Below the pieces are notes generated by a model. It was given only the letters and a program-made list of their open reading frames with translations. It made no database searches and was not told the DNA's origin. This document shows, piece by piece, positions 1 to 64,000 of a stretch of 64,000 nt of DNA. The stretch is from Akkermansia muciniphila (GTDB lineage Bacteria > Verrucomicrobiota > Verrucomicrobiia > Limisphaerales > F1-80-MAGS106): positions 14,650-78,649 of the forward strand of contig CAMBEJ010000004.1 of the NCBI GenBank assembly GCA_945865375.1, given 5' to 3'. The position numbers were made by a program, and so were the translations under genes. How positions within the stretch are numbered: position 1 is the first letter of the stretch; the number at the start of each line of letters is the position of its first letter.

Positions 1-364
1 TCTGCGCTGCGGCGGAGCCTTCGACAAACTTGCGGATCGTGTCTGGGGGAACGTTCGGAGGCAAACCGGACGCCTCCTGAATCTCCAGCACCACGTGCTG
101 TAGTTTGTCTTGGCGGCCCAGCGATAGGCGGTAGAGACACACCGGATGCCAAGCGGCAACGGCCATCTCCATGAAGATGTCCGCCAACCGGAGCGACTGA
201 TCGTTGCCACGTTTGATGAGCGACAGAATGGCGAGGAACCAAACCAGCTTGTAGGAGTTGGTCGTGTCCTTGAAAACCTGTCCGAGAAAGAAGGTCTTTT
301 CCGGGTAGCGGAGCGCGGCGCCCGCGAGAGCGTGTGGCTGATTCGTTGGGCTGTCTTGAGCCAC
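1..364 (-). CDS. Probable HNH endonuclease-domain protein, N-terminal part (runs off window start)
   Basis: Hand translation of the minus strand from GTG 364 gives ...GQVFKDTTNSYKLVWFLAILSLIK...AWHPVCLYRLSLGRQDKLQ, an N-terminus typical of HNH-domain proteins. The HNH motif itself is outside the window. Confidence 0.6.
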   Translation of the reverse strand, partial: MAQDSPTNQPHALAGAALRYPEKTFFLGQVFKDTTNSYKLVWFLAILSLIKRGNDQSLRLADIFMEMAVAAWHPVCLYRLSLGRQDKLQHVVLEIQEASGLPPNVPPDTIRKFVEGSAAAQ

Positions 365-446
365 CGCTTGTTCGGAGCATACGCCCAGGGCACCGCCAAG
401 GACGGGCAAGCTCCGGCAGAAATCAGGGCGCGATGGTGTTCGGCTC

Positions 447-668
447 TCATTCATCCGGCCAGAAATCTTTTCCGAGCTCGCCGACGTAAGCCGAGTGCAA
501 TTCGCTCTCCCCGTCGTGGTAGCCCCGCGAGTGTCGCAGGTGGAATTCGGCGTCTTGCCTTGTCGCCCACAGCCGCTGCTTGCCGAACAGGATGACCTCT
601 CGGCTTCGCGGTAGCACGATGCCGAAGCGACCTATCAATTTTTGTTGAGGCTTAGTCACAACAATCAC
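447..668 (-). CDS. Small hypothetical protein
   Basis: 73-aa ORF overlapping the stop of the upstream ORF by 4 nt; no recognisable motif. Confidence 0.3.
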   Translation of the reverse strand: MIVVTKPQQKLIGRFGIVLPRSREVILFGKQRLWATRQDAEFHLRHSRGYHDGESELHSAYVGELGKDFWPDE

Positions 669-1030
669 ATGGCGTCTTCATTTACCTCGCGGCGCGAAAT
701 CTTCGCCGGCCTCCCGTGACTCTTAATACTGCGCCGGGCAGCCAAACTCTGCATCATGACCTTATGCACATTGTAATCTGCAATCGCGCGGCGAGCTTCG
801 TTCTCCAGTAGCTCACTTTGCCTGTGCGTCGTTTCAAGACACAGACAGGCACACTCCTCGTCAGAAGCGATTTGAGCACGACGAATATCGAACTCATGCG
901 CCATCGAAACACACGCGCCGATGAGCCGCATGGATGCCATTAAAGCTTCAGCCTTCCGTTCGAGAGCAACGTCATCACTCTTTTCACTATTCGAAGAGTT
1001 CCGTTTGGATGCGGTCTTGCAAGATTTCAT
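665..1030 (-). CDS. Hypothetical protein (helical); start uncertain
   Basis: 3' part of ORF 665..1177 starting at MKSCKTAS; no family recognised. Confidence 0.3.
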   Translation of the reverse strand: MKSCKTASKRNSSNSEKSDDVALERKAEALMASMRLIGACVSMAHEFDIRRAQIASDEECACLCLETTHRQSELLENEARRAIADYNVHKVMMQSLAARRSIKSHGRPAKISRREVNEDAM

Positions 1031-3026
1031 GATGTTTTCGCTGTTGTTCGCGATTCCGCTCGCCATGTCCGTCGCCAAAGTCTTTTGATTCCGGTGACAG
1101 CCTGAGTCCTTCCCTCCAAATGCCGTCCGCCCAACCATTCTGTCTTGTGATTCCCTCACGCCCATACCTGTCGGCATTCAGTTCAGCGGTGTGGGTCATG
1201 ACCCATTCCCACCGTTGAACCTCCTGCACGAGGCTGGCAAGATTGCTCAATGGGTGCGGCACCGCCACGACCCAATTTGGACGGGTCCTGAGTTCGTCGA
1301 TTTTGGTGAACTCAAGCGCGACGTCGCGCTCATTGGCGGTTTCGCACAGGGGAACCACGATCACGCCATCTGCGTTGCTGGGATTTTCCATCACCGGCCC
1401 CACCAGTTCCGCGACCGAACAGTAGCGCAGGTCGAAGTGCCGGAGATTTCCAGTTTCGATGTAATGTCTGCGAGCGACGATGGGCCGTGTCTCGAGGTGC
1501 TCCTTGATGAACGATGCCACACGTTGGGGCGTCTGCACAGCTCGCCGCGCATCGTCGTAGGCCTTTTCAAGGTCCACGGATGTGTGCGGCCATAGGCAGA
1601 GGCCTCGACTGCGACCCCGATCGTAGAGGACCCGCTTGATCCGTTGGAGTTTTTCCAACGCAGCCCTGCTCTCGCTTTGGAGTGCGTGGTCGTCACCCGC
1701 CACAGCACACAGCACCGATTCCTCCGAGGCCAACAAGTCGTCGTTCAGCAGATTCAGGATGCCGACAGTCTTGAGAATCTGAAGGCTCAGCGCCGCGTCT
1801 GTCGCATAACTTTCGATAACTGACTCAATGAGATTCCAATGACTCCGGTAGCTGTGGACCGTCAACCTGTGGCCGAAGTTCGTTCGCACGTAGTCGAAAA
1901 GATTGTGCAGGCGGTATGGTTCGGCATCGTGCAACTGGTGTTCACTGAAGGCTTGCAAACCAAAAGGCTCATTCGCGAGCAAGAAACTGAACAGGGAACG
2001 TTCGTTTTGGCCGAAGCGCCGGAATATCCGGACAAGAACGGGCAGGACCGTGGCATGCAGTGGATACAGCCGTGGGGCCAACTCCAACAGCGGCTGTGGT
2101 TGCGCCGCGCCGAACCAGCCAAGGTCAACGGCCCGGTGCATCGCTTGGCGCATCGAAGACGCCTGGCCTTTGGGAACCTGGTCAACGCGCACGTTGAGCG
2201 CGGAGGAGATGAGATGCCCGACCTGCTCAATGGGCTGATTGAAGACAATTTCATCGAAACGGCCGGCGACCTTTTCCCACTCGCGTTGCGCGGACTGGTT
2301 GAGATGGTCCGCGTAGGCGTGGAAGCCTTGGTGCAGGAGGCACACAACGAGCAGCGGTTCGTTGGCACTGCGGGACGCCACCTCCGCAAGGCGCTGCAAA
2401 ATGAAAACGTCCTGCCGATGCGGGTTCAGAGCCGCGAATTCAAGGAATTTGCCCAGCTCGTCAATAATCAGCAGCAATCCTTGTCCCTTTGAATCGGCGA
2501 TGATTTGAGAATTCGTGTCAACGATCGCGTCTAGGATTTGCTCATCACCCGGTTCCGTCTTTCCGTCGCGCAACTGCTGGATCTTTCCAGAAATCCTCGA
2601 CTTCGCACCCCGCTTGTAGACTTGCGAAATGCTGGCATGCAGCGCTTGGAGGATGGAGGTGCCGAGCGGCTGACGCGAACAGGTGACGAGCACCGGCAGA
2701 AACGATGGCTGCGCCACCCCGAGTTTCTTGAAATCGATAACCCGGCGAAGCTGCGGAGGAAGCTCGCTGTCGCGGCCTCCAAGAAGGTTCGCCAACAAAA
2801 GCGCAAAACTGGATTTGCCTGACCCATAATCACCAGTTACGCGCCATGCCCTGCGGCCCGACTTGGGACGAAGGCCCTCGCCAATACGATCGCAAGACTC
2901 CTGGACAAAATCGGTGCGGACATAACCGGAGAGCGCCTCGGAATCGTGGAAGTCGCGCTCAAGGTGCGTCGAGCGCAGGAATCGGCTCTTGATGACAAAG
3001 AGGTCCGCGATGCGCTTTTCAGACAT
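987..3026 (-). CDS. SspC-like P-loop ATPase associated with DUF4007; C-terminally truncated
   Basis: Walker A GDYGSGKS, Walker B LLIIDELGKFLE, EWEKVAGRF, YPLH, FGQNERSLFSFL. Family-like sequence ends near RYGREGITRQ (~nt 1140). Confidence 0.75.
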   Translation of the reverse strand: MSEKRIADLFVIKSRFLRSTHLERDFHDSEALSGYVRTDFVQESCDRIGEGLRPKSGRRAWRVTGDYGSGKSSFALLLANLLGGRDSELPPQLRRVIDFKKLGVAQPSFLPVLVTCSRQPLGTSILQALHASISQVYKRGAKSRISGKIQQLRDGKTEPGDEQILDAIVDTNSQIIADSKGQGLLLIIDELGKFLEFAALNPHRQDVFILQRLAEVASRSANEPLLVVCLLHQGFHAYADHLNQSAQREWEKVAGRFDEIVFNQPIEQVGHLISSALNVRVDQVPKGQASSMRQAMHRAVDLGWFGAAQPQPLLELAPRLYPLHATVLPVLVRIFRRFGQNERSLFSFLLANEPFGLQAFSEHQLHDAEPYRLHNLFDYVRTNFGHRLTVHSYRSHWNLIESVIESYATDAALSLQILKTVGILNLLNDDLLASEESVLCAVAGDDHALQSESRAALEKLQRIKRVLYDRGRSRGLCLWPHTSVDLEKAYDDARRAVQTPQRVASFIKEHLETRPIVARRHYIETGNLRHFDLRYCSVAELVGPVMENPSNADGVIVVPLCETANERDVALEFTKIDELRTRPNWVVAVPHPLSNLASLVQEVQRWEWVMTHTAELNADRYGREGITRQNGWADGIWREGLRLSPESKDFGDGHGERNREQQRKHHEILQDRIQTELFE

Positions 3027-4005
3027 GATTTCTCCTTCCGTCGAAGATGTCGTTCAACAAATCAAGGCTCTCACGACGCTCGTTTCGTTGAACCTTTTGG
3101 AGAAGAGCGGACTCGACATACGTAAAACAATCATTGGTCTGCTCCGCCAATCGCTCGACCCGCGCCCGCACGTCTTCCTCTGGCAATTTATAAATCTGGC
3201 CCGGGCTGCCGTGTCCGTGGGCGATCTCTCGAAAACTCAACGTGCTTTCCATGGGATGCCGTTCGTTCCAGAAATCGTTCAAACTGTAGACGAAAAGTTC
3301 CGGTGTGATGTCTGGCTTCTCCTCACGCCGAAAAGCATAGACTGATTCGGCTCGTCCGCCATTTCCGTCCCCAAGGCGTTCGCCCACCCGAACGATAAGT
3401 TCCAACTCGGTGAGCGGAGAATCGAGGTTGTCTTCCTGAATTTCACCTTTGCGACCACGGGTGCGGACGTATGTATGAAGAAAAGTGTCCCAGTGCTGAT
3501 CGATGGTCACAGCGGAAAGGCCGTCGTCAAGCCGGGCAGCCTCTTTGTGCAGCGTCTTGATGATGACACTGGGCACCAACTCCGGTTCCTGCCAGCGATT
3601 TAGCAGGAAGTCCCATGCCAAAAGGGGCGTTTTCGTGTCGGTGGATAGGTTCCAGTGGATGAGCCAGAGCGTGCGGAGATCTTCCAAAAACGGGTCGTGT
3701 CCCCCTTCGCCAAGCAGTGCCCGGCCAAATCCGCTCAACGAGTGCCCCATTCCTCTGGACGGGGTATCCATCACGCCCGCAACTTGCGCCCAAAAGCGGA
3801 TCGAGCGAACCATATTCTTGCCGACCCCCAGGTCCACCATCGCCTTTTCGTCGTCGGAAAAGAGCTTGGAATTGTCCTTCAAGCCGCGCACAGCTTTGGG
3901 CAGCCAGGTGTAGCGGCACGCGAACGATTCGTGCCCAGAGATTCGATAGGTTGGTTCCGCAACTGTGTTCACATGATGACAACATTGGAACGTGGCCGCT
4001 GACAT
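3019..4005 (-). CDS. DUF4007 protein (SspB-like)
   Basis: SGHESFACRYTWLPK, LGVGKNMVRSIRFW, DPFLED...LWLIHW. Overlaps the ATPase start. True start ATG 4005 or GTG 3972. Confidence 0.85.
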   Translation of the reverse strand: MSAATFQCCHHVNTVAEPTYRISGHESFACRYTWLPKAVRGLKDNSKLFSDDEKAMVDLGVGKNMVRSIRFWAQVAGVMDTPSRGMGHSLSGFGRALLGEGGHDPFLEDLRTLWLIHWNLSTDTKTPLLAWDFLLNRWQEPELVPSVIIKTLHKEAARLDDGLSAVTIDQHWDTFLHTYVRTRGRKGEIQEDNLDSPLTELELIVRVGERLGDGNGGRAESVYAFRREEKPDITPELFVYSLNDFWNERHPMESTLSFREIAHGHGSPGQIYKLPEEDVRARVERLAEQTNDCFTYVESALLQKVQRNERRESLDLLNDIFDGRRNHV

Positions 4006-4081
4006 CGCTCTTGTCGAGTGTGGAATCGAGGCACAAAAGACGATCCGGTGCATCTCGAAGTTGTTGGTGGCTCCATCGGGC

Positions 4082-4248
4082 GCAGCGGTCGTCAGTGACG
4101 ACCGCCCACATGACGACCGCCCACCGCACAGGCAACCACAGGTCGGCCACCCGTTCCATGCTTGTGGGCGGCCGTCACCGACGGCCGCGTTCACTAGCCC
4201 CATGCTTGTGGGCGGCCGTCACCGACGGCCGCGTTCACTAGCCCCATG
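4082..4248. repeat. REP-like cluster: 44-bp tandem duplication plus one inverted related copy
   Basis: 4156-4199 is identical to 4200-4243, each with hairpin GCGGCCGTC-acc-GACGGCCGC. A related inverted hairpin lies at ~4085-4110. Confidence 0.8.
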
Positions 4249-4342
4249 TTTTCCGCCCCTGGTTCATTCCACCAACAACTTCGGAATGCGCCCAAGACGA
4301 TCAAGCTTCATAGAATTCTTGTCTGATAGATGATGACGATGT

Positions 4343-4579
4343 TTGATGACTGACTTGAGAACGATCATTGATTTTCCCGATGATCAATTGAAAGCACTAG
4401 GGGAGATTTGCGCCGAAAAGAAAGTTTCGCGGGCGGCGGTCATTCGCCAGGCCGTGGCCGGATACATTCAACAATCAAAATCCGGCAAGGGCGAGCACGC
4501 CTTTGGCCTCTTGAAAACGAAAAAGATCAACGCCTTGAAATATGAGGAGAAACTCCGCGCGGATTGGGATAACCGATGA
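4343..4579 (+). CDS. CopG/ribbon-helix-helix antitoxin (VapB-like)
   Basis: RTIIDFPDDQ...VSRAAVIRQAV; ATGA overlap with the PIN gene. Confidence 0.85.
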   Translation: MMTDLRTIIDFPDDQLKALGEICAEKKVSRAAVIRQAVAGYIQQSKSGKGEHAFGLLKTKKINALKYEEKLRADWDNR

Positions 4580-4942
4580 AAGCCGTCTTTGACACTAACA
4601 TCCTGGTTGATTATTTAAACGGCGTTCCCGCCGCAAAGCGCGAGTTGGAACAATACGAAGAGGTCAGCATCAGCGTTGTGACCTGGATGGAAGTGTTGGC
4701 TGGCGTGGAAGGCATCGAAGAGGAAACTGTCACCAGAAGTTTCCTTTCCCGTTTCAAAATCCAGCCAATTGACGTGCCGCTCGCCGAGTGGGCGGTAAAA
4801 TTCCGCCGTCATCACAGAATGAAACTGCCGGATGCGATCACCTGGGCCACGGCCATGGGAAATGGGCAGAATTCTTGTCACGCGCAACACGCGAGATTTT
4901 TCCGAGAAAGAGCCCGGCATTCGTGTCCCCTACAAACTCTGA
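4576..4942 (+). CDS. vapC: PIN-domain toxin VapC, one extra base at ~4858-4862
   Basis: AVFDTNILVD...KLPDAI; after a frame change reads GRILVTRNTRDFSEKEPGIRVPYKL* (TGA 4940-4942). Confidence 0.85.
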
Positions 4943-5041
4943 CGCGCAAACCGGGCTCATCGCCCCCGTCGATCAGTTGCATCCCCTGTTTTGTGGAAGC
5001 CGTCGAGGCCCTAGCGATCAAACTTGCCCTAGCTCTCAAAC

Positions 5042-5176
5042 CTCTGAACTCAGCAAAACGACCCTGTTTGGCCTGATGCTCGAGCAACTCTAATTCCCTG
5101 CTCCTAATCGTAATCCTAATCCTAGCCAAACAGATTTGAAATTTGAACCACAGAGACACGGAGACACAGAGGGGGA
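5042..5176. repeat. Partial copy of dispersed MITE-like family A
   Basis: CTCTGAACTCAGCAAAACGACCCTGTTT...CTCGAGCAACTC matches 48995 and 60486. Its 3' part is the reverse complement of ~60724-60786. Confidence 0.8.
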
Positions 5177-5545
5177 AGAGTTCCAAGGGACAGACAATGT
5201 ATTTCTTCCCTGTTTCCGGTGGAATTGAGCATGGTCGCGGAGAAGTTTGGAAGAACTGCTCGCCCTCACCCCACCCCCTTCCCAAGGAGAGGGAGTTCAG
5301 TCGCTCCGGGACCTGTCCTGCCCAAACCCTCGCAGCCATTCAAACCACTTGATTGTGTTGGCTGTGAGTTCGGTTCTCTATGTCCTCTCAAACTCTGTGC
5401 TAAATCCCAACCCGGGTTTTCAGGGCAGAGTTCTGGAGGACACAGAGCAGGAATGGAATGCTACCGGCACCGGCTCGGCTGGCGCCGGTCTCCTAACCGT
5501 TTTTCGATTTGATTCAGCCGCCATCATAACCGATCATGAATCGCT

Positions 5546-6001
5546 ATGAATACCCCCTCCGCTCCCAACCTCACACAACGTCCACCACGCAGCCCGCGTG
5601 TTCTCCTCGGCGGTTACGTCCTCCTGGCCCGTATCCTCGACAAAGGGCGCGCCGAACTCGCCGGCACGGCGGGCGAATACAAATACAACAACCCGATTGA
5701 CCGGCACTGGTTTCGGTTCACCGGCGTCACCCCTGCGGCGTTAAAGACCGAGATCGCTGCCGCCAAGGGCGATGGCGACATCCTCGCGTGGGTGAAGGAG
5801 AACGCGGAGCAAAAACGCGAGCCCTGGGAAATCCAGCATTGGAGCACCTACCACAACGAACGCGGCCCGGACGGAGACGTGGAGACGCTGGAGTTTTTCA
5901 TCAGCCGCATCAGTCCGTTGAGCAAGACCCGCGAAGATGTAAAAACTTGGTTCGATTACCTCGACCTCGACGACCACGTCACGTTTGGCGGCCGGGCGTG
6001 A
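5546..6001 (+). CDS. DUF5069 domain protein
   Basis: PPRSPRVLLGGYVLLARILDKGRA...GEYKYN...WFDYLDLDD. Confidence 0.85.
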   Translation: MNTPSAPNLTQRPPRSPRVLLGGYVLLARILDKGRAELAGTAGEYKYNNPIDRHWFRFTGVTPAALKTEIAAAKGDGDILAWVKENAEQKREPWEIQHWSTYHNERGPDGDVETLEFFISRISPLSKTREDVKTWFDYLDLDDHVTFGGRA

Positions 6002-6047
6002 ACGGATGATTTACTTCACGACGAACCTTCTATCCATCTCAACATGC

Positions 6048-6182
6048 ATGGCCGGTCGCTATCTTGAAACGCATTTCACGCCCGCCGTGATCGCCGCACA
6101 GCAGCACGACTTCGGTCGGGCGCAACAAATCCCGCCACAGACGAGCTGCGACCCGCTCCAATCCGGAAACTTAATTTGGTAA
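6048..6182 (+). pseudogene. N-terminal fragment of a pyridoxamine-5'-phosphate-oxidase-like FMN-binding protein
   Basis: MAGRYLETHFTPAVIAAQQHDFGR resembles this family's N-terminus; the ORF then ends. Confidence 0.4.
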
Positions 6183-6505
6183 TCCCTCTACCAGATCGCT
6201 CGGTTGGGCGGCTGGCTGGGCGGGAGAATTTTCGAGAACCACGACGCCTGACAATGGTTCTAACACTAGCCGTTTATCTTCGCGCACGCCGCCGATTTCA
6301 TGGCAGGCATCGTCATTCATTACGCCTTGTTCAAAGGCCTCACGAAAACCGGTTCGCTCATCATTAACCGGTTCGCTCACCATTAAGTGGACGACCTATA
6401 CATCGCCTAAAATCGCGCACATCGGCCGTTATGAAAAGGACGCAAGCGATCTGGTATTTCAATGATTGACCTATATGCACATGAAGGTATATTCCTGTTA
6501 AAGGT

Positions 6506-6916
6506 ATGCAACGTCCTCAGCTCATCGAGGTTTACAACTGCCTCTGCGACGAAAAGCGCCTTCGTATAGTCCATCTGCTCGCGCAGTCGCCGCTCTGCGT
6601 GTGTCATCTGCAAGACATACTCGGGTTGACCCAGGTCGCGGCTTCCAAGCGCCTCGCGTATTTGCGCCAACGCGGGCTGGTGGAGTCGCGGCGGCATGAG
6701 CAGTGGATGATTTACTCGCTCCCGGCGAAACGCACGCGTGAACTGGACTGGCAGTTACGCTGTCTTCAGGACTGCCTTACCACACACCCGGTCTTCGGTG
6801 ACGATTTACGCAAGCTGAAGGACCGCCAATCTGATTGCTGCTGGGTGGCTGGGGTAGCCGGTGCCGCGCTGACCGCATCCGTCCGCTCTTCGAAAAGCAA
6901 ACTCACGTCCAGATGA
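6506..6916 (+). CDS. arsR: ArsR/SmtB transcriptional repressor
   Basis: LCDEKRLRIVHLL...LCVCHLQDILG...LRQRGLV; C-terminal CC pair; upstream of arsC and acr3. Confidence 0.85.
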   Translation: MQRPQLIEVYNCLCDEKRLRIVHLLAQSPLCVCHLQDILGLTQVAASKRLAYLRQRGLVESRRHEQWMIYSLPAKRTRELDWQLRCLQDCLTTHPVFGDDLRKLKDRQSDCCWVAGVAGAALTASVRSSKSKLTSR

Positions 6917-7356
6917 CCAACCCATCCATTCTTATCCTCTGCACCGGAAACTCATGCCGCAGCCATCTGGCGGAAGGTCTCCTGCGGTCCCTAGCGGGCG
7001 ACATCCTCGATGTTCACAGCGCCGGTTCGAAGCCAGCGGGCTCTGTGCATCCCCTCGGCATCCAGGTGATGAAAGAAATCGGCATCGACATCTCGAGCCA
7101 TCACTCGAAGCACATGAACGATTTTCTCAAGCAGGACATCGAGACGGTGGTGACCGTTTGTGGCAATGCCGACCAATCGTGCCCGATGTTCCCCGGCCAA
7201 TTAAACCGGCACCACTGGGGCTTTGATGATCCGGCTCACGCCGTTGGCACGGATGCAGAGAAGCTCCTTGTTTTCCGCCGAGTGCGGGACGAAATCCGCC
7301 GCGTATTGAGCGCTTACGCTGATGGCCGTCGGGATCAATTGAAGGCTGGGAAATAA
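6913..7356 (+). CDS. arsC: Arsenate reductase, thioredoxin-dependent LMW-PTP family
   Basis: LCTGNSCRS, TVCGNADQSCPMFPG, HWGFDDP; ATGA-coupled to arsR. Confidence 0.92.
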   Translation: MTNPSILILCTGNSCRSHLAEGLLRSLAGDILDVHSAGSKPAGSVHPLGIQVMKEIGIDISSHHSKHMNDFLKQDIETVVTVCGNADQSCPMFPGQLNRHHWGFDDPAHAVGTDAEKLLVFRRVRDEIRRVLSAYADGRRDQLKAGK

Positions 7357-7589
7357 CCTAACCCATCCGCGACCCTGAAAAGCTTCCAAATCTATGATGC
7401 CCGCAGCGGTTCGTGCGACCCAGTGCTGCGTCGCCGCGAGGGGGCCGAGCACCGTTACTTGTGCGAAGTCGTGGAGAAGCAATCCGCCCGCACCGCCCGC
7501 ACCGCATGGCTGCCCTGGCAACCGGGGGAGCTCACCGGCCCCGATGCGCTAGCGCGGTTGGCGTCGTCTAAACTTGAACACGGAATCGC

Positions 7590-8672
7590 ATGACCACTTC
7601 CTTTGACACTCCCAAACGGCTCGATTTTTTTGAGCGCAATCTTTGTCTCTGGGTTCTACTTTGCATGGCAGGTGGCATGAGCCTTGGCAAACTGCTTCCG
7701 GATCTCACCACGCGCCTCGCCCATTGGGAGTTCGGTCAGAATTCCCACGTCAATAGCATCATCGCAGTGTTGATCTGGATGATGATCTACCCGATGATGT
7801 TGAAGGTCGATTTCGGCGGTCTGCGGGGTGTGGCGAAGAAGCCCAGAGGCCTGCTCGTGACCCTGTTTGTCAACTGGCTTGTCAAGCCCTTCAGCATGGC
7901 GCTGCTCGGCTGGGTTTTCATGCAATGGCTCTTCTCTTCGACGCTCGGTTGGGTCGAGCCGGACACCGCCAAAAACTACACCGCGGGACTCATCATCCTC
8001 GCTGCAGCTCCCTGCACGGCGATGGTGTTTGTGTGGAGCTATCTCACCGATGGCGATGGCCCCTACACGCTCGCGCAGGTGGCCATCAACGATCTCATCA
8101 TGGTCTTCGCCTTCGCACCGATTGTGGCCTTTCTTGTCGGCGTCAGCGGCGTGGCTGTGCCGAGCGGCGTGCTCGTCACATCCGTCGTCGTGTTCATCGT
8201 CATTCCGCTCGTGGCCGGCTGGATCAGTCGCACGGCTTTGATCAGAGGTCGAGGCTTGGACTGGTTCGAGCGGGCCTTCCTGCCGAAGTTCCGGCCCGTG
8301 ACCATCGTGGCCCTGCTTGCCACGCTTGTGCTCATCTTCGCCTTCCAGGCCGAAAACATCATCCGCAACTGGACCGCTGTGCTGCTTCTTGCTGTGCCGA
8401 TTCTCATCCAGGTCTATTTTAACTCCGGCCTCACCTACGGCCTCATGCGCCTGTTCAAAGTGCCGCACAATGTTGCCTCCCCCGGCGCGCTCATCGGGGC
8501 GAGCAACTTCTTTGAACTCGCCGTTGCCGTTGCCATCACGCTGTTTGGACCCACCAGTCCCGCCGCGCTCGCCACTGTTGTCGGTGTGCTCGTGGAAGTC
8601 CCCGTGATGCTTTCCGTCTGCCGCGCTTGCAATGCCTCGCGCGGTTGGTATCAGCGGTCGTTGTCCGCTTGA
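7590..8672 (+). CDS. acr3: Arsenite efflux transporter, ACR3 family
   Basis: MIYPMMLKVDF, NWLVKPFSM, APCTAMVFVWS, GASNFFELAVA, GVLVEVPVML. Confidence 0.95.
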   Translation: MTTSFDTPKRLDFFERNLCLWVLLCMAGGMSLGKLLPDLTTRLAHWEFGQNSHVNSIIAVLIWMMIYPMMLKVDFGGLRGVAKKPRGLLVTLFVNWLVKPFSMALLGWVFMQWLFSSTLGWVEPDTAKNYTAGLIILAAAPCTAMVFVWSYLTDGDGPYTLAQVAINDLIMVFAFAPIVAFLVGVSGVAVPSGVLVTSVVVFIVIPLVAGWISRTALIRGRGLDWFERAFLPKFRPVTIVALLATLVLIFAFQAENIIRNWTAVLLLAVPILIQVYFNSGLTYGLMRLFKVPHNVASPGALIGASNFFELAVAVAITLFGPTSPAALATVVGVLVEVPVMLSVCRACNASRGWYQRSLSA

Positions 8673-9105
8673 AGCAACAACTCACCAAAGCGCTCCCATA
8701 AACTACATGTCCGCTCATAATTAAAACGGATCGCTCACCGAAAGGCCGTCACTATTGGCTCAAAGCAATTCTTAACATCGGTTTGACCAGCGGAAAGTGG
8801 AATCTCCAGGGACAGACAATTAATTGGAGAAAGCACTTGAACGGGGAAGGGGGGTCTCGTTGAAGGGGTGGTGCGGCAAGGGAGGTTGAAGTTTGCGACG
8901 GAACGACCCGTTGGGCATTGGCCCCTTTGTGGCCTCGTTACCTCTGTGGCTTGTCTATTTTGCCCCAGATGGGAGAACCAGGGGCCAACCAGGGGGTCCA
9001 GCTGAGGGAAGTTGAGCTGCTCGGGCTTCTCGCTCAACGGTCTCGTTTTACGGCGTTCAGGATGCTTGTCATGCGTCCTGATTCATGGTGATATCGCTGC
9101 CGTTC

Positions 9106-10857
9106 ATGAAAATAAAATCTAATCGTCACCCCAAGAGCGTTCCAGCAAAACCGTCGCCTTCAATCCGCCATTATTCCAGCATTGTCCTGGATGGGCCAGA
9201 TCGAGCGCCCAGCCGTGCGATGCTCTATCCTGTAGGTTTCAAAGCGGAAGACTTTCTCAAGCCTATTGTCGGCATCGCCTCCACATGGAGCATGGTGACC
9301 CCGTGCAACATGCACATCGACAAGCTGGCCAGTGAGGCCGCCGCTGGGGCCGATGCGGCGGGTGGCAAAGCGATCATTTTTAATACCATCACGATCTCTG
9401 ACGGCATTTCGATGGGAACCGAAGGCATGAAATATTCCTTGGTTTCGAGGGAGGTCATTGCCGATTCGGTCGAAACGGTCGCGGGATGTGAAGGCATGGA
9501 TGGGCTGGTGGCGGTGGGCGGTTGTGACAAGAACATGCCAGGATGTTTGATCGCCATCGCACGCTTGAACCGGCCCGCGGTCTTCGTTTATGGCGGAACG
9601 ATCCTTCCGGGTTGTCTGACGGGGACAGGCAGGAAGCTCGACATCGTCTCCGTGTTCGAAGCCGTCGGGGCGCACGCCAACAAACTGATCGATGACAAGG
9701 AACTGCTGGCTATCGAGTCCTGCGCCATACCAGGCCCCGGCTCTTGCGGCGGAATGTACACCGCCAATACCATGGCCTCCGCCATCGAAGCCCTCGGCAT
9801 GAGTCTGCCTAACAGCTCCGCTCAGGCAGCGACGTCCGAAGCGAAACGGGATGATTGTCGGCGTGCGGGCGCCGCGGTCGTGGAGCTTTTGAAAGCTGGG
9901 ATTCGGCCTCGTGATATCATGACCAAAAAGGCGTTCGAAAATTCGATCACGGTCGTCATCGCCCTCGGGGGCTCCACGAACGCCGTTCTCCATCTGCTGG
10001 CGATGGCCCATTCCGCAGGTGTGAAGCTGACGATCGATGATTTCACTCGCGTTGGGAAAAAGGTGCCCGTCATCGCGGACCTCAAGCCGAGTGGAAAACA
10101 TTTGATGTCAGAACTGGTGGCCATCGGCGGGATTCGGCCTCTCATGAAAATCCTGCTGGATGCAGGGCTTTTGCATGGCGACTGCATGACGGTCACGGGC
10201 AAAACCATGGCGGAAAATCTCGCGAAAGTCCCTCCATACCCCGCCGGGCAAACCATCATCCTGCCGCTGGATAAGCCGATCAAAAAGGACAGTCACCTGG
10301 TGATTCTGAGAGGCAATCTCGCTCCAGAAGGCGGCGTCGCAAAAATCACGGGCAAAGAGGGCCTGGTATTTACCGGCAAAGCAAAAGTGTTTAACTCGGA
10401 AGAGCTGGCGATGCGCGCCATCCTCGACGGCAGCATCAAAAAGGGACATGTCGTGGTCATCCGCTATGAAGGTCCCAAAGGCGGCCCTGGCATGCGCGAG
10501 ATGCTCGGCCCCACTGCAGCCATCATGGGCCGTGGCCTTGGCAAGGAAGTGGCTCTCATCACAGACGGTCGGTTCTCAGGGGGCACCCATGGGTTTGTGG
10601 TGGGCCACATCACTCCTGAAGCCTACAACGGCGGGCCTCTCGCCCTCGTCAAGAACGGGGACACGATCATCATCGACGCCCATAAACACGAGCTCAACCT
10701 CGGGATTTCCGCCCAGGAAATCAAAACGCGCCGCAAAGCCTGGAAGCCCATGAAACCGCGCTACACACGAGGGGTTCTGGCAAAGTACGCGAATCATGTG
10801 ACGTCCGCCTCGCTCGGAGCGGTGACCGACTACAACCTTGATCTCAGCGTTCGATGA
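9106..10857 (+). CDS. ilvD: Dihydroxy-acid dehydratase
   Basis: [54 protein letters not shown]. Confidence 0.97.
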
Positions 10858-11594
10858 AAACCCGAGGAGTCTGCACATTGCCAAAACGGATCGCGGTCCT
10901 GGCTGGGTGCATCGTCTTATGGTCCCATTGTTGCATCCTGCCTGTTCTCGGCGAAAAACTGCACCCTGCGGAACAGGCCACGCTGCCTGATGGGGCCCGT
11001 TTCAAGCGGGAAATCGAAGCTTTCCTCTCGAGCGACGCCACCAACTCGCCCGCGAAAAAGGCGATCCTTTTGATCGGCAGCTCGAGCATTCGAATGTGGA
11101 CAAATGTGGCGTCAGACTTTCCAAAACATCGCGTCATCAACCGAGGTTTCGGCGGTTCAGACATTTCGGACTCCATCGCCTACTCGGACCGGATCATCTT
11201 CCCCTACAAACCGAGACTGATCGTGTTCTACGCGGGTGGCAACGACATCAACGGTGGCAAGACTCCTGAGGTTGTCTTGGATGATTTCAAACGGTTTACG
11301 GCCAAGGTGCATCAGAGCTTGCCCCGAGCCAAGATCGCTTACATCTCCATTGCCGGCAATCCGTCCCGATGGGCTCAAGTGGACCGGGTTAGGAAGGCGA
11401 ATTCATTGATAGCGCAATTCGCAAAGTCCGACAAACGGCTTGCCTACATCAATGTCTTCGACCCCATGCTCGGCGAGGACGGCCTTCCCAGACCCAACAT
11501 CTTTCTCAAAGACCGGCTCCACATGAACGAGCAGGGTTATGCGATATGGAAACGGGTTGTAGCACCGTTCCTGGGATCCCCGGATCGCAAGTAA
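10854..11594 (+). CDS. SGNH/GDSL-family hydrolase, exported
   Basis: [27 protein letters not shown]; hydrophobic N-terminus. Confidence 0.88.
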
Positions 11595-11627
11595 TCTGTT
11601 CTGTTCAACCTTGATCCCGCAGTTCAT

Positions 11628-11774
11628 TTAACCGCAAAGAGCGCAAAGAACACATAGAGAATGGGTTGCGAAACACGGTGATTCTTCAAATCATCACCGA
11701 GGAGGTAAGGATCATCCCTCTTTCAGAACTCCACAAGTTCTTGCCTCTGCGTTCTCTGCGTTCTGTGCGGTTAA
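11628..11774. repeat. Inverted pair of REP-like CGCAGAG-type repeats between convergent genes
   Basis: TTAACCGCAAAGAGCGCAAAGAAC... versus ...CTCTGCGTTCTCTGCGTTCTGTGCGGTTAA. Confidence 0.6.
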
Positions 11775-11794
11775 TTCAATGGCTCTTTCCAGGT

Positions 11795-12982
11795 TCAACT
11801 CTGACTCAGCCGCTTCTGGGGTGCTTCGAAGAAACGAGCGTGGGCTTCTTCGAGGATTTGCGGAATCCTCCCGGCAAACGGGCTGCTCGCGATCACCTGT
11901 TGCAAATCGTTCTGGGCGGCCTTGACAGACGCCGCATTCTCTCCCGGGAACCAGTGATCCGCTTGCCCCAGAAGGTTGTAGCGCATCTTTGCCCAACCGA
12001 CCAGATCCAAGGATGTCGCATAGGTCCAGAGGCGCAGGATCTCCGTGACATTGACGCGCCCTGGCACATCGACGTAGTGAGGCAACCCCTCAAACCATCG
12101 CGCGCACCAATCGCTTCCCAATGTCCTTAGCATCTCCTGGCGCCATCCGTTTTCAATCGGGGCAATTGTTTCCGGGATTTGATCGTAATATTGCAGTGCC
12201 GCGACGTGCTCATCGAAGTCCGTCGGGCGGGCCGCGCCACAACTGAGCGTGTGAACCTGAGGTCTGCTGAGGCAGTAAAGGTCGTTGAACTGCATGGGAG
12301 TCAGCGGACGGCACAACGCCACCAGCTTGGCAGGTGGCTCATAGAGTTTTCCACCTTTGTCGTTCGGACTGATGATAAAAAGCCCCATATCCAGGCGATT
12401 CGCCGCCTCCACCGCTCTCCAGTTGAGGTCGTTCACAAAATACCAATGAATATTTATGTAATCGAAGCCCGCGCTCTCCACGGCTTCCAGGATGATGTCG
12501 GTTGTGGCGTGAGTGGAGAACCCGATGAAACGCGCTCTTCCTTCGCGTTGCAATTTGCGGGCAGCCTCGAGGCATCCGCCCTTGCGCAATGCCCAATCCA
12601 GGTGTTCGCGGTTGTTGATGCCGTGAAGAGATAACAGATCCACGTGATCCAGTTGCAAATACTCCATGGACTTCTCGAAGGTCGCCACAAATTCCTCGGA
12701 GCGCGCCATCGGTGCCACCTTGGTCTGGACGATGATCTTGTCACGAGCCACGCGAGGCAGCACCCAACCCAACTGCATCTCGGAAGAACCGTATCCGCGG
12801 GCGGTTTCGATGTGATTAATGCCCAGTTCGAGGGCGCGAAAAATCGTCGCCTCCAGATTGTCCTGTCCTTCCACGGGAACCTCCCCCGGGGACACATCCT
12901 GCCACTTGTGCTGGTAGCGCATCCCACCGCAGGAAATGACAGGCATCCGCAATTCTGTCCGGCCAAATCGGCGATATTTCAT
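11795..12982 (-). CDS. Aldo/keto reductase family oxidoreductase
   Basis: [50 protein letters not shown]. Confidence 0.9.
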
Positions 12983-13048
12983 GGAGTCAGAGCATGACAA
13001 TCTCCCTGGAGGAGCGCAACACTGGCGACACCACTCATTGCGGGATGG

Positions 13049-13400
13049 GCGCAACTCAGATTTTTCGTCCTCGCGTTTCCTACTCGTAATCGTAATCGTA
13101 ATCGTAATCCAATGAACCGCCGATTCGACCACTACGAAAAGCTGGAGGTTTACCTTTTGACAATGCCCGTGGCCTCGTTTTGGAAAGCGCCGCTGCCCTG
13201 GATGCGCTCGTGGCCAAAGGCCGATGTCCTGGGCAGGAAGTTCTGACAGGACCGGACTGCCTGTGGAGCGTCGTTTCGATGCTGGTCGCCTAGATAAAGG
13301 TCAACTCTGATTATTGGTTGCACGAGGGAAACCCGGGATAGGATTACGATTACGATTACGATTACGATTACGAGAAGATCCTGAAAAATCTGAGATGCGC
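13049..13400. mobile_element. Small element with 18-bp terminal inverted repeats and inverted hexamer tracts, carrying a decayed four-helix-bundle gene
   Basis: GCGCAACTCAGATTTTTC ... GAAAAATCTGAGATGCGC (1 mismatch); (CGTAAT)4 on the left and (ATTACG)5 on the right. Confidence 0.65.
13112..13340 (+). pseudogene. Four-helix-bundle (23S IVP-like) protein remnant
   Basis: [14 protein letters not shown] ... [21 protein letters not shown] ... VVSMLVA; middle deleted, with frameshifts and a stop. Confidence 0.65.
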
Positions 13401-13468
13401 ACTACCCACCTGAATAATTACGAAAAACATTGCACTCCATGCGGGCTGTGGTTTTTTGAGAGAAGCAA

Positions 13469-14758
13469 ATGAAAGATATCGTTCCACCCCCCCCCATTGT
13501 TCATAACCAATTCGAAACCGTTAGGGAGCTATTCACCCGGCACGTGATGCCAACCTATGGCAGATTCGACATCGCCTTGAGCCATGGAGCGGGAAGTTAC
13601 GTCTGGGATGTGTCGGGAAGGCGCTACCTGGATCTTGGGGGCGGCATCGCGGTCTGCGCCCTCGGACACGCCAATCAGGAAATCACCCAGGCGTTGATCT
13701 CGCAGTCGCAAAAACTCGTTCACGTCTCAAACCTCTACTACAGCGAACCCCAAGGGCGTCTCGCCCAACAGATCACACGTCATTTGTCCGGTGGAAAAGT
13801 GTTTTTCTGCAACAGCGGCGCGGAGGCCAACGAAGGGCTGTACAAGCTGGCCCGAAAATATGGCCACGAAGAAGGACGCTTCGAGATCATCACCGCCCAC
13901 AACTCCTTCCACGGACGAACTCTGGCGGGCATTTCGGCCACAGGCCAGGAGAAGATCAAGAAAGGATTCGAACCCCTTGTTGCCGGGTTCCAGCACGTTC
14001 CGTTCAACGACATAGAAGCCCTGGAAAACGCGATTTCACCGGCGACCGTCGCGGTTCTTATCGAAGGCATCCAGGGCGAAGGAGGCATCACTCCCGCAAC
14101 CGCTGGCTACCTGCTCGCTTTGCGGCATTTATGCGATCACAAGAAGCTCCTTCTCATGATGGATGGAGTTCAATGCGGGCACTTCCGCACCGGCCGGTTT
14201 CAAAGCTTCCAACGAATCCTCGAGGACGACCCGCTTGCTTCCGGGTTTCAGCCGGACGCAATTTCCATGGCAAAGTCGCTGGGGGGAGGTTTTCCGATGG
14301 GCGCTTTTTGGGTCCGAGGGCCTCACGCCGATTTGCTCGGCCCCGGATCGCACGCCACGACTTTTGGCGGCACGCCCTTGGGTTGTGCGGTAGCCTTGAA
14401 GGTGCTCGAGGTCATCGAGCGCGATCGACTCGACCAAAACGCACGCGTCCTTGGGGAATGGATCAAGTCGGAGCTGGAGTCGCTGGCCCGGCATCACCCT
14501 GGGGTCGTGAGATCAGCGCGAGGCATGGGGTTGATGCTGGGACTTGAATTGTGCGACAAGGAACAAGCTCCGGGTTTTGATCGGAACGAAAAATCTCCCG
14601 CATTGCAGTTCGTGAACAAACTGCACGAGAAGGGAGTTCTGACCATCCCCAGCGGCAATCAGATCGTGCGGCTGTTACCCCCACTGAATTTGTCGCGACA
14701 TCAAGCTGAGGAAGGCATTGAAATCATCGCCCAGACAGCCCAAGAGTTCGACGTCTGA
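13469..14758 (+). CDS. argD: Acetylornithine aminotransferase (class III PLP)
   Basis: YLDLGGGIAVCALGH, HVSNLY, FCNSGAEANE, SFHGRT, MAKSLGGG, HATTFGG. Confidence 0.9.
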   Translation: MKDIVPPPPIVHNQFETVRELFTRHVMPTYGRFDIALSHGAGSYVWDVSGRRYLDLGGGIAVCALGHANQEITQALISQSQKLVHVSNLYYSEPQGRLAQQITRHLSGGKVFFCNSGAEANEGLYKLARKYGHEEGRFEIITAHNSFHGRTLAGISATGQEKIKKGFEPLVAGFQHVPFNDIEALENAISPATVAVLIEGIQGEGGITPATAGYLLALRHLCDHKKLLLMMDGVQCGHFRTGRFQSFQRILEDDPLASGFQPDAISMAKSLGGGFPMGAFWVRGPHADLLGPGSHATTFGGTPLGCAVALKVLEVIERDRLDQNARVLGEWIKSELESLARHHPGVVRSARGMGLMLGLELCDKEQAPGFDRNEKSPALQFVNKLHEKGVLTIPSGNQIVRLLPPLNLSRHQAEEGIEIIAQTAQEFDV

Positions 14759-14786
14759 ACCCAGGCATCGACGTGTAGAAAATCCC

Positions 14787-15101
14787 TCAGTAGCGAGGGA
14801 CAGACGAATCCACGAACAACGACCAGGCTTCAATCCCGCCGTCCATATTCCGGACGTCTCGAAACCCCGACTCTCTCAAAAATGCGGCGGCATGCAGGCT
14901 CCGAACTCCGTGGTGGCAATACACCACGATCGTTCGCGTCTTCCAGCCTTCGATTTCCTGCAACCGCCCCGGAATTTCGCGCAACGGTATCAGCTTGGAA
15001 TTGGGCAACGACGCCAATGTGTGTTCCTCGGGTTGCCGCACATCCAGCAAAAATGGAGGGTGCTCCGATGCTAGGCTGGCGGACACTTCTTTTGGGCTCA
15101 T
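14787..15101 (-). CDS. Rhodanese-like protein
   Basis: LLDVRQPEE, VYCHHGVRS, MDGGIEAWS. Confidence 0.9.
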   Translation of the reverse strand: MSPKEVSASLASEHPPFLLDVRQPEEHTLASLPNSKLIPLREIPGRLQEIEGWKTRTIVVYCHHGVRSLHAAAFLRESGFRDVRNMDGGIEAWSLFVDSSVPRY

Positions 15102-15121
15102 TCAGGCGCTCCAGAGGAAAA

Positions 15122-16051
15122 TCAAGAATTCAGGCCCGCCAAGTAACGCTCTACATCGATCGCGGCGGCGCAGCCCAAACCGGCGGCCGTGACCGCCTGC
15201 CGATAAACGTGATCGGAGCAATCGCCTGCGACAAACACACCCGTCACATTGGTTTCCGTGCCGTGCTTCGGAATGATGTAGCCGTTCTCGTCCATATCGA
15301 TGATCCCCTTGAAAAGTTTCGTGTTGGGAACATGCCCGATCGCGACAAACACACCGGCGCAGTCGAGGACAATCTCTTCATTCGATTTGAGATTCTTCAC
15401 GCGCACCCCGGTCACCTTGTCCAGGTTCACATCCAGCACCTCCGTCACGAGCGAATCCCAGACCGGCTTGATCTTGGGATTTGCCAGGGTGCGCGAAGCC
15501 ATGATACGGGAGGCGCGCAAGGAGTCGCGGCGGTGAATCAAGTAAACTTCGGAGGCAAACCTCGTCAGATACATGGCCTCCTCGCAAGCCGAATCCCCGC
15601 CTCCCACGACGACCAGGGGTTTGTTTCGGAACATCGGAAGCGCGCCATCGCAGGTCGCGCAGTAGGTGACACCCTTTTTCTCGAGCCGATCCTCGCTTTC
15701 CAACCCCAAATGTTTGTGCCCTGCTCCGCTGGCGATGATCAGTGATTTAGTTTCAATAAGATCCCCATCGACGTCCAATCGGAAGGGGCGTTGGTCTAAA
15801 TTCACCGACTCGAGCGTGGCAAATTTGACGCGGGCACCGAACTTCTCAGCCTGCTTTTGCATCCGTGTCATCAGCTCGTAACCATCCACGCCTTCAGGAA
15901 ACCCTGGAAAATTTTCAACGATGCTGGTGGTGGTGAGCAGTCCGCCAGGCATCAGGCCGGTCAGGACCAAGGGGCTAAGATTCGCGCGCGCAGTGTAAAT
16001 CGCTGCGGTCAACCCCGCGCAACCCGTCCCGATAATCACGACATTTTCCAT
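15122..16051 (-). CDS. trxB: Thioredoxin reductase
   Basis: IIGTGCAGLTAA, CATCDG, VVGGGDSA, GVFVAGD. Confidence 0.96.
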   Translation of the reverse strand: MENVVIIGTGCAGLTAAIYTARANLSPLVLTGLMPGGLLTTTSIVENFPGFPEGVDGYELMTRMQKQAEKFGARVKFATLESVNLDQRPFRLDVDGDLIETKSLIIASGAGHKHLGLESEDRLEKKGVTYCATCDGALPMFRNKPLVVVGGGDSACEEAMYLTRFASEVYLIHRRDSLRASRIMASRTLANPKIKPVWDSLVTEVLDVNLDKVTGVRVKNLKSNEEIVLDCAGVFVAIGHVPNTKLFKGIIDMDENGYIIPKHGTETNVTGVFVAGDCSDHVYRQAVTAAGLGCAAAIDVERYLAGLNS

Positions 16052-16191
16052 AAGGCGCAGAACCTATGTTCACCCCCAACGCTTTGCAAGAACGTTGGGG
16101 TCACACAACATCCTGGTTTCAAATTTGTCGGAGATGTGTTTTGTTGCGGCAGCCATTCATAACACAGCACGCGAACCAGAAAAGGAACACG

Positions 16192-16668
16192 GTGAAGACG
16201 ACTCCACCCGCTCTCAATCACCCAAGGCGCTGTGCCCTCGCGCTGGCGGCGTTCCTGTGTCTTGCGCCCTGCGGCACAACCCTCGGCGCTCAGAACACCA
16301 ACGCGGAACTCTCACTCGTTCAGGAAGTTCTCCACACCCTGCGGCAACCCCGCTCGAACCAGGCCGTGACAATCACGGCCCGGCTCGGTTCCCCAGTCAA
16401 ATCTGTCGCTCTGGAATATCAGGTCATCGACCCGGGTAGTTACCTCTCGCTGGAGGATACGGAATACAAAACACGCTGGGTCTCCGTCTCGATGACAAAT
16501 ACAACCTCGAGCGCCGAGATTCGTTATGCGTCGGAAATACCGGGATCCATCCAGACACATCGCCGGTTGGTGCGGTATCGCTTCAAAACGACCGACGCCC
16601 AGGGGCGCAATGCCAGCACGCCGCCCCAGGACGACCCCGAGCCGAGATTAATTACGATTCGGACGTGA
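16192..16668 (+). pseudogene. N-terminal fragment of an exported CotH-family protein
   Basis: Signal peptide, RQPRSNQAVTITAR, HRRLVRYR...PPQDDPEP, then abrupt loss of similarity at ~16645. Confidence 0.6.
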
Positions 16669-16717
16669 GATCGGTGGATTCGGAATGTGTTTCCCCAGCA
16701 AGGAGCGAAAAAGCATG

Positions 16718-17497
16718 TCATCCTTCTTCAGTCGCGGAAACAGGATGGACATGGGAAAGCCTCACGGACGGTCCTCCTGGATAGGGATAGTGGTTTCGGT
16801 AAACATTGATCTTCATCCGAATAAGTCCTCGCACATCAGCAACGGCTGTAGAAATGATTCGCACCCGGCTATCCACATCCTCGACCCAAGTTACAGGCAA
16901 GTCGAATATCCGGTATCCCAACTTCTCAGCCAAAACCATCAACTCTGTGTCGAAAAACCATCCGGTGTCTTCGATCCATGGGAGGAGAGCATCGGCGGCG
17001 CGCCGGGTGATGGCTTTGAAACCACATTGAGCATCCGAGAATCTAGTTCGGAAAAACGCGCGAATCAGTATGTTGTAACTGCGGGAAATAATTTGGCGCT
17101 TTAGGCTGCGTGTGGTTTGTGACGCTTTCATTAAGCGCGAACCTGTCCCAAGGTCGGCTTCACCGGAACGAAGAGATTCTATCATCGGAGGGAAAGCAGA
17201 AAGGTCCGTTGAGAGATCGACATCCATGTAGCTGAGGATGTCGGCTTTGCTTTGGGTCCAGACTTGCTTCAGAGCGCGGCCCCTCCCTTTGAGCGGCAAG
17301 TCCACGACCCGAACGGCGTGATCCGTTCTTTCGATTTCGAGCGCAATCGCTAATGTGCGATCGGTCGAAGCGTTATTGGCGATAACACTTTCAAAATCAA
17401 AGCGGCAATGCTCCAGCAGAAACCTCTTCAGGGAGCGCACACTCGAGGCGAGCTGGGCTTCCTCGTTGTAAACCGGGAAGGTGATATTGACCAGCAT
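16718..17497 (-). CDS. GT2 polyprenyl/dolichyl-phosphate glycosyltransferase
   Basis: [47 protein letters not shown]. Confidence 0.92.
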   Translation of the reverse strand: MLVNITFPVYNEEAQLASSVRSLKRFLLEHCRFDFESVIANNASTDRTLAIALEIERTDHAVRVVDLPLKGRGRALKQVWTQSKADILSYMDVDLSTDLSAFPPMIESLRSGEADLGTGSRLMKASQTTRSLKRQIISRSYNILIRAFFRTRFSDAQCGFKAITRRAADALLPWIEDTGWFFDTELMVLAEKLGYRIFDLPVTWVEDVDSRVRIISTAVADVRGLIRMKINVYRNHYPYPGGPSVRLSHVHPVSATEEG

Positions 17498-17526
17498 GCG
17501 ATTCCTGTGTAACAGCGTCTCATCCG

Positions 17527-18315
17527 CTACCACCAGAAGGTAGGTTCCCGCTCGGTTCGCGGAATAGTGTCTAAGAAGCTTTTTCTTGCCGCATGCCCGT
17601 CGGCAAAGAAGGCGTTGCAACGCTCAGGCAGATTTTTGTAAAGATGCGCGGCGCCGTGTTCAACTGTTTTACCATTGATCAAGTAGCCTCCGCCCAATCC
17701 CGAATACTTATTCAAAGCGCGATTATTGGTATTGCTTCCCGCTGAAATAATTGGATCCGCCACTAGCACAGCCACGGTGGGCGCCACCAGGCTCGAGCTG
17801 AGTTCGGGCGCATTTTGAAACTCGTCGCGAATAATCGGCGCCAGAGTTGTGAGGGAATAGAATGTATTGGCTTTTCGCACCCGAGGGGCGCCGCGTGTAG
17901 CAATGCAATACCCGATCACGCGATAATTGGTGCTATAATTCCAAGCTCCATCAGAAAGAAGTTCTCCTCTAGTGGGGCAGCCAAGAATGCGTCGCGTGGC
18001 TCCATAAGATAGAAGTTTCTCGCAAATCTGGACAGGAACGTCCCAAGCTCGGTTGCCCTGGACAAGGTTCGTGTCGTCGCGGAAACTCAATGAAGGAAGC
18101 AACCCGTGGTAGTCATCGGCGTACATGGTCAAAGCCATGCCCACCTGACGAAGGTTGTTTAAACAAGTCACGCCCGCCACTTTTCGTTTGATTGTTCCTA
18201 AGCTACTCACACCTAGCGAGGCAAGACTCGCAATAATAGCGATCGTAACCAGCAACTCCAGCAGGGTGAATGCCCCCCGAGGTCGTCGGCTGCTAGTTCC
18301 TGGAAAAACACGCAT
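17527..18315 (-). CDS. Prepilin-type N-terminal / H-X9-DG (DUF1559-like) protein
   Basis: GAFTLLELLVTIAII, CLNNLRQVG, H...CNAFFADGHA. Confidence 0.9.
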   Translation of the reverse strand: MRVFPGTSSRRPRGAFTLLELLVTIAIIASLASLGVSSLGTIKRKVAGVTCLNNLRQVGMALTMYADDYHGLLPSLSFRDDTNLVQGNRAWDVPVQICEKLLSYGATRRILGCPTRGELLSDGAWNYSTNYRVIGYCIATRGAPRVRKANTFYSLTTLAPIIRDEFQNAPELSSSLVAPTVAVLVADPIISAGSNTNNRALNKYSGLGGGYLINGKTVEHGAAHLYKNLPERCNAFFADGHAARKSFLDTIPRTEREPTFWW

Positions 18316-18321
18316 AATGGC

Positions 18322-19869
18322 CTAAACAGTCATCAACGACGATTTGTCGCACATATTATTTACTTCTTGGGCACAATTGTTGTTGGCGACATCACTGGTT
18401 TGAGTTCGCCAAACCGCCAAAAGATAAAGCCCCGCCGTGAAGGCAAGAAGTAACGAATAATGAACGATAAAACCATCGCCTCGGCTAAGCCCTAGAAGAC
18501 TCCACACTGTAGGCGCCAGTTTGCCATCAAGAAAAGCATTCAACAAGACTTCTCTAAAAGGATCACGCTCGCCATAGGACATCGGATGAGTCAATACGGC
18601 GAAGCCCGCCATCGCTATTCCTAGCGCACCAAGCGCGGCGACCACTTTACCGTGACGACGCGCTGCTTCGGCAACTGCGGGGATGAAGAAACTCAGAATC
18701 GGTGCCAGATAACGTGGACCGAAGGAAACTCCCGCGAGCCATTCGAACTCACGCCCAGACATTACTACCACTTGCACAAGGATACATCCATAACAAAACA
18801 AAGTGAGTTTGGGACGAGCTCTGAACAAGAAACCAAAACCCACCAAAGCCGTCAGCAAAACCGGAGACCAGAAAAAGAGCCCGCGCTCAGGGCTAAAGAG
18901 CAAAATCCAGGCGAGTTTCAAAGAAGGCAATCGAATGCCGTACAAACCTTCCTGCATCCCCGGGAAACTGGCTTGATAACTGTAGGGAAGTTGCAAAGAA
19001 TGTCCTATGGTTTTCCAGCTGTAGAACGCAATCGAGGCAAGCGGCACGGCGGCACCGATCGAGATACATTTAAATGCTTTCAACTTGAGCTTCCAAACGC
19101 CCCAGCAACTTAGAGCCACGACAGTGAGCCCACTCGTGTATTCACTTGCCAGAGCGGTTCCCAGGCAAAAGCCGGCAATCACCAAATCCTTTTTGTCAGG
19201 CCCATCTTCGCCTCCGAAAACTCGAAGGCAACAGGCAGCGACGACCAAGCAGGCAACGACAAGTCCATGGGAAAACAGCACGGTTGAATAGATAAGCGGC
19301 ATGCCTCCAAGGAGAACACTCCCTGTGGTTAACCAAGCAATCGCCTGGCCGTAGATTTTTTCCAGAGTTTTCACGGCAATCCATGTCGCAATGCCGAGGG
19401 ATGGAGCAAGAAGGGTCGCGGCACAAATCCAACTAAGAATGAACCAGGCGTTCTTTGATTCCAAATCGTGACCGAGGGCTTTCAATATCCTCGCTCCACT
19501 CCAATAAAACGGCAGCATTAAAAAGGATACTCCGGGTGCTTTGTCGCTATAGTAGTGGCCATTCGCGAACGCCTTGTCAGGAGTGTTCTCATGATAGTCA
19601 TCAATATGCCACATACTTTTGACCGCAAGCGAATGCAGGAAATTCTGTCGGGAGATCGCCGTAGGCTTTTCGAAGAACGATTGATGAAGGCATGCCGTCC
19701 ATAAGGCGACGCAGATTCCACAAAACGCGGCGAACCTGGAATCTAGAAATGGAATGACTTTGATGATGGAGATGCCTAAGAGTTGCGATATTTTCTCAGG
19801 AAAATACAAAACAAGCTTGCCCCCAATCCCACTCCCCCGACCAAAAGAGGCCAGTAACGAGGAATCCAT
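18322..19869 (-). CDS. Multi-pass membrane GT-C-like glycosyltransferase; start uncertain
   Basis: TPDKAFANGHYYSDKAPG loop, LFSPERGLFFWSP, FGPRYL; many TM segments. Confidence 0.7.
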   Translation of the reverse strand: MDSSLLASFGRGSGIGGKLVLYFPEKISQLLGISIIKVIPFLDSRFAAFCGICVALWTACLHQSFFEKPTAISRQNFLHSLAVKSMWHIDDYHENTPDKAFANGHYYSDKAPGVSFLMLPFYWSGARILKALGHDLESKNAWFILSWICAATLLAPSLGIATWIAVKTLEKIYGQAIAWLTTGSVLLGGMPLIYSTVLFSHGLVVACLVVAACCLRVFGGEDGPDKKDLVIAGFCLGTALASEYTSGLTVVALSCWGVWKLKLKAFKCISIGAAVPLASIAFYSWKTIGHSLQLPYSYQASFPGMQEGLYGIRLPSLKLAWILLFSPERGLFFWSPVLLTALVGFGFLFRARPKLTLFCYGCILVQVVVMSGREFEWLAGVSFGPRYLAPILSFFIPAVAEAARRHGKVVAALGALGIAMAGFAVLTHPMSYGERDPFREVLLNAFLDGKLAPTVWSLLGLSRGDGFIVHYSLLLAFTAGLYLLAVWRTQTSDVANNNCAQEVNNMCDKSSLMTV

Positions 19870-20738
19870 TGGAATTTTCTCCGTAACTCCGCACTGGAAT
19901 AAAGGAGGTTTCCGCTGAGAGTTGCCAATGAGATGGGTTCATGATTGGACTTGGAGCTAATTATTTTTCCAGAAAACAGGTCCAGAACTTTGGCAAATTT
20001 CCATTCTTTAGGTCCAGAGAGGCTTGCGGGAATAAGTCCCTCGCCAAAAATTCTTCGTGAAAGTACGGATGGATGAATCGGGCGGGGATTCGAAATATGC
20101 CAGGTTGCCACTTCTACGAGCTGATTTGGATTCCCCAAAGCGATGTGAAGCGATATATCAGTCGGCACCCGTGCTTGAGCAATCAGAGTCTTAAAGTTCT
20201 TCAAAATCCACACTGCCTTTTCCGGAAACCGCCCAGATTTTAGATGAACTTTTACCTCGTCACCATCAGGCCAGCTGTTCCAAACGCGAATATGTTCCGG
20301 AAGAACGACCCGGTTATCAATCTCGAGAGTTAGTTCTTCGGTATGTCGCATTTGCTGCAGTTGGGCCAAAGCTCCAGGAACAAACAAAGCACAATTGGGA
20401 GCAAGGGGCCAACCGAACTGTGACTCGAACATACCGGGACTCTCCGAGCGTCGGCAGACTGTGAGGAGCTTGTGTTGCCCTCGTCCTTCCATGTCGTGTA
20501 TGGCAAATCCAAATATTCCGTCAGTCGTAAGAAACGCGTAATCTTTCTGACCGACAATAATTGATCCAGCCTTCGCTGCTTCAGTCAGACCGAGGATTGG
20601 GACGGGGTGCTGATGAAAAGCCACCTCAAATTGCAACGCAGTATCATCGGCGGCAACGATCTCCCTCTTCTGTCCGGCGACCGAAGCAGCGACCATCAGA
20701 ACGGTCGAGACCAAAACTCGCGCAAAGATCTTAGCCAT
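19776..20738 (-). CDS. Hypothetical exported protein with C-terminal membrane anchor
   Basis: N-terminal signal-like segment; C-terminal TM followed by RKYRNS. Confidence 0.7.
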   Translation of the reverse strand: MAKIFARVLVSTVLMVAASVAGQKREIVAADDTALQFEVAFHQHPVPILGLTEAAKAGSIIVGQKDYAFLTTDGIFGFAIHDMEGRGQHKLLTVCRRSESPGMFESQFGWPLAPNCALFVPGALAQLQQMRHTEELTLEIDNRVVLPEHIRVWNSWPDGDEVKVHLKSGRFPEKAVWILKNFKTLIAQARVPTDISLHIALGNPNQLVEVATWHISNPRPIHPSVLSRRIFGEGLIPASLSGPKEWKFAKVLDLFSGKIISSKSNHEPISLATLSGNLLYSSAELRRKFQWIPRYWPLLVGGVGLGASLFCIFLRKYRNS

Positions 20739-21732
20739 GCTTCGGCTTCCTCCTCAAAGCCAAAAAAGAGATGACTGGCACAACAACAACCAGCAAAAGC
20801 CCTGCCCATTGGAACCACTTCACGGGCGACGGGGCTTCCCCCGACTGCACTAGGGCTCCTTTCTGCTCCCCCTGAACTTTATGCATTAGGGCCAATTCAT
20901 CATTCGAATACTTCTCTTTATTGGCATAGTACGTCAAAGAAGGCGAAACTCTTTCGTCAGTGATCAAAGCGCCGACCGGGGGATTCAAGTTCAATGAGGC
21001 GGGAAGCAAATCCTTTGCCTGCTCAAATCTAAAGGAATATTGACTCTCCGAGAGAGTTCTTCCGGATCGCCGAACAGTCAAAGTCATCGACTGTGGGAAA
21101 AACCACCCATGAAAATTAGTGATATTGCTGTAGTTGTATGTCGTGTCTCCGCTGTCATCCGAGTAGGTGAAACTTGTGAAGAGGTTTTGGGTTGAAGAAA
21201 ATCTACCGTTGAGACCGATCTTCTTCTTCGGGTCCGAATAGGTGAACTCCCCTTTTTCAGAGAGATCCAATGGGACCCCTTCTACGAACCTAGTAAGATT
21301 CCACTGAAACGCCTCCGCCGCCGGATGATCCCAAGTCCCTCGGCGAAGGTTAACAAAGGCCGTCAAATGCACTTTCCCGGGAATAGCTGGTTCGACGCGG
21401 CCGTTTTTTCCAAGAACCCCAGTCCCGTAGCGCAAAATGCGATTTTCGCCGACAAAATAAAGAGTTTGCTGCTCCGGATGCTGCGCGGAGAAACCCATCG
21501 CCGAGGCAGATTCATCTGGAAAAATGTCCACGGTCATTGTTTCAAAGGAAGCTCGAAGTCCTTGATCAAATTTTCGCTGGATATGAATCCTAGCCGGGGC
21601 GACCACTTTCATTTTCGCGATCATATCTTCCAATACGAGAGGTTCTGTATTCCCAATCTCCGAACTCGCGAACCACAGAACCACCGAAAATGAACCTACA
21701 ATTATTCTAGAATATGGCTGAGGAATGCTCAC
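20731..21732 (-). CDS. Hypothetical exported protein with C-terminal membrane anchor
   Basis: Hydrophobic N-terminus, beta-rich core, C-terminal TM followed by RRKPKHG. Confidence 0.75.
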   Translation of the reverse strand: MSIPQPYSRIIVGSFSVVLWFASSEIGNTEPLVLEDMIAKMKVVAPARIHIQRKFDQGLRASFETMTVDIFPDESASAMGFSAQHPEQQTLYFVGENRILRYGTGVLGKNGRVEPAIPGKVHLTAFVNLRRGTWDHPAAEAFQWNLTRFVEGVPLDLSEKGEFTYSDPKKKIGLNGRFSSTQNLFTSFTYSDDSGDTTYNYSNITNFHGWFFPQSMTLTVRRSGRTLSESQYSFRFEQAKDLLPASLNLNPPVGALITDERVSPSLTYYANKEKYSNDELALMHKVQGEQKGALVQSGEAPSPVKWFQWAGLLLVVVVPVISFLALRRKPKHG

Positions 21733-21784
21733 ATGAACCTTTTAAAAGTGAGTTGGATAAGCCTAATAGTTTTTATTGAACAGA

Positions 21785-21816
21785 GGCGACGCCACTCGCG
21801 AGGCAGTGGCGTCGCC
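21785..21816 (-). terminator. 12-bp perfect GC hairpin after the Cys-rich gene (terminator or mRNA stabiliser)
   Basis: GGCGACGCCACT-8 nt-AGTGGCGTCGCC; no strong U tract. Confidence 0.55.
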
Positions 21817-21829
21817 ATGATAGTCCTGC

Positions 21830-22183
21830 TTAAGGATTGTAGTACGTACAAGAGGTTCCCCGTTGAAACGTAGGCTGGAGGTCAGCATAAAATATGATAG
21901 CTCCCGCAGTCGGACACGGATTGGGATTAACGCCGGCCGGCCCGTCCGTATACTCTTTGTGCCATTCGCTGGCGGAAACAACGCAGTAATAGCCAGCCGT
22001 GCTTCCACCCTCGGTAGCGCAATAATCCAGGCTTCTTGTCCGGGTGCAGTCCCCGCTGAATACACTTCCTGTCTACCCGGACCACGTACCTGGCGTCGGG
22101 TTACCACACGTCGCCGCATTCAGGACTTGAGTTACCATTGCGAGGCCTAACACCGCTGACCACCTGCTCTTTCTTAGTCTCAT
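21830..22183 (-). CDS. Small secreted Cys-rich protein with in-frame TAG at codon 37 (pseudogene, error or read-through)
   Basis: MRLRKSRWSAVLGLAMVTQVLNAATCGNPTPGTWSG*TGSVFSGDCTRTRSLDYCATEGGSTAGYYCVVSASEWHKEYTDGPAGVNPNPCPTAGAIIFYADLQPTFQRGTSCTYYNP; purine-rich RBS GGAAAAGGAAAG upstream. Confidence 0.7.
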
Positions 22184-22202
22184 ATCAACTTTCCTTTTCC
22201 CT

Positions 22203-23236
22203 TTAGTTGTTTTTGGTTTCTCCACAGCAAGATCCTCCTTTCGGGTTTACGCTTGCGAAAACAATTGGCACGCGCCAGCGAGGAAGCTGACGAAAATCTG
22301 TCAGTAGCTCAACAAATGCCGACTCCTTCAACTCCGATGGAGGCGTCGCGACTAATTCCACGGTTAGCCGCCATCTCTTCTCGTCAAGGGTTCGTAGATT
22401 GGCTTTAAACCACGAATGACTTTCTTTCGCCCCAAGAAGTTGAAGCTTTTGCTGAGAGACCCGTTTTAATTCGATGGAAGCAGTCTTCTTATCCCCTCTT
22501 TCAAGGACCCCCAAGTTCAGAAACTCTGGCTTGCTTTCGAAAGGAACTTCCAATTTCAACGTAATCGCGATCATCTCCTTGACTCCGTTACGGCGGTCCG
22601 TGACATGCACCTTCATGTTTGGGAAAAGGTTTTCCACGGCCTGATCGAGGTTAATGGAAAGGCTTATGCTATAGGTGGCGTCGGCTGCTTTGGAGGGCAA
22701 TAGCTCGGCGGTTAAGGCATCCGTACTCGATTGCAGTTTCAGGTCCTCCTTGGACGGAATCGGATATTCCGTGGCAAAACGGAGCAATAAGTTGGTTTTA
22801 TAGGGGGTTCGGTCAGTCAGCGAGAGAGTCACGAATAGACTGTGCGGAAATATTCTAAGGGGCTGGCTCACTCTACCGGTAATCTTAATTTTTTCCGCCC
22901 CACTGTCGGTGAAAATCGATACATAATGCTCCTGGAAACCGCTTTTCCCAGCAGTATCAAAAATAACCTTAAATGTTTGTTCCTGGTTTTCGACTAAAGT
23001 AATCGGCTTCAAATCGGCTACGGTGCAGCCACAATCTGGCGAAATCCCGGTAATGCGCACAGGCGTGCCGGAGTTATTCCTTAATTTAACTTCATTCGTA
23101 ATGAGCTGACCCACGTAAAGGTTTTTTGGCAGGTCAATATCGCGTGGGAAAACCTCGATTTGCGCATGAAGCAAATACCCCGTCCAAAGGGAGACAAAAG
23201 AAACAAAAAAAGGCGGAATATTGATGTCCTAACCAC
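22203..23236 (-). CDS. DUF1573 / Ig-like exported protein; signal peptide frameshifted in a homopolymer
   Basis: PVRITGISPDCGCT motif. Adding one base to the run at 23205-23211 joins the signal VVRTSIFRLFFVSFVSLWTGYLLHA. Confidence 0.8.
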
Positions 23237-23535
23237 TTCAGGTTTCTTTTACCGAAGGGCGATTCCATTTCCCATAGACATCCCCTGTCCCCTGAGATTT
23301 TTAAGATATCTGAGCTCTGTGGCAGAATCTGCGGGTCAAAATGGCGCTTTTCAGCAGCAGTCAGGCGAGCGATCTGTGGCTCGACCGACTTGGTCGCCAA
23401 TCGGCAACTGACTTTCCAGTTTTTGTCCTTTTAACGGTTCTACCGAAATATGTCAACTGGATTTCCAAATCAGCAGCGATTCAATTCTCATTATGGCCAA
23501 ATTCTCACTCTCAGGTTACTTTGCGGTCACACACC

Positions 23536-24367
23536 CATTTTCGTAATCCAGAAACCGCTCAATGGAGCGCGATTCCGTGGGACATCGATCTCACCTGGGG
23601 GGATCACATGTACGGGGGCGGCAACGAACCGTTCCAGTCCCCGGTCCTTTCGCGGCCAGCGTTCAGGTGGGATTATCACCCTATTATGATTTCCCGGCAC
23701 GTGATGCTTGAGAAAGCGGGCCAAGGACTTTTCTACCAGGGCACCCGATCCGGAGACTTCAACCTAAAAAGAGCAGTTGAGGGTCTCGAATTCTCGCAAC
23801 TCATTCCATTTGCAATTTGTTGTACAAATCCATGTTGCAACCAAGAAGGTGAACCACGGAGCAGTTGGATTCCATATCAGTTCAGGCACTTACAAAAAGG
23901 AATGACTCTCAACTGCTTTTTTTAGGTTCAACGGTATGGTTCGCCAGAACGATTATGTCAAACGCCGCGCCTCGTTTATCGACAGCTCTCTTCTATCCGA
24001 TACGTTGATCCCGGCAACGCCATCGATAACCTACACTGGAGGCCAAGGGTATCCCGCCAACGCCCTTTCTTTTTCGTCCTCCGCGTTCTCAGGGGCCGGC
24101 AGGTTCGCCGCCGTGAAATGGCGGTTGGGCGAAATCGATCCGCCTCGGGGTTTGCAGGCCAAAGCCGCAGGGCCAGGGCACTATGAGATCAAGGCATTGT
24201 GGGAAACAGGGGAATTGTCCGAGTTCAAAGAATCCGTCGTTGTCCCGGCGGAATCCGTGAAGCCCGGGCACCTTTATCGAGTGCGGGTGAGCCTGAAGGA
24301 TGATTCAGGAAAATGGAGCCATTGGTCGCCGCCGGTCCAGTTCATTGCCGCCCCGGCGAACAATTAG
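23536..24367 (+). pseudogene. C-terminal fragments of the CotH-family gene, interrupted by a MITE
   Basis: HFRNPETAQWSAIPWDIDLTWG...KAGQGLFYQ...GDFN[MITE]GMVRQ...GKWSHWSPPVQF. Confidence 0.7.
23763..23926. mobile_element. 164-bp MITE (family B), copy 1
   Basis: TIRs CCTAAAAAGAGCAGTTGAG / CTCAACTGCTTTTTTTAGG; TTCAA duplicated on both sides; near-identical to 42036-42199. Confidence 0.92.
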
Positions 24368-25653
24368 GCGGCAGCCTTCATGGCTTCGGCGGCTGCGGAC
24401 ACGGTTTTTTCGATGTCCTGCATGGTGTGCGCGGCGGAAATAAAACCGGCTTCGAACTGAGACGGCGCGAGATAGATACCCCGTTCCAACATTCCGTGGA
24501 AATAGCGAGCGAACCGCTGGCGATCGCTGCGCATCGCGTCACTGACATTCCAGACTGGAGTCTCGGTAAAGTAGCCGCAAAACATGGAGCCCGCGCGTTG
24601 AAACTGAACCGGTACGCCAGCTGATTTGGCGGCGTCGCGCATGCCCGCTTCCAAGGCAGCGCCCAACTCTTCGAGATGCTGGTAGACTTCCCCTGATGCC
24701 AATTCTTCCAAAGCGGCGATGCCTGCAGCCATAGCCAGAGGGTTGCCACTCAACGTTCCGGCCTGATAGACCGGGCCAATGGGCGCAAGGCAATCCATGA
24801 TCTCAGCACGACCTCCAAAAGCGCCCACGGGCAACCCACCGCCAATGATCTTTCCGAAACAACTCAGATCAGGCGTGATATGATAAATCTGCTGAGCGCC
24901 GCCACGGGCGAGGCGAAACCCCGTCATCACTTCGTCAAAAATCAGCAACGCGCGATTCTCGGCGGTCATCCGCCGGAGAAAGTCCAGGTAACCCGGTTTT
25001 GGAAGATACAACCCTGCGTTGCCCGGAACAGGCTCCAGAATGATCCCTGCAATCTGATCGGGATTGGCCTCAAAAGCAGCCCGCACAGCCGCCTCGTCAT
25101 TAAAGGGCAGAACGATCGTGTGTTGCGTGAAGGCGGCCGGGACTCCCGCGCTGTCAGGATAACCCAATGTCAAGGCGCCAGAGCCCGCCTTCACCAACAA
25201 CGAGTCCGAATGCCCATGATAACATCCATCGAACTTGATGATCTTGTCGCGTCCGGTGAACCCCCGCGCAAGGCGGACCGCAGACATCGTCGCTTCGGTT
25301 CCGGAGTTGCAAAATCTGATTTTCTGAATGCTCGGCACGGATTCCAGAACCCACTTCGCGAGACGCATCTCCAGCGGATTCGGGGTTCCGAAACTGGTGC
25401 CTCTCCCCGCCGCTTCCTGGACGGCCCGGATGATCTTCGGAAACGCATGCCCCAAAATGGCTGGCCCCCAGGTGCCCACGTAATCGATGTAGACATTCCC
25501 GTCGACATCCTCCAACCGGGCGCCAAACGCGCGTGCGGTAAAAAAAGGTTGCCCCCCAACCGCCCGGAAAGCGCGCACAGGTGAATTCACACCGCCGGGA
25601 ATGCAACGCAGGGCTTCGGCAAACAACAGCTCGGATTGTGTCCGTGACATCAT
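24364..25653 (-). CDS. hemL: Glutamate-1-semialdehyde 2,1-aminomutase
   Basis: [50 protein letters not shown]. Confidence 0.97.
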
Positions 25654-25657
25654 AAAA

Positions 25658-27406
25658 TCAATGCCCGTGCTGATGCTCCTGAATGTACTCCTGTTTCAAA
25701 CCCAATTCCTCGGGGGCATGGAGCACGAGCATCTTCATACGAATGTCCGTTGGAATTTCACGGGCGGTCAATTTGGAAACCAGCACCATCAAGAAAATAG
25801 CCAGAGGCACAGCCCAAATCGCGGGCTGCTCGCCCAGGATTCTCAGCAGCGGATGGGCGATCCAGAAGCTGGCCAGAGGCACCCATCCAAGATCGCTAAA
25901 ACTGGTCATCGAAATTGCGAGCACTGCAGTGACACCCCCGCCCAACATGCCCGATGCAGCCCCCTTCATGGTCATTCCGGGCCACCAAGCGCTCAGGAAC
26001 AGGAAAGGAAAATAACTCGCGGCGGCAATCGCAAAGGCCTGTCCCACCATGAAGTTGATCTGAAACTGCTCCACCTGCATCCCGAGGAACACCGCCACAG
26101 CTCCCACGCCCACTGCCGCAAACCGAAACATGCGCATCCGCTCCGCAGCGGTGGCCTTCGGACGTAGCATGCGACCATAGACGTCGTGGGCCAATGCGCC
26201 GGTCATCGAGACCAACAGCCCACTGAAGGTGCTCATGAATGCCGCGAACGCACCCGCACATGTGATCCCACTCATCACCGACCCCAACCCAGGCATGCGC
26301 TCGTTGAGTAATCGAGGCAACTCCAGAACCACTTTGTCGGTGCCTTTGGATCCAACACCCTCATAAAGGTCGGGCATGAGGTTCCTCCCCATCACGCCGA
26401 AAACAGGAGGGAACACGTAAAACACACCGATCAAAATCATCACCCACATGGTCGTCCGCTTTGCCGCAACACCATCGGGATTAGTGTAGAACCGCACCAA
26501 GATATGCGGCAACCCGGCAGTGCCGCAAACCAGGGCAACAATCAACGAATAGGTATAGAGCAGTGAGTAAGGCCTCGGATCAACCACCTTGGCCGCCTTG
26601 GCCGCCTTGGTGGTCAGCGGGCCAAACGGGTTCATCCACGAAGCGTCCGGTGGTGCCTTGGCCGGAAGCGCACGCCGCAAGGTCTCCCCCGCAGGCTGCG
26701 GTAAATCCGATGGAGTCTCGGACCGCACGACAGCTTTGCTTGCTTGAATCTCCGCCGCCACCGCCGCGTTGCCGCCGAGCTGTTTGCCGTAGGAACCATA
26801 AACCGCCATCAAAACAAAAACCGGGGCGGCAATCGCAAACATTTTGATCCAATATTGAACCGCTTGGATCAGCGTAATCCCTTTCATGCCACCCAGAGCC
26901 ACATTCAACGTGATCACTGCACCCACCAACACGACCCCTGCCCAATACGGCAGACCCGGAAAAATATAAGCTAGGGTCGTCCCGGCCCCTTTCATCTGCG
27001 GCATTGTATAAACAAATCCAATACACAAAACGAACACGACAGCAATTTTCCTGAATAGTGGAGAGTCGAAGCGGCCTTCGGCGAAGTCCGGGATCGTATA
27101 GGCCCCAAAGCGCCTCAAGGGGCCCGCGATAAAGAGCAACAAGAATAGATAACCGCAGGCGTAACACACGGGATACCAGAGCGCGTCGTATCCTGAGCTC
27201 ATGACCATGCCCGCCACACCCATGAAGGAAGCCGCCGACAGATACTCGCCGGAAATCGCCGAAGCGTTCCAACCGACCGAGACGGAACGGCCTGCCACAA
27301 AAAAATCACCCGCCGTCTTGGATGCCCGAGCCGATCTAAAACCCATCCAGATGGTGGCGATCACCGTCACCGCGCTAAATCCAAAAATCCATGGGTCCGT
27401 GTTCAT
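25658..27406 (-). CDS. Sodium:solute symporter, ActP-like
   Basis: [35 protein letters not shown]. Confidence 0.9.
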
Positions 27407-27430
27407 AACGGAGAACAATTCGTAGGAGGA

Positions 27431-27520
27431 ACTACGGATGAGCACCGATGCACGCGGATGGGGTTTGAGGGGAGGAGGTCTCCTGGCTTATCTGTGTTCA
27501 TCCGCGATTATCTAAGGTTG
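27431..27520. repeat. REP-like inverted repeat (CACGGAT type)
   Basis: ACTACGGATGAGCACCGATGCACGCGGAT ... ATCTGTGTTCATCCGCG; similar to 63018-63100. Confidence 0.45.
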
Positions 27521-27549
27521 AGGTGTTTCAGGTTTCGGAAAAATGCGGA

Positions 27550-27897
27550 TTACGGCTGTTTCGTTTCACGCGACTCACAAAGCGCCTTCTCGGCGGCAAG
27601 CCCATCGACGACCTCCTCCTGTTCCAGGGCGATGGATCGTCTGATGAACACCCAGGCAATGGCCCAGACGAAAGGAAAAAATAAAACCCCCAAAACGAGC
27701 CAGGACAGAGTAAACCCCCCGACGCGTCGCGCCATCAGCTCCGGCGCAAAGTAATTCAGCAGAGGCAAACCCAGAAGCACGAGCAGGAACGTCAGCGCGC
27801 AGGAAACTGACAACCTGAGCTGGCGGCGCATCAAGCGCTTCAAAAAAGCTTCGCTGTGGATGCCGCTCGTGATCGGCAGGGGGGTGTCTTTATTCAA
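27550..27897 (-). CDS. DUF485 (YjcH-like) small membrane protein
   Basis: LMRRQLRLS plus two TM helices, directly upstream of the ActP-like symporter. Confidence 0.85.
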   Translation of the reverse strand: MNKDTPLPITSGIHSEAFLKRLMRRQLRLSVSCALTFLLVLLGLPLLNYFAPELMARRVGGFTLSWLVLGVLFFPFVWAIAWVFIRRSIALEQEEVVDGLAAEKALCESRETKQP

Positions 27898-27911
27898 AGT
27901 GGCCTTTGTGT

Positions 27912-29036
27912 TTATTTCGAGCCCTTCGCAATCCGTGCATCTCGAAAAATCCGCCAGGTGTCCACCCGGTTGTTGGAAGATTCATGCAAGGCTCGCACTT
28001 CAAACCCGCCGTCCTTCAACGAGATCACAGGCTTCGAGCTGAACGGGCCGCTTGCTGCGGGCACCCACCCCAGTTCCTGAAGAGAGTCGGTATACCGTCC
28101 CTCCGAACTCTGGAAATGACGCTCTCGATAGTAGATTTCATGAAGCACATCCTTCACTTCAAAAGCGGGATCGCCTTTGAAAACTCCCTGTCCTGGACGC
28201 TGCTTTGAAAACCGGACCATGCCCCAGCGCTCCGGCCGGTGCATATCGATGATGCCCTGGGGGGACCACACCCAATTCGCTTCCTTTTGGCCTGGTGGCT
28301 TCACATATTTGCCCTGAACCACCTGGATCAACCATTCCACGCGCGAAAAGGATACACGCCACAAGTCCATATCGGCAGGCGGACATGCCGCGTCCGTTTT
28401 TTGTTTGAGCGCAGCCCACGGAAAAGCAATTTCCAGCGACCACCCGCGATCCTCGTCCCTGGGATCGTTCAACGTTCCGTCCACAAACACCGCCGACTTC
28501 GTCCCGGTTAACTCAAACTCGTTCCGCGCAGGCCCACCGTCTTTATAGGCTTTCTCCAGGAGCAAATCCCAGGTGGTGTTCAGGGCGTTCAACTCGAACT
28601 CGTAATAGTTGTGGTTGTCACCGTCAGGCTCGATGAAGACTTCAAAATCGTTGTCCCGAAAGATAACCGAGTCATGCTCGGTCAACGTCCCCCACACGTG
28701 CGGTTCCTGAAGCTCGGCGCCGATATAGAGATAATCCTTGTCCCAAACGATCTTGGCGCGCGTGCGGAAATGAGGCCGCAGTTTCGCGTCGCCCTCAATG
28801 TCGGTGAAATCCTCGGTCCAGGGCGCGGATGCCCAGCCCGAATCGTCCAGTTTACCGTCGATCCGCAGCGGCTCCTTGATCTGTCCAGCGACGTAGCCTT
28901 TTGGCTTCATCGCCTTCAAACGCATCCAGTCTTCGAGCTGGGACGCACCAAAGGCTGGGCACGCACCCAAAAACCCGCCGAACATCAACGCTGCGATCGA
29001 TCGCGCCAACCAACGTTTCCAGAGCCGTTTCATCAT
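27912..29036 (-). CDS. CBM9/DOMON-like carbohydrate-binding protein, exported
   Basis: IDGKLDD..W..APWTEDFTDIEG, DNDFEVFI, YYEFELNALNT, NWVWSPQG. Confidence 0.85.
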   Translation of the reverse strand: MMKRLWKRWLARSIAALMFGGFLGACPAFGASQLEDWMRLKAMKPKGYVAGQIKEPLRIDGKLDDSGWASAPWTEDFTDIEGDAKLRPHFRTRAKIVWDKDYLYIGAELQEPHVWGTLTEHDSVIFRDNDFEVFIEPDGDNHNYYEFELNALNTTWDLLLEKAYKDGGPARNEFELTGTKSAVFVDGTLNDPRDEDRGWSLEIAFPWAALKQKTDAACPPADMDLWRVSFSRVEWLIQVVQGKYVKPPGQKEANWVWSPQGIIDMHRPERWGMVRFSKQRPGQGVFKGDPAFEVKDVLHEIYYRERHFQSSEGRYTDSLQELGWVPAASGPFSSKPVISLKDGGFEVRALHESSNNRVDTWRIFRDARIAKGSK

Positions 29037-29281
29037 GAGATACAGCCTGGAACTCTGGCGGTGGTCCGATGAAAACACAACCGTACACTTCGAGACGCGC
29101 GATTATTCCCGGAAACAGCCCCAAGCTCCAGCCCCAATCGCCCTTTCTTGTGAGGGTTGCCCTTATTCCCCATCGGCTTGGAGCCGCTTTTTCTTGTCAC
29201 AACGCCCCCAAACTGCCACAGTCGGTCAGGCTGTGAAAAAGTAAATTCCTATCCGTTTCACCGGGCCACCGTCGGCGGGGC

Positions 29282-29402
29282 ATGAACTCTTCCCCTTCTT
29301 CGAATGTGACGGCTAGGCCGTTGACTTTGCTGTCCGTCGTCATTCCGACCCGGAACGAAGCTGGCTGCAATCGCTTCTACGGTCGAGCACTTGCATCTGG
29401 AG
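29282..29402 (+). pseudogene. 5' fragment of a GT2 glycosyltransferase
   Basis: LLSVVIPTRNEAGC, then in a shifted frame IASTVEHLHLE, then truncated. Confidence 0.6.
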
Positions 29403-29734
29403 TCAGAGACCACCGGCAAAGCCGGGGGCTACCACGATTTAAGTCACCAAGGAGGTGGAATGTGGGCAGGTCTCAGGGCGTGGGCTCTGAGATCCTGCCC
29501 CGTGGGCCTGTTGCGATGATCAATCTGACTCATGAACAGATCCCGTTGTGCGAGCCCCAATGAGGGTTTTGTAGCTGAGATTGTTTTTGCGGTGCAAGAT
29601 GGCCTTCTTGAGTGCCTGCTCGCAGAGATTATGCCGCCTCCAAACTTATGCCGCACGGACAAGCTGGAGGCGGATATTTCGGTCATTCCGAAGCTCATTG
29701 AGGATCAACGCGCGGCATAAACGCGCGGCATAAT

Positions 29735-29776
29735 TAGAGCCTGTCCCAAAAAACCCTGAATTTGGGACAGGCTCTA
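29735..29776. repeat. Perfect 16-bp inverted repeat, possibly abutted IS ends
   Basis: TAGAGCCTGTCCCAAA-10 nt-TTTGGGACAGGCTCTA. Confidence 0.7.
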
Positions 29777-30238
29777 TTTAGCGATCAAGACCTCAACTTC
29801 TGATCCGCCAACAGAACCGTCCTGGCTCCCCCGAGTCCACGGCGGTTCTGCCTTCCTTCCACGAAAGACCATGACTCTCAAACACCCGTTGCCACGGACT
29901 AATTTGGCTCCGTCCCTACGGCAACACCAATGCTCGCCACACGATTGCGAAAGCGTGGCGACCTATTGGGGGCGCTGCGCGGGGCCTTCTGATAGACTTT
30001 TTCGGTTTCAATTTTCAAACTTTTTTTGCCGCATTCCCCCTATCGACAACACCACGGTTCACAACGCGTTGCGCCACGTCGCATTGCCACTTTGGCTGCA
30101 CCGGAACCCCCCGGGGTCAATCCCCATCCGAGGTCACAAATGAGACCATGTCCACAACTGAGCGAGGCACGCTGCAGCGTGTGCCTGACCGGTTTCAATT
30201 AACCGGCGCATAACACCGATCGCTGCCGAGGCCTTGGG

Positions 30239-31001
30239 TTATTGTGCTGGCGTTTGTTGAGCAGACTTTCGTGCTATGGCAACGAGGCTCAGGCCAAGGG
30301 GCAATCTGAATCCTTTGCTAACCAACACGCCTTCCACATTCAAAATGCAGCGTATGAGACGATCCAACACTTTCGAAGACCGTCGAAGCTCGGTGAAAGT
30401 TGGGGAAAATCCCAATATTGGCTTAACGGCTCGGAGCGCCAACGCTGGAAGAAACAAGGTCGCATTCGTAAAACTGATGAAGTCTACGCTAATACCCGCC
30501 CGCTTTCCTCAGACTCCTAAGTAATCCTGAACGAGTGTATCGCCGGAAATGCATATTGACGACGTCATGGTGACTCCACAAAAATGGAAATGCGGGAACG
30601 CAGGCGATGAGAGTGCCATTGAGCTTCATCACTCGCGCAAGTTCCAGCAACGCGTTCTGATCGTCTCGGATGTGTTCAAGGACGTCGGATGCGATGACCA
30701 GGTCAAATGAGTTATCTGAAAAACCTAGGGACCCAACATCCATCACTTCCGCGTGAAACAAACCGAGCGAGCATGCTTGATGAATAGAGTCTTCATCAAT
30801 ATCGATTCCGCTGAGGTTTTCAAAACCGGAAGAGTGCAATTCCTGTAGGAATATACCGCTCGAACAGCCGACATCAAGAAGACATTTTCCTCTAAAATCC
30901 CCCAACCTCGCGATTAGCCTGTGCAACAAACGTCGCCTGGAGACAAACCAAAAATGGTCACGTTCCATATCTCTAAATAGTTCTCGATAAGGCGGATCCA
31001 T
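30239..31001 (-). pseudogene. Class I SAM methyltransferase, frameshifted at ~30495
   Basis: HFWFVSRR, LLDVGCSSG, DVLEHI, WSHHD..HFRRY; continues in the 30239..30457 frame after a GCGG duplication. Confidence 0.8.
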
Positions 31002-31057
31002 AACCGAATAATCGTCAGATAGAGCCTGTCGCAGGATTGGTTTGCCAAACTTCAAGG

Positions 31058-32119
31058 TCAAGGATCATTACGCACGGAAGTTGCTCGACTCTCTGAAACG
31101 CATGCCGTCATATTGACGTTGCTTGCCGGCGCCTGAAGCACCCGTGCTTTGAGCAGCAGCAACGGTGCTAAAAACAACATCCAGAAGTTGGACACTGCGC
31201 CATAAAGAAAAGTCTTTAAGAACTGGAGAGTTTCCGTGTGCATCGACGGTAGCACATTCGTAAGATCCCGGATCAACCAAGCACCGCCGAGGGCGTATCC
31301 GAAAGCAAAGCCGCGCCTCCAAACTTCTCCACGCACTTCAAAGGAAGCCCAATGTCCTGCCAAGAGGATCCCACACGCAGTGCCGAAAAGCTCGCCGACG
31401 GATTGGATCAATCCGCTCAGACTTCGAGCTCCTACAGAATACGTTGACCAATTAAAAGAATCCACAACGTTCCTTGTTGCCCCTTGCACCCCAAATCCGA
31501 CAAACAGCAAGGCGACCGTCGCCCACATAACGATAAGCATTCGGTGCCAGAAGCTCAGTGACCTGAGCCACGAGCACAGCGTTTGCTCCGTCCATTCAAA
31601 GCACCAGATCAGTCCTGTCCCAATAATCCACGCTGCTACGACATCGCTAATAAAATGAACTCCGAGATACACGCGAGAAATCGACACCAGCAGGACAATG
31701 ATGATCGCAACCATTAGGATCGAATACTTGCCGACTGTTCTGGCCACATACGGCCACACAACTACGGCCCACAGAACATGTCCTGAAGGCATACCGTATC
31801 CCCCGGAATCTGAGAGTGCCTTGACGCGGTCATCCATCCAAAATGGACGAGGCATGTGGCATGCCAGCTTCAAGATGTGCAGCAACCAGCCGGTCAATGA
31901 GAAGAGCAGGAAGAGACGTTGCCCTGCCGTCCTAGAGAGGCAAAAGTAAACGAACGGCAGAACGTAAGGAAATACTTCGAAACCCAAATAGCTGACCATG
32001 ATCATCAAGTCCCGGATCGTGCCGTCTCCTTGAATGGCTACAATCCAGCTCAACTCCACTCTATGAATAGAAGACATAGACTGTCGGTTGCTAGGAATGT
32101 GTGCGTTTGGAATCCACAA
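31058..32119 (-). CDS. PAP2-family membrane phosphatase; start uncertain
   Basis: K...PRP, MPSGH, SRVYLGVHFISDV. Confidence 0.9.
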   Translation of the reverse strand: MWIPNAHIPSNRQSMSSIHRVELSWIVAIQGDGTIRDLMIMVSYLGFEVFPYVLPFVYFCLSRTAGQRLFLLFSLTGWLLHILKLACHMPRPFWMDDRVKALSDSGGYGMPSGHVLWAVVVWPYVARTVGKYSILMVAIIIVLLVSISRVYLGVHFISDVVAAWIIGTGLIWCFEWTEQTLCSWLRSLSFWHRMLIVMWATVALLFVGFGVQGATRNVVDSFNWSTYSVGARSLSGLIQSVGELFGTACGILLAGHWASFEVRGEVWRRGFAFGYALGGAWLIRDLTNVLPSMHTETLQFLKTFLYGAVSNFWMLFLAPLLLLKARVLQAPASNVNMTACVSESRATSVRNDP

Positions 32120-32377
32120 AGACGCTTTCCAAGGATCTTTTCATCACGCTCCACTTCCAAATCTTTCGAACTGCTTTGCTCTCACCTCCCAAAATCATTC
32201 TCAAGTCGGATCCCCTCTAAAACAGGTCAATGTATAATGTCGCGGCGTAATGCAAGCACTTTCTCTGTGAACCGTTGCCATCTTGCTCGCACGGTCCTCG
32301 GGAACGTCGACGAATCTGCATTCAAGGTTTTCCGATTCTCACTTTTGATGGCTGCCGTCAGATGTCTTAAACAACAT

Positions 32378-33244
32378 TTACTTCTGTGGCACCCACTCCG
32401 GAGGCGGAGCAGGAATGGCTTTTTGCAAACGCCGCAAATCCGCCAGGTCTGCCTGATTTTGCGCGCGCTTCCAGTAGCTTTGCTTCTGCTTGAAACTCTT
32501 ACCCCAACGCCATCGCCAAAGTTCCGTATGGCCATCCGCAAAGGAGAATGTTCCCGCTTTGCCGTGCCGGTCCGTCGGCATGTTTACCCAGCGATCGTCC
32601 GGGTCCGGCCATGTCAAAAAATGCGCGTCGTCAATGCTGTCTTCATCCTCGTCCACAAACACAAAGAGTTGCGACGGATTCTCCGTCTGCGAGAAGCGTT
32701 GAAACACCGTTTGAGCTTCATTGGTCCGCCCCCCCCAAGTCCCACTCATAGAGTAGCTGCGGGTGCGCAATCGTGACAACCACTGGCCGTTCAATAAATG
32801 CACCTTGGATCTATCCGCTGGACAGTGGTAAGTGTTTAGTGAGCGGTTGTAGTCGTACTTGAACAAGAGTCCCTGTTCAATGCCCGTCGTCTCCGGATCA
32901 TGCGGAGCGCTGCTCCAGCCAATCCAGGAATCAGGCGTGCTTCTCCAGGCACCGGCCCCGTTGGTGGCTAGATTTGGAGGCACGCAATCATTGTTGTCGT
33001 TCACATACATCATCCAGCACGCTTGCAATTGTTTGAGATTATTCAGGCACACGGAGGAGACGACTTTTCTCTTGGCGCTGAACAAGGCCGGAAGAAGCAG
33101 TGAAGCCAGAATAGCGATAATCGAGATCACGACTAACAATTCGATCAAGGTAAAGCCCATTCTCGGATGCGCGTCATCCAAAATCATTCTCGCGTCCCGC
33201 GTTCGCGCGAAGCGGGGTGCCTCAAGTCGAGTTGCACTGTTCAT
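32378..33244 (-). CDS. Prepilin-type N-terminal / H-X9-DG (DUF1559-like) protein
   Basis: [51 protein letters not shown]. Confidence 0.92.
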
Positions 33245-34010
33245 TGGAATTACCTGTTGGCAATTGTTTAGCTGCTTTTTGAGCAGACGTCGCTCGACCA
33301 TACCGTCCCCCAACACAATTCTTGCGCATCCGAATCAGTCCTTTGATGTCGTCCCAAGCCGTGCGAATGATCCTCACTCGGCTGTCCGAATCATCCACCC
33401 AACGGACGGGCAGATCGAAAATGCGATAGCCCAATTTCTCTGCCAACACTAATAGTTCTGTGTCAAAGAACCAACCATTGTCTTCGACCAACGGCAACAA
33501 CGCTTGCGCGGCTGGACGCGTGATCGCCTTAAATCCGCATTGTGCATCGGAAAAGCGGGTGTGGAACATTACCTTGACAAGCACATTGTAACAACGGGAA
33601 ATAAACTCCCTTTTCCATCCGCGTTTGATCAATTCCGGCTTGAGCAATCTCGAACCGGTCGCTAAATCAAACCCGCCACTCATCAGCCCTTCGATCAAAG
33701 GCGGAAAGGCGGAGAGATCTGTTGAAAGATCGACATCCATGTAGCTCAATAGGTCCGCCCTGCTCGCCAGCCACGCCGATTTCAAGGCTCGTCCGCGACC
33801 TTTCTCGTTTAGGTGGACCACACGGATTGTTCTCCGTTCGTACCCTAATTGTCTCGCAAACTCCAAAGTGCGATCGGTCGAACCATTATCAGCAATCACG
33901 ATTTCGTAATCGATTCGGAAGTGGCGCGAAAGAAACTCGTCCAATATCTTCACACTGGCCCCAAGCTGAGCTTCTTCATTGAACGCCGGGATGACGACAG
34001 CAAGTTTCAT
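33222..34010 (-). CDS. GT2 polyprenyl/dolichyl-phosphate glycosyltransferase (paralog of 16718-17497)
   Basis: [39 protein letters not shown]. Confidence 0.93.
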
Positions 34011-34016
34011 GCGCTA

Positions 34017-34421
34017 TCACAAGGTCATCATTCGCGAGCCGATACGTCTCGGAAAGGATAGCGAGGCAGACCGTGGCTTAAAGCAATTCAGTCCCAAATG
34101 AAATACGCCGCGCTCCCATGATGTGGGCAGCAAGGCCGCAGACGCGGCGAGCGTGAAACAAGCCTGAACTGGCGTCAAGACTTCGAATCCACAGTCACCG
34201 ATTGCGGGCAAGCGAGTTTGGGGCGCAAGTCGCGCAGCCTCCCAGACCAGGACTGTTGTCGTGCTTCCCTGCCAAACTCGATAGCGCACTAAAGGTTCAA
34301 GCAAATTCCGCTGTTCCCAATCGGAGAAAGTCTGGCCCGCGACACTCTTGATCACTTGGTCCATGAAACGCTTCCAGTTCCAGTTCGCCAGCACGAGGCA
34401 GACTCGCGACTTAGTCTTCAT
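34017..34421 (-). pseudogene. Internally deleted GT2 remnant
   Basis: N-terminus KRFMDQVIKSVAGQTFSDWE fused directly to late motif NLLEPLVRYRV. Confidence 0.55.
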
Positions 34422-35708
34422 GCTCTTTTCTCCTGCTTACCGTCTGTCTTCGAGCCTTGGACCAGATCACGCACCACCAAAACCAGCGCAACCACGATGG
34501 CCAGTGGCAGCAGTGTCCTTGGAATTACCTCTTTGCTGAACAAATACGGTAAATACGTGAACGCAGAAGCAGTCTGAACCAGAGCTGTCACACGCCAGCC
34601 TCCCGCAACGTAGAACGCATAGATCACCGACAGAACATCTGCCGCAAAGAAATAGCGTTCGTGCATGCCGGGCAGGAGAAACGGCGGAAATAAAACCGAC
34701 AATAATGCCAGCGACACGAGCCAGCGGTTCTGATCGGATTGTTTGGCACGATTCTCGTTCATCCACAGAACGAAAACCGCAGTGGCTCCGAGCGTGAGCA
34801 CGACACCGGGCCACCAGAATATCTCCGGATACTGTTCAAAGACCCATTGATACCAGTTCGTCGCACCAAGAGTCAGTCCGGGAGTATTCTCTACTCGACC
34901 CCAGTAAGCCAACACGTCCAGCACGGGCCGCCCAGCCAGCATGGCTGGTATTCCACATGCCGCATACACCGCTCCTGGAATCCAAATCCATTTCCAAGGC
35001 AGCCGTCCGCTCACGAATAGTCCCGCGAGCAACGGGCACCAGAAGATGGCCTGAGGTTTCAGTGAACAGGAAAGGCCAAAAGCGATCAATGCCGCCCTCG
35101 GCCTGTTCTCCAGTAGGTAAGACAAAGACGCGACAAAACCACCAACGTAAATGACGTCACACTGGGCCCAAAGGGCGCCATTCATGACCACTGTGGGAAG
35201 GAACAGGAATATCGTAATTGCGACCCACGCTCTTTGGTTCTTGGGGAATTCTCGCTGTAACAAACGCCAAACATACGCCGCCACGACATAGTCGGACCCG
35301 ATGGAAATCAATTTAATCGCGTACAGTTTCGGCAACGGCAGCAATGTGCTAAGGGACACAAAATACATGTAAAGCGGTGGGTAATTGGCGAATTGTTCGG
35401 TCAATTTGCCAAGCCCGCGCCATCGCCCATGCTCGATAAACCAATCATACCAGTGGCTCAGGTAAAGTCGAAAATCTCCGCTTTCGAAGTTAAAAATTGA
35501 AATTCGCAGCAAAAGGGAGACGGCGACGGTGACATAGAGCCACAGGAACAGAGGCTCCCGCCACGGTTGTCGTGGTGTCACTTGTAAACCGGGATGATCA
35601 TTTTGTCCGGTGCTGCCTCGAGTTACCAGCGCCGTGCTTTGCGCGATCCAGATGTCTGGCTCTGAAAGGACCGGCCCCGGTATTCGTTTCCTGCTTTGAG
35701 ATGGCATG
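34418..35708 (-). CDS. GT-C (GT87/mannosyltransferase-like) membrane protein; start uncertain
   Basis: ANYPPLYMY, WAQCDVIY, LKPQAIF, LPGMHERYFF. Confidence 0.82.
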
Positions 35709-35795
35709 TCCACGACAAATGCATCCCTACTCACCAAGTCGAAGAACAGGTCCAGTCTTTCATTCACTTTCAGTGCAGTGTTTACTTTGCCTTCC

Positions 35796-37196
35796 TCAAG
35801 GCAGGCGCCGCCACAGCCACCACATGCCGCTGACCACAATTGCATAATAGAGCGCCACTGAGGCATAAGGCGGAAGCCCGAGAATCATCCCCACATTCGG
35901 CGAAAGCTCACCGTGTAAGAACAGCGGCAAATGTAGCTGGAGCAGTGGATTGTAAAGGTATCCACCTGGACAAGCGTCCGTGAGAGTAGCAAAAGTAACG
36001 ATACCAATTGAATACATCCCCAAAACGAGTCCAAGTCTCGGCCATCGTTCGACACCCAATGCACAGAGTATCGCTAAAAGAGGTAAAATTGGCGCGAAGT
36101 AACGGGCACTGAGAGTAGGACCAGCTTCCCAATCCCACACTCTTCCCGAAATTACAAGACAATGTAATAAAGGTATGTAGTAGAATAACCATTGCGATCC
36201 TGGGCACGTGCTGGGAAGTCGAAGCATGCCGGGGATGGCCAACAGCAAGAACGGCGTCCAAAACACTAGCCCGCGAGTCGGACTGAATAGCAGTCGCCAG
36301 AGATTCTCGAAATCCGGCATTTTGATGGCGTACAGACCCTCATTCATCGCAAGAAAAGTGGCTTGATAGCTATAAGGAATAGCAAAAGGAGTTCTGATTG
36401 TTAACCAACTGTAAATTGGAATTAGTAAAAGTGGTGGCAACATACCCATGACAAATGGTTGCACTCCCCCCTGTCGACGCACACAAACATAGCCAACAAA
36501 TCCCATTACCACCAGTCCACTGCTGAATTCGCTTGCGAGCGCCAATCCTGCACAAACTCCCGCCAACACCATGCGCTTTGAATTCCCAGTCCGCGTATTG
36601 GAACGCTGCAGGCCGAACAAGTTCATCGCCCACATAGCGATTGATAACAACCCTATGACCCCGGCATGACTAAACAAGGATGTTGAGTAAGGGAGAGGCA
36701 ATGATCCTAGAAACAGTGCGAGCACTGTTGCAAGTGCCGCTCGACGCGCCACAAACTGCGAAAGCCAACTGAACAACAAAGCTCCTCCGACGGCCGCCGG
36801 CAAGGCTTGAGAGAACACACAAGCCATCCAACTCGTTGCAAGCCACGAAGCCTGTGAGTTCGCCTCCACCCCAATCGCCCTTAATACAATCGAAGTGGCT
36901 GCAAAAGCCGGCAACGCCAATGCGACCGCACCCGGTGCCTTATCACTGTAATAATGTCCCCCTGAGACCGCTTTATCAGTGGTATTCGTGTGGTACGAAT
37001 CTATACTCCACGAATGTTTATCCACTAACGCGTGAAGTAAATCAAGACGCGACACGGGCGTAGCTGCGTCAAATCGCTTCTGATGAATCGTGCTAAAAGA
37101 AAACAATAACAACAGTGCTAGAATGGCGCATGGGCACAACTCGCGAGACCTAACGCCCTGTGAATCAGTTCCATCACTCACGAAGTTTACGTTCAA
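35796..37196 (-). CDS. Multi-pass membrane GT-C-like glycosyltransferase (paralog of 18322-19869)
   Basis: TTDKAVSGGHYYSDKAPG, PYSYQATF, LFSPTRGLVFWTP. Confidence 0.75.
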   Translation of the reverse strand: MNVNFVSDGTDSQGVRSRELCPCAILALLLLFSFSTIHQKRFDAATPVSRLDLLHALVDKHSWSIDSYHTNTTDKAVSGGHYYSDKAPGAVALALPAFAATSIVLRAIGVEANSQASWLATSWMACVFSQALPAAVGGALLFSWLSQFVARRAALATVLALFLGSLPLPYSTSLFSHAGVIGLLSIAMWAMNLFGLQRSNTRTGNSKRMVLAGVCAGLALASEFSSGLVVMGFVGYVCVRRQGGVQPFVMGMLPPLLLIPIYSWLTIRTPFAIPYSYQATFLAMNEGLYAIKMPDFENLWRLLFSPTRGLVFWTPFLLLAIPGMLRLPSTCPGSQWLFYYIPLLHCLVISGRVWDWEAGPTLSARYFAPILPLLAILCALGVERWPRLGLVLGMYSIGIVTFATLTDACPGGYLYNPLLQLHLPLFLHGELSPNVGMILGLPPYASVALYYAIVVSGMWWLWRRLP

Positions 37197-37225
37197 GCGA
37201 CAAACTCAACTCGATTGTTTTACCA

Positions 37226-37600
37226 TCAGCAGTTACACGGTTTCGCGGATGCAATTGGATCACCGCACGGTGTCGTACATGTGCACGTGCCCGTTGGAGA
37301 GCCATGAGTCTCATCATTAATGCAGTTACACTTCTTATAGGAAGCTGAGACTGTTGTTTGCGATCCAATGGTACACGTAGAGGGCGGAACGTTTATGAAC
37401 TGGACGCAACTATTGCATGAGCCACTGTATGTCCATATAATGCAGGCCGGCTGGCCGGAATTGTTACAATATACGTCACAATCACCAGAATCGATGGGCC
37501 CAACGCACCCCCAAAACACGGCACTAACGTCCTCCGTTAGCATGAATGCTAACAACGTGCAGACAGTTGCATATCGGAGTCGCACCGATATAAATTTCAT
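37226..37600 (-). CDS. Small secreted Cys-rich protein (14 Cys in the predicted mature part)
   Basis: Signal MKFISVRLRYATVCTLLAFMLTEDVSA, then a Cys/Thr/Ser/Gly-rich domain ending KPCNC. Confidence 0.75.
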   Translation of the reverse strand: MKFISVRLRYATVCTLLAFMLTEDVSAVFWGCVGPIDSGDCDVYCNNSGQPACIIWTYSGSCNSCVQFINVPPSTCTIGSQTTVSASYKKCNCINDETHGSPTGTCTCTTPCGDPIASAKPCNC

Positions 37601-37720
37601 TAGTCTTTCAGTTACTTTGTGTGTTTGCATACCGTTCCTATTGTTTTGGTTGTTTACGACATTGAGCCGACAAATCAATTTCCTAGCTGACTCTTGGCTC
37701 AATTGTCGCACAGCCCAAGG

Positions 37721-39295
37721 TTATTTTGATATGTTGCTCCGTTGAGATGTTTTCCACATTATTAATGGCCCTGCTATCACAACAAACACCATGATCCAAC
37801 CGAGCATACTGCTGATTCTGGTTCTGAATCGTCGTTTTGCCATCAACTCGACTTGGTGGGAGAATTCTAGCCGAGCTAATGGGGATATACTCAGCGAGGT
37901 GAGGGCATTAGTGGTGTATCTGACACCAGAAATCTGAAGTGCTTGATCGAATAGTCTCTCCTCGGTAATGGTCACTTGGTTAGGCAAATCCAACTGCGGA
38001 AAAGTCACTGAGCCCTCGGCGTAATTTATAACCCGCAGATCGAGTCTCGCATTTCCGTACGGAATTTCGCGCACCGATTTGCCCGTTGTGTTGGTTCGCG
38101 GCGGCGCAAATTTGGAGAACTCAGCAAGAGTCGGAATGCGCATTCCAGCAACATTTATAAAATGTGACAATTGGATTTTCTCTAGGAGAAAGCCCTCATG
38201 GTAGCGTGCAACAAGCGCTTGCGCCTCTCTATAGTTCGTATTTTCACCGTTGCTCCATTCAGGACCTAAAAACGCGCTGGAACGCCACTTCTTCCGCAAA
38301 ACATCCGAAACTCGTATATCACAACTCAATGTCTGCTCACTACCGGTTCCAGCATATGTATAATGTGCCTCGCTGATAACACTCAGCGGTTCGCCAGCTA
38401 CTGTAGATGCGACGGAAAACGCTCGCACCTTGGAAGCAGATTCTGACGGAAACAACGCTAAACAACGAACCATCGTGAACACCCGACTTGCCAATCCATC
38501 TCCGCAGTTTCCCAACTGCCATGCAATATCTTCTCTGCGAAAGCTAGCAACCGCCAAATTCTCTTGCATATTGAATGTAACAACGGCATTCGTTCCTTTA
38601 TTTACAAAGAAGATGTTGGAAGCAGTACCACTATTGTATCTACTTGGAAGAGCGGGCGGCAAATAGGAAATCAGTAGCGTGTCATCGTCGAAGCGTGCCT
38701 GAAAAGCCTTCGTATCCTCCGAGGTCTTCCCGTTATAATCATAAGTTGAACGAAGTTCCCCAGAAATCAAAACTTGGTCGGCGGTGGCCCTAATTGGACT
38801 TGTGCTAATCCACGCGATAATCAGTAAACACGCCATCACTTGTGGAGAATGTTGGTCGCGCTGTCGCAGGCGCACTTCTTTTCTTTCTTCGTTAAATATG
38901 AATATTCCGGCGACCCACAGAAACGAAAGCATCAATCGAATTAACCAAGTTGATGCCCTGGCACCCAACAAGTCTGTCGCGACTCCAAGGCATGAGCAAT
39001 GCTGTTGATCAGACTGCGTGAACAAACTAAGATGATAAAGCGAAGCACAAGTGCAGAAATAAAGAATGATCTGTCCAGACCCGCCTGATTGTATCGACTT
39101 TATTAATGACAAAGCAACTAGGATCTCCATTACAGCACCAAGAATGAGCGCCTCACGATTAGTCAACAGAGTAATTCCAGGATCAGTTATTATCGCCGAC
39201 AGTGGCACCCGAACAAACTGCACTACTTTCAGAACAGCGGTAACAAATAACATCAACGCAATGGCCCACAGCACTTTTTCACGTAATCTGTTCAT
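37721..39295 (-). CDS. MauE/DoxX-like membrane domain fused to a periplasmic domain with C-terminal TM
   Basis: TAVLKV...EILVAL...HCSCLG (CxC in a TM loop); long soluble region; terminal TM. Confidence 0.7.
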   Translation of the reverse strand: MNRLREKVLWAIALMLFVTAVLKVVQFVRVPLSAIITDPGITLLTNREALILGAVMEILVALSLIKSIQSGGSGQIILYFCTCASLYHLSLFTQSDQQHCSCLGVATDLLGARASTWLIRLMLSFLWVAGIFIFNEERKEVRLRQRDQHSPQVMACLLIIAWISTSPIRATADQVLISGELRSTYDYNGKTSEDTKAFQARFDDDTLLISYLPPALPSRYNSGTASNIFFVNKGTNAVVTFNMQENLAVASFRREDIAWQLGNCGDGLASRVFTMVRCLALFPSESASKVRAFSVASTVAGEPLSVISEAHYTYAGTGSEQTLSCDIRVSDVLRKKWRSSAFLGPEWSNGENTNYREAQALVARYHEGFLLEKIQLSHFINVAGMRIPTLAEFSKFAPPRTNTTGKSVREIPYGNARLDLRVINYAEGSVTFPQLDLPNQVTITEERLFDQALQISGVRYTTNALTSLSISPLARLEFSHQVELMAKRRFRTRISSMLGWIMVFVVIAGPLIMWKTSQRSNISK

Positions 39296-40247
39296 TGCTC
39301 GCAACCTTTCAAATAGGACAGCAGTCCTATTTCGTGTCCTCCGGGTAGAGGTTGAATCAGTTGACCTCCCGGTTCATCGTCCAACGTCAACCCGTGGCTT
39401 TCCGTGATCTGCCGAGTGTTGTTCAGGCTTTTGCAATGACCTAGGTTTCGCCTTAGCCCAATCGGAACGCCGTGCCCATCATGTGGCACCAAACGCCATG
39501 CCAAGTGTCCCGAGTTCTGCTTTGGAAGGCGGACTCTTGATTCATGCGGGGTCATAAGGAAACAGTGTGGCGAATGGGAAGGATAATACTCACTCGAGCG
39601 GTTCGTGCCTAAGAATAAACTGATAGCATTTGGTTTCTGCTAGTCATTTGGTTTCTGCTCGTTTCTTCACAATAGACTGCCCCCCCCCTCAAGGCTGTCA
39701 ACGTCTTTTAATGATTTTTTTTTGCCTGGTGACCAGCGTCGGTGAATTCTCCCGAATGGCGCTTAGTTAAGGCGTATATCTATGAGCAAGAGTGACTTGC
39801 AAAAGCGGTCAAAAACTCTCATGTTTCTCTGGCTTCCGCTGAGTTTTGCTCCTTCACCGACGCAAGAACCCGGTTTTGCAGCCATTTGAGGGCTACCCCT
39901 CGAAAAAACTCGGCACCAACCAAAAAACCTGTTGAAAAACCGGCTGTTTTGCTGGGCCTTATCTAACGCTACAGCGATAGTTCGCGATTTATGCCCATGG
40001 TGACAGGGTAAAAACGCGTTTGGAGCGTGATTTGTTACCCCGACCTGGCGGCGGTCGGCGTTCGCGATGACGCTGGAATTTTAAGCGACCGTTGGCCGAG
40101 CGTTTCTAATTCCGGGGAGTTGGGGTCACTGTTGGCTGCCATTTTTCCCGGAGTCAAACGACATTTTTGACTTACGCCTAGGGTCCTCTCCCCTCACGCT
40201 CAAGGCCGTCATTGAATCGTGCTGGGCCGGAGAAAGAAGCGGTGTGT

Positions 40248-40445
40248 GTCATTCGTAGACGAAGGATCACGCCCACCGACGTCAAAGCCGTGCAGGAACT
40301 TCTCCAGGAGAAACCTTGCTTGGGTCGGTGGCGTTTGGCCCTGGAGTTGTGCCAGTGCTGGCAATGGCGCGCCGCTCATGGCGGGTGGAAGGGCCGAGCG
40401 GCTCTGGCTGTTTTAGTCGAGATGGGCGAGCGAGGCTGGATCATC
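40248..40445 (+). pseudogene. N-terminal fragment of a DUF4338-like IS-associated protein
   Basis: RRITPTDVKAVQELL...GRWRLALELCQCWQWR...LVEMGERGWI. Confidence 0.55.
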
Positions 40446-40685
40446 GTCCCTTTGAGCCCGAGCAGCAGTTGATCGTTGAGCAAGTGCGGCTCGTAAACGC
40501 CGTCGTGATCGATGACCAGCGTTTGGGCCATGGCACAGAGGTCTACCAGATGATGCCAATCACGGTTGTTGCGGGCCAGTCGCGAGGCGTCCAACGCGAA
40601 GACCGCCCCGACTTCGCCCTGGAACACCAGATCGAGCAGGCGCAAGAACCCGCTTCGTTGGACCGAACCGCTGCCGGAGCAGCCT
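40443..40685 (-). pseudogene. Serine recombinase fragment
   Basis: RSGFLRLL...DASRLARNNRDWHHLVDLC...NDQLLLGLKGTM. Confidence 0.8.
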
Positions 40686-40720
40686 TTGCCCTTCATTGGG
40701 TCAGTTCCTGACTGTACGTA

Positions 40721-40945
40721 CGTCTGGCTCGCCGCCGTCGCGCCAATCTCGATGACAGGCTTCCACTCGCCTCCGAGGAGCGAAGGACGCGCTTCAACCA
40801 CATAAGCCCTCCCAGCCACGCCGGCAAACTGCAACACGAAATCTGGGCCGACGGCGGGCACCCGGGCCACATGAACAACTTCGACCCGCAACAGACTTGC
40901 CTTGTCCCTCGGATTTGTTCCCGCCAAAAACTCCGCCGCGTTCGT
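40721..40945 (-). repeat. Partial duplicate of the 3' end of gene 43295-48397
   Basis: Matches 43364-43588 with an identical core of ~95 bp (TNAAEFLAGTNPRDKASLLRVEVVHVARVPAVGPDFVL). Confidence 0.9.
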
Positions 40946-40974
40946 ATAAGAAAGTTCGCCGGCCGCGGTGGCGG

Positions 40975-41931
40975 CGGCTTTGTTCCCATTGGCGAGGAAC
41001 TTCTTGCCGTCGGCGAACGAGCCGCCGAGATATTGCTCGCTGATGGCCTTGCAGGTGAAGTAGAGAGAACCCTGGCAGACGGTGGTGTGGCCGTGGAGAT
41101 TCGTGGTGCCGTAGGCCGAGCCGAAGCGTTTCATGAAGTCGCTCCGCCCGCCCGCCCTTGATGCGGCCCCAACTCATGACGAACTGGTTGTTCCTCGGCC
41201 CGAAGTCGGGGTGCTCCGGGTCAATGAGCTTGTCGAGATGCGCGGCGTGCTTCGTCTTGAAAGCGGCGACGAGGTCCTTCTTTTTCGCGGCGTCCTTCTC
41301 GTCCCAAAGCGCCTTCACGTCGGCGGCCATCTCCTTGGCGAGCTTGTCGTCCTTGAGCGTTATCAACGCGCGCAGACCTTCGACGTGGCGATTCTCCTCG
41401 CCCGGCGCCTTCGCGAAGAGTTTTCCGCTTTCGACGATCTCCGTGACCGCTTGATCAAAGCTGATGGTTGCCCATTTGCCCTCGCCGCGCTTGCCGACGC
41501 GCTTGAGGACTTTTGCGGAGGCGATAAGGGTCTTAGAGATTCTGGAGGCCGGCCTGGCCTTTCGGGCAGAGCGCCCCATCGACCCGCGCAGCGTCGTCGG
41601 GCGTCGTGGTCATCGGCCGATGAGGGAAGAGCGCCCAGGGATTGTAGGGGCTGCGGTCAATTTTGGTGAGCACGCCGTCTTGAATCTTGGCCTTGATGCC
41701 GCAGCCCGTGTTGCAGTTCATGCACACGGAGTAAATCATGTTCTCCGGGTTCACGAGGTCGTATGGCACATCGGGGCGGCCGTTGTTGAGAATGCGCGCC
41801 GGCGCGCCCTCGGCACCGAAGACTTCTTCCTCATTGGCCTTGAGCAGCGCGGCGAACGCACCGCCCAGAAACGCGCCATTGCCAAGAAAACTGCAGCGAG
41901 AGACAGGGGATGGAGTCGTAGTCATTTTCAT
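40975..41931 (-). pseudogene. Molybdopterin oxidoreductase (TtrA-like) 5' remnant
   Basis: Degenerate Tat motif SRCSFL, CMNCNTGC...CPKGQAG, KVLKRVGKRGEGKWATISFDQA, GHTTVCQGS; has a stop, frameshifts and truncation. Confidence 0.8.
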
Positions 41932-42023
41932 GTGGTTTTCCTTTCTTCAGAAACCATTTGGGGAGCGTGTTTGCAATCGAGGCTGGCTGATGCTAGAAAC
42001 TGTTGCCGCTTGAAACGGCGCTT

Positions 42024-42417
42024 ATGAGCTATCACCCTAAAAAGAGCAGTTGAGGGTCTCGAATTCTCGCAACTCATTCCATTTGCAATTTGTTGTACAA
42101 ATTCATGTTGCAACCAAGAAGGTGAACTACGGAGCAGTTGGATTCCATATCAGTTCAGGCACTTACAAAAAGGAATGACTCTCAACTGCTTTTTTTAGGA
42201 TCACGGAACAATCAAAAACGGTGTGGTGGTCTTGGAACCCGGAACCAGTTTGCCCGAAGGCACGAGCGTGAAGGTGGAGCCAGATCCCGTTCCCGCTCCG
42301 GAGGACGATCCGCTCTGGCACATTCCGGACCTCGCAGTGGATACCGGGATTCCTGACCTGGCCGCAAACATCGACCATTATCTCTACGGACACCCGAAGG
42401 TCACCGATGGCCAGTAG
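42024..42417 (+). pseudogene. Antitoxin (DUF104/AF2212-like) interrupted by a MITE
   Basis: Removing the MITE and one ATCAC restores MSYHGTIKNGVVVLEPGTSLPEGTSVKV...DLAANIDHYLYG. Confidence 0.8.
42036..42199. mobile_element. 164-bp MITE (family B), copy 2
   Basis: Same TIRs as 23763-23926; flanked by ATCAC direct repeats. Confidence 0.92.
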
Positions 42418-42834
42418 CACCATCCTGCTGGACACGAACGGGTGGCTCGCGCTCCTCAACGCGCGCGACGCCTTGCACGATGCGGCGCAGACCGTCTGGA
42501 GAAGTCTTATCGGCGAACGGGCCGAATTGGTCTTTACCGACTGGATTGTGGCCGAGACTGGCAACGGTCTGGCGAGGACCACAGCGCGAAGGCGCTTTGT
42601 GGAGTCGCTCGAACAAATGCGCCGCAGCCCAAGAGTCAGGGTCGTTTTTGTTGACTCAGACATCATGGAGCGCGCGATTGATTTGTATGCCGACCGCCCC
42701 GACAAGACCTGGGGCCTCGTGGACTGCGCCAGCTTCGCGGTGATGGCGGACGAGGGCATCACCGCGGCGTTCACCACGGACCGGCACTTCGAGCAGGCCG
42801 GCTCAAGTGCCTGCTGCCGCTTTCTCCGGGCTGA
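42407..42834 (+). CDS. vapC: PIN-domain toxin VapC; one base missing near the 3' end
   Basis: ILLDTNGWLA, WGLVDCASF, AFTTDRHFEQAG; one added T gives FKCLLPLSPG*. Confidence 0.85.
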
Positions 42835-42888
42835 GGCGTTTCGACGCGGCTGGCTTGGCGGCTTCTCACGCGACCCCCCTTTCATCCG

Positions 42889-43122
42889 TCAACGGGAGGA
42901 ATTTGTAGCCGAGGTAAACATCGCACAGCCCATCGCCACCATCGCAACGGTGACCTGGCATTCGAAGAAGCTCGGCACGTAGCTGAACGTCAGCCGGTGG
43001 TCGGTGAAGGCGGTTTGCAACTCGTGAAGGTTCGGGTCCACCGGCCCGGCACCACGAGGTTCAAGCGCGTTCAAGCGCACCGCCATGAAGCTGCACGCGA
43101 TGAGCAGGCCGGCCACGCCCAC
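42889..43122 (-). pseudogene. C-terminal fragment of a NrfD/PsrC-like membrane subunit
   Basis: AVRLN...LQTAFTDHRLTFSYVPSFFE; lies upstream of the TtrA-like remnant. Confidence 0.5.
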
Positions 43123-43294
43123 TGCCCACGGTTTGTGGGGTCATCATTCGGGTCAGTTCCTGACTATTTGATCACGTCACGAGGGAGTTTTGGCATTGTG
43201 GGGCGCAAAGTTCTTGTCGCCATCGTTGCTCGAGCCGACCAGGCAGTCGGCGATGCGCAGGCGCGGGACTGTCTGCGCTACGACAAAAGAAGCA

Positions 43295-46200
43295 CTACAA
43301 CTTCAGCCTGACACGATAAAACTCGGCTGCCGAGTTGGCGCCCAGCGGAATGGGCACCTCGTGCGTCTGATTCGCCGCCGTCGCGCCAATCTCTCTGACA
43401 GACTTCCAGACGCCCCCGAGGATCGAAGAACTCGACTCAACCACATAACCTCTCCCAGCGACGCCGGCAAACCGCAACACGAAATCTGGGCCGACGGCGG
43501 GCACCCGGGCCACATGAACAACTTCGACCCGCAACAGACTTGCCTTGTCCCTCGGATTTGTTCCCGCCAGGAACTCGGCGGCGTTCGTGAACCCGTCGGC
43601 ATCCGGATCGGCTGTGGAACCGCTGATTTTCGAATCTCCCAGCTCCGCGCTCGAAAAATGCCGCGCCTGAAACGCCTCGTAGGAGTTCGCATCCACCACG
43701 CTGGGGCTCTTATGCGCGAGAACTTGGAGGTCAAAACCGACATCGCTGCTCGTAGCACCGGACTGATGCACCTCCGCTGCAAGGGTGTTTGATCCGGGAG
43801 AAAGAAACGATGGATCGACGGTGAACTCAAAAAATGTGGTCTCGTCGGACCCCCCTGTTGTGGCGGGCGCAAGCGTGCCAAACACGATCACCCCTTCGGG
43901 CATGTTGTCGCGCACCACCTCCTTTCCGTTCAAATAGATCACGGCTCCGTCGTCCCGTTGAAGTTTGAATGTAAGCCCGGTGATTCGGTTGGTCTGGGCG
44001 AGATCAAAACGGGCACGAAGATAGGTTGTGATGTATTTCGCCTGTGAGCTCGGTCCAAACCCCACAACGGTGACCTCCCCATCGCCCCCATAACCTAACC
44101 GCGCGTTTCCGGACTTCCACGACCCGTCATCAAAAGTCTTGCTGCGCCATGCTGTCCCCTGATCCGCTCCCGTATCCAGGTATTTCCAAACCGAGCCCGT
44201 CGCAAACAGAGAAACAGTTTCGGGCACGCTCTGAATGTCGACGCTCAGATCGGCCGATTTTTCAAACTCCCCGTCGCCCACGGTGAGCCGAAGCCCATAG
44301 ACGCCAGCCGAAGAGAACCGCGCTACAGCAACGGGCAATGAATCGTCCTCGAAAGTCACCAATCCGGGCGCCGACACCACCGACCAACGCACCGTCAACT
44401 TTCCAGGAGGGGACGGAAGCCCGTCATCGGTGACTCGTCCCTGTAGTGTCACTGAAAAAGGGAAGGCATTGGTCTGAACCGACACCGAAGGCCCGGGGCT
44501 GACGATAGGAGGCCGGTTTCCGGCCGCGTCAAACCCAGGGGTCGGCTCAAAAACGGCCCGCCAGTTCCTGGGATCGTTGGCGTATTCATCCAACTTGATC
44601 CGTTGGATCGACCCGCCCTGCCCCGCCTGAAACTCCGGCCAAGGCGCACGATTGTCATAGCGGACGCTATCGACCGCGACGTAGGGAACCACGATGCCGC
44701 TGGCTGTGACTTCCGACGGTTCTGGCCGTTGAAGCTCAAGCAACTCGCCACCCTGGGACAAAGTGCCACCAATAGCTGAAAACACTCCCACAGCAGCGGA
44801 GATCCCATACCGGTTGCGGACGTAAACCGCGTCGGCGGTCGTCACCAATGCCAGACCCTTAGGCGGTAGCACGATGCCCGGCGGAAACACAAATCCGAAC
44901 CCTTCAAGTCTCCAGGCATTGGTCGGCGCCTGGGTGTCAAAGAGCGCGACGGGCGAATCCGTAATGTTCTTGATCTCAACGAAACGCTCCTCCCCTGGAG
45001 CAGGCAGATACCGGATCTCCTGAATGACAACGGGGCCCGCGAACGGCCCCGCATTCGCGGCCCCGAATGAGCTTCGGACCTGGGCCGGATAGGAGACCTT
45101 TCCGGCGCTGTTGGTGTATCGGCCAAATGAAACCCCGTTCGCCGCCGCTCCAAAGGCAAAGCCGTCGCTATAACCCGTCAAGTTGCCCAGCGAGTTCGCT
45201 GAAAAAAGAGCGACTTCCTCCCCGTGAGAACTCAGGGTGAAACTCGGATCGACCCCTGGTTTTGGATTGAAATCCGCCTCAGTCACTACCAGAAATCCAC
45301 CCGGTGCGATGACAGATTTCGGGGGAAACCGAAATTTCGAAGGCTCCCGCCGATCGTCAGTCAAAAACCAGAAACTGATGTCGGCCGGTTCACTGCCCGA
45401 GTTCAGCAACTCGATCATGTCAATTTGCGGAAGGTCAGTATGAGTGAGTATCTCGCTGATCACCACTGGAGCAATGGAGGCCTCTGGATCGGAGGAACCG
45501 GGGGATCCTCCTACCGAGAAACTCGCCCTCCAACCGGAAGGGTCGCTGAGGGGCATCCCAGGGAGCAAGCGACGCGGCACCAGGGAAAAACCCGAACCGT
45601 CAGCCGACTCAGGCCAAGGCGCTGAATCCTTGTATTCCAACGAAATGACAGAGATTCCAGCGGCATTCACAAGAGTGATTCTCTCCCCGGAGTTGCTCAA
45701 CTGACCCGCAAACACACCGTCGATGCGGACGGTGGGATATTTCCGTGCGAACCCAGCGGCATCTCTGACGAGTACCACGAAGCCATTGGGAGCCAGCTTG
45801 ATTCCGAAAGGAAACGCAAACTGGAGACCTTCCCTGAAGTGGGCGCCGCTCAAATCCAGCTCTTGGCCGGACACATTCTGAAATTCCAAAAACTCGTGCT
45901 CCTGGCCGTCTGTTGAGGGCGTTAGCAGGGGATTATACATTAACTCGGTGAGCCGCAACCCGGTTAGATCCTGAACGATGTTGAACGATACCTCGGCAAT
46001 GGCGCTCCAGGTCGTTCCGTCGTAAGCCCGCGCTTTGATGCGAACACTCCGGTCCAACTTGAGCGCAGACTGATAGACCAAAGCATCCGCCCCCACGGCG
46101 CCACCCAGATCTCTCGGATCGCTGCCATTCATTGTCAAGTAAACCGTGGCTGTTGAGGCGAGTTCCAACGAGGTCCCTGGAGGCACACTCCCTCCCGGCA

Positions 46201-48397
46201 GATTGAAGCCGGGAGCGGCAACGCGGGGATACAAATTATCCACTTTCAACTGGTTCAGGACCATGTCGGAGCGCCGTGAAATAAAGGTTCCAAGGACCGT
46301 GTTGCAAGCCTGAAGCCACGTGTCACGGGTGAAAGGCACACCCGTTTTGGCATCCCCCCATCGAGCCGACTCACCCACAACAGCTCGGTCAATCTCCTTC
46401 ATACGGGCGATGAACCGGTTCGAACATGCCAGGGCCGTCAACGCACCTCCATTGAAAAAATGACGCTGCACGTGGTCCGCCACCAACATTCTGAATTCGC
46501 TGTTCGCCTGCATTTTTTGCCAGACCCATTGTGGGTTGCTCTTGTTCAAAACGTTGCCCGCAGAATAGGGCCCCGTTCGGTCCTCGTTCACATTGAGCAG
46601 CGTGTGCTCCGCGTCATGCGCAAAAAAGCGGAACCCACCACTGGTCCCGGTTCGATCACGCATCGCGTAAAAATTGTTCGGCGAGGTGTTCCCGAGAAAA
46701 TTGGAGATGGGCGCGTCAAGGTTTCCTCCATACAAAATCACAAGCATGTAATCGATCAGATTCGGAACATCCACCAGGTTCTCCAGCGCGGCATTGACCT
46801 TGCCGTCGATGTCGCGTCCCTGGACTTTGAAATAGGCTTCGTTGGAGCTCAACCCAGCGTTCGCCTGTGTCCATAGGCGTGTCCACGCGGCCATGTTTCC
46901 GTCCGTGGCGTTGATCGTGTAAGATCCCGCCTCCACTTTGATGACATCGTAGTTTTCCGCTTTCCCGCCAAAATAGGTTTCCCCAAAGGAAGCCTCCGGT
47001 CTCTCGCATGTGTTGAACAACCCCCAATATTGCCCGTTGATATACAGGTGATAATAATCCCCTCGCTCCCCCTGGCTGCCCATCGCCAACTGGGTGTCGC
47101 GACAGAATTGATCCCGTATGAAGACGCCGCGAGAATCGCCCTGAAAACTCCACGAATAATTCTGAAAGGTTCGGAGATCGATCGCGTTAAAGGCATCCGC
47201 ACCCTTTCCCCCAAACAGGTCATACCGCAGGGTCGGATCACCGTAGTCTTCCCTGAAAAAGAATCGAAAAGCATGTTTCGGATTGCCCGTGCTCCGGCTG
47301 AAGCCGCCCCGAATCCGAATCCCGGAGTTGATTTGGAACCCCTTCTTTCCATCAGGATAAATCAGCTCCAAAGAGCAGCCTCGTTCCCAAGCCCGGCCGT
47401 CCTGTCCTGGGTTCGCGTAGATTCCCCGGCTCGAATCGAAAAGATCGTTCAGATTCATCACCACCGAAAACGAAGGGAGCGATTTTAAATCGCGGGTGAT
47501 CGTGCCGCTGAACTTTGGATTGTTCACCACATCCGGATCCATCCCGTAGTCCACCGAGTTGGCTCCCCATCGCGCCGGCCAACCTGCTGATGGCTTGCCG
47601 TCAGCGGACTGCCGGATGATGTCTCCCACAAACAAATAAGTCTCGGTGTCGACATTCGACGACCGATACCCCTCCTTAAACGCCGCCGCTCGCAGCACGG
47701 TCGTCCGCGCCACAGGAATTGGGCTCAGATAAGTGAGCCCATTTGTGAGGCTCGGGAGGGTTCCGTTCAGTGTGTAGCGGATCACAGCGCCTTCCGTTTC
47801 GCTCCAGATACCAAGCTCGAAAGGCGCCTCGAAAAAACCCCGGTCATGGGAAAATTTTGTGTCCTTGACCACCGCCAAAAAACCTCCGGCGTTCAACGCG
47901 CCGGGAGTGGGAGGTGTGAGGTACCCCACATCAAATACGCCGTCCGCTCTCTTCAACCTGCCATACGAGACATCCCGAAGCTGTTTCGGAAACTGCGGCC
48001 CGAATTCCGAGGAAATTGTCTTGCCGTCACGCCCCACCAAGGCCAGATACTCCCCATCGGATGCCAAACTAAAATTGGTGTGCAGGGGTTTCGCCGGATC
48101 CCGCCGATCCTTACCCGAAGCGAACACCACCAACCGCCCGCCCGCCGGGAGTGTGACGTTGGGAAACCGCCATAACATCAGATCGGTTGCGGAATCGGTC
48201 AGATACCAACCGTCCAAGCCCGCTGAACTCTGGGTTGAGTTCTCAATCTCTATCCAATCAACGAACTCACCGTTCTCATCGGCAAGCGTGTTCCCGTTGC
48301 TGGCCATGAATTCGGAAATGCTAATTTGCGCAAATGCTTGAAAGGCGAACAAGCTCAGGACGGTGTAGGTACAAATAAGTTTCACTCGGGGCAGCAT
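43295..48397 (-). CDS. Large surface protein with lamin-tail domains, CotH kinase-like domain, Ig/PKD-like domain and C-terminal FYRV-type domain
   Basis: ISEFMASN...DWIEI, IRIRGGFSR, YINGQYWGLFN, FFAHDAEH, ESARWGD, repeated lamin-tail domains, DPDADGFTN...FYRVRL. Confidence 0.88.
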   Translation of the reverse strand: MLPRVKLICTYTVLSLFAFQAFAQISISEFMASNGNTLADENGEFVDWIEIENSTQSSAGLDGWYLTDSATDLMLWRFPNVTLPAGGRLVVFASGKDRRDPAKPLHTNFSLASDGEYLALVGRDGKTISSEFGPQFPKQLRDVSYGRLKRADGVFDVGYLTPPTPGALNAGGFLAVVKDTKFSHDRGFFEAPFELGIWSETEGAVIRYTLNGTLPSLTNGLTYLSPIPVARTTVLRAAAFKEGYRSSNVDTETYLFVGDIIRQSADGKPSAGWPARWGANSVDYGMDPDVVNNPKFSGTITRDLKSLPSFSVVMNLNDLFDSSRGIYANPGQDGRAWERGCSLELIYPDGKKGFQINSGIRIRGGFSRSTGNPKHAFRFFFREDYGDPTLRYDLFGGKGADAFNAIDLRTFQNYSWSFQGDSRGVFIRDQFCRDTQLAMGSQGERGDYYHLYINGQYWGLFNTCERPEASFGETYFGGKAENYDVIKVEAGSYTINATDGNMAAWTRLWTQANAGLSSNEAYFKVQGRDIDGKVNAALENLVDVPNLIDYMLVILYGGNLDAPISNFLGNTSPNNFYAMRDRTGTSGGFRFFAHDAEHTLLNVNEDRTGPYSAGNVLNKSNPQWVWQKMQANSEFRMLVADHVQRHFFNGGALTALACSNRFIARMKEIDRAVVGESARWGDAKTGVPFTRDTWLQACNTVLGTFISRRSDMVLNQLKVDNLYPRVAAPGFNLPGGSVPPGTSLELASTATVYLTMNGSDPRDLGGAVGADALVYQSALKLDRSVRIKARAYDGTTWSAIAEVSFNIVQDLTGLRLTELMYNPLLTPSTDGQEHEFLEFQNVSGQELDLSGAHFREGLQFAFPFGIKLAPNGFVVLVRDAAGFARKYPTVRIDGVFAGQLSNSGERITLVNAAGISVISLEYKDSAPWPESADGSGFSLVPRRLLPGMPLSDPSGWRASFSVGGSPGSSDPEASIAPVVISEILTHTDLPQIDMIELLNSGSEPADISFWFLTDDRREPSKFRFPPKSVIAPGGFLVVTEADFNPKPGVDPSFTLSSHGEEVALFSANSLGNLTGYSDGFAFGAAANGVSFGRYTNSAGKVSYPAQVRSSFGAANAGPFAGPVVIQEIRYLPAPGEERFVEIKNITDSPVALFDTQAPTNAWRLEGFGFVFPPGIVLPPKGLALVTTADAVYVRNRYGISAAVGVFSAIGGTLSQGGELLELQRPEPSEVTASGIVVPYVAVDSVRYDNRAPWPEFQAGQGGSIQRIKLDEYANDPRNWRAVFEPTPGFDAAGNRPPIVSPGPSVSVQTNAFPFSVTLQGRVTDDGLPSPPGKLTVRWSVVSAPGLVTFEDDSLPVAVARFSSAGVYGLRLTVGDGEFEKSADLSVDIQSVPETVSLFATGSVWKYLDTGADQGTAWRSKTFDDGSWKSGNARLGYGGDGEVTVVGFGPSSQAKYITTYLRARFDLAQTNRITGLTFKLQRDDGAVIYLNGKEVVRDNMPEGVIVFGTLAPATTGGSDETTFFEFTVDPSFLSPGSNTLAAEVHQSGATSSDVGFDLQVLAHKSPSVVDANSYEAFQARHFSSAELGDSKISGSTADPDADGFTNAAEFLAGTNPRDKASLLRVEVVHVARVPAVGPDFVLRFAGVAGRGYVVESSSSILGGVWKSVREIGATAANQTHEVPIPLGANSAAEFYRVRLKL

Positions 48398-48460
48398 AAG
48401 TCGGATTTTATAGCACAAGAGGTGCCATCATTCCTGAATAAGCCATGGCGCAGCCGAAGC

Positions 48461-48946
48461 TCAATCCCTGAAGTTCACAAAAGTGAGGGATACCGGGAAC
48501 TCCTGTCCTCTCAAGGCACCCATGACAGCCTGTAAATCATCCCGGTTCTTTCCCGTCACACGCACTTCGTCACCTTGAATTTGTGTCGTCACTTTTGACT
48601 TGAGATCCCGAATAAAACCGGTCACCTCCTTGGCCACAACCGACTCAAGGCCCTGCTTGATCTTAATCACTTGTCGCGCATGACCCAACGGCGAGATATC
48701 AGGATCCTGCTTCTCAACGTTCTTCAAACTGATCTGACGTTTGGCGAGTTTGCCCATCACAATCTCGGAGAGGGCTCGGATCTTGAACTGATCCTCGGCG
48801 GACATTTTGATCTCGTTCTTTTCGAGAACGATCTCCGCCTTGCTCCCCTTAAAATCAAACCGGTTTGCCAACTCCTTATTGGCCTGGTTGATCGCATTCT
48901 CGAGCTCCATGGAGCTCACTCTGGAGACGATGTCGAAAGATGGCAT
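48461..48946 (-). CDS. yajQ: YajQ family nucleotide-binding protein
   Basis: MPSFDIVS, RFDFKGS, QIQGDEVRVTGKNRDDLQ, NFRD. Confidence 0.95.
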   Translation of the reverse strand: MPSFDIVSRVSSMELENAINQANKELANRFDFKGSKAEIVLEKNEIKMSAEDQFKIRALSEIVMGKLAKRQISLKNVEKQDPDISPLGHARQVIKIKQGLESVVAKEVTGFIRDLKSKVTTQIQGDEVRVTGKNRDDLQAVMGALRGQEFPVSLTFVNFRD

Positions 48947-48994
48947 CCGCGAAGGATAATAAATGTCCCAGGAAAATTGAAGCGAGAAATGAGC

Positions 48995-49206
48995 CTCTGA
49001 ACTCAGTAAAACGACCCTGTTTAGCTTGATGCTCGAGCAACTCCAATTCCCTGCTCCTAATCGTAATCGTAATCGTAATCGTAATCCACCCCTCTGTTTC
49101 AAGGGCAACACCCGAGGATTACGATTACGATTACGATTAGGAAAAACGGAGGAATTGAGGTTGCGCGCCCAGATCACGATTTCAACCGGTTTTACTGAGG
49201 TCTGAG
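48995..49206. mobile_element. MITE-like family A, compact copy
   Basis: Ends CTCTGAACTCAGTAAAAC / GTTTTACTGAGGTCTGAG (2 mismatches); internal (TAATCG)n...(GATTAC)n inverted tracts. Confidence 0.75.
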
Positions 49207-49207
49207 C

Positions 49208-50980
49208 CTACGCAGCCATCTCGGGATCCACCCATTTGCCGTGCTCGCGGATCAACTCCACGAGCCGGTCCACGGCTTCGACCTCTGGAATGTTGAATCT
49301 CACCGGGGATTTTCCCACGTATAAGTTGATCTTGCCAGGCGCCCCACCGACATAGCCGAAATCGGCGTCCGCCATCTCGCCCGGTCCATTCACGATGCAC
49401 CCCATGATCGCGATCTTGACACCCTTGAGATGCCGTGTGCGATCCTTGATCCGACTGGTGACAGTTTGCAGGTTGAACAAGGTGCGTCCGCAAGAGGGGC
49501 AAGCCACATAATCCGTCTTGAACGACCGACAGCCCGCCGCCTGAAGAATATTGAAGCCCAGGCGTAGGGACGCTCCGGGGCCATGCTCGCAACGCACCAA
49601 GATCGCGTCGCCAATCCCATCCGACAACAAGGAGCCAAGCACCACGGCGGCTCGCAACATCGCAATAGTGGCCGAAAAGGGAGTCCCCTCAACCGAAAGG
49701 CAGTCCTTCAAAAGAATTGGGTTTCTGCGCCCGAGCCGACGCAGGCGTGCCGTCAAAAGTCGAAACGCAGCGATGGCGGGGATATCGCAGCCGTCTCGGA
49801 CGGTGATCAATTGGGTGTCACAATTGACTTCGAAATCCAACCGAGGATCCACCTCCAACACGTTTAACTCCTCATAAACCGCCTCGGGCCGGACATCGTC
49901 CCGAGGCCGTATCTTAGCGGCAACGCCTTCCCAGACCGCGCGGGTGACAACGACACGGACGGTGTTTTCAGCACCACAAAAAAGCCCCTCGGAGAGCTCG
50001 CACGCGGCCGAGCTCCGCCTCTCAAAGGCAGAAGGACCGAAGGACGAAGGCAGTTCATCGGCCTGAGGAGGCTGCCAGGAAAGAAAGGGGATCTGCTCGA
50101 GAAGATCGTTGCACACCGGGATCTCGTTGGGGGAATCCTCCGTCAACGAAACTCGAATGGTGTCTCCAAGCCCATCGCATAGGAGGCTGCCGATCCCAAT
50201 CGCGCTTTTGATCCGGCCATCCTCTCCGTCTCCCGCCTCGGTAACTCCGAGGTGAATCGGGTAATTCCAATCATGGCCCAGCTCGTCCAACCGCGCGACC
50301 AAGAGCCGGTAGCACTCTATCATCACCTTGGGATTGCTGGACTTCATCGAAAACTTAAAGTTATGAAAGTCGCGTCTGCGGGCTATTCGCGCAAACTCAA
50401 GGGCGCTCTCCACCATCCCCAGAGGCGTGTCACCAAACCGGTTCATGATCCTGTCGCTGAGAGATCCGTGGTTGGTCCCGATGCGTAGCGCACGACCCAG
50501 TTGCTTGCAAAGCTCCACCAACGGTGCAAATCGCGCCTCAATACGATCAAGCTCCGAGTCGTATTGTTCGTCTGTATACTCCTTGATGGCGAATTTCTTG
50601 GAGTCAGAGTAGTTTCCCGGGTTAATCCGCACCACCTCAACCCATCGCGCAGCCTCCATTGCGGCTTCGGGCTTAAAATGGATGTCCGCCACAATGGGCA
50701 CCAGGCAATGACGAGCCCGCAGCTCTTGAACGATTTTCTCCAGATTCGCAGCATCCTTCACCGTGGGAGCGGTGATTCTCACCAACTGACAACCCACCGC
50801 CACCAGTTCAAGCGTCTGCTTCACGCACTCGGCTGTATCCATGGTGTCGCAGGTCAGCATGGACTGCTTGACCACGGGTTGATCTCCGCCGAGAAGAAAT
50901 CCTCCGCTGGCCAAATCGCCAATAACGATTTCGCGGGTCTTGCGCCGTGCGTAAACGTAGCGCGAAGCGCAGTATTTCAT
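49208..50980 (-). CDS. ispG: HMBPP synthase, long form
   Basis: VADIHF, RINPGN, RIGTNHGSLS, HLGVTEAG, ACPSCGRT, MGCIVNGPGE. Confidence 0.97.
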   Translation of the reverse strand: MKYCASRYVYARRKTREIVIGDLASGGFLLGGDQPVVKQSMLTCDTMDTAECVKQTLELVAVGCQLVRITAPTVKDAANLEKIVQELRARHCLVPIVADIHFKPEAAMEAARWVEVVRINPGNYSDSKKFAIKEYTDEQYDSELDRIEARFAPLVELCKQLGRALRIGTNHGSLSDRIMNRFGDTPLGMVESALEFARIARRRDFHNFKFSMKSSNPKVMIECYRLLVARLDELGHDWNYPIHLGVTEAGDGEDGRIKSAIGIGSLLCDGLGDTIRVSLTEDSPNEIPVCNDLLEQIPFLSWQPPQADELPSSFGPSAFERRSSAACELSEGLFCGAENTVRVVVTRAVWEGVAAKIRPRDDVRPEAVYEELNVLEVDPRLDFEVNCDTQLITVRDGCDIPAIAAFRLLTARLRRLGRRNPILLKDCLSVEGTPFSATIAMLRAAVVLGSLLSDGIGDAILVRCEHGPGASLRLGFNILQAAGCRSFKTDYVACPSCGRTLFNLQTVTSRIKDRTRHLKGVKIAIMGCIVNGPGEMADADFGYVGGAPGKINLYVGKSPVRFNIPEVEAVDRLVELIREHGKWVDPEMAA

Positions 50981-51001
50981 AAGATCAGGGAAATCAGCAG
51001 C

Positions 51002-52417
51002 CTACCTGGCCGGGACAGGCGCCTGCGCGGGGGGTGTGGCTCCAGGTTTATCAGCCTGTTCGATCTGCGTTTCTCCCTGGAAAAGCGCGCGAAATCTGCC
51101 GAATCTCCGAAGATCGAAGAAGGTCACGTACAACATAAACGAGATCAACAGCACCGCAAAAGCGGTCGTTGTATATTCCTGAAACCGCGCGCCCAAGGGG
51201 CGTCGGCGCACCGCTTCAATAAGAGAAAGAAGAATGTGGCCTCCATCCAGCACCGGAACAGGCAGGAGATTCATGATCGCCAGATTGATATTCAACAGCA
51301 CCAGAAAACTCAGCGCCAACCGGTAGTCCTGATGAACTTGGGAAGCCAATATCGCCAGGATGCCGACAGGTCCGCTGAGATCCTTGGCCCCCACCCCCGT
51401 CTGCTTCGAATGCCAGAGAGCGCTGATGGTTTGAACGGTCTTGTCCCAGACATCGGAGATCTGAGCCCAGGGAGTCGGGCCCGGCCGTTGCTCCTTGTAA
51501 AATTGTTTGGAGCTGTTGCCGAGAGCCACACCGATCCGCCCAATTTTCGCCGCCGGATCTTCTTTCGGGGTGATCTGTTTGGTGAGCTTTTCCTTGGCAC
51601 GTTCGATCTTGATCTCAGTAGCCTGACCTCCGCGCTTCTTGATGAGGCCGATGAGCTGTTCGCGGCTATAAATAGGAACGCCGGCGAACGCCAAGATGAC
51701 GTCCTTCGACAGAAGGCCAGCCTCCGCCGCAGCACCGTCTGCTTGGACATCGATGACCTCGGGATGACCCTGGGGATTGAGTTCCAATAATTTTAAACCG
51801 TCGATGGCTTCGCTGGCCTTGGCGGTCAATACGAAAGTCAGGCGTTTCCCCTGCCGCTCCATCACGACAGGCAACAAATAGGTCCTCGCCAGAGCCGTCG
51901 TGGTGTTCACATCGAACCACGATTTGACGGGCTTTCCGTTGACCTCGACGACCACGTCGCCTTCGCGAACACCCGCGAGGTACTCGGGCGATGACGGTTC
52001 GACAAAACCCACGATCGACGGGTCCACCATCACAGGGATGCCGGCAAAATAGATGAAAACCGCGATGGCGAACGCGAAGACCACGTTCATGAACGGCCCG
52101 GCAAAGGCCACGAGAATCTTGTGTAATGGTTTCGCCGGCGGCACAGCCTCCCCTGTGCCCCCCCCTTCCAGGGCCTCGGAGGTGATCATTTGGGGGAGCT
52201 TCACGTACCCTCCCGCAGGGATCCAACGCCAAGAGTATTCAATGCCGTCCTTGGTCCAGCCAAAAATCTTGGGACCGAACCCAATCGCAAATGCCTCGAC
52301 CTTCATGCCACAACGGCGTGCGACCCAATAATGCCCAAATTCATGGACGAAAATGGCTGCCCCGAACAGACATATCACCGCGCCGACCACGTAAACGATA
52401 TTAAACAATTGTTCCAT
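51002..52417 (-). CDS. rseP: RIP metalloprotease with two PDZ domains
   Basis: HEFGH, AGPFMN, NLLPVPVLDGG. Confidence 0.95.
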   Translation of the reverse strand: MEQLFNIVYVVGAVICLFGAAIFVHEFGHYWVARRCGMKVEAFAIGFGPKIFGWTKDGIEYSWRWIPAGGYVKLPQMITSEALEGGGTGEAVPPAKPLHKILVAFAGPFMNVVFAFAIAVFIYFAGIPVMVDPSIVGFVEPSSPEYLAGVREGDVVVEVNGKPVKSWFDVNTTTALARTYLLPVVMERQGKRLTFVLTAKASEAIDGLKLLELNPQGHPEVIDVQADGAAAEAGLLSKDVILAFAGVPIYSREQLIGLIKKRGGQATEIKIERAKEKLTKQITPKEDPAAKIGRIGVALGNSSKQFYKEQRPGPTPWAQISDVWDKTVQTISALWHSKQTGVGAKDLSGPVGILAILASQVHQDYRLALSFLVLLNINLAIMNLLPVPVLDGGHILLSLIEAVRRRPLGARFQEYTTTAFAVLLISFMLYVTFFDLRRFGRFRALFQGETQIEQADKPGATPPAQAPVPAR

Positions 52418-52507
52418 GCGAATTCTATGCCGATCCACGGCACGCTCTGGAATCTATATTCGACCCCCTAAAGATGCAACTTCCGTTCCATACTGAACAA
52501 GGCCGAC

Positions 52508-53817
52508 TCAGAACAAAAAGGAGTATCCCGCAGAAATAAGATGCACGTCAAACTCATAGCGCCCTCCAAAAATAGCATTATCCAAGGGCGAAATGGTCCG
52601 CGTCTCGTAGAATATCTTCCCGTAAGAAACTTCAAACCTGTGTTTTCCACAACGATACGAGAAGCCGGTCGTCAGCGCGTGCTGATTCGAATCAGGAATC
52701 ACGGGCGAGAAGGTCCGGTCTGGAACAGGCGTTTCATAGTATTGATAGCCGGCCCGCCAACTCCACCCATCCCCGAGGTCCCAATCCCCCGCCAAGCCGG
52801 CTGTGAATGTGTTTCGCCATTCCTCAGCGACAATCCGGGAGGGGAGCAAAGCATTGTTCACACCGATGTCCAATGGCGGCGCGTCAAACCTGGAAAACTC
52901 AACCCATTCACCGCTCAGCTCTAGGCGGGCCCGATGACCCAACCGAATCCCATAACCGACCCCCACAATATTCGGGAAACCCACTTGGGTCTTGAAGGGG
53001 CTGTGATCCGAAAATCCAAGAGCCCCCGCCTCTGTTGGAAAGTGGCTCACATGGAAATCCCCGCTGTAATCGATGTCCGTCATGGATCGGTAGCTCAGCG
53101 CCAGCCGGTGCCCCTCCGCCAGGTCCCAGGATGCGCCGACAGTCACACCCACCCCGGTCCCATCCCCTTTTAATGCCGCCAACCCCTCAGGCTGCGCCGG
53201 ATTTTGCGTCACCAGCGCCCAGGGGTAAAACTGGCGGAATTGGATCTGTGACCAATACAGATTTGCCGCAACCCCAACCTGCACGCTCTCACTCACCTTG
53301 TAAGCCACGGCAGGCGAAGCGCTCAGGGTGATCAGTTCGGCGAAGTGCGCCGTCGAATAATGCAAACCGCCCTGTGGATTCCACTCGCTCGAAACACCGT
53401 ATGGGGTCGTCAACCCCACGCCAAACGCCCATCGACCCCCGGGTCCCTGGTTCGGAATCGCCGCAAAAACATTGGGGAAAAAATTCCAGGGATGCTGGCT
53501 TCGCTCAACGCCTCCGACCCCTCCAGCAGAAGCATAATCCACGCTCGCATAAATCATAGTCGGCGCAAAATCGACCTCCGATTCCCTCAGATCGACCAAA
53601 TTCGCGGGATTATGGGCGACGGCGCTGGCATCCTCCACGTGCGCAAAACGGCCCCCGGCTCTGCCAAGACCAAACCCTCCCACCGGAGGGTTACGAAAGC
53701 CTTCCCCAACCGCGCTGACGGACAGAACGCAGAGGATCAACCCCGCAGCGCACGCCCAAATAGATTGCAGCGATTGGGCTCTGGAAGGACACGTTCGAAA
53801 AGGAAGTGTGGTTTCAT
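52508..53817 (-). CDS. FadL/OmpP1 long-chain fatty-acid outer-membrane channel; ATG 53817 is out of frame by one base
   Basis: GRAGG...EDASAVAHNPANL, GVGLTTPYG, PVIPDSN, terminal Phe. One extra A after ATGAAA yields a signal peptide MKTTLPF...VSAVG. Confidence 0.88.
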
Positions 53818-53996
53818 GAGTTCAGAATCCATCGTCCGCCACGCCGCACCGCATGGCAAGAAAAAGACTATCCAAGTATCCCAATTTCCATTATTCCATC
53901 AAACCAGCTGCGGGTTTGAACCAGAACAAAACACTCCTGTTCCGCCCTCTTGGAATAACGCCAAGGCTCGACGGCGTGATGGGGCCTTTGTCCGCT

Positions 53997-55434
53997 ATGG
54001 ATAGTAAGCTAACAACAAACCTGGGTGAAAAGGACAATTTCATCGTCTTTCTCAACAGCCAGGGTGTCGAAGCCCGACGAACCCTCCTTCGCCTCACGCG
54101 CTACCTTGCAGTCTTCGAAGTCTACAATCCCTACAGCATTTTGCAGATGTCGGAGGTGCTCGGAGAGTTCCGAATCATCGTCAACGACCGGATGATCTAT
54201 TCCGGCAGGGGCATCGTCAGCAACTTGGTCAACACCGGCATCCTGCTGGTTTGCGAGGCCACTCTCGACGAATCCTGGCTCGATGTGAATCTCTTCTCGC
54301 CGGTAAACAAAACAGGGAAGCTTCGGGAGACATTTGGCGATTTTTTCACGGAATGGAAAAAAAAATCTCACCGTCCACGCGGATTATAAAGTGGTGGTGT
54401 CGGACGTGCATAATTTTTTCGTCGACCTGCGTCGGTGGCTCGATCAAGTCGAGATGGGCATCCGGTCAGCCGCCCAGGGAAACCGGCTTGAGATGGAGAA
54501 GGAAATCATTGCGCAGCTTCGCACTTCCATCCTGCCGGCCCTCGATGAGCGGTTCGGAGAATTCGACCTGGTTTCGCGGACGATCGACAAAGATCTGGAA
54601 CCCCTGCATCGAAACTATGTCAAGCGGCAGCTCCATCCACACGTCCTCTGCTCCCCGTTCGCCTACAGGACTTTTCGGAAGCCACTGGGTTACGCCGGCG
54701 ATTACGAGATGGTGAATATGATCCTGCGCGATCCGCACGAGGGAAGCACGCTTTTCGCCAAGGTGCTGAACGTTTGGCTGCTCGATCAACCCAGCGCCAG
54801 GGCGCACCGAAACCGCGCGATATTTCTTCAAAACGCTCTCACCATGGAAACAGAACGCTCCGCCAGCCTCGGGAGGAAGGCCCGGATACTCAACCTGGGG
54901 TGCGGGCCCGCCATGCAGACACAGCGATTTATCGAACACTCCGGGAGTTCCGACCACGCCCATATCAAGCTCCTCGATTTTAATGACGAAACCCTCCTGC
55001 ACACCCGCACAACTCTCGAAACCCTCCGATCCCGCTATCAACGATCCATCGTGATCGAAACGGAGCAGAAATTCGTCCACCAGATCTTGAAGGACTCGGG
55101 GCGCCCCGTGAGGCCGCCGCGCGAAGAGCATTACGACCTGATTTATTGCGCCGGACTGTTTGACTACCTAAGCGATCGAATCTGCAAGCGTCTCATGAAC
55201 TATTTCTACGAGTTCCTGGCGCCTGCCGGTCTCCTTCTGGCCACGAATGTGGACTCCTCCAACCCCAATCGCCATTGCATGGCCTATATCCTGGAATGGC
55301 ATTTGTTCTATCGAAGCCTTAAAGAATTCGCCTCGTTCAAGCCCGACGCCGCACCGGACTCGAGCATCTCTGTCGAGGCCGATGATACGAACGTGAACAT
55401 TTTTATCAAAGTCCGGAAACCGGATGTGGCCTGA
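53997..55434 (+). CDS. PhcB-like class I SAM methyltransferase; one extra base in the A9 run at 54357-54365
   Basis: KPLGYAGDYEMVNMI, ARAHRNR, ILNLGCGPA, DLIYCAGLFDYL; A8 joins the two ORFs into 478 aa. Confidence 0.8.
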
Positions 55435-58044
55435 AAAATCAACAAGGCTCAAGGAGCCGGAGTTCCGGGAGGCGTTCGAGAAAAACGAGCGTCGGGTACG
55501 GATTCGCACGGACAAACTTGCGTGTCTGCTCACCGTGGTTCTCATGCCGCTGGGGATTGCCCTGGACAGGGTCGTTTATCCCGAGGATGTCGGGTTCTTT
55601 TTGAAGCTGCGGTTGATCTGCTCCTTGATGGTGGGCGTGGTTTGGGGGCTGCATCACACGTCCTGGGGTGGGCGCCATTACCCATGGATTGGCCTTCCAA
55701 TGGTCTTCTTTCCATCTTTTTTATCGCTGTCATGATCGCCTGCACCGCTGACCCCGCAGGATCCCCTTACTACGCCGGGCTGAGTCTCATCCTGCTGGCT
55801 GTCAGCGCGGTAGGCCACTGGACCCTCGCTGAATCCGTCATCTCGTTCGTTGGGATCATGGAGTTCTACTCCCTCGCCTGCCTCATGCAAACCACCTCAG
55901 TGAGCAACCCCATGTTCCTGAGCAACCTTTATTTTTTGAGCCTCACAGGGATTATTGTCATCACCGGAAACTACCTCTACAACCGGCTCCTATTCAGCGA
56001 ATTCGAGCTCCGTTTCGAACTCGCCGAGAACAGGAGGCTCTTGGAGGATAACAACCGTAAACTTGTGGAACTGGACAAAATAAAGAGCCGCTTCTTTGCG
56101 AACATCAGCCATGAGCTTCGAACTCCTCTGACCCTGGTTCTTGGACCGCTTGAAGCCTTGCGGCGACACGGCTCAACGTTGCCTGCACACAGTGTCACAA
56201 CGCATCTCGACACCATGTGGACCCACGGCCTCGGATTGCTCAAACTCATCAACGAGTTGCTCGACCTAGTCCGGCTGGAATCCGGAAAAATGGAGCTCCA
56301 CTTAGAGCCTGCGGACGTCGTACAGTTCGTCAAGGGCTTGGTGAACTCTTTGCAAACCGCAGCCCGTGAAAAAAGGATCACCCTCGAATGCGTCACCAAC
56401 GAGGGTGCCGGATGCCTCCTCATGGACCTGAACAAATGGGAACGGATCCTCCTCAACCTCCTCTTTAATGCCCTCAAATTCACAGCCTCGGGCGGCCATG
56501 TTTCCATCTCGGTGGCAAAAGTGGCAAGCCGATGCTTCATCGAGGTGAGCGACAGCGGGATCGGTATCAGCAAAGATCATCTCCCGTTTGTCTTCGACCG
56601 ATTCTGGCAGGCGGACACCTCAGCAAGCAGGAAATTCCAAGGCACAGGGCTCGGGCTCGCCATGGTCCGGGAATTGGTCGAGGTCCAGGGAGGCTCCGTG
56701 ACCGTCAAGAGCGCTCTTGGTCAGGGAACCGTTTTCACCGTTTCCATGCCCTGGGAAAGCGCCGACGCGTCGCCGTCCCCCGCAGTGCGACTCACTGAAA
56801 CCGGCCTCTCGCCAGAACGTTTCAACTCCCTGGCAAGCCGGGCTCAAGTCACTCCGGGTTTCGGCGCCTCCATGCTGGAGGTGGAGACGGGAATCAATCC
56901 ACTCAAACCATCCGTGCTGATCGCGGATGACGAACCGGACATGTTGCAGTTCCTCCGATCCATGCTGAGCCACCGGTTCCAGATCATTGAGGCTGTCGAC
57001 GGCCAGCAAGCTCTCGAGAAGGCGGCCCAATTTCTTCCGGACGTCGTGATCCTAGACATGATGATGCCTGAAAAGGATGGCCTGCAAGTCTGCCGGGAGC
57101 TCCGGGCACGAACGCCCACACAAACGATCCCGGTCCTGCTCGTCACCGCGAGAGCCGATGATGAAACCAAACTGGCCGCCCTGAGCGCGGGCGCGAATGA
57201 CTTTATCTCGAAGCCCTTTTCAACCACGGAACTGCTCGTCCGTGCAAGCAACCTCGCCCAGTCTCATCAGCTCCAGAAAATGCTCACCGCTCAGAACCGC
57301 AAGCTGGAAGCGACCCTGGATCAACTCAAGGAAACTCAAACGCAGCTCGTGCAGAGGGAAAAACTCGCATCCCTCGGCCGGATGAGCGCGGGCATCATCC
57401 ACGAGATCAACAACCCTTTGAATTATGCCACCACGGGAGTCTTCAACCTCCGCACGTTTTCTTCGAAGCTCCCCCAAGCAGAGTCAGACGACTTCGACGA
57501 CACGCTGAGGGATGTCACCGATGGACTCGAGCGAATAAAACAGATCATCTCGGACTTGGGAACATTCACCCACCCTGACAACCTTCGGCGCAGCCCCCAG
57601 AAAGTACGCGCTCTTGTGGAAGCGTCCTTGCGCCTTTTGTCTAGCGAATGGAAGGAGAATATCCTCATCCACACGGACGTCGATGAGCCCATCGAGATTG
57701 ATATCAACGGCAACCAGATCACTCAGGTCCTCATGAACCTCATCCAAAACTCCTTCGATGCGCTCAGAAGCCAAAACACGACTGATGCAGCCGTGACCAT
57801 CACGGCTCGCGACCTCCCTGACCGAGTGCTGCTCTCGGTTCGGGACAACGGCCCGGGCATCCCGCAGGAAAACCTGAACAGGGTGTTCGATCCTTTTTTC
57901 ACGACCAAAGAAGTCGGGGCGGGAATGGGACTCGGACTCAGCATCTCCTTTAGCATCATGCAAGAGCATGGGGGAAGAATCATGGTGGAAAGCCGTCCCG
58001 GGCACTTCACGGATTTCACCTTGGATTTCCCAAAAAAGATATGA
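55424..58044 (+). CDS. PhcS-like membrane hybrid sensor kinase (TM-HK-REC-HK); one base short in the T6 run at 55717-55722
   Basis: Multi-TM sensor with SPYYAGL; ISHELRTPL kinase; receiver LDMMMP; second kinase IIHEINNPL with DNGPG and GMGLGL. Confidence 0.85.
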
Positions 58045-58140
58045 GAATGAGGCCTCGACTAAAGTTTTCCTAAACCATCCGGGCTATGTGCTGATGCCTT
58101 TTTTCCCAGGATGGGCTGGTGTGCGCGGCACGGAAACATT

Positions 58141-59406
58141 ATGTACAATTTCTACGACTACAAACGATATGTAATTCTTTACGTGGACGACGAAGTCCAG
58201 TCGCTGAACCAATTCACCAAAGCCTTCGAGAAAACATTCCGGATCCTGACCGCAGGCAACGTCAAGGATGCCATCGGGTTGCTCGAGGAACACCGAATGG
58301 ATATCGGTATTCTCATTACGGATCAGCGTATGCCTGGTGAACAGGGCGTCCGGTTGCTTGAGCAGGCCCGTCAGCTCCAACCGCGGGTCGTCAGGATTCT
58401 GACCACAGCCTACTCCGACCTGGATGCCGCCATCGAAGCCGTCAATGCGGGTGCCATCTACCGTTACATCCACAAGCCGTGGGATCCGCCGGAGCTTGAG
58501 TCCACCCTGCGCCGAGCGATGGAGTTCTTCATCGTCCAGTTTGAACGCGATCAACTGCTCCGCGAAAAACTGTCCGTTTTGCACAAAATGATGATCACAG
58601 ACCGCGTGATCAGCCTCGGTGTGCTCGCGGCAGGGATCGGACATCACGTCCGCAATTCCCTGGTCGCGGTCAGGACATTCCTCGACCTTGCGCCCTCCAA
58701 ACTGAACGAAGAAAACCTGAATCTCGACGAACTTCGCAACCCGAATTTCTGGATTGATTTCTACCAGCACGTCCTGTCGCAGGTCAACCGGATCACCTCC
58801 CTCCTTCACACCCTCGAAACCGCACCGAGTTTTGCCGGCGGCCCGTTCACCGACCATGTCAAACTGAGGGATGTGCTCTCCGCCGCCGCCGACACTGTCT
58901 CGCTGAGGCTTGCCGAAAAGGAGATCGTCCTCATCGGAAATATCCCGGATGACATTCCGGAACTGACTGTGGACAACAAAAAATTCACCCGTTTGTTTGA
59001 AGCCCTGCTGGAGGATGAAATCACTATTCTCCCTCAGGGAGCAAGGATCGAAATCACAGCTAAAGCCCTGACTCTCCCGGAAAATGAGGAAAAATGGGTT
59101 CAGATCGAAATCCGTGACGACGGCCCTGGGCTGCCAGAAAATTCCATCAGGGCGATTTTCGATCCGTTCTTCATTCGGGCTGACCAGCCGAAGGAGTTCG
59201 GCCTCAATTTGATGACATGCTATTTTATCACCTACCACCACGGCGGTGATATCGCGGTGGAAAACAACCCGGGAACCGGCGTGCTTTTCCGCTTAAAGTT
59301 CCCCGTAAACCCGAAGCCGATGGATCCGTGCGACGAAGAAAAGCACTTCCTCTCAAAAGCGCTCATGAACGAAGTTCTATGGGAGCGCCTTCTCGCAGGG
59401 AGCTAG
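58141..59406 (+). CDS. PhcR-like response regulator (receiver plus degenerate kinase domain)
   Basis: LYVDDE, ITDQRMP, KPW; then GHHVRNSL and DDGPG, but the N-box reads LFEALLEDEI and the G2 box EFGLNL. Confidence 0.82.
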   Translation: MYNFYDYKRYVILYVDDEVQSLNQFTKAFEKTFRILTAGNVKDAIGLLEEHRMDIGILITDQRMPGEQGVRLLEQARQLQPRVVRILTTAYSDLDAAIEAVNAGAIYRYIHKPWDPPELESTLRRAMEFFIVQFERDQLLREKLSVLHKMMITDRVISLGVLAAGIGHHVRNSLVAVRTFLDLAPSKLNEENLNLDELRNPNFWIDFYQHVLSQVNRITSLLHTLETAPSFAGGPFTDHVKLRDVLSAAADTVSLRLAEKEIVLIGNIPDDIPELTVDNKKFTRLFEALLEDEITILPQGARIEITAKALTLPENEEKWVQIEIRDDGPGLPENSIRAIFDPFFIRADQPKEFGLNLMTCYFITYHHGGDIAVENNPGTGVLFRLKFPVNPKPMDPCDEEKHFLSKALMNEVLWERLLAGS

Positions 59407-59590
59407 ACTTGATGTCAACTCATGAAAGCCATGTCCGCCTCTCAAAAACTCTCACTCTCGGAGCAAAAACGCGCCGTCAAGATCGGGTAGGGGTGGCAAT
59501 TCCGCCCTCTTCAGCGCGGGAGAGGAGGTCGTCGCGCGACGGTCTTGCCCCCCGGTTCAACCCGCCCACGGTTCGGAAGGCTCCCCTTGA

Positions 59591-60301
59591 TCAGTCCCGT
59601 TCCCGGCCGCCGCGCGCCAACATCAGGAGTTGCAACAGTTGCAGCACGGAGGCCACCAGGCCCGCCACGTAGGTCATGGCTGCCGCGCTCAACACAGCAC
59701 TCACCCCCGGCGCTTCGCTTTGCTGAATCAAGCCTAGCTTCGAAAGTTGTTCCTTGGCCCTCCGGCTAGCGTCAAATTCCACTGGCAACGTCACGAGTTG
59801 AAAGAGCGTGATGATGGAAAAAATCGCGATCGCAAGGCCAATCGCCATCGGGAAAAACTTCGGGATGATCATCCCTAAAACCAAAATCCCCATCCAAGCC
59901 ATGCTCGCAAACTGAGTGGCTGGAACCATAAACATCCGGAAATGCAGCGGAGCGTAGGCGGCTTTATGCTGCAACGCGTGACCTGCCTCATGCGCTGCCA
60001 CCCCGACAGCAGCCAGGGATGTGCTGTGGTAATTCTCCGAAGACAAACACAATTGCCGCCTCGTCGGGTCGTAATGATCCGTGAGATGACCTTGAACCTC
60101 CGAGACAGGCATGTCGCGGAGCCCTGCCCGGTCCAGAATCTCCCGAGCCGCCTCCGCGCCGGTGATCCGTGATAAAGTCCCCACTTGAGAGTATTTCTTA
60201 TACGTCGAGCTCAGCTTGATCTGCGCGTAAAAGCCCAACAACATCCCCGGAATCGCAAACCACCAATAATCCGCGAACAAGAATCCAAACATAGCTGTCA
60301 T
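59591..60301 (-). CDS. Membrane zinc metallopeptidase (YugP-like)
   Basis: GHLTDHYDP, AAHEAGHALQH, TLPVEFDAS, AAAMTYVA. Confidence 0.92.
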   Translation of the reverse strand: MTAMFGFLFADYWWFAIPGMLLGFYAQIKLSSTYKKYSQVGTLSRITGAEAAREILDRAGLRDMPVSEVQGHLTDHYDPTRRQLCLSSENYHSTSLAAVGVAAHEAGHALQHKAAYAPLHFRMFMVPATQFASMAWMGILVLGMIIPKFFPMAIGLAIAIFSIITLFQLVTLPVEFDASRRAKEQLSKLGLIQQSEAPGVSAVLSAAAMTYVAGLVASVLQLLQLLMLARGGRERD

Positions 60302-60485
60302 AGTAATTCCAATTGTCTCGATTGCTGAAACTGCCACGGGCATCGCATTCTCGCGACGCGCACTCTGACCACCACCATAACACAAATCATCCTGAAGGCA
60401 AAAATCAGCGCGCTCGCGCCCCCAACAGCTCTCAGTTTGGCCGCCACAGTGGGGTAGACCTCCACTGCCAGTCGTGGGGCTCTTC

Positions 60486-60865
60486 CTCTGAACTGAGCAA
60501 AACGACCCTGTTTAGCCTGATCCTCGAGCAACTCCAATTCCCTGCTCCTAATCCTAATCCTAATCCTACTCCTAATCCACCCCTCCGTTTCAAGGGCAAC
60601 ACCAGAGGATTAGATTCTTAAATCCTAAGTCTCGGTGAATTATCTCTCAGATTTTGAACCACAGAGCCACAGAGGCACAGAGAAGAACAGTTAATGAACC
60701 CTAACTTCTTTCCACCCAGTTTTCCCCCTCTGTGCCTCTGTGCCTCTGTGGTTCAAATTTCAAATCTTTTTGGCTAGGATTAGGATTACGATTGCGATTA
60801 CGAAAAATGGAGGAATTGGGGTTGCGCGTCCAGATCACGATTTCAACCGATTTTACTAAGGTCTG
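60486..60865. mobile_element. MITE-like family A, long composite copy
   Basis: Same left and right ends as 48995-49206, with an internal ACCACAGAG / CTCTGTGGT inverted module. Confidence 0.72.
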
Positions 60866-60965
60866 TTCCTGGCCCCGCACGGAGTGGGACACTCCGCCAA
60901 ACGGGAGGTCGGAGACCCTGCCCGACATTTTTAAAACAAGAACTGCCGGCTCCCGCCCTGCTTCC

Positions 60966-62156
60966 CTACGGCATCCAGAGGAAATAGGGCCGCCCTGCCT
61001 TCACCTTGGGAATGTCCAGCCCGAGATCCAGCTTCACTGAAGCGCGGCTTTCGCTTTGCCCAAATAATCTCAACAAACTGGAAAGGCTATACGCCTGCTG
61101 GAATGTGACCAGCGTCGCATCCTCGATCCCGACCATCTCCTTGGCCCGTGCCACCGCGGTGTCGAAATTGCCAAGCTCGTCCACGAAGCCGTTTTCAAAG
61201 GCCTGCTTTCCCGTGATGATCCGGCCATCAGCAAGATTTCTCCAATCGGACGCCAAACCCCTGCCCTTCGCTTTGTTCTTCAAAGAGGCGTTGTTACGCC
61301 CCTCTTGAATCACTTCTTTAAACCGGCCAAACGTCTCGTTGATCATGCCCTGAACCATGCCTTTTTCTTCCGCCGATATTTCATGCTCCAGTTTGTCGCC
61401 GCTCATCATGTCCTTGAATTTGCCGCTCTTATAAACCTCGGGCCTGACCCCGACCTTATCCATCAACCCACGATAGTTGTAACCATGCATGATCACCCCA
61501 ATGCTCCCCGTGATGGTCAATTCATTGGCCACAATCCATTGGCATGGCACCGCGACGTAATACCCCCCTGAAGCCGCCACGCTGCCCATCGTAGCCACCA
61601 CGGGTTTGCCGTGTTGCTTTTGGAACCTCCCCAACAGACGACTGACATCGTCAGAGGCAAGAACCTCGCCGCCTGGGGAGTCGATCTTCAACACCACCGC
61701 ACGCACCGAGGGTTCCTCGGCGCAGCGGTTCAGTTGCTCCTCGATAGTCTCCGCCAGCCCAATGCCTCGATGATCCATCGGATCGCTGCCGATGATGCCT
61801 GAGATTTCCAACACGGCGATCTTGTCCGTGCCCGCGCCTTCCTTAAGAACCACTTCCTCAAGTGCTACATGCCTGGCCGAAGCGCCAGATCCGAGACGGG
61901 TACCCGTCAGGTGAAACCAGGATCCGACCTGGGCGAAAAGCGAAATCCCAAGCAAAGCAAATCCCAACAACGCAACCCCCTTCCAGACACCAGAACCCCC
62001 GCGCGGAGGCAGCAACTCGGGACGGAACGTCCGAGGTGGAGGTGGTGATGGCGGCCCCATAGGTGATGTGGGAAGTCGCGGAGGGATAGGAGGGGCTACC
62101 GGCTCCGAAGCGTGTGGCGTCGGTGGTGTCCTTTGCGGAGGAGGGTCGCTTTCCAT
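60966..62156 (-). CDS. sppA: Signal peptide peptidase (S49)
   Basis: IDSPGGEV, VAASGGYY, TGSIGV, KSGKFKD. Confidence 0.93.
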   Translation of the reverse strand: MESDPPPQRTPPTPHASEPVAPPIPPRLPTSPMGPPSPPPPRTFRPELLPPRGGSGVWKGVALLGFALLGISLFAQVGSWFHLTGTRLGSGASARHVALEEVVLKEGAGTDKIAVLEISGIIGSDPMDHRGIGLAETIEEQLNRCAEEPSVRAVVLKIDSPGGEVLASDDVSRLLGRFQKQHGKPVVATMGSVAASGGYYVAVPCQWIVANELTITGSIGVIMHGYNYRGLMDKVGVRPEVYKSGKFKDMMSGDKLEHEISAEEKGMVQGMINETFGRFKEVIQEGRNNASLKNKAKGRGLASDWRNLADGRIITGKQAFENGFVDELGNFDTAVARAKEMVGIEDATLVTFQQAYSLSSLLRLFGQSESRASVKLDLGLDIPKVKAGRPYFLWMP

Positions 62157-62162
62157 ATTCAA

Positions 62163-62852
62163 TCAAGGATGCTTGAGCAATGTGTAACAGACTACTTGCG
62201 CCAAGTTTGCGGCACCAGCGGCGTTTGGATGCACCCCGTCGGGGAACCAATCCGGACGGTTCGCAAGGGCTGCATGGAGGTCAACCACCGGCACCCCACG
62301 ACTCTTAGCCACCTTCCGGATCAAAGGAATCATCTCGTCTCGGACTGTCGTTTCATTGATCCCCCATCGATCCTGGTACACCGGCGCGGGCAGACAAACC
62401 CACAGCCGGGGCTTCGATGGGATGTTTAAAAAGTGATCCAGCATTTCCCGCAAATCAGACTCGAACTCTGACTTGAAACGCCAGTTCTGGGGTTTCGAAT
62501 CGTTGGTCCCCAATTTGATGATAACCACCTGCGGACCAAATCCCTCAACTTCACGAAATGCGTCCAGCTTCCAATAGGGCAGATCCCCTTTCTTCAAAAG
62601 CGTCGCCCCACTCACCCCAAAATTGCGCGTCTCAAATCTCTTGCCAAGGCACTTCCCTAAAACCACCGGATAACTGTTCGCCTCCCGATTCTCAACACCC
62701 GCCCCAAATGTGATGCTGTCCCCGACACACGCCACGCGGATCGCTCCCGAATAGCTCTCAGGCTGAAGAAACGCCGACTCCGTGTTAGGAACCGACCTAC
62801 ACCCCGAGCCGATGAGACACGCACACACTAAAGCTAAAATCCGAAAATGCAT
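62163..62852 (-). CDS. SGNH/GDSL hydrolase, probable lipoprotein
   Basis: Lipobox-like GSGC, GDSIT, LGTND, DGVHP. Confidence 0.9.
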   Translation of the reverse strand: MHFRILALVCACLIGSGCRSVPNTESAFLQPESYSGAIRVACVGDSITFGAGVENREANSYPVVLGKCLGKRFETRNFGVSGATLLKKGDLPYWKLDAFREVEGFGPQVVIIKLGTNDSKPQNWRFKSEFESDLREMLDHFLNIPSKPRLWVCLPAPVYQDRWGINETTVRDEMIPLIRKVAKSRGVPVVDLHAALANRPDWFPDGVHPNAAGAANLAQVVCYTLLKHP

Positions 62853-63017
62853 AAATGAACTCCTGGATTCCCAGGGATAGTGGGATCAAGTTAGCGGTTC
62901 CTCATTCTCCTGCGCAAGCCGCGAAATGGGAAAACCAGCAGTTCGGGTGCCACTCACGTTATCCGAGGTCGCCTCCCCTGACGCGGGTATCCCGCCGCTT
63001 AACCACGCTGAAGTGAC

Positions 63018-63101
63018 ACCACGGATGACACGGATAACACGGATGAGGAAAGGGAGCTGAGATGATTACTTTATCCGTGCTATCCGTGTTATCCGTGGTT
63101 A
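63018..63101. repeat. REP-like inverted repeat (CACGGAT type)
   Basis: CCACGGATGACACGGATAACACGGAT ... ATCCGTGCTATCCGTGTTATCCGTGG. Confidence 0.7.
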
Positions 63102-63168
63102 ACTCTTCCCATTCTGCGGTAGGTATTGTCCTCCGAACGACACCTCCCGGAAACGGTGAGTTGCACCC

Positions 63169-63312
63169 CAGCAGTTCTCATTTTGGCCCCCAAGATGGGG
63201 GCCGACCTCCATGTCTGCCAGATGGGGGCCTCTGGCCTCGGAAGGAGTGGGACACTCAGCGAACCGGGAGGTGGGAGACCCTACCCCCCATTTTCCAAAA
63301 TGAGAATTGCTG
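63169..63312. mobile_element. 144-bp MITE-like element (family C)
   Basis: CAGCAGTTCTCATTTTGG ... CCAAAATGAGAATTGCTG (1 mismatch in 18); no target duplication seen. Confidence 0.6.
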
Positions 63313-63367
63313 TACTCCATCTTGTCCGGATTGACTTTCTTAAAGTTCCCACTTATCAAACGCCCTC

Positions 63368-64000
63368 ATGCCTCATCTCAATGGCTTTACCGGTCACATC
63401 GAACTCACCCCCTCGTTCGCTCCGCGACCCCACATCACTCATGTGCTGTTCGATTTTGACGGCACGCTCTCCCTGATCAGACAAGGGTGGCCCGAAGTCA
63501 TGGTCCCGTTGTTCGCGGAGATGCTCCCGGGAATCCCTGGAGAAACCGAGGCGGAAAAACACCAGCTCCTGTGGGACGACATCATGCGGCTCAACGGCAA
63601 GCAAACCATCTATCAGATGATCCAGCTCGCCGCCCGCATCCAGGAACGGTGCGGTCATCCAAGAGATCCACTCTGGTACAAGCATGAGTACTTGCGGCGG
63701 CTCGACGAACGCATCCACCACCGCGTCGAAGGACTCAAACAAGGTGCCTGCAAACCAGACGAGCACTTGCTCTTCGGATCCCGCCTGCTGCTCGACGAAC
63801 TCACACGCCGCGGGCTTCGTCTCTACCTCGCCAGCGGAACCGATGAACAGTTCGTCAAGAACGAGTCCGACCTGCTAGATGTGAGTCGCTACTTTGAGGG
63901 CCGCATCTACGGTGCCAAGGACGATTACAAGAGCTTTTCCAAAAAGATTGTCATCGACCGCCTGCTCCAGGAAAATAATATCCAGGGAGAACACTTGATC
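63368..64000 (+). CDS. HAD-superfamily hydrolase (runs off window end)
   Basis: MPHLNGF...HVLFDFDGTLSLIRQGW, YLASGTD. Confidence 0.88.
   Translation, partial: MPHLNGFTGHIELTPSFAPRPHITHVLFDFDGTLSLIRQGWPEVMVPLFAEMLPGIPGETEAEKHQLLWDDIMRLNGKQTIYQMIQLAARIQERCGHPRDPLWYKHEYLRRLDERIHHRVEGLKQGACKPDEHLLFGSRLLLDELTRRGLRLYLASGTDEQFVKNESDLLDVSRYFEGRIYGAKDDYKSFSKKIVIDRLLQENNIQGEHLI

Follow-up and report, generated by a model that had tools for sequence, protein, structure and literature searches.

Two copies of an unannotated gene cassette encoding GT-C, GT2, pilin-like and Cys-rich secreted proteins in a verrucomicrobial genome

The window, which is the whole 64,000 nt stretch of DNA that was analyzed, contains two copies of an unannotated gene set that is common within one order of Verrucomicrobiota. 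No published description of this cassette was found. The ORFs assigned to it in a first-pass annotation are real; all are on the minus strand, at the positions proposed or close to them. Cassette 2 is intact and cassette 1 is partly decayed. They are paralogous, as had been claimed: the GT-C pair shows 36% identity over 423 aa (E 2e-76) and the motif HYYSDKAPG in both proteins (residues 105 and 81), and the GT2 pair shows 63% identity over 237 aa. Pfam matches across the cassettes consist of DUF1573, two GT2 domains, two prepilin N-methyl motifs, PAP2 and a methyltransferase. The G+C content is 0.50 in both cassettes and 0.56 elsewhere in the window. Cassette 1 splits a large plus-strand gene, of which a left remnant (positions 16066–16668, matching residues 482–597 of a paralog) and right remnants in two frames (positions 23341–24367, matching residues 878–1008 and 1007–1147) are present. 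The paralog, on contig C7, is 1399 aa, and homologs in relatives are frames of 1000–2300 aa. A resolvase-like ORF (positions 40376–41134, minus strand; PF00239, 31 bits, cut-off 23.3) adjoins cassette 2. Both cassettes may have been acquired horizontally, as copies of one modular system of the periplasm, a reading that is about evenly balanced.

Cassette 2 has at its 5' end a MauE-like::LolA-like fusion with a C-terminal membrane anchor (positions 37721–39304), assigned by profile and fold matches. The MauE-like part is a four-helix membrane domain with the motif HCSCLG. It scores 16.6 bits with Pfam MauE, below the cut-off of 27, which is passed by one of five tested orthologs; the E value is 2.8e-21 against a MauE profile built from other loci. 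Comparison of this domain with VKOR gives a Z of about 8, within the range common for helical bundles. The C-terminal domain matches an anchor-family profile from 12 other loci (E 9.6e-11). In the AF2 model the MauE part has a pLDDT of ~90 and the LolA-like domain about 60. An extra hydrophobic segment past the fourth helix, read with the positive-inside rule, would place the LolA-like domain in the periplasm. The adjacent ORF (positions 37226–37711, likely start ATG 37600) encodes a Cys-rich secreted protein of 97 aa in its mature form, with 14 Cys. It has no matches in Pfam, NCBIfam or jackhmmer searches, and it has the scaffold C-x3-C...C-x2-C...C-x-C in common with proteins of other loci.

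Two GT-C genes follow. The first (positions 35796–37196) encodes the HYYSDKAPG protein, a member of an unnamed family recognized by its AF2 model and Foldseek. The second (positions 34418–35866) is GT87-like. A Pfam search of the window protein itself gave no match, and the assignment comes from orthologs, one of which (L026) scores 30.3 bits with PF09594 (cut-off 25), with those of L023 and L036 slightly under. The 134 aa ORF at positions 34017–34421 had been called a GT2 remnant; it is truncated and GT2-derived, but the likeness is limited to the first ~36 residues and is to another GT2 type, with full-length counterparts of 302–328 aa in L023 and L051. The intact short GT2 (positions 33222–34010; PF00535, 76 bits) is of the polyprenyl-phosphate sugar synthase type. 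Its best solved relatives are the P. furiosus dolichol-P-mannose synthase (E 7.8e-13), then GtrB and ArnC, and its best NCBIfam likenesses, PgfS, AglJ and ArnC, are all under the equivalog cut-offs. A prepilin-like protein of a conserved, cassette-specific type (positions 32378–33316) has the N_methyl motif and H-X9-DG at residue 251. Local accessory genes at the 3' end encode a PAP2 phosphatase (positions 31058–32119; PF01569, 64.2 bits), which resembles SepP, PgpB and LpxE under their cut-offs, and a SAM methyltransferase (positions 30489–31061; Pfam match).

The cassette 2 GT-C has no sequence match in Pfam, NCBIfam or the PDB. Its AF2 model has a pLDDT of 86.4 and a pTM of 0.90, and the first 37 Foldseek matches are all GT-C enzymes. 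ArnT is best (E 2.2e-5), and Emb, ALG9 and Pmt4 are also among the top matches. None of its 298 homologs bears a functional name, its Atlas neighbours are named RgtA/B/C/D-like, and SDKAPG is invariant across 22 aligned homologs. GT-C::pilin-like fusions occur in three protein clusters (P0033, P0068 and P0295, the last with 65 member sequences), which represent two GT-C subtypes. Conservation is strong in the cassette pilin-like protein: orthologs of the cassette 2 type in 13 other loci show 44–67% identity with many invariant D/E/H/W residues. The conservation and the fusions point to a partner or acceptor of the GT-C rather than to the pilus-like structure that had been suggested.

Cassette 1 displays several signs of decay. 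The DUF1573 domain reported at its 5' end is present (positions 22203–23174; PF07610, 49.6 bits, cut-off 26.1; weakly similar to the OS_HP2 (seleno)protein family), but the gene is without an in-frame start carrying a signal peptide. A signal-peptide-like ORF of 51 aa (positions 23081–23236) is in a different frame, and no indel joining the two frames is seen in a contig from another sample (run X4). The small secreted ORF described as Cys-rich (positions 21830–22183) is there, but it has just 6 Cys and an in-frame TAG at positions 22073–22075; the TAG is also in the run X4 contig, whose 8 listed differences are elsewhere. The cargo ORF is broken, and a MauE gene is absent from this cassette. 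Two C-anchored proteins follow. The ORF at positions 20731–21732 belongs to the LolA-like anchor family, with a profile E value of 8e-5 that becomes 2.5e-40 after one iteration. The ORF at positions 19776–20738, a signal-peptide and C-anchor protein by sequence reading, has an hhalign probability of 0.04 against the anchor family and no relatives in Pfam or tblastn searches. The anchored proteins had been described as mutually dissimilar; this applies to ORF 19776–20738, but ORF 20731–21732 and the domain in the cassette 2 fusion are one family. The GT-C (positions 18322–19869) is a divergent subtype with closest relatives at 47% identity, one of which, P0295, is the fusion to a pilin-like domain. 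The prepilin-like gene (positions 17527–18315, N_methyl motif) starts 6 nt 3' of the GT-C, and its whole product aligns with the C-terminal portion of P0295 (33% identity, E 6e-46). The two pilin-like proteins of the window are alike in the N-terminal 63 aa only. H-X9-DG, attributed to both, is found in the cassette 2 protein but the cassette 1 protein has just ...DGH. The last gene (positions 16718–17497) encodes the short GT2 paralog.

Comparison with other genomes shows that the GT-C is recurrently associated with Cys-rich ORFs and MauE. In other genomes, 30 loci extend 3 kb or more 5' of a GT-C homolog. Of these, 24 have a MauE-like gene, 21 a Cys-rich ORF with a signal peptide on the strand of the GT-C (1 on the opposite strand), 18 an anchor-family protein and 18 a cassette-type pilin. 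Within 6 kb upstream of the GT-C, 25 Cys-rich signal ORFs are on the same strand and 1 is on the opposite strand. Where at least 3 kb downstream is available, GT2 is present at 18 of 24 loci and a GT87-like protein at 9 of 24. A GtrA-like gene is directly 3' of the GT-C in L024, L025 and L030; the window cassettes have none. DUF1573, PAP2 and the methyltransferase had been listed as parts of the system, but they were not found in 39 + 22 other loci and are local extras. The GT-C distribution is patchy (7/61 relatives and 21/301 genomes of the order). Anchor-family matches are present in 14 of the 21 GT-C genomes and absent in 7, versus presence in 82/280 genomes without the GT-C, although these genomes are related and not independent.

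The basic unit is a triad of MauE-like protein, LolA-like anchor and Cys-rich protein. Within the order, 96/301 genomes have it, often as tandem arrays, which makes it about four to five times as widespread as the cassette GT-C. A Cys-rich ORF is directly 3' of an anchor-family ORF on the same strand in 15/24 and 18/31 cases, i.e., beside 33 of 55 anchor ORFs, with 0 on opposite-strand flanks. MauE::anchor fusions are found in the window and in L040, L052, L065 and L075, and one long ORF in L073 matches both pilin-like and MauE profiles. The Cys-rich proteins maintain a common Cys scaffold at 17–31% identity. The triad also occurs without the cassette GT-C, e.g., as four tandem copies in L061, where identities are 73–93% for MauE, 30–76% for the anchors and 33–57% for the Cys-rich proteins, and the anchor identities rank together with those of the Cys-rich proteins. 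The anchored proteins are one family with a predicted LolA-like fold: the domain modeled in the cassette 2 fusion matches the LolA superfamily with a Foldseek E of 7.2e-5 (probability 1.0), and residues 174–450 give middling VIA Z values of 5.7–7.8. At 50% identity the family divides into 3,863 clusters, which makes it very large and diverse. A language-model lead for the anchor domain points to the LolA superfamily as well. Glycosylation is integral to the triad system. Other glycosylation genes (Wzy_C, GtrA, a long GT2 or a recurrent polytopic membrane family) are carried by 10 of 14 triad loci without the cassette GT-C. The median Ser+Thr fraction of the Cys-rich proteins is only slightly higher when GT-C-linked (0.184, n=25) than otherwise (0.145, n=18), with p=0.063.

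The central idea of the first-pass annotation holds both in the window and across genomes: conserved machinery is paired with a variable small Cys-rich secreted protein, and a MauE-like factor and lipid-linked glycosylation are found beside that protein. Overall, its observations are confirmed in part and its interpretation is supported in part. The gene families, predicted folds, recurrence, gene order, fusions and diversification pattern described above are consistent with a periplasmic system in which hypervariable disulfide-rich proteins would be folded and glycosylated, an explanation with an even chance of being correct, in which the disulfide chemistry, binding, sugar, acceptor and biological role are inferred. 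A first module would have three members. The first would be a small protein exported by Sec, in which the cysteine scaffold is conserved and the loops are hypervariable; the second, a MauE-like protein of four helices whose periplasm-facing CxC may help to form or reshuffle the disulfides of the first; and the third, a LolA-fold periplasmic protein held at the inner membrane by a C-terminal helix. The anchor, which diversifies alongside the Cys-rich protein, may be its cognate binder (a holder, chaperone or immunity-like partner). In a second module, the DPM1-like GT2 would act on the cytoplasmic face, putting a sugar onto polyprenyl phosphate; once this is flipped, the novel ArnT/PMT-like GT-C would transfer the sugar in the periplasm, and the GT87-like GT-C, where present, may extend it. 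The pilin-like protein, itself conserved, is the probable working partner of the first GT-C. Among possible acceptors, one of the cassette's own proteins is most likely, with the Cys-rich cargo favoured and the pilin-like protein second. Conceivably the sugar goes to a lipid or glycan instead, since the best structural match, ArnT, modifies lipid A. Other points that weigh against this explanation are the slight Ser+Thr difference, the low Pfam MauE score and the unspecific VKOR likeness of the MauE domain, the moderate confidence of the LolA-like model, the 7 GT-C genomes without an anchor-family match, and the missing MauE gene and broken cargo ORF of cassette 1.

It is possible, with some doubt, that the prepilin-like protein is glycosylated by the enzyme encoded beside it, the GT-C or, in other loci, a Wzy_C enzyme, and that the triad is a separate neighbor or pseudopilus cargo. 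The 6 nt spacing in cassette 1 favors this, as does a Wzy_C-family gene that adjoins a pilin-like gene in other loci (overlap of 4 nt in L072, more in L064); the fusions and this adjacency fit a pilin-like acceptor at least equally well. The genome has a prepilin peptidase gene, and the available portion of a published study describes a GT-C gene, tfpW, next to pilA that is needed for pilin glycosylation (bioRxiv 10.1101/2020.04.19.049825). However, tandem units in G400 each have a GtrA-like and a polytopic membrane gene without a pilin-like gene. The pilin-like protein, as the most conserved component, resembles a working subunit more than a decorated surface fiber, permanent fusion of an acceptor to its enzyme would be unusual, and about 90 DUF1559-like genes in the genome argue against a classical major pilin.

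The anchor and the Cys-rich protein diverge fast and in parallel, in contrast to the conserved MauE, GtrA and polytopic membrane protein. This could also reflect a bacteriocin-like or otherwise antagonistic secreted (glyco)protein with the LolA-like anchor as its specific partner for immunity or neutralization and MauE and glycosylation as maturation. The arrays in which diversified units stand in tandem (four in L061 and five in G400), the size and diversity of the anchor family, the patchy GT-C distribution, the low G+C content, the position of cassette 1 inside a gene and the resolvase-like ORF next to cassette 2 would all fit such a role. It is nevertheless unlikely: no component matches a toxin, immunity or defence family in Pfam, NCBIfam or PADLOC, the immunity candidate is about four times as large as the effector candidate, the cassette is without a dedicated exporter, and correlated divergence also arises from mere common ancestry of duplicated units.

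Modification of LPS, lipid A or another envelope glycolipid by GT2, GT-C and PAP2, with the LolA-like protein handling lipid and the Cys-rich ORFs as bystanders or regulators, is improbable. The ArnT match, the Rgt-like Atlas neighbours, the resemblance of PAP2 to SepP, PgpB and LpxE and the anchor's fold match to a superfamily that binds acyl chains are in its favor, but strand-specific adjacency (33/55 versus 0) and parallel divergence would not be expected if the pathway acted on lipids, PAP2 does not recur and the GT-C is fused to a protein domain. A chance neighborhood of unrelated genes with spurious Cys-rich frames is scarcely credible: such ORFs are plentiful in high G+C genomes and some here are plainly alternative frames (e.g., L023 8910–9200 and W2 7187–7534), but chance is already contradicted by the strand counts (25 to 1 ORFs, 21 to 1 loci), the conserved place of signal-peptide ORFs with a common Cys scaffold after the anchor gene, and the fusions that link components.

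The proposed folding and glycosylation system has partial counterparts among known systems. In the available portions of the sources on Pgf and GtrB/PgtC2, a GT-A makes Und-P-sugar, GT-Cs transfer it to extracytoplasmic Ser/Thr-rich regions, and the streptococcal pgf cluster also encodes adhesin substrates (bioRxiv 10.1101/2024.05.05.592596; PMC5856776). Compared with Pgf as described in those portions, the cassette similarly has a GT2/GT-A polyprenyl-phosphate sugar synthase and two GT-Cs clustered with secreted or anchored proteins, and a catalytic acidic motif in an extracytoplasmic loop. PgfS is the best NCBIfam likeness of the cassette 2 GT2, at 57.9 bits, far under the 500-bit equivalog cut-off. 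However, the cassette GT-C is not YfhO-like: its family is unnamed, and its nearest folds are those of ArnT, Emb, ALG9 and Pmt4. In place of long disordered tails rich in Ser/Thr, the cassette has compact Cys-rich proteins as candidate substrates. Pgf has no counterpart of the MauE-like, LolA-like and pilin-like components, and the host of the cassette is a Gram-negative Verrucomicrobial lineage.

The tfpW gene is immediately beside pilA in the available text of its source (bioRxiv 10.1101/2020.04.19.049825), and the cassette GT-C gene likewise adjoins a prepilin-type gene. Unlike that system, the cassette pilin-like proteins are DUF1559/H-X9-DG-type paralogs and not major type IV pilins, and enzyme and pilin-like protein are fused in some relatives; both differences also apply to the comparison with TfpO, PilO and PglL. 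These three are Wzy_C-family enzymes of pilin glycosylation, and a Wzy_C-family gene replaces the GT-C beside the pilin-like gene in sister loci. Gtr periplasmic glycosylation has three components, the flippase GtrA, the GT2 GtrB and a GtrC-type GT-C, and actinobacterial O-mannosylation follows a Ppm1/Pmt/GT87 scheme. The cassette shares with these schemes a short GT2 of the DPM1/GtrB-like kind and two GT-Cs, the second of them GT87-like; GtrA-like proteins (PF04138) are present in related loci but absent from the window cassettes, and the first GT-C has no sequence match to PMT or GtrC families.

In the mau cluster, MauE (with MauD) is needed to mature MauA, the disulfide-rich small subunit of methylamine dehydrogenase. 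The cassette similarly has a MauE-family membrane protein gene beside that of a secreted protein of ~100 aa with many cysteines, but the Pfam MauE match is weak (16.6 bits), MauD, MauB and other mau genes are absent, and no MauA model is matched by the Cys-rich proteins. The periplasmic domain of the anchor is predicted to be an open beta-barrel as in the LolA/LolB/RseB/DUF1329 superfamily, but it is without a Pfam or NCBIfam sequence match. The anchor differs further from this superfamily in that it is about 330 aa with insertions, has a C-terminal transmembrane helix with a conserved proline, and is encoded next to a Cys-rich protein gene.

The two co-directional cassettes on the minus strand (cassette 1, positions 23236 to 16718; cassette 2, positions 39304 to 30489) have a G+C content of 0.50, versus 0.56 in the remaining window. 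They are better described as two copies of a widespread, unannotated cassette whose function we infer. It joins glycosylation genes to a triad encoding a MauE-like protein, a C-anchored protein with a LolA-like domain (the anchor) and a Cys-rich secreted protein. Cassette 2 begins with a 527 aa protein in which a MauE-like membrane domain is fused to a periplasmic domain and a C-terminal anchor. This is followed by a Cys-rich secreted protein (97 aa and 14 Cys when mature), a GT-C glycosyltransferase with the motif HYYSDKAPG (positions 35796–37196), a second GT-C (34418–35866), a GT2 remnant of 134 aa, a short GT2, a prepilin-like protein with H-X9-DG, a PAP2 phosphatase and a methyltransferase (30489–31061, minus strand). 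The label of GT2 remnant holds for the N-terminal ~36 residues of that protein; its counterpart elsewhere, a second GT2 type, is 302–328 aa. Two tandem 18-nt copies, 94% identical, are present at 39627–39662, ~320 nt upstream of the start of the MauE fusion.

Cassette 1 consists of a DUF1573 protein (22203–23174, minus strand), a small secreted ORF, two proteins with a signal peptide and a C-anchor, a GT-C (18322–19869), a prepilin-like protein and a GT2. The GT-C and GT2 genes were thought to be paralogous to those of cassette 2, and this is borne out by 36% identity for the GT-C pair (E 2e-76) and 63% for the GT2 pair. Similarity between the two pilin-like proteins is confined to the N-terminal helix. 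The window's own genome has just these two GT-C copies, and a third close GT2 paralog is found on a short contig (C147:2548-3285, 55–64% identity).

Cassette 1 looks partly decayed and cassette 2 intact apart from the GT2 remnant. This reading of cassette 1 is due to an in-frame TAG and split frames at DUF1573. The small ORF is secreted as first annotated; it is not an intact Cys-rich gene, having the TAG at 22073–22075 and only 6 Cys. Selenocysteine at this stop is ruled out, as the codon is TAG and not TGA. The DUF1573 domain is present (PF07610, 49.6 bits, cut-off 26.1), but the signal-peptide-like ORF that starts at 23236 is in a different frame, and the DUF1573 gene has no in-frame start bearing a signal peptide. 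A contig from run X4, another lake-water sample, spans positions 20847–23462 and differs by 8 substitutions, all of them away from the TAG, without any indel; thus the lesions are not errors private to one assembly. The DUF1573 domain has a CGC motif and a weak likeness to the NCBIfam OS_HP2 (seleno)protein family (27.3 bits, cut-off 100), which hints at a possible redox role for this motif. Contigs from RNA libraries (two metatranscriptome runs) map mostly to the housekeeping genes that separate the cassettes. Short pieces inside or at the edge of the cassettes are at 23169–23410, 33341–33559 and 39245–39399; such contigs show neither level nor absence of transcripts.

The HYYSDKAPG GT-C has no match in Pfam, NCBIfam or PDB sequence searches. 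An AF2 model of the cassette 2 protein (pLDDT 86.4, pTM 0.90) places it in the GT-C fold, with a predicted core shared with ArnT, PMT, STT3/PglB, Emb and ALG enzymes. Foldseek rows 1–37 are all GT-C enzymes, the best being ArnT (5f15, E 2.2e-5, TM 0.48), followed by Emb, ALG9, Pmt4, ALG12, STT3/AglB/PglB, DPY19 and AftB. Structural neighbours in the Atlas have TM values of 0.76–0.91, and some of their clusters are named RgtA/B/C/D-like. In the model, D85 of the invariant SDKAPG is placed after helix 1 and ahead of the next long helix; it would occupy the first extracytoplasmic loop and may be the catalytic acidic residue. The second GT-C itself has no match to GT87 (PF09594) at E ≤ 0.01. It is classed as GT87-like through the sequences of its orthologs, one of which passes the cut-off of 25 (L026, 30.3 bits) while two are below it (L023, 23.5; L036, 23.0). 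A PDB sequence search with the GT87-like protein gave one chance match only (E 0.88). The short GT2s match PF00535 (70 and 76 bits) and belong by sequence to the polyprenyl-phosphate GT2 type (DPM1/GtrB/ArnC). The nearest PDB entry is dolichol-phosphate mannose synthase (5mlz, E 7.8e-13), then GtrB and ArnC; no NCBIfam equivalog cut-off is reached.

The anchored proteins of the two cassettes had been noted as showing no obvious mutual similarity. They do form one family: a profile built from 12 other loci only matches the MauE fusion in its C-terminal domain (E 9.6e-11) and also matches cassette 1 ORF 20731–21732 (E 8e-5; 2.5e-40 after one iteration). The second anchored ORF of cassette 1 shows no hhalign link to the family. 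Family members combine an export signal (signal peptide or signal anchor) with a domain of ~330 aa and a C-terminal helix in which basic residues come after a conserved proline. They match no Pfam or NCBIfam model. An AF2 model of the window fusion has a mean pLDDT of 69 (~90 for the MauE part, ~60 for the anchor domain). The anchor domain probably has a LolA-like fold. Its top Foldseek match is the LolA-superfamily entry 3buu (E 7.2e-5), then 9tpm, 8t5j, 4z48 and 3bk5; these five have E values of 7e-5 to 3e-3 and probabilities of 0.96–1.0, with LolB, LolA and DUF1329 among them. A VIA comparison of residues 174–450 with more than 20 LolA, LolB, RseB and DUF1329 entries gives Z 5.7–7.8, and values of Z < 8 can reflect a common arrangement. 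A language-model search also points to the LolA superfamily, with a score (0.78) that counts as a lead.

The MauE-like part is modeled as a four-helix bundle (pLDDT ~90) with CxC[LM]G conserved between helices 3 and 4. The window protein has 16.6 bits against Pfam MauE PF07291, cut-off 27, and one of five orthologs passes (L039, 28.3 bits). Comparison with VKOR gives Z 8.0–8.4, within what helical bundles give by chance. A PDB sequence search with the MauE/anchor profile gave no match. MauE::anchor fusions are frequent. The window's own genome encodes a VKOR homolog and a prepilin peptidase; DsbB was not found in this genome, which is 94% complete.

The pilin-like proteins of both cassettes carry the N-terminal cleavage/methylation motif (PF07963 and TIGR02532 match). 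An H-X9-DG motif was ascribed to both of them; it is found in cassette 2, at residue 251, and is absent from cassette 1. The cassette 1 protein reaches 20.3 bits against PF07596, below the cut-off of 23.3, and the cassette 2 protein has no PF07596 match. The cassette 2 type is the best conserved component of the cassette, with 44–67% identity over 14 loci and many invariant Asp, Glu, His and Trp residues. There are ~90 tblastn matches to prepilin-like (DUF1559-type) proteins on many contigs of the window's own genome, so a neighbouring pilin-like gene would mean little without evidence from orthology and fusion. Natural fusions of an N-terminal GT-C and a C-terminal prepilin-like protein occur in three protein clusters: P0033, P0068, and P0295, the last with 65 member sequences. 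Both halves of P0295 are of the cassette 1 types (GT-C part, 45% identity; pilin part, 33% over all 262 aa, E 6e-46), and in cassette 1 itself the GT-C and pilin-like genes are separated by 6 nt. The MauE-like profile and the pilin-like profile match one and the same 453-aa ORF in locus L073 (11236–12597, plus strand), whose N-methyl motif spans residues 225–248.

A scan of one genome per species produced 39 GT-C loci, for which ORFs were called and clustered and profiles were built; locus L027, without an ORF matching the GT-C profile, was dropped. The titles of the 39 loci show that nearly all are from Verrucomicrobiota MAGs, with one from Omnitrophota and one from Chloroflexia. Features were counted within 7 kb on the same strand as the GT-C. 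In the 30 loci with at least 3 kb upstream, a MauE-like gene is present in 24, the C-anchored ~400-aa family in 18, a signal-peptide Cys-rich ORF in 21 (opposite strand, 1) and a cassette-type pilin-like gene in 18. A short GT2 of the DPM1/GtrB-like type is found in 18 of the 24 loci with at least 3 kb downstream, and a second GT-C in 9. This GT2 points only indirectly to a possible use by the GT-C of a polyprenyl-phosphate-linked sugar donor. Counted as ORFs up to 6 kb upstream of the GT-C, 25 Cys-rich signal proteins share its strand and one is on the opposite strand. The genes are usually arranged as pilin-like, anchor, Cys-rich, MauE-like, GT-C, (GT87-like), (second GT2), GT2.

The first-pass annotation had made its proposal of a folding and glycosylation system depend on a recurrent association of the GT-C with Cys-rich and MauE-like genes. 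The locus counts show that this association is real. They also show that part of the window gene content is local decoration: DUF1573, which had been proposed as a recurrent partner, was found neither in the 39-locus set nor in 22 further loci, and the same is true of the PAP2 and methyltransferase genes and of cassette 1's second anchored ORF. The proposal is thus partly supported, by neighbourhood; folding and glycosylation would be its presumed function. A response-regulator-like gene (a cluster from five loci) is located just upstream of the cassette in L022, L034, L036, L038 and L051. The fold assignments for the cassette, which are predicted from models, are new, and a full-text search of the literature found no description of the cassette.

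The basic unit is the triad, and its distribution is wider than that of the GT-C. Of the 301 genomes of the order, 96 encode the anchor family, often with several copies, and in a large library this family forms 3,863 clusters at 50% identity (681 at E ≤ 1e-30). Where names are present on ten sampled clusters of this family, they are only 'hypothetical protein'. Fourteen regions contain anchor genes but no GT-C, and here too the anchor genes have MauE-like and Cys-rich genes for neighbours. Across the GT-C loci and these regions combined, a Cys-rich signal ORF is directly downstream on the same strand of 33 of 55 anchor ORFs, and none is found in the opposite-strand flanks.

Other glycosylation genes are present in 10 of these 14 regions and include GtrA-like and long GT2 proteins. 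A Wzy_C-family protein is encoded directly beside a pilin-like gene in L072 and L064, with a homolog in L063. A GtrA-like gene directly follows the GT-C in L024, L025 and L030. There is also a recurrent polytopic membrane family without a database match, and with nothing found by PDB sequence search, which occurs in GT-C loci L023, L039 and L041 as well; judged by a motif, it might itself be a glycosyltransferase. In L069, a 1009-aa protein (3188–6217, minus strand) with an N-terminal GT2 domain and a long, unassigned remainder is encoded beside a MauE::anchor fusion and a Cys-rich ORF. No hhalign link was found between the GT-C and this GT2-fusion protein, nor among the three membrane families. 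The presence of three glycosylation gene sets (GT-C; Wzy_C; GtrA and the polytopic membrane protein) at an equivalent place in different loci argues that extracytoplasmic glycosylation belongs to the system.

Tandem copies of the unit show which parts diverge. Locus L061 (G350:C10:6000-25999) has four MauE-like/anchor/Cys-rich units in 20 kb, without a GT-C of the window family. The MauE copies are 73–93% identical, the anchors 30–76%, and the Cys-rich proteins 33–57% or unalignable; anchor and Cys-rich pairs rank in the same order of identity. Another genome, G400, has five units whose MauE proteins are 26–34% identical, i.e., old lineages, except for one pair (MauE 64%, anchor 47%, Cys-rich 50%). 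Its repeated unit (L065/L066, G400:C1:2270000-2298000) consists of GtrA-like, MauE-like, anchor, Cys-rich and polytopic membrane protein genes, and the latter protein is 85–90% identical between units. In ORF 10944–12557 of L065/L066, a GtrA-like part is seemingly joined to an anchor-family part. These sequence comparisons show the anchor and the Cys-rich protein as the fast-changing pair and the MauE-like protein as a slower, generic part. Parallel divergence of duplicated units is no proof of co-evolution. The Cys-rich proteins represent several scaffolds. That of cassette 2 (C-x3-C...C-x2-C...C-x-C...C) is common to at least seven other loci at 17–31% identity, and its conserved columns are almost only cysteines. 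A jackhmmer search from the cassette 2 protein over 4,922 ORFs found the query only, so this kinship is one of Cys scaffold alone.

Both cassettes have the look of acquired DNA. Cassette 1 is flanked by collinear pieces of a single large gene, which has a 1399-aa paralog on contig C7. The left flank (15900–16800; ORF 16066–16668, plus strand) matches residues 482–597 of this paralog, and the right flank (23200–24450; ORFs 23341–24367, plus strand) matches residues 878–1147 in two frames with a frameshift; ~280 residues are missing between them. Homologs of the left piece in relatives are in frames of 1000–2300 aa. The window also encodes a 1707-aa protein (43298–48418, minus strand) with lamin-tail, Fn3-associated and CotH kinase domains, and the interrupted gene and the proteins of its relatives are likewise large. 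Beside cassette 2 there is a resolvase-like ORF (40376–41134, minus strand; PF00239, 31 bits, cut-off 23.3) with a higher local G+C of 0.60. A search for mobile-element boundaries found no tRNA in the window and no convincing terminal repeats. Close GT-C homologs were found in 7 of the 61 relatives and, across the order, in 21 of 301 genomes (18 of 143 genera); one homolog is labelled by its source as being from Fontisphaera persica. They were not found in two same-genus genomes (62% and 82% complete). An even sample of 251 phylum genomes gave distant matches only, the best outside the window's own genome having E 2.6e-32.

Elsewhere in the window, an ArsR-type regulator, a low-molecular-weight phosphatase (ArsC-like) and an SBF/Acr3-like transporter are in a row at 6506–8669 (plus strand), which looks like an arsenic resistance operon. 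A DUF4007 protein (3022–4203, minus strand; 219 bits) and a PIN-domain protein (4576–5073, plus strand) are encoded near the window start.

In the simplest reading, the MauE-like protein, anchor, pilin-like protein and GT-C would form an inner-membrane assembly, all facing the periplasm, and the Cys-rich protein would be its only free soluble product. With respect to the sugar acceptor, the pilin-like protein fits, given the GT-C::pilin-like fusions and the Wzy_C adjacency. A preprint describes TfpW as a GT-C that is encoded next to pilA and required for pilin glycosylation (bioRxiv 10.1101/2020.04.19.049825). The adjacency of glycosyltransferase and pilin genes seen in TfpW/TfpO systems is present, as adjacency alone, in cassette 1, in the fusions, and with Wzy_C in L072 and L064. 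A triad protein as the acceptor also fits, as G400-type arrays have GtrA and membrane genes in each unit and no pilin genes per unit. Cys-rich proteins from GT-C-linked loci show only a weak trend towards Ser+Thr enrichment relative to those from other loci (p = 0.063). With ArnT as its best structural match, the GT-C may instead act on a lipid acceptor.

A more speculative and rather doubtful reading of the triad is that Verrucomicrobiota have in it a very large and so far unrecognised class of polymorphic systems for secreted proteins. A hypervariable disulfide-rich, often glycosylated protein would be paired with a cognate anchored binder and the pairs would diversify in tandem arrays, driven by conflict-type selection such as antagonism between bacteria or escape from phage or predators, and the pilin-like protein would be a docking subunit that brings the periplasmic glycosyltransferase to its cargo. 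No toxin or immunity Pfam matches are present among the cassette proteins and the orthologs tested. By PADLOC, 12 of 13 cassette proteins have no match and the methyltransferase alone matched generic methylase models; its match to mad2 (E 2.5e-12) probably reflects generic methylase similarity.

If the reading of the cassettes holds, they would define two new families, one of GT-C enzymes in which the SDKAPG loop motif is invariant and a very large one of LolA fold. They would also define a recurring unit in which a hypervariable secreted protein is served by disulfide folding, a cognate binder and lipid-linked glycosylation. The three glycosylation gene sets at an equivalent place open protein glycosylation to direct testing in Verrucomicrobiota that live free in freshwater and soil, and they give a first functional handle on a subgroup of the DUF1559/H-X9-DG pilin-like proteins, which are hugely expanded in PVC bacteria. 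The closest known logic to that of the window cassettes, as far as a preprint's account of them goes, is in the streptococcal Pgf and GtrB/PgtC2 systems, where one GT-A enzyme, GT-C enzymes and their substrates are encoded in the same cluster (bioRxiv 10.1101/2024.05.05.592596).

Follow-up and report, generated by a model that had tools for sequence, protein, structure and literature searches.

A Phc-like, FadL-linked gene cluster in a lake verrucomicrobium, probably a decaying form of the Ralstonia signalling module

A stretch of 64,000 nucleotides of verrucomicrobial DNA, hereafter the window, contains three plus-strand genes which, as judged from their sequences, are genuinely homologous to phcB, phcS and phcR/phcQ of Ralstonia, transcribed divergently from a gene for a FadL-family outer-membrane channel. 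The reading favoured here, with a probability of roughly 0.6, is that the locus represents a verrucomicrobial form of the Ralstonia Phc signalling module provided with a FadL gate, which is decaying in the population concerned. In Ralstonia, PhcB makes methyl 3-hydroxymyristate or methyl 3-hydroxypalmitate, PhcS senses this signal, and PhcQ and PhcR relay it to PhcA. The accessible portions of the literature found attribute Phc signalling to Ralstonia and the closely related genera Cupriavidus and Paraburkholderia, and a literature search for Phc signalling in Verrucomicrobia gave nothing, in agreement with the original prediction, which knew of no characterised example in this lineage. Verrucomicrobia and Planctomycetota are, to our knowledge, almost unexplored with respect to quorum sensing.

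On the minus strand, the main frame of the FadL/TodX-family channel (PF03349) occupies positions 52508-53740 and encodes 410 residues when read from a TTG at 53740, while its probable original 5' end, with an ATG at 53817, occupies 53741-53817 in another frame. A divergent spacer of 179 bp (53818-53996) leads to the plus-strand genes. The PhcB-like methyltransferase consists of a 5' part (53997-54365), which encodes the N-terminal beta-barrel domain and extends through a run of nine A residues (A9, 54357-54365), and a 3' part (54366-55434), which encodes a helical domain with KPLGYAGDYEMVN followed by the Rossmann SAM domain. The PhcS-like hybrid kinase is likewise divided into a 5' part (55424-55722), containing the start of the multi-TM sensor domain, and a 3' part (55723-58044), containing the rest of this domain followed by HisKA-HATPase-REC-HisKA-HATPase; a T6A stretch (55717-55723) lies at the junction. 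An intact PhcR/PhcQ-like receiver-kinase of 431 residues, made of REC, DHp and HATPase domains, completes the row (58111-59406). [quoted passage not shown] The original prediction had described a methyltransferase overlapping a hybrid kinase, a receiver-kinase next to it, a FadL gene divergent across 179 bp, and the order and domain types of phcB-phcS-phcR; all these parts were recovered, the spacer length being exact if the FadL and methyltransferase genes start at the ATG codons 53817 and 53997, respectively. It also spoke of repaired proteins, the parts of which are indeed present, but this wording conceals real frame breaks in the methyltransferase and the kinase.

Pfam assigns the methyltransferase to the class I SAM methyltransferases (Methyltransf_12/25), and the KPLGYAGDYEMVN segment is encoded at 54679-54717, within the open reading frame 54334-55434. 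Read through with an X at the break, as the 478-residue protein used for the PhcB comparison and for the tree, it aligns over its full length with PhcB from Ralstonia chuxiongensis (36.6% identity, 464 columns, E 7e-111). A same-genus methyltransferase (P0003), whose residues 1-122 are 88% identical to the 5' part of the window gene, shares 38% identity with PhcB over 459 residues. The N-terminal beta-barrel, the middle helical and the Rossmann regions are common to the verrucomicrobial methyltransferase and PhcB in the alignments, and in 10/10 aligned verrucomicrobial and Burkholderiales sequences the motifs for SAM binding and those of the middle domain do not vary. GCGPA, the acidic residue of LLDF and YCAGLFDY, unchanged in all ten, and either unchanged or conserved to 90% or more in a set of 93 sequences, are readable in the window ORF. 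Equally invariant in the ten is an arginine that aligns with R22 of PhcB; the part of the source available describes the mutation R22C as adaptive and as falling outside the methyltransferase domain, and R22 as conserved among the Ralstonia, Cupriavidus and Paraburkholderia homologues (PMC6989110). Many close homologues are named by JGI as 3-hydroxypalmitic acid methyl ester biosynthesis protein (PhcB-type). In an unrooted FastTree phylogeny of 142 rows, a branch with 99* support separates 16 Burkholderiales from 18 verrucomicrobial rows, the Planctomycetota representatives being nearer the Burkholderiales side. The placing inside the Burkholderiales PhcB clade, which the original prediction had chosen as a test, was thus not obtained: with only about 37% identity to PhcB, the window methyltransferase falls in a clade sister to it within the family, so its substrate and product may differ.

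The ATG of the kinase, at 55424, overlaps the stop codon of the methyltransferase (55432-55434). The 5' part of the kinase is 70% identical to the start of the kinase of G002, a same-genus relative used as intact reference, and the 3' part is 75% identical to this intact 879-residue kinase. Pfam recognizes two HATPase_c stretches, two HisKA stretches and a Response_reg domain, and the translation shows two candidate phospho-accepting histidine boxes, SHELRTPL and IHEINNPL; the phospho-accepting histidine of PhcS is given as H230 in the accessible part of PMC11960443. In the kinase of the intact relative, about six hydrophobic spans precede the HisKA-HATPase-REC-HisKA-HATPase array. The sole genome-wide match of this sensor domain is the N-terminus of PhcS, in Ralstonia (E 9e-18) as well as in Cupriavidus (E 2e-12), and a profile-profile comparison with hhalign confirms the homology (probability 100, E 4.6e-41, 216 columns). 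The verrucomicrobial kinase differs from PhcS in having two kinase cores and an internal REC domain, an extra HisKA-HATPase-REC block found in 11/14 relatives, the other three displaying the short PhcS-like form.

The receiver-kinase, which contains REC and HATPase_c domains according to Pfam and no DNA-binding domain, matches PhcQ best in the Ralstonia and Cupriavidus genomes, followed by PhcR, and both PhcQ and PhcR in turn match it best in the window's genome, so that reciprocal best hits are obtained. Profile comparisons with hhalign extend over 365 columns for PhcR (E 1e-50) and 188 columns for PhcQ (E 3e-46). Verrucomicrobial loci possess one or two full receiver-kinases, in contrast to the PhcR and degenerate PhcQ of Ralstonia. 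With the full-length homology to PhcB and the sensor match to PhcS, these hits bear out the kinship with PhcB/S/R that the original prediction had proposed to check by reciprocal searches. It also remarked on the absence of a PhcA-like LysR gene from the vicinity; no LysR or other DNA-binding output gene was found near the locus, another difference from Ralstonia, and none of the eight PF03466 (LysR_substrate) matches in the genome lies on the window's contig.

The association of these genes is largely preserved within the order, where the methyltransferase occurs in 24/40 genomes. The kinase follows it directly in 20/20 loci, often with overlapping stop and start codons, and the receiver-kinase comes next in all 16 loci with enough flanking sequence. 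A FadL gene lies within about 4 kb of the methyltransferase in 17 of the 24 relatives, is not adjacent in six and is lost to a contig end in one, which agrees with the synteny expected by the original prediction; among 80 Burkholderiales phc loci, FadL is adjacent in one. Strong FadL matches occur in 22 of the 24 genomes with the methyltransferase versus 6 of the 16 without it, and the FadLs of these six form one separate group (support 91). The lack of FadL linkage in 6/24 relatives and a kinase architecture unlike that of PhcS accord less well with the favoured reading, as do the separate clade of the methyltransferase, the presence of a single FadL-family gene in the genome and the lack of a nearby DNA-binding output gene.

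In the intact relatives, the PhcB-like SAM methyltransferase would, from the properties of its family, act on a fatty-acyl precursor to give a methyl ester of hydrophobic character, predicted to be a 3-hydroxy fatty acid methyl ester or a closely similar compound. The conserved linkage and the known function of FadL suggest that the channel would pass this ester across the outer membrane, FadL channels being described, in the available part of the source, as allowing the lateral diffusion of hydrophobic molecules across this membrane (PMC7728783). Detection of the ester would be expected of the kinase in the inner membrane, through its six-span sensor domain, which is homologous to that of PhcS. 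Phosphotransfer may then proceed from this hybrid kinase to the receiver-kinase resembling PhcR/PhcQ and also, in the many relatives that have one, to a second receiver-kinase. In the window's population, the signal would be neither made nor sensed, or at leak level only.

The latter expectation derives from the state of the reading frames. G002 possesses intact genes for proteins of 434, ~478, 879 and 434 residues, together with a gene for a 442-residue REC-HisKA-HATPase protein. By comparison, the methyltransferase of the window has one additional base in its A9 run (54357-54365) and the kinase one base fewer in its T6A stretch (55717-55723), breaking both frames. Contigs from runs X1, X5 and X6, belonging to three studies, match positions 53600-56000 with neither a differing letter nor a gap (word depths of ~21, ~20 and ~7, respectively), which places the frameshifts in the DNA; since the window may have been derived from these runs, which carry a flag to this effect, the agreement stands for reproducibility across runs and assemblies and not for independent populations, and it is based on contigs, which hide minority alleles. 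A truncated methyltransferase product of 346 residues (P0001) is on record from 9 contigs. A third frameshift probably affects the signal-peptide region of FadL: the frame opened by the ATG at 53817 reaches a TGA after 26 codons, out of frame with the main ORF, which has no start codon upstream of the TTG at 53740, and a start at this TTG leaves only about 12 residues ahead of the conserved GEGFRNPP, whereas the leader of 40 residues in G002 is encoded in a single frame. This break is given as probable because the 5' region has diverged too far from G002 for the indel to be placed. The second receiver-kinase of G002 was not found in the window's genome, which is 93.6% complete. With at least two genes frameshifted and this fourth gene absent, the window copy is probably not a working system, and a Phc-like module decaying in the window's population is the most likely interpretation of these sequences. 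The receiver-kinase is still intact and 83% identical to that of G002, so any decay is recent or partial.

It is conceivable, though rather unlikely, that the locus still works, the frameshifts being bypassed or the homopolymers serving as on/off phase switches. Both breaks lie in homopolymer tracts, broken alleles were observed in runs dated 2020-2022, and the intact receiver-kinase downstream also fits this possibility. An A9 run could permit some transcriptional slippage, by which RNA polymerase might bring some of the transcripts back into the methyltransferase frame. Only the loss of one A from the transcript would be of help here, as ribosomes slipping by -1 on this run would be led into the wrong frame. 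In the kinase, T_TTT_TTA in the upstream frame conforms to X_XXY_YYZ, and a -1 slip there would give a product of the same length as in G002 across the junction, while FadL could start from the TTG at 53740. An RNA-library contig of run X10 spans 54177-54405 with the same A9 run, a weak hint as such libraries can hold DNA. Against such bypasses, no stable structure follows either site (z-scores of +1.51 and +0.04 versus shuffles), and G002 lacks both tracts at these places, which indicates that they are not conserved recoding signals. Moreover, three hits in one locus and the loss of a fourth gene resemble decay.

Somewhat less probable still is a function in the sensing and handling of external hydrophobic compounds instead of cell-to-cell signalling in this lineage. 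FadL would then import fatty acids or similar compounds, sensed by the kinase and modified by the methyltransferase for detoxification, storage or volatilisation. The window's FadL, which matches PF03349 Toluene_X over profile positions 3-412 of 421 (E 3e-49, 168.1 bits for a curated cut-off of 29.7) and is 74-77% identical to the intact 434-residue FadL of G002, stands alone in the genome as a PF03349 match, as expected for a general uptake channel, and could thus serve as a general fatty-acid channel. Of the dedicated outer-membrane route envisaged by the original prediction, the FadL linkage is kept in the lineage, but a dedicated role finds no support in this genome. Lipid-handling genes also occur at some related loci (a short-chain dehydrogenase in 6/20, an alpha/beta hydrolase with an LPG_synthase_C-like gene in 2), and the separate clade of the methyltransferase points in the same direction. 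However, the synthase, the sensor and the receiver-kinase each have a homologue in a system whose kinase takes as its ligand the product of the methyltransferase, according to the accessible parts of PMC8578825 and PMC11960443, the methyltransferase and kinase genes are paired without exception in the loci surveyed, and fatty-acid degradation genes were not found as conserved neighbours of these loci.

That the frameshifts are sequencing or assembly errors, the genes being intact in the organism, is very improbable. Every suspected break is situated within or next to a homopolymer, a classic error site, the genome is a draft of 266 contigs and the window may itself stem from the runs used for confirmation, but the separately assembled X1, X5 and X6 contigs agree without a gap and the truncated P0001 product recurs in nine contigs.

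A complete synthase-sensor-relay set, regularly tied to FadL, is common in one verrucomicrobial order and represents a concrete candidate, open to testing, for signalling between cells of bacteria that abound in freshwater and soil. The broken copy of the window, from a lake verrucomicrobium, would, if indeed decaying, offer a natural case in which such a system has been lost in the field. As the carriers include the cultured Verrucomicrobium spinosum and a Prosthecobacter species, experiments are possible. More tentatively, Phc-type methyl-ester signalling, for which at least 1,259 protein clusters were counted at E <= 1e-30, might be no speciality of Ralstonia and Cupriavidus but old and widespread in Verrucomicrobiales and Planctomycetota, with FadL as signal gate, the Burkholderiales being one branch and lake populations including lineages with a recent loss of both production and sensing.

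Alpha-hydroxyketone systems, such as CqsA/CqsS of Vibrio and LqsA/LqsS of Legionella, also combine a lipid-derived hydrophobic autoinducer with a six-span membrane kinase, and the synthase gene lies beside the sensor gene, as in the present locus. Their synthase is a PLP-dependent acyl-transferase and that of the window a methyltransferase. Rhizobial FadL homologues reportedly aid the perception of long-chain AHLs, the fadL gene of Sinorhizobium not being known to belong to the signalling operon. The likeness resides in a FadL-family channel for a hydrophobic quorum-sensing signal predicted here to cross the outer membrane poorly; the signal of Sinorhizobium, though, is an AHL from a LuxI-type synthase, and the channel gene is here linked to synthase and sensor genes. 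The link of FadL with long-chain AHLs in Sinorhizobium appears in the available part of PMC9938287. Outer-membrane crossing of the hydrophobic signal is not addressed in the accessible portions of the Ralstonia literature found, and the FadL linkage suggests how a very hydrophobic signal could achieve it. The FadL/TodX/TbuX channels, which admit fatty acids and monoaromatic hydrocarbons, share the PF03349 family but are linked to catabolic pathways, in contrast to the methyltransferase and two-component genes of the window. Within the spacer between the FadL and methyltransferase genes, where neither a sigma-70-like promoter nor an Rfam match was found, a 20-nt block (53856-53875), unique in the genome, is identical in G002, and an inverted repeat of 10+10 nt is located at 53899-53919.

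The region 52508-59406 contains four genes, one on the minus strand and three on the plus strand. A FadL/TodX-family outer-membrane channel (52508-53740, minus strand; PF03349, E 3e-49) is followed on the plus strand by a PhcB-like class I SAM methyltransferase, which starts at ATG 53997 and carries the motif KPLGYAGDYEMVN at 54679-54717 (Pfam and ORF translation), by a kinase (ATG 55424) whose 5' end overlaps the stop of the methyltransferase, and by a receiver-kinase of 431 aa (58111-59406) made of a REC and a kinase-like domain. The kinase consists of a multi-span hydrophobic N-terminus linked to the domain series HisKA-HATPase-REC-HisKA-HATPase. The spacer between the divergent genes measures exactly 179 bp, given ATG 53817 for FadL and ATG 53997 for the methyltransferase, and the methyltransferase, the multi-TM hybrid kinase, the receiver-kinase, the divergent FadL and this spacer are all present where the original prediction had placed them. 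The flanking genes, an RseP-type protease (51002-52438) and a zinc peptidase (59591-60385), both assigned by Pfam, are not part of the unit: RseP occurs beside none of the loci of relatives, and the zinc peptidase is kept only in the same-genus genome. No Rfam match was found in 52000-60500, and a scan of 53650-54100 for promoter and terminator sites gave none. A 20-nt block of the spacer (53856-53875), identical in the same-genus genome G002 and unique within the genome of the window, and a 10+10-nt inverted repeat (53899-53919) located 24 nt further downstream and partly kept in G002, are possible candidates for regulatory sites. Elsewhere in the window, a 1,711-codon open frame occurs at 43295-48427 (minus strand).

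By identity, profile comparison and reciprocal best matches, the putative synthase, sensor and relay are demonstrably homologous to those of the Phc system and share its gene order, as had been proposed from their likeness to PhcB, PhcS and PhcR. Many close methyltransferase homologues in JGI bear the name [quoted passage not shown], and the PhcB name has already been given to homologues by automatic annotation. The named Burkholderiales loci, reached via a match on a Paraburkholderia plasmid, include that of Ralstonia chuxiongensis, with phcB (470 aa), phcS (442 aa), phcR (368 aa) and phcQ (335 aa). Written with an X at its break, the window methyltransferase comprises 478 aa and is 79% identical to that of G002; in the same form it shares 36.6% identity over 464 columns with the R. 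chuxiongensis PhcB, the similarity beginning in the N-terminal domain and reaching the C-terminus. The SAM-binding and mid-domain motifs are invariant across the aligned verrucomicrobial and Burkholderiales sequences, as is the Arg found at the position of PhcB R22 in the alignment (R22 and R154 were compared by own alignments, in the numbering of another Ralstonia species). R22C has been reported as an adaptive mutation of PhcB outside the methyltransferase domain, at a position conserved in the homologues from Ralstonia, Cupriavidus and Paraburkholderia (PMC6989110). The sensor domain of an intact relative's kinase finds its sole match in Ralstonia and Cupriavidus genomes in the N-terminus of PhcS (profile-profile probability 100, E 4.6e-41, 216 columns). 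In these genomes, the receiver-kinase has PhcQ as best match and PhcR as second, and PhcQ and PhcR queries each retrieve it as top match in the genome of the window. It aligns over its whole length with the PhcR profile (E 1e-50) and over the REC domain and linker with the PhcQ profile (E 3e-46), PhcQ and PhcR being paralogues of each other (profile E 2.5e-84).

The placement of the methyltransferase inside the PhcB clade did not hold. It belongs, on sequence grounds, to the PhcB family but outside the characterised PhcB clade, because a branch with a support of 99 splits 18 window-order sequences from 16 Burkholderiales PhcB sequences in an unrooted FastTree tree of 142 full-length rows. In the same tree, Planctomycetota-named representatives are nearer to the Burkholderiales side. 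The family comprises 5,675 clusters of 50% identity at E <= 1e-3 and 1,259 at E <= 1e-30. The AlphaFold model of the same-genus methyltransferase (pLDDT 93.5) combines an N-terminal barrel of six strands with a long helical domain and a Rossmann domain. A PDB fold search with the whole model retrieved only generic class I methyltransferases and gave no functional lead, the best match being 3ocj, an uncharacterised Bordetella protein (TM 0.61 by target). A likeness by eye of the N-terminal β-barrel to PilZ was dropped since no PilZ match was found: in a scan of 93 family members at E <= 1, the 25 families with the most matches, out of 70 Pfam families, do not include PilZ, and the 178-aa N-terminal ORF has no Pfam match.

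Within the order of the window, 24 of the 40 genomes carry the methyltransferase, leaving out a 25th genome with a weak match of 22% identity; in the rest of the phylum, only 6 of 300 sampled genomes do (E <= 1e-30). The kinase directly follows the methyltransferase in all 20 fetched loci, and the receiver-kinase follows the kinase in all 16 loci with enough flank. Linkage to FadL is likewise conserved in the lineage, as had been anticipated: 17 of the 24 methyltransferase-bearing genomes have a FadL gene no further than about 4 kb away (10 divergent, 7 co-directional and upstream); in six it is elsewhere or absent, and one case is cut by a contig end. Among 80 Burkholderiales phc loci examined out of at least 588 methyltransferase-encoding loci, FadL occurs within 7 kb in only one, from a Methylotenera genome. 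A strong FadL match was obtained in 22/24 genomes with the methyltransferase versus 6/16 without, a descriptive count taken over relatives that are not independent. In the FadL tree, the six FadLs of methyltransferase-less genomes form a single group (support 91), and the linked FadLs are spread over at least three clades. The FadL of the one Methylotenera locus, from an uncultured member (L091:12001-13314), has a long branch and is placed beside the clade of window-type FadLs with a support of 83. Since the FadL of the locus is the only PF03349 member in the genome of the window, it may also take part in general uptake.

According to the mechanism proposed here, the methyltransferase would make a hydrophobic fatty-acid methyl ester, which would cross the outer membrane through FadL and be detected by the six-span sensor domain of the kinase. 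The FadL step is supported by precedents, FadL channels having been described as allowing the lateral diffusion of hydrophobic substrates (PMC7728783) and as having a role with long-chain AHLs (PMC9938287). On the output side, the relay proteins are devoid of a DNA-binding domain, and the contig of the window contains no LysR gene, which agrees with the earlier remark that no PhcA-like LysR gene is nearby. Compared to Ralstonia phcBSRQ, the closest known system, the locus differs by a methyltransferase of a different clade, a hybrid kinase, full receiver-kinases, a FadL partner and the lack of a PhcA link. Literature searches found no report of a Phc-type system in Verrucomicrobia or of FadL tied to a Phc signal, and nothing relevant on phcB in metagenomes or freshwater among the papers listed. 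The main worth of the finding is that of a lineage-wide lead; it is worth less as a single locus, because the window copy is broken.

The methyltransferase leaves its starting frame (that of 53997) at an A9 run (54357-54365) with one base more than in G002, and the kinase leaves its own (that of 55424) at 55717-55723, with one base fewer. The ATG 53817 of FadL does not share the reading frame of the main ORF, whose only other start is a TTG that leaves a leader of 12 residues; the leader has diverged too far from G002 for an indel to be placed. The genes of G002 are whole, i.e., FadL (434 aa), methyltransferase (about 478 aa), kinase (879 aa) and receiver-kinase (434 aa), and are accompanied by a second REC-HisKA-HATPase gene (442 aa) at 11553-12881 of its locus L013, of which no copy was found in the genome of the window (93.6% complete). 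Separately assembled contigs from sequencing runs of three studies (X1, X5 and X6) show no difference over 53600-56000, and a contig of the RNA-library run X10 crosses the A9 run unchanged; as these runs are marked as potential sources of the window, they show the breaks to be in the reads, not to be common to unrelated populations. The RNA-library contigs cover 53921-54405 and 55340-55490 only, and expression elsewhere is not to be inferred from the gaps. Programmed frameshifting found no support, stable RNA structure being absent after both breaks. Leaky expression through the A9 run and a T_TTT_TTA heptamer is possible, but decay is judged likelier than any bypass of the frameshifts in the genome of the window, because of the two to three breaks, the loss of the second REC-HisKA-HATPase gene, the lack of a stimulatory RNA structure and the absence of homopolymer tracts at either break site in G002. 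A Pfam scan of 10 overlapping open frames elsewhere in the window revealed no split domains and was uninformative, 8 of the 10 having no Pfam match at all. Other long homopolymers of the window are C9 (13487-13495), C8 (32729-32736), C9 (39680-39688) and T9 (39715-39723), together with a C8 run (52158-52165) inside the RseP-like ORF, which stays one open frame.

Depending on the relative, the locus is accompanied by additional genes. In 6 of 20 loci (L017, L018, L020, L027, L028 and L032; adh_short E 7e-51, e.g., L020:5602-6561), a short-chain dehydrogenase/ketoreductase gene is found next to either FadL or the methyltransferase; its product could provide or modify a 3-hydroxy or 3-oxo group on the presumed signal. 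The window has no such gene at that place. In L023 (5906-9393) and L019 (4021-7479), an alpha/beta hydrolase, an LPG_synthase_C-like protein and an OprB-family porin are encoded just upstream of the methyltransferase; G036, the genome of L023, gave no FadL match, so the OprB-type porin may replace FadL there. The second REC-HisKA-HATPase gene follows the first in many relatives (L013, L015, L022, L023, L026 and L028) and is separated from it by a REC-GAF-PAS-kinase gene in L023, L026 and L028; the window lacks both. A phcB-phcS-like pair also occurs on the 494-kb conjugative plasmid pPHS1_P of Paraburkholderia graminis (432595-436970); after the pair come a receiver of 134 aa and a PhcQ-like regulator of 344 aa, and upstream of it is a cyclopropane-fatty-acyl-phospholipid synthase family gene. 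Cultured carriers of the methyltransferase exist in Prosthecobacter, with a protein 54% identical to that of the window, and in Verrucomicrobium spinosum. In the latter and two Verrucomicrobium strains, residues 180-649 of a 668-aa "response regulator" (cluster of P0216) match the PhcB-like methyltransferase profile, and the N-terminal 180 residues presumably form a receiver domain, going by the name given at source; such a fusion, if true, would place signal synthesis directly under phospho-control in Verrucomicrobium.
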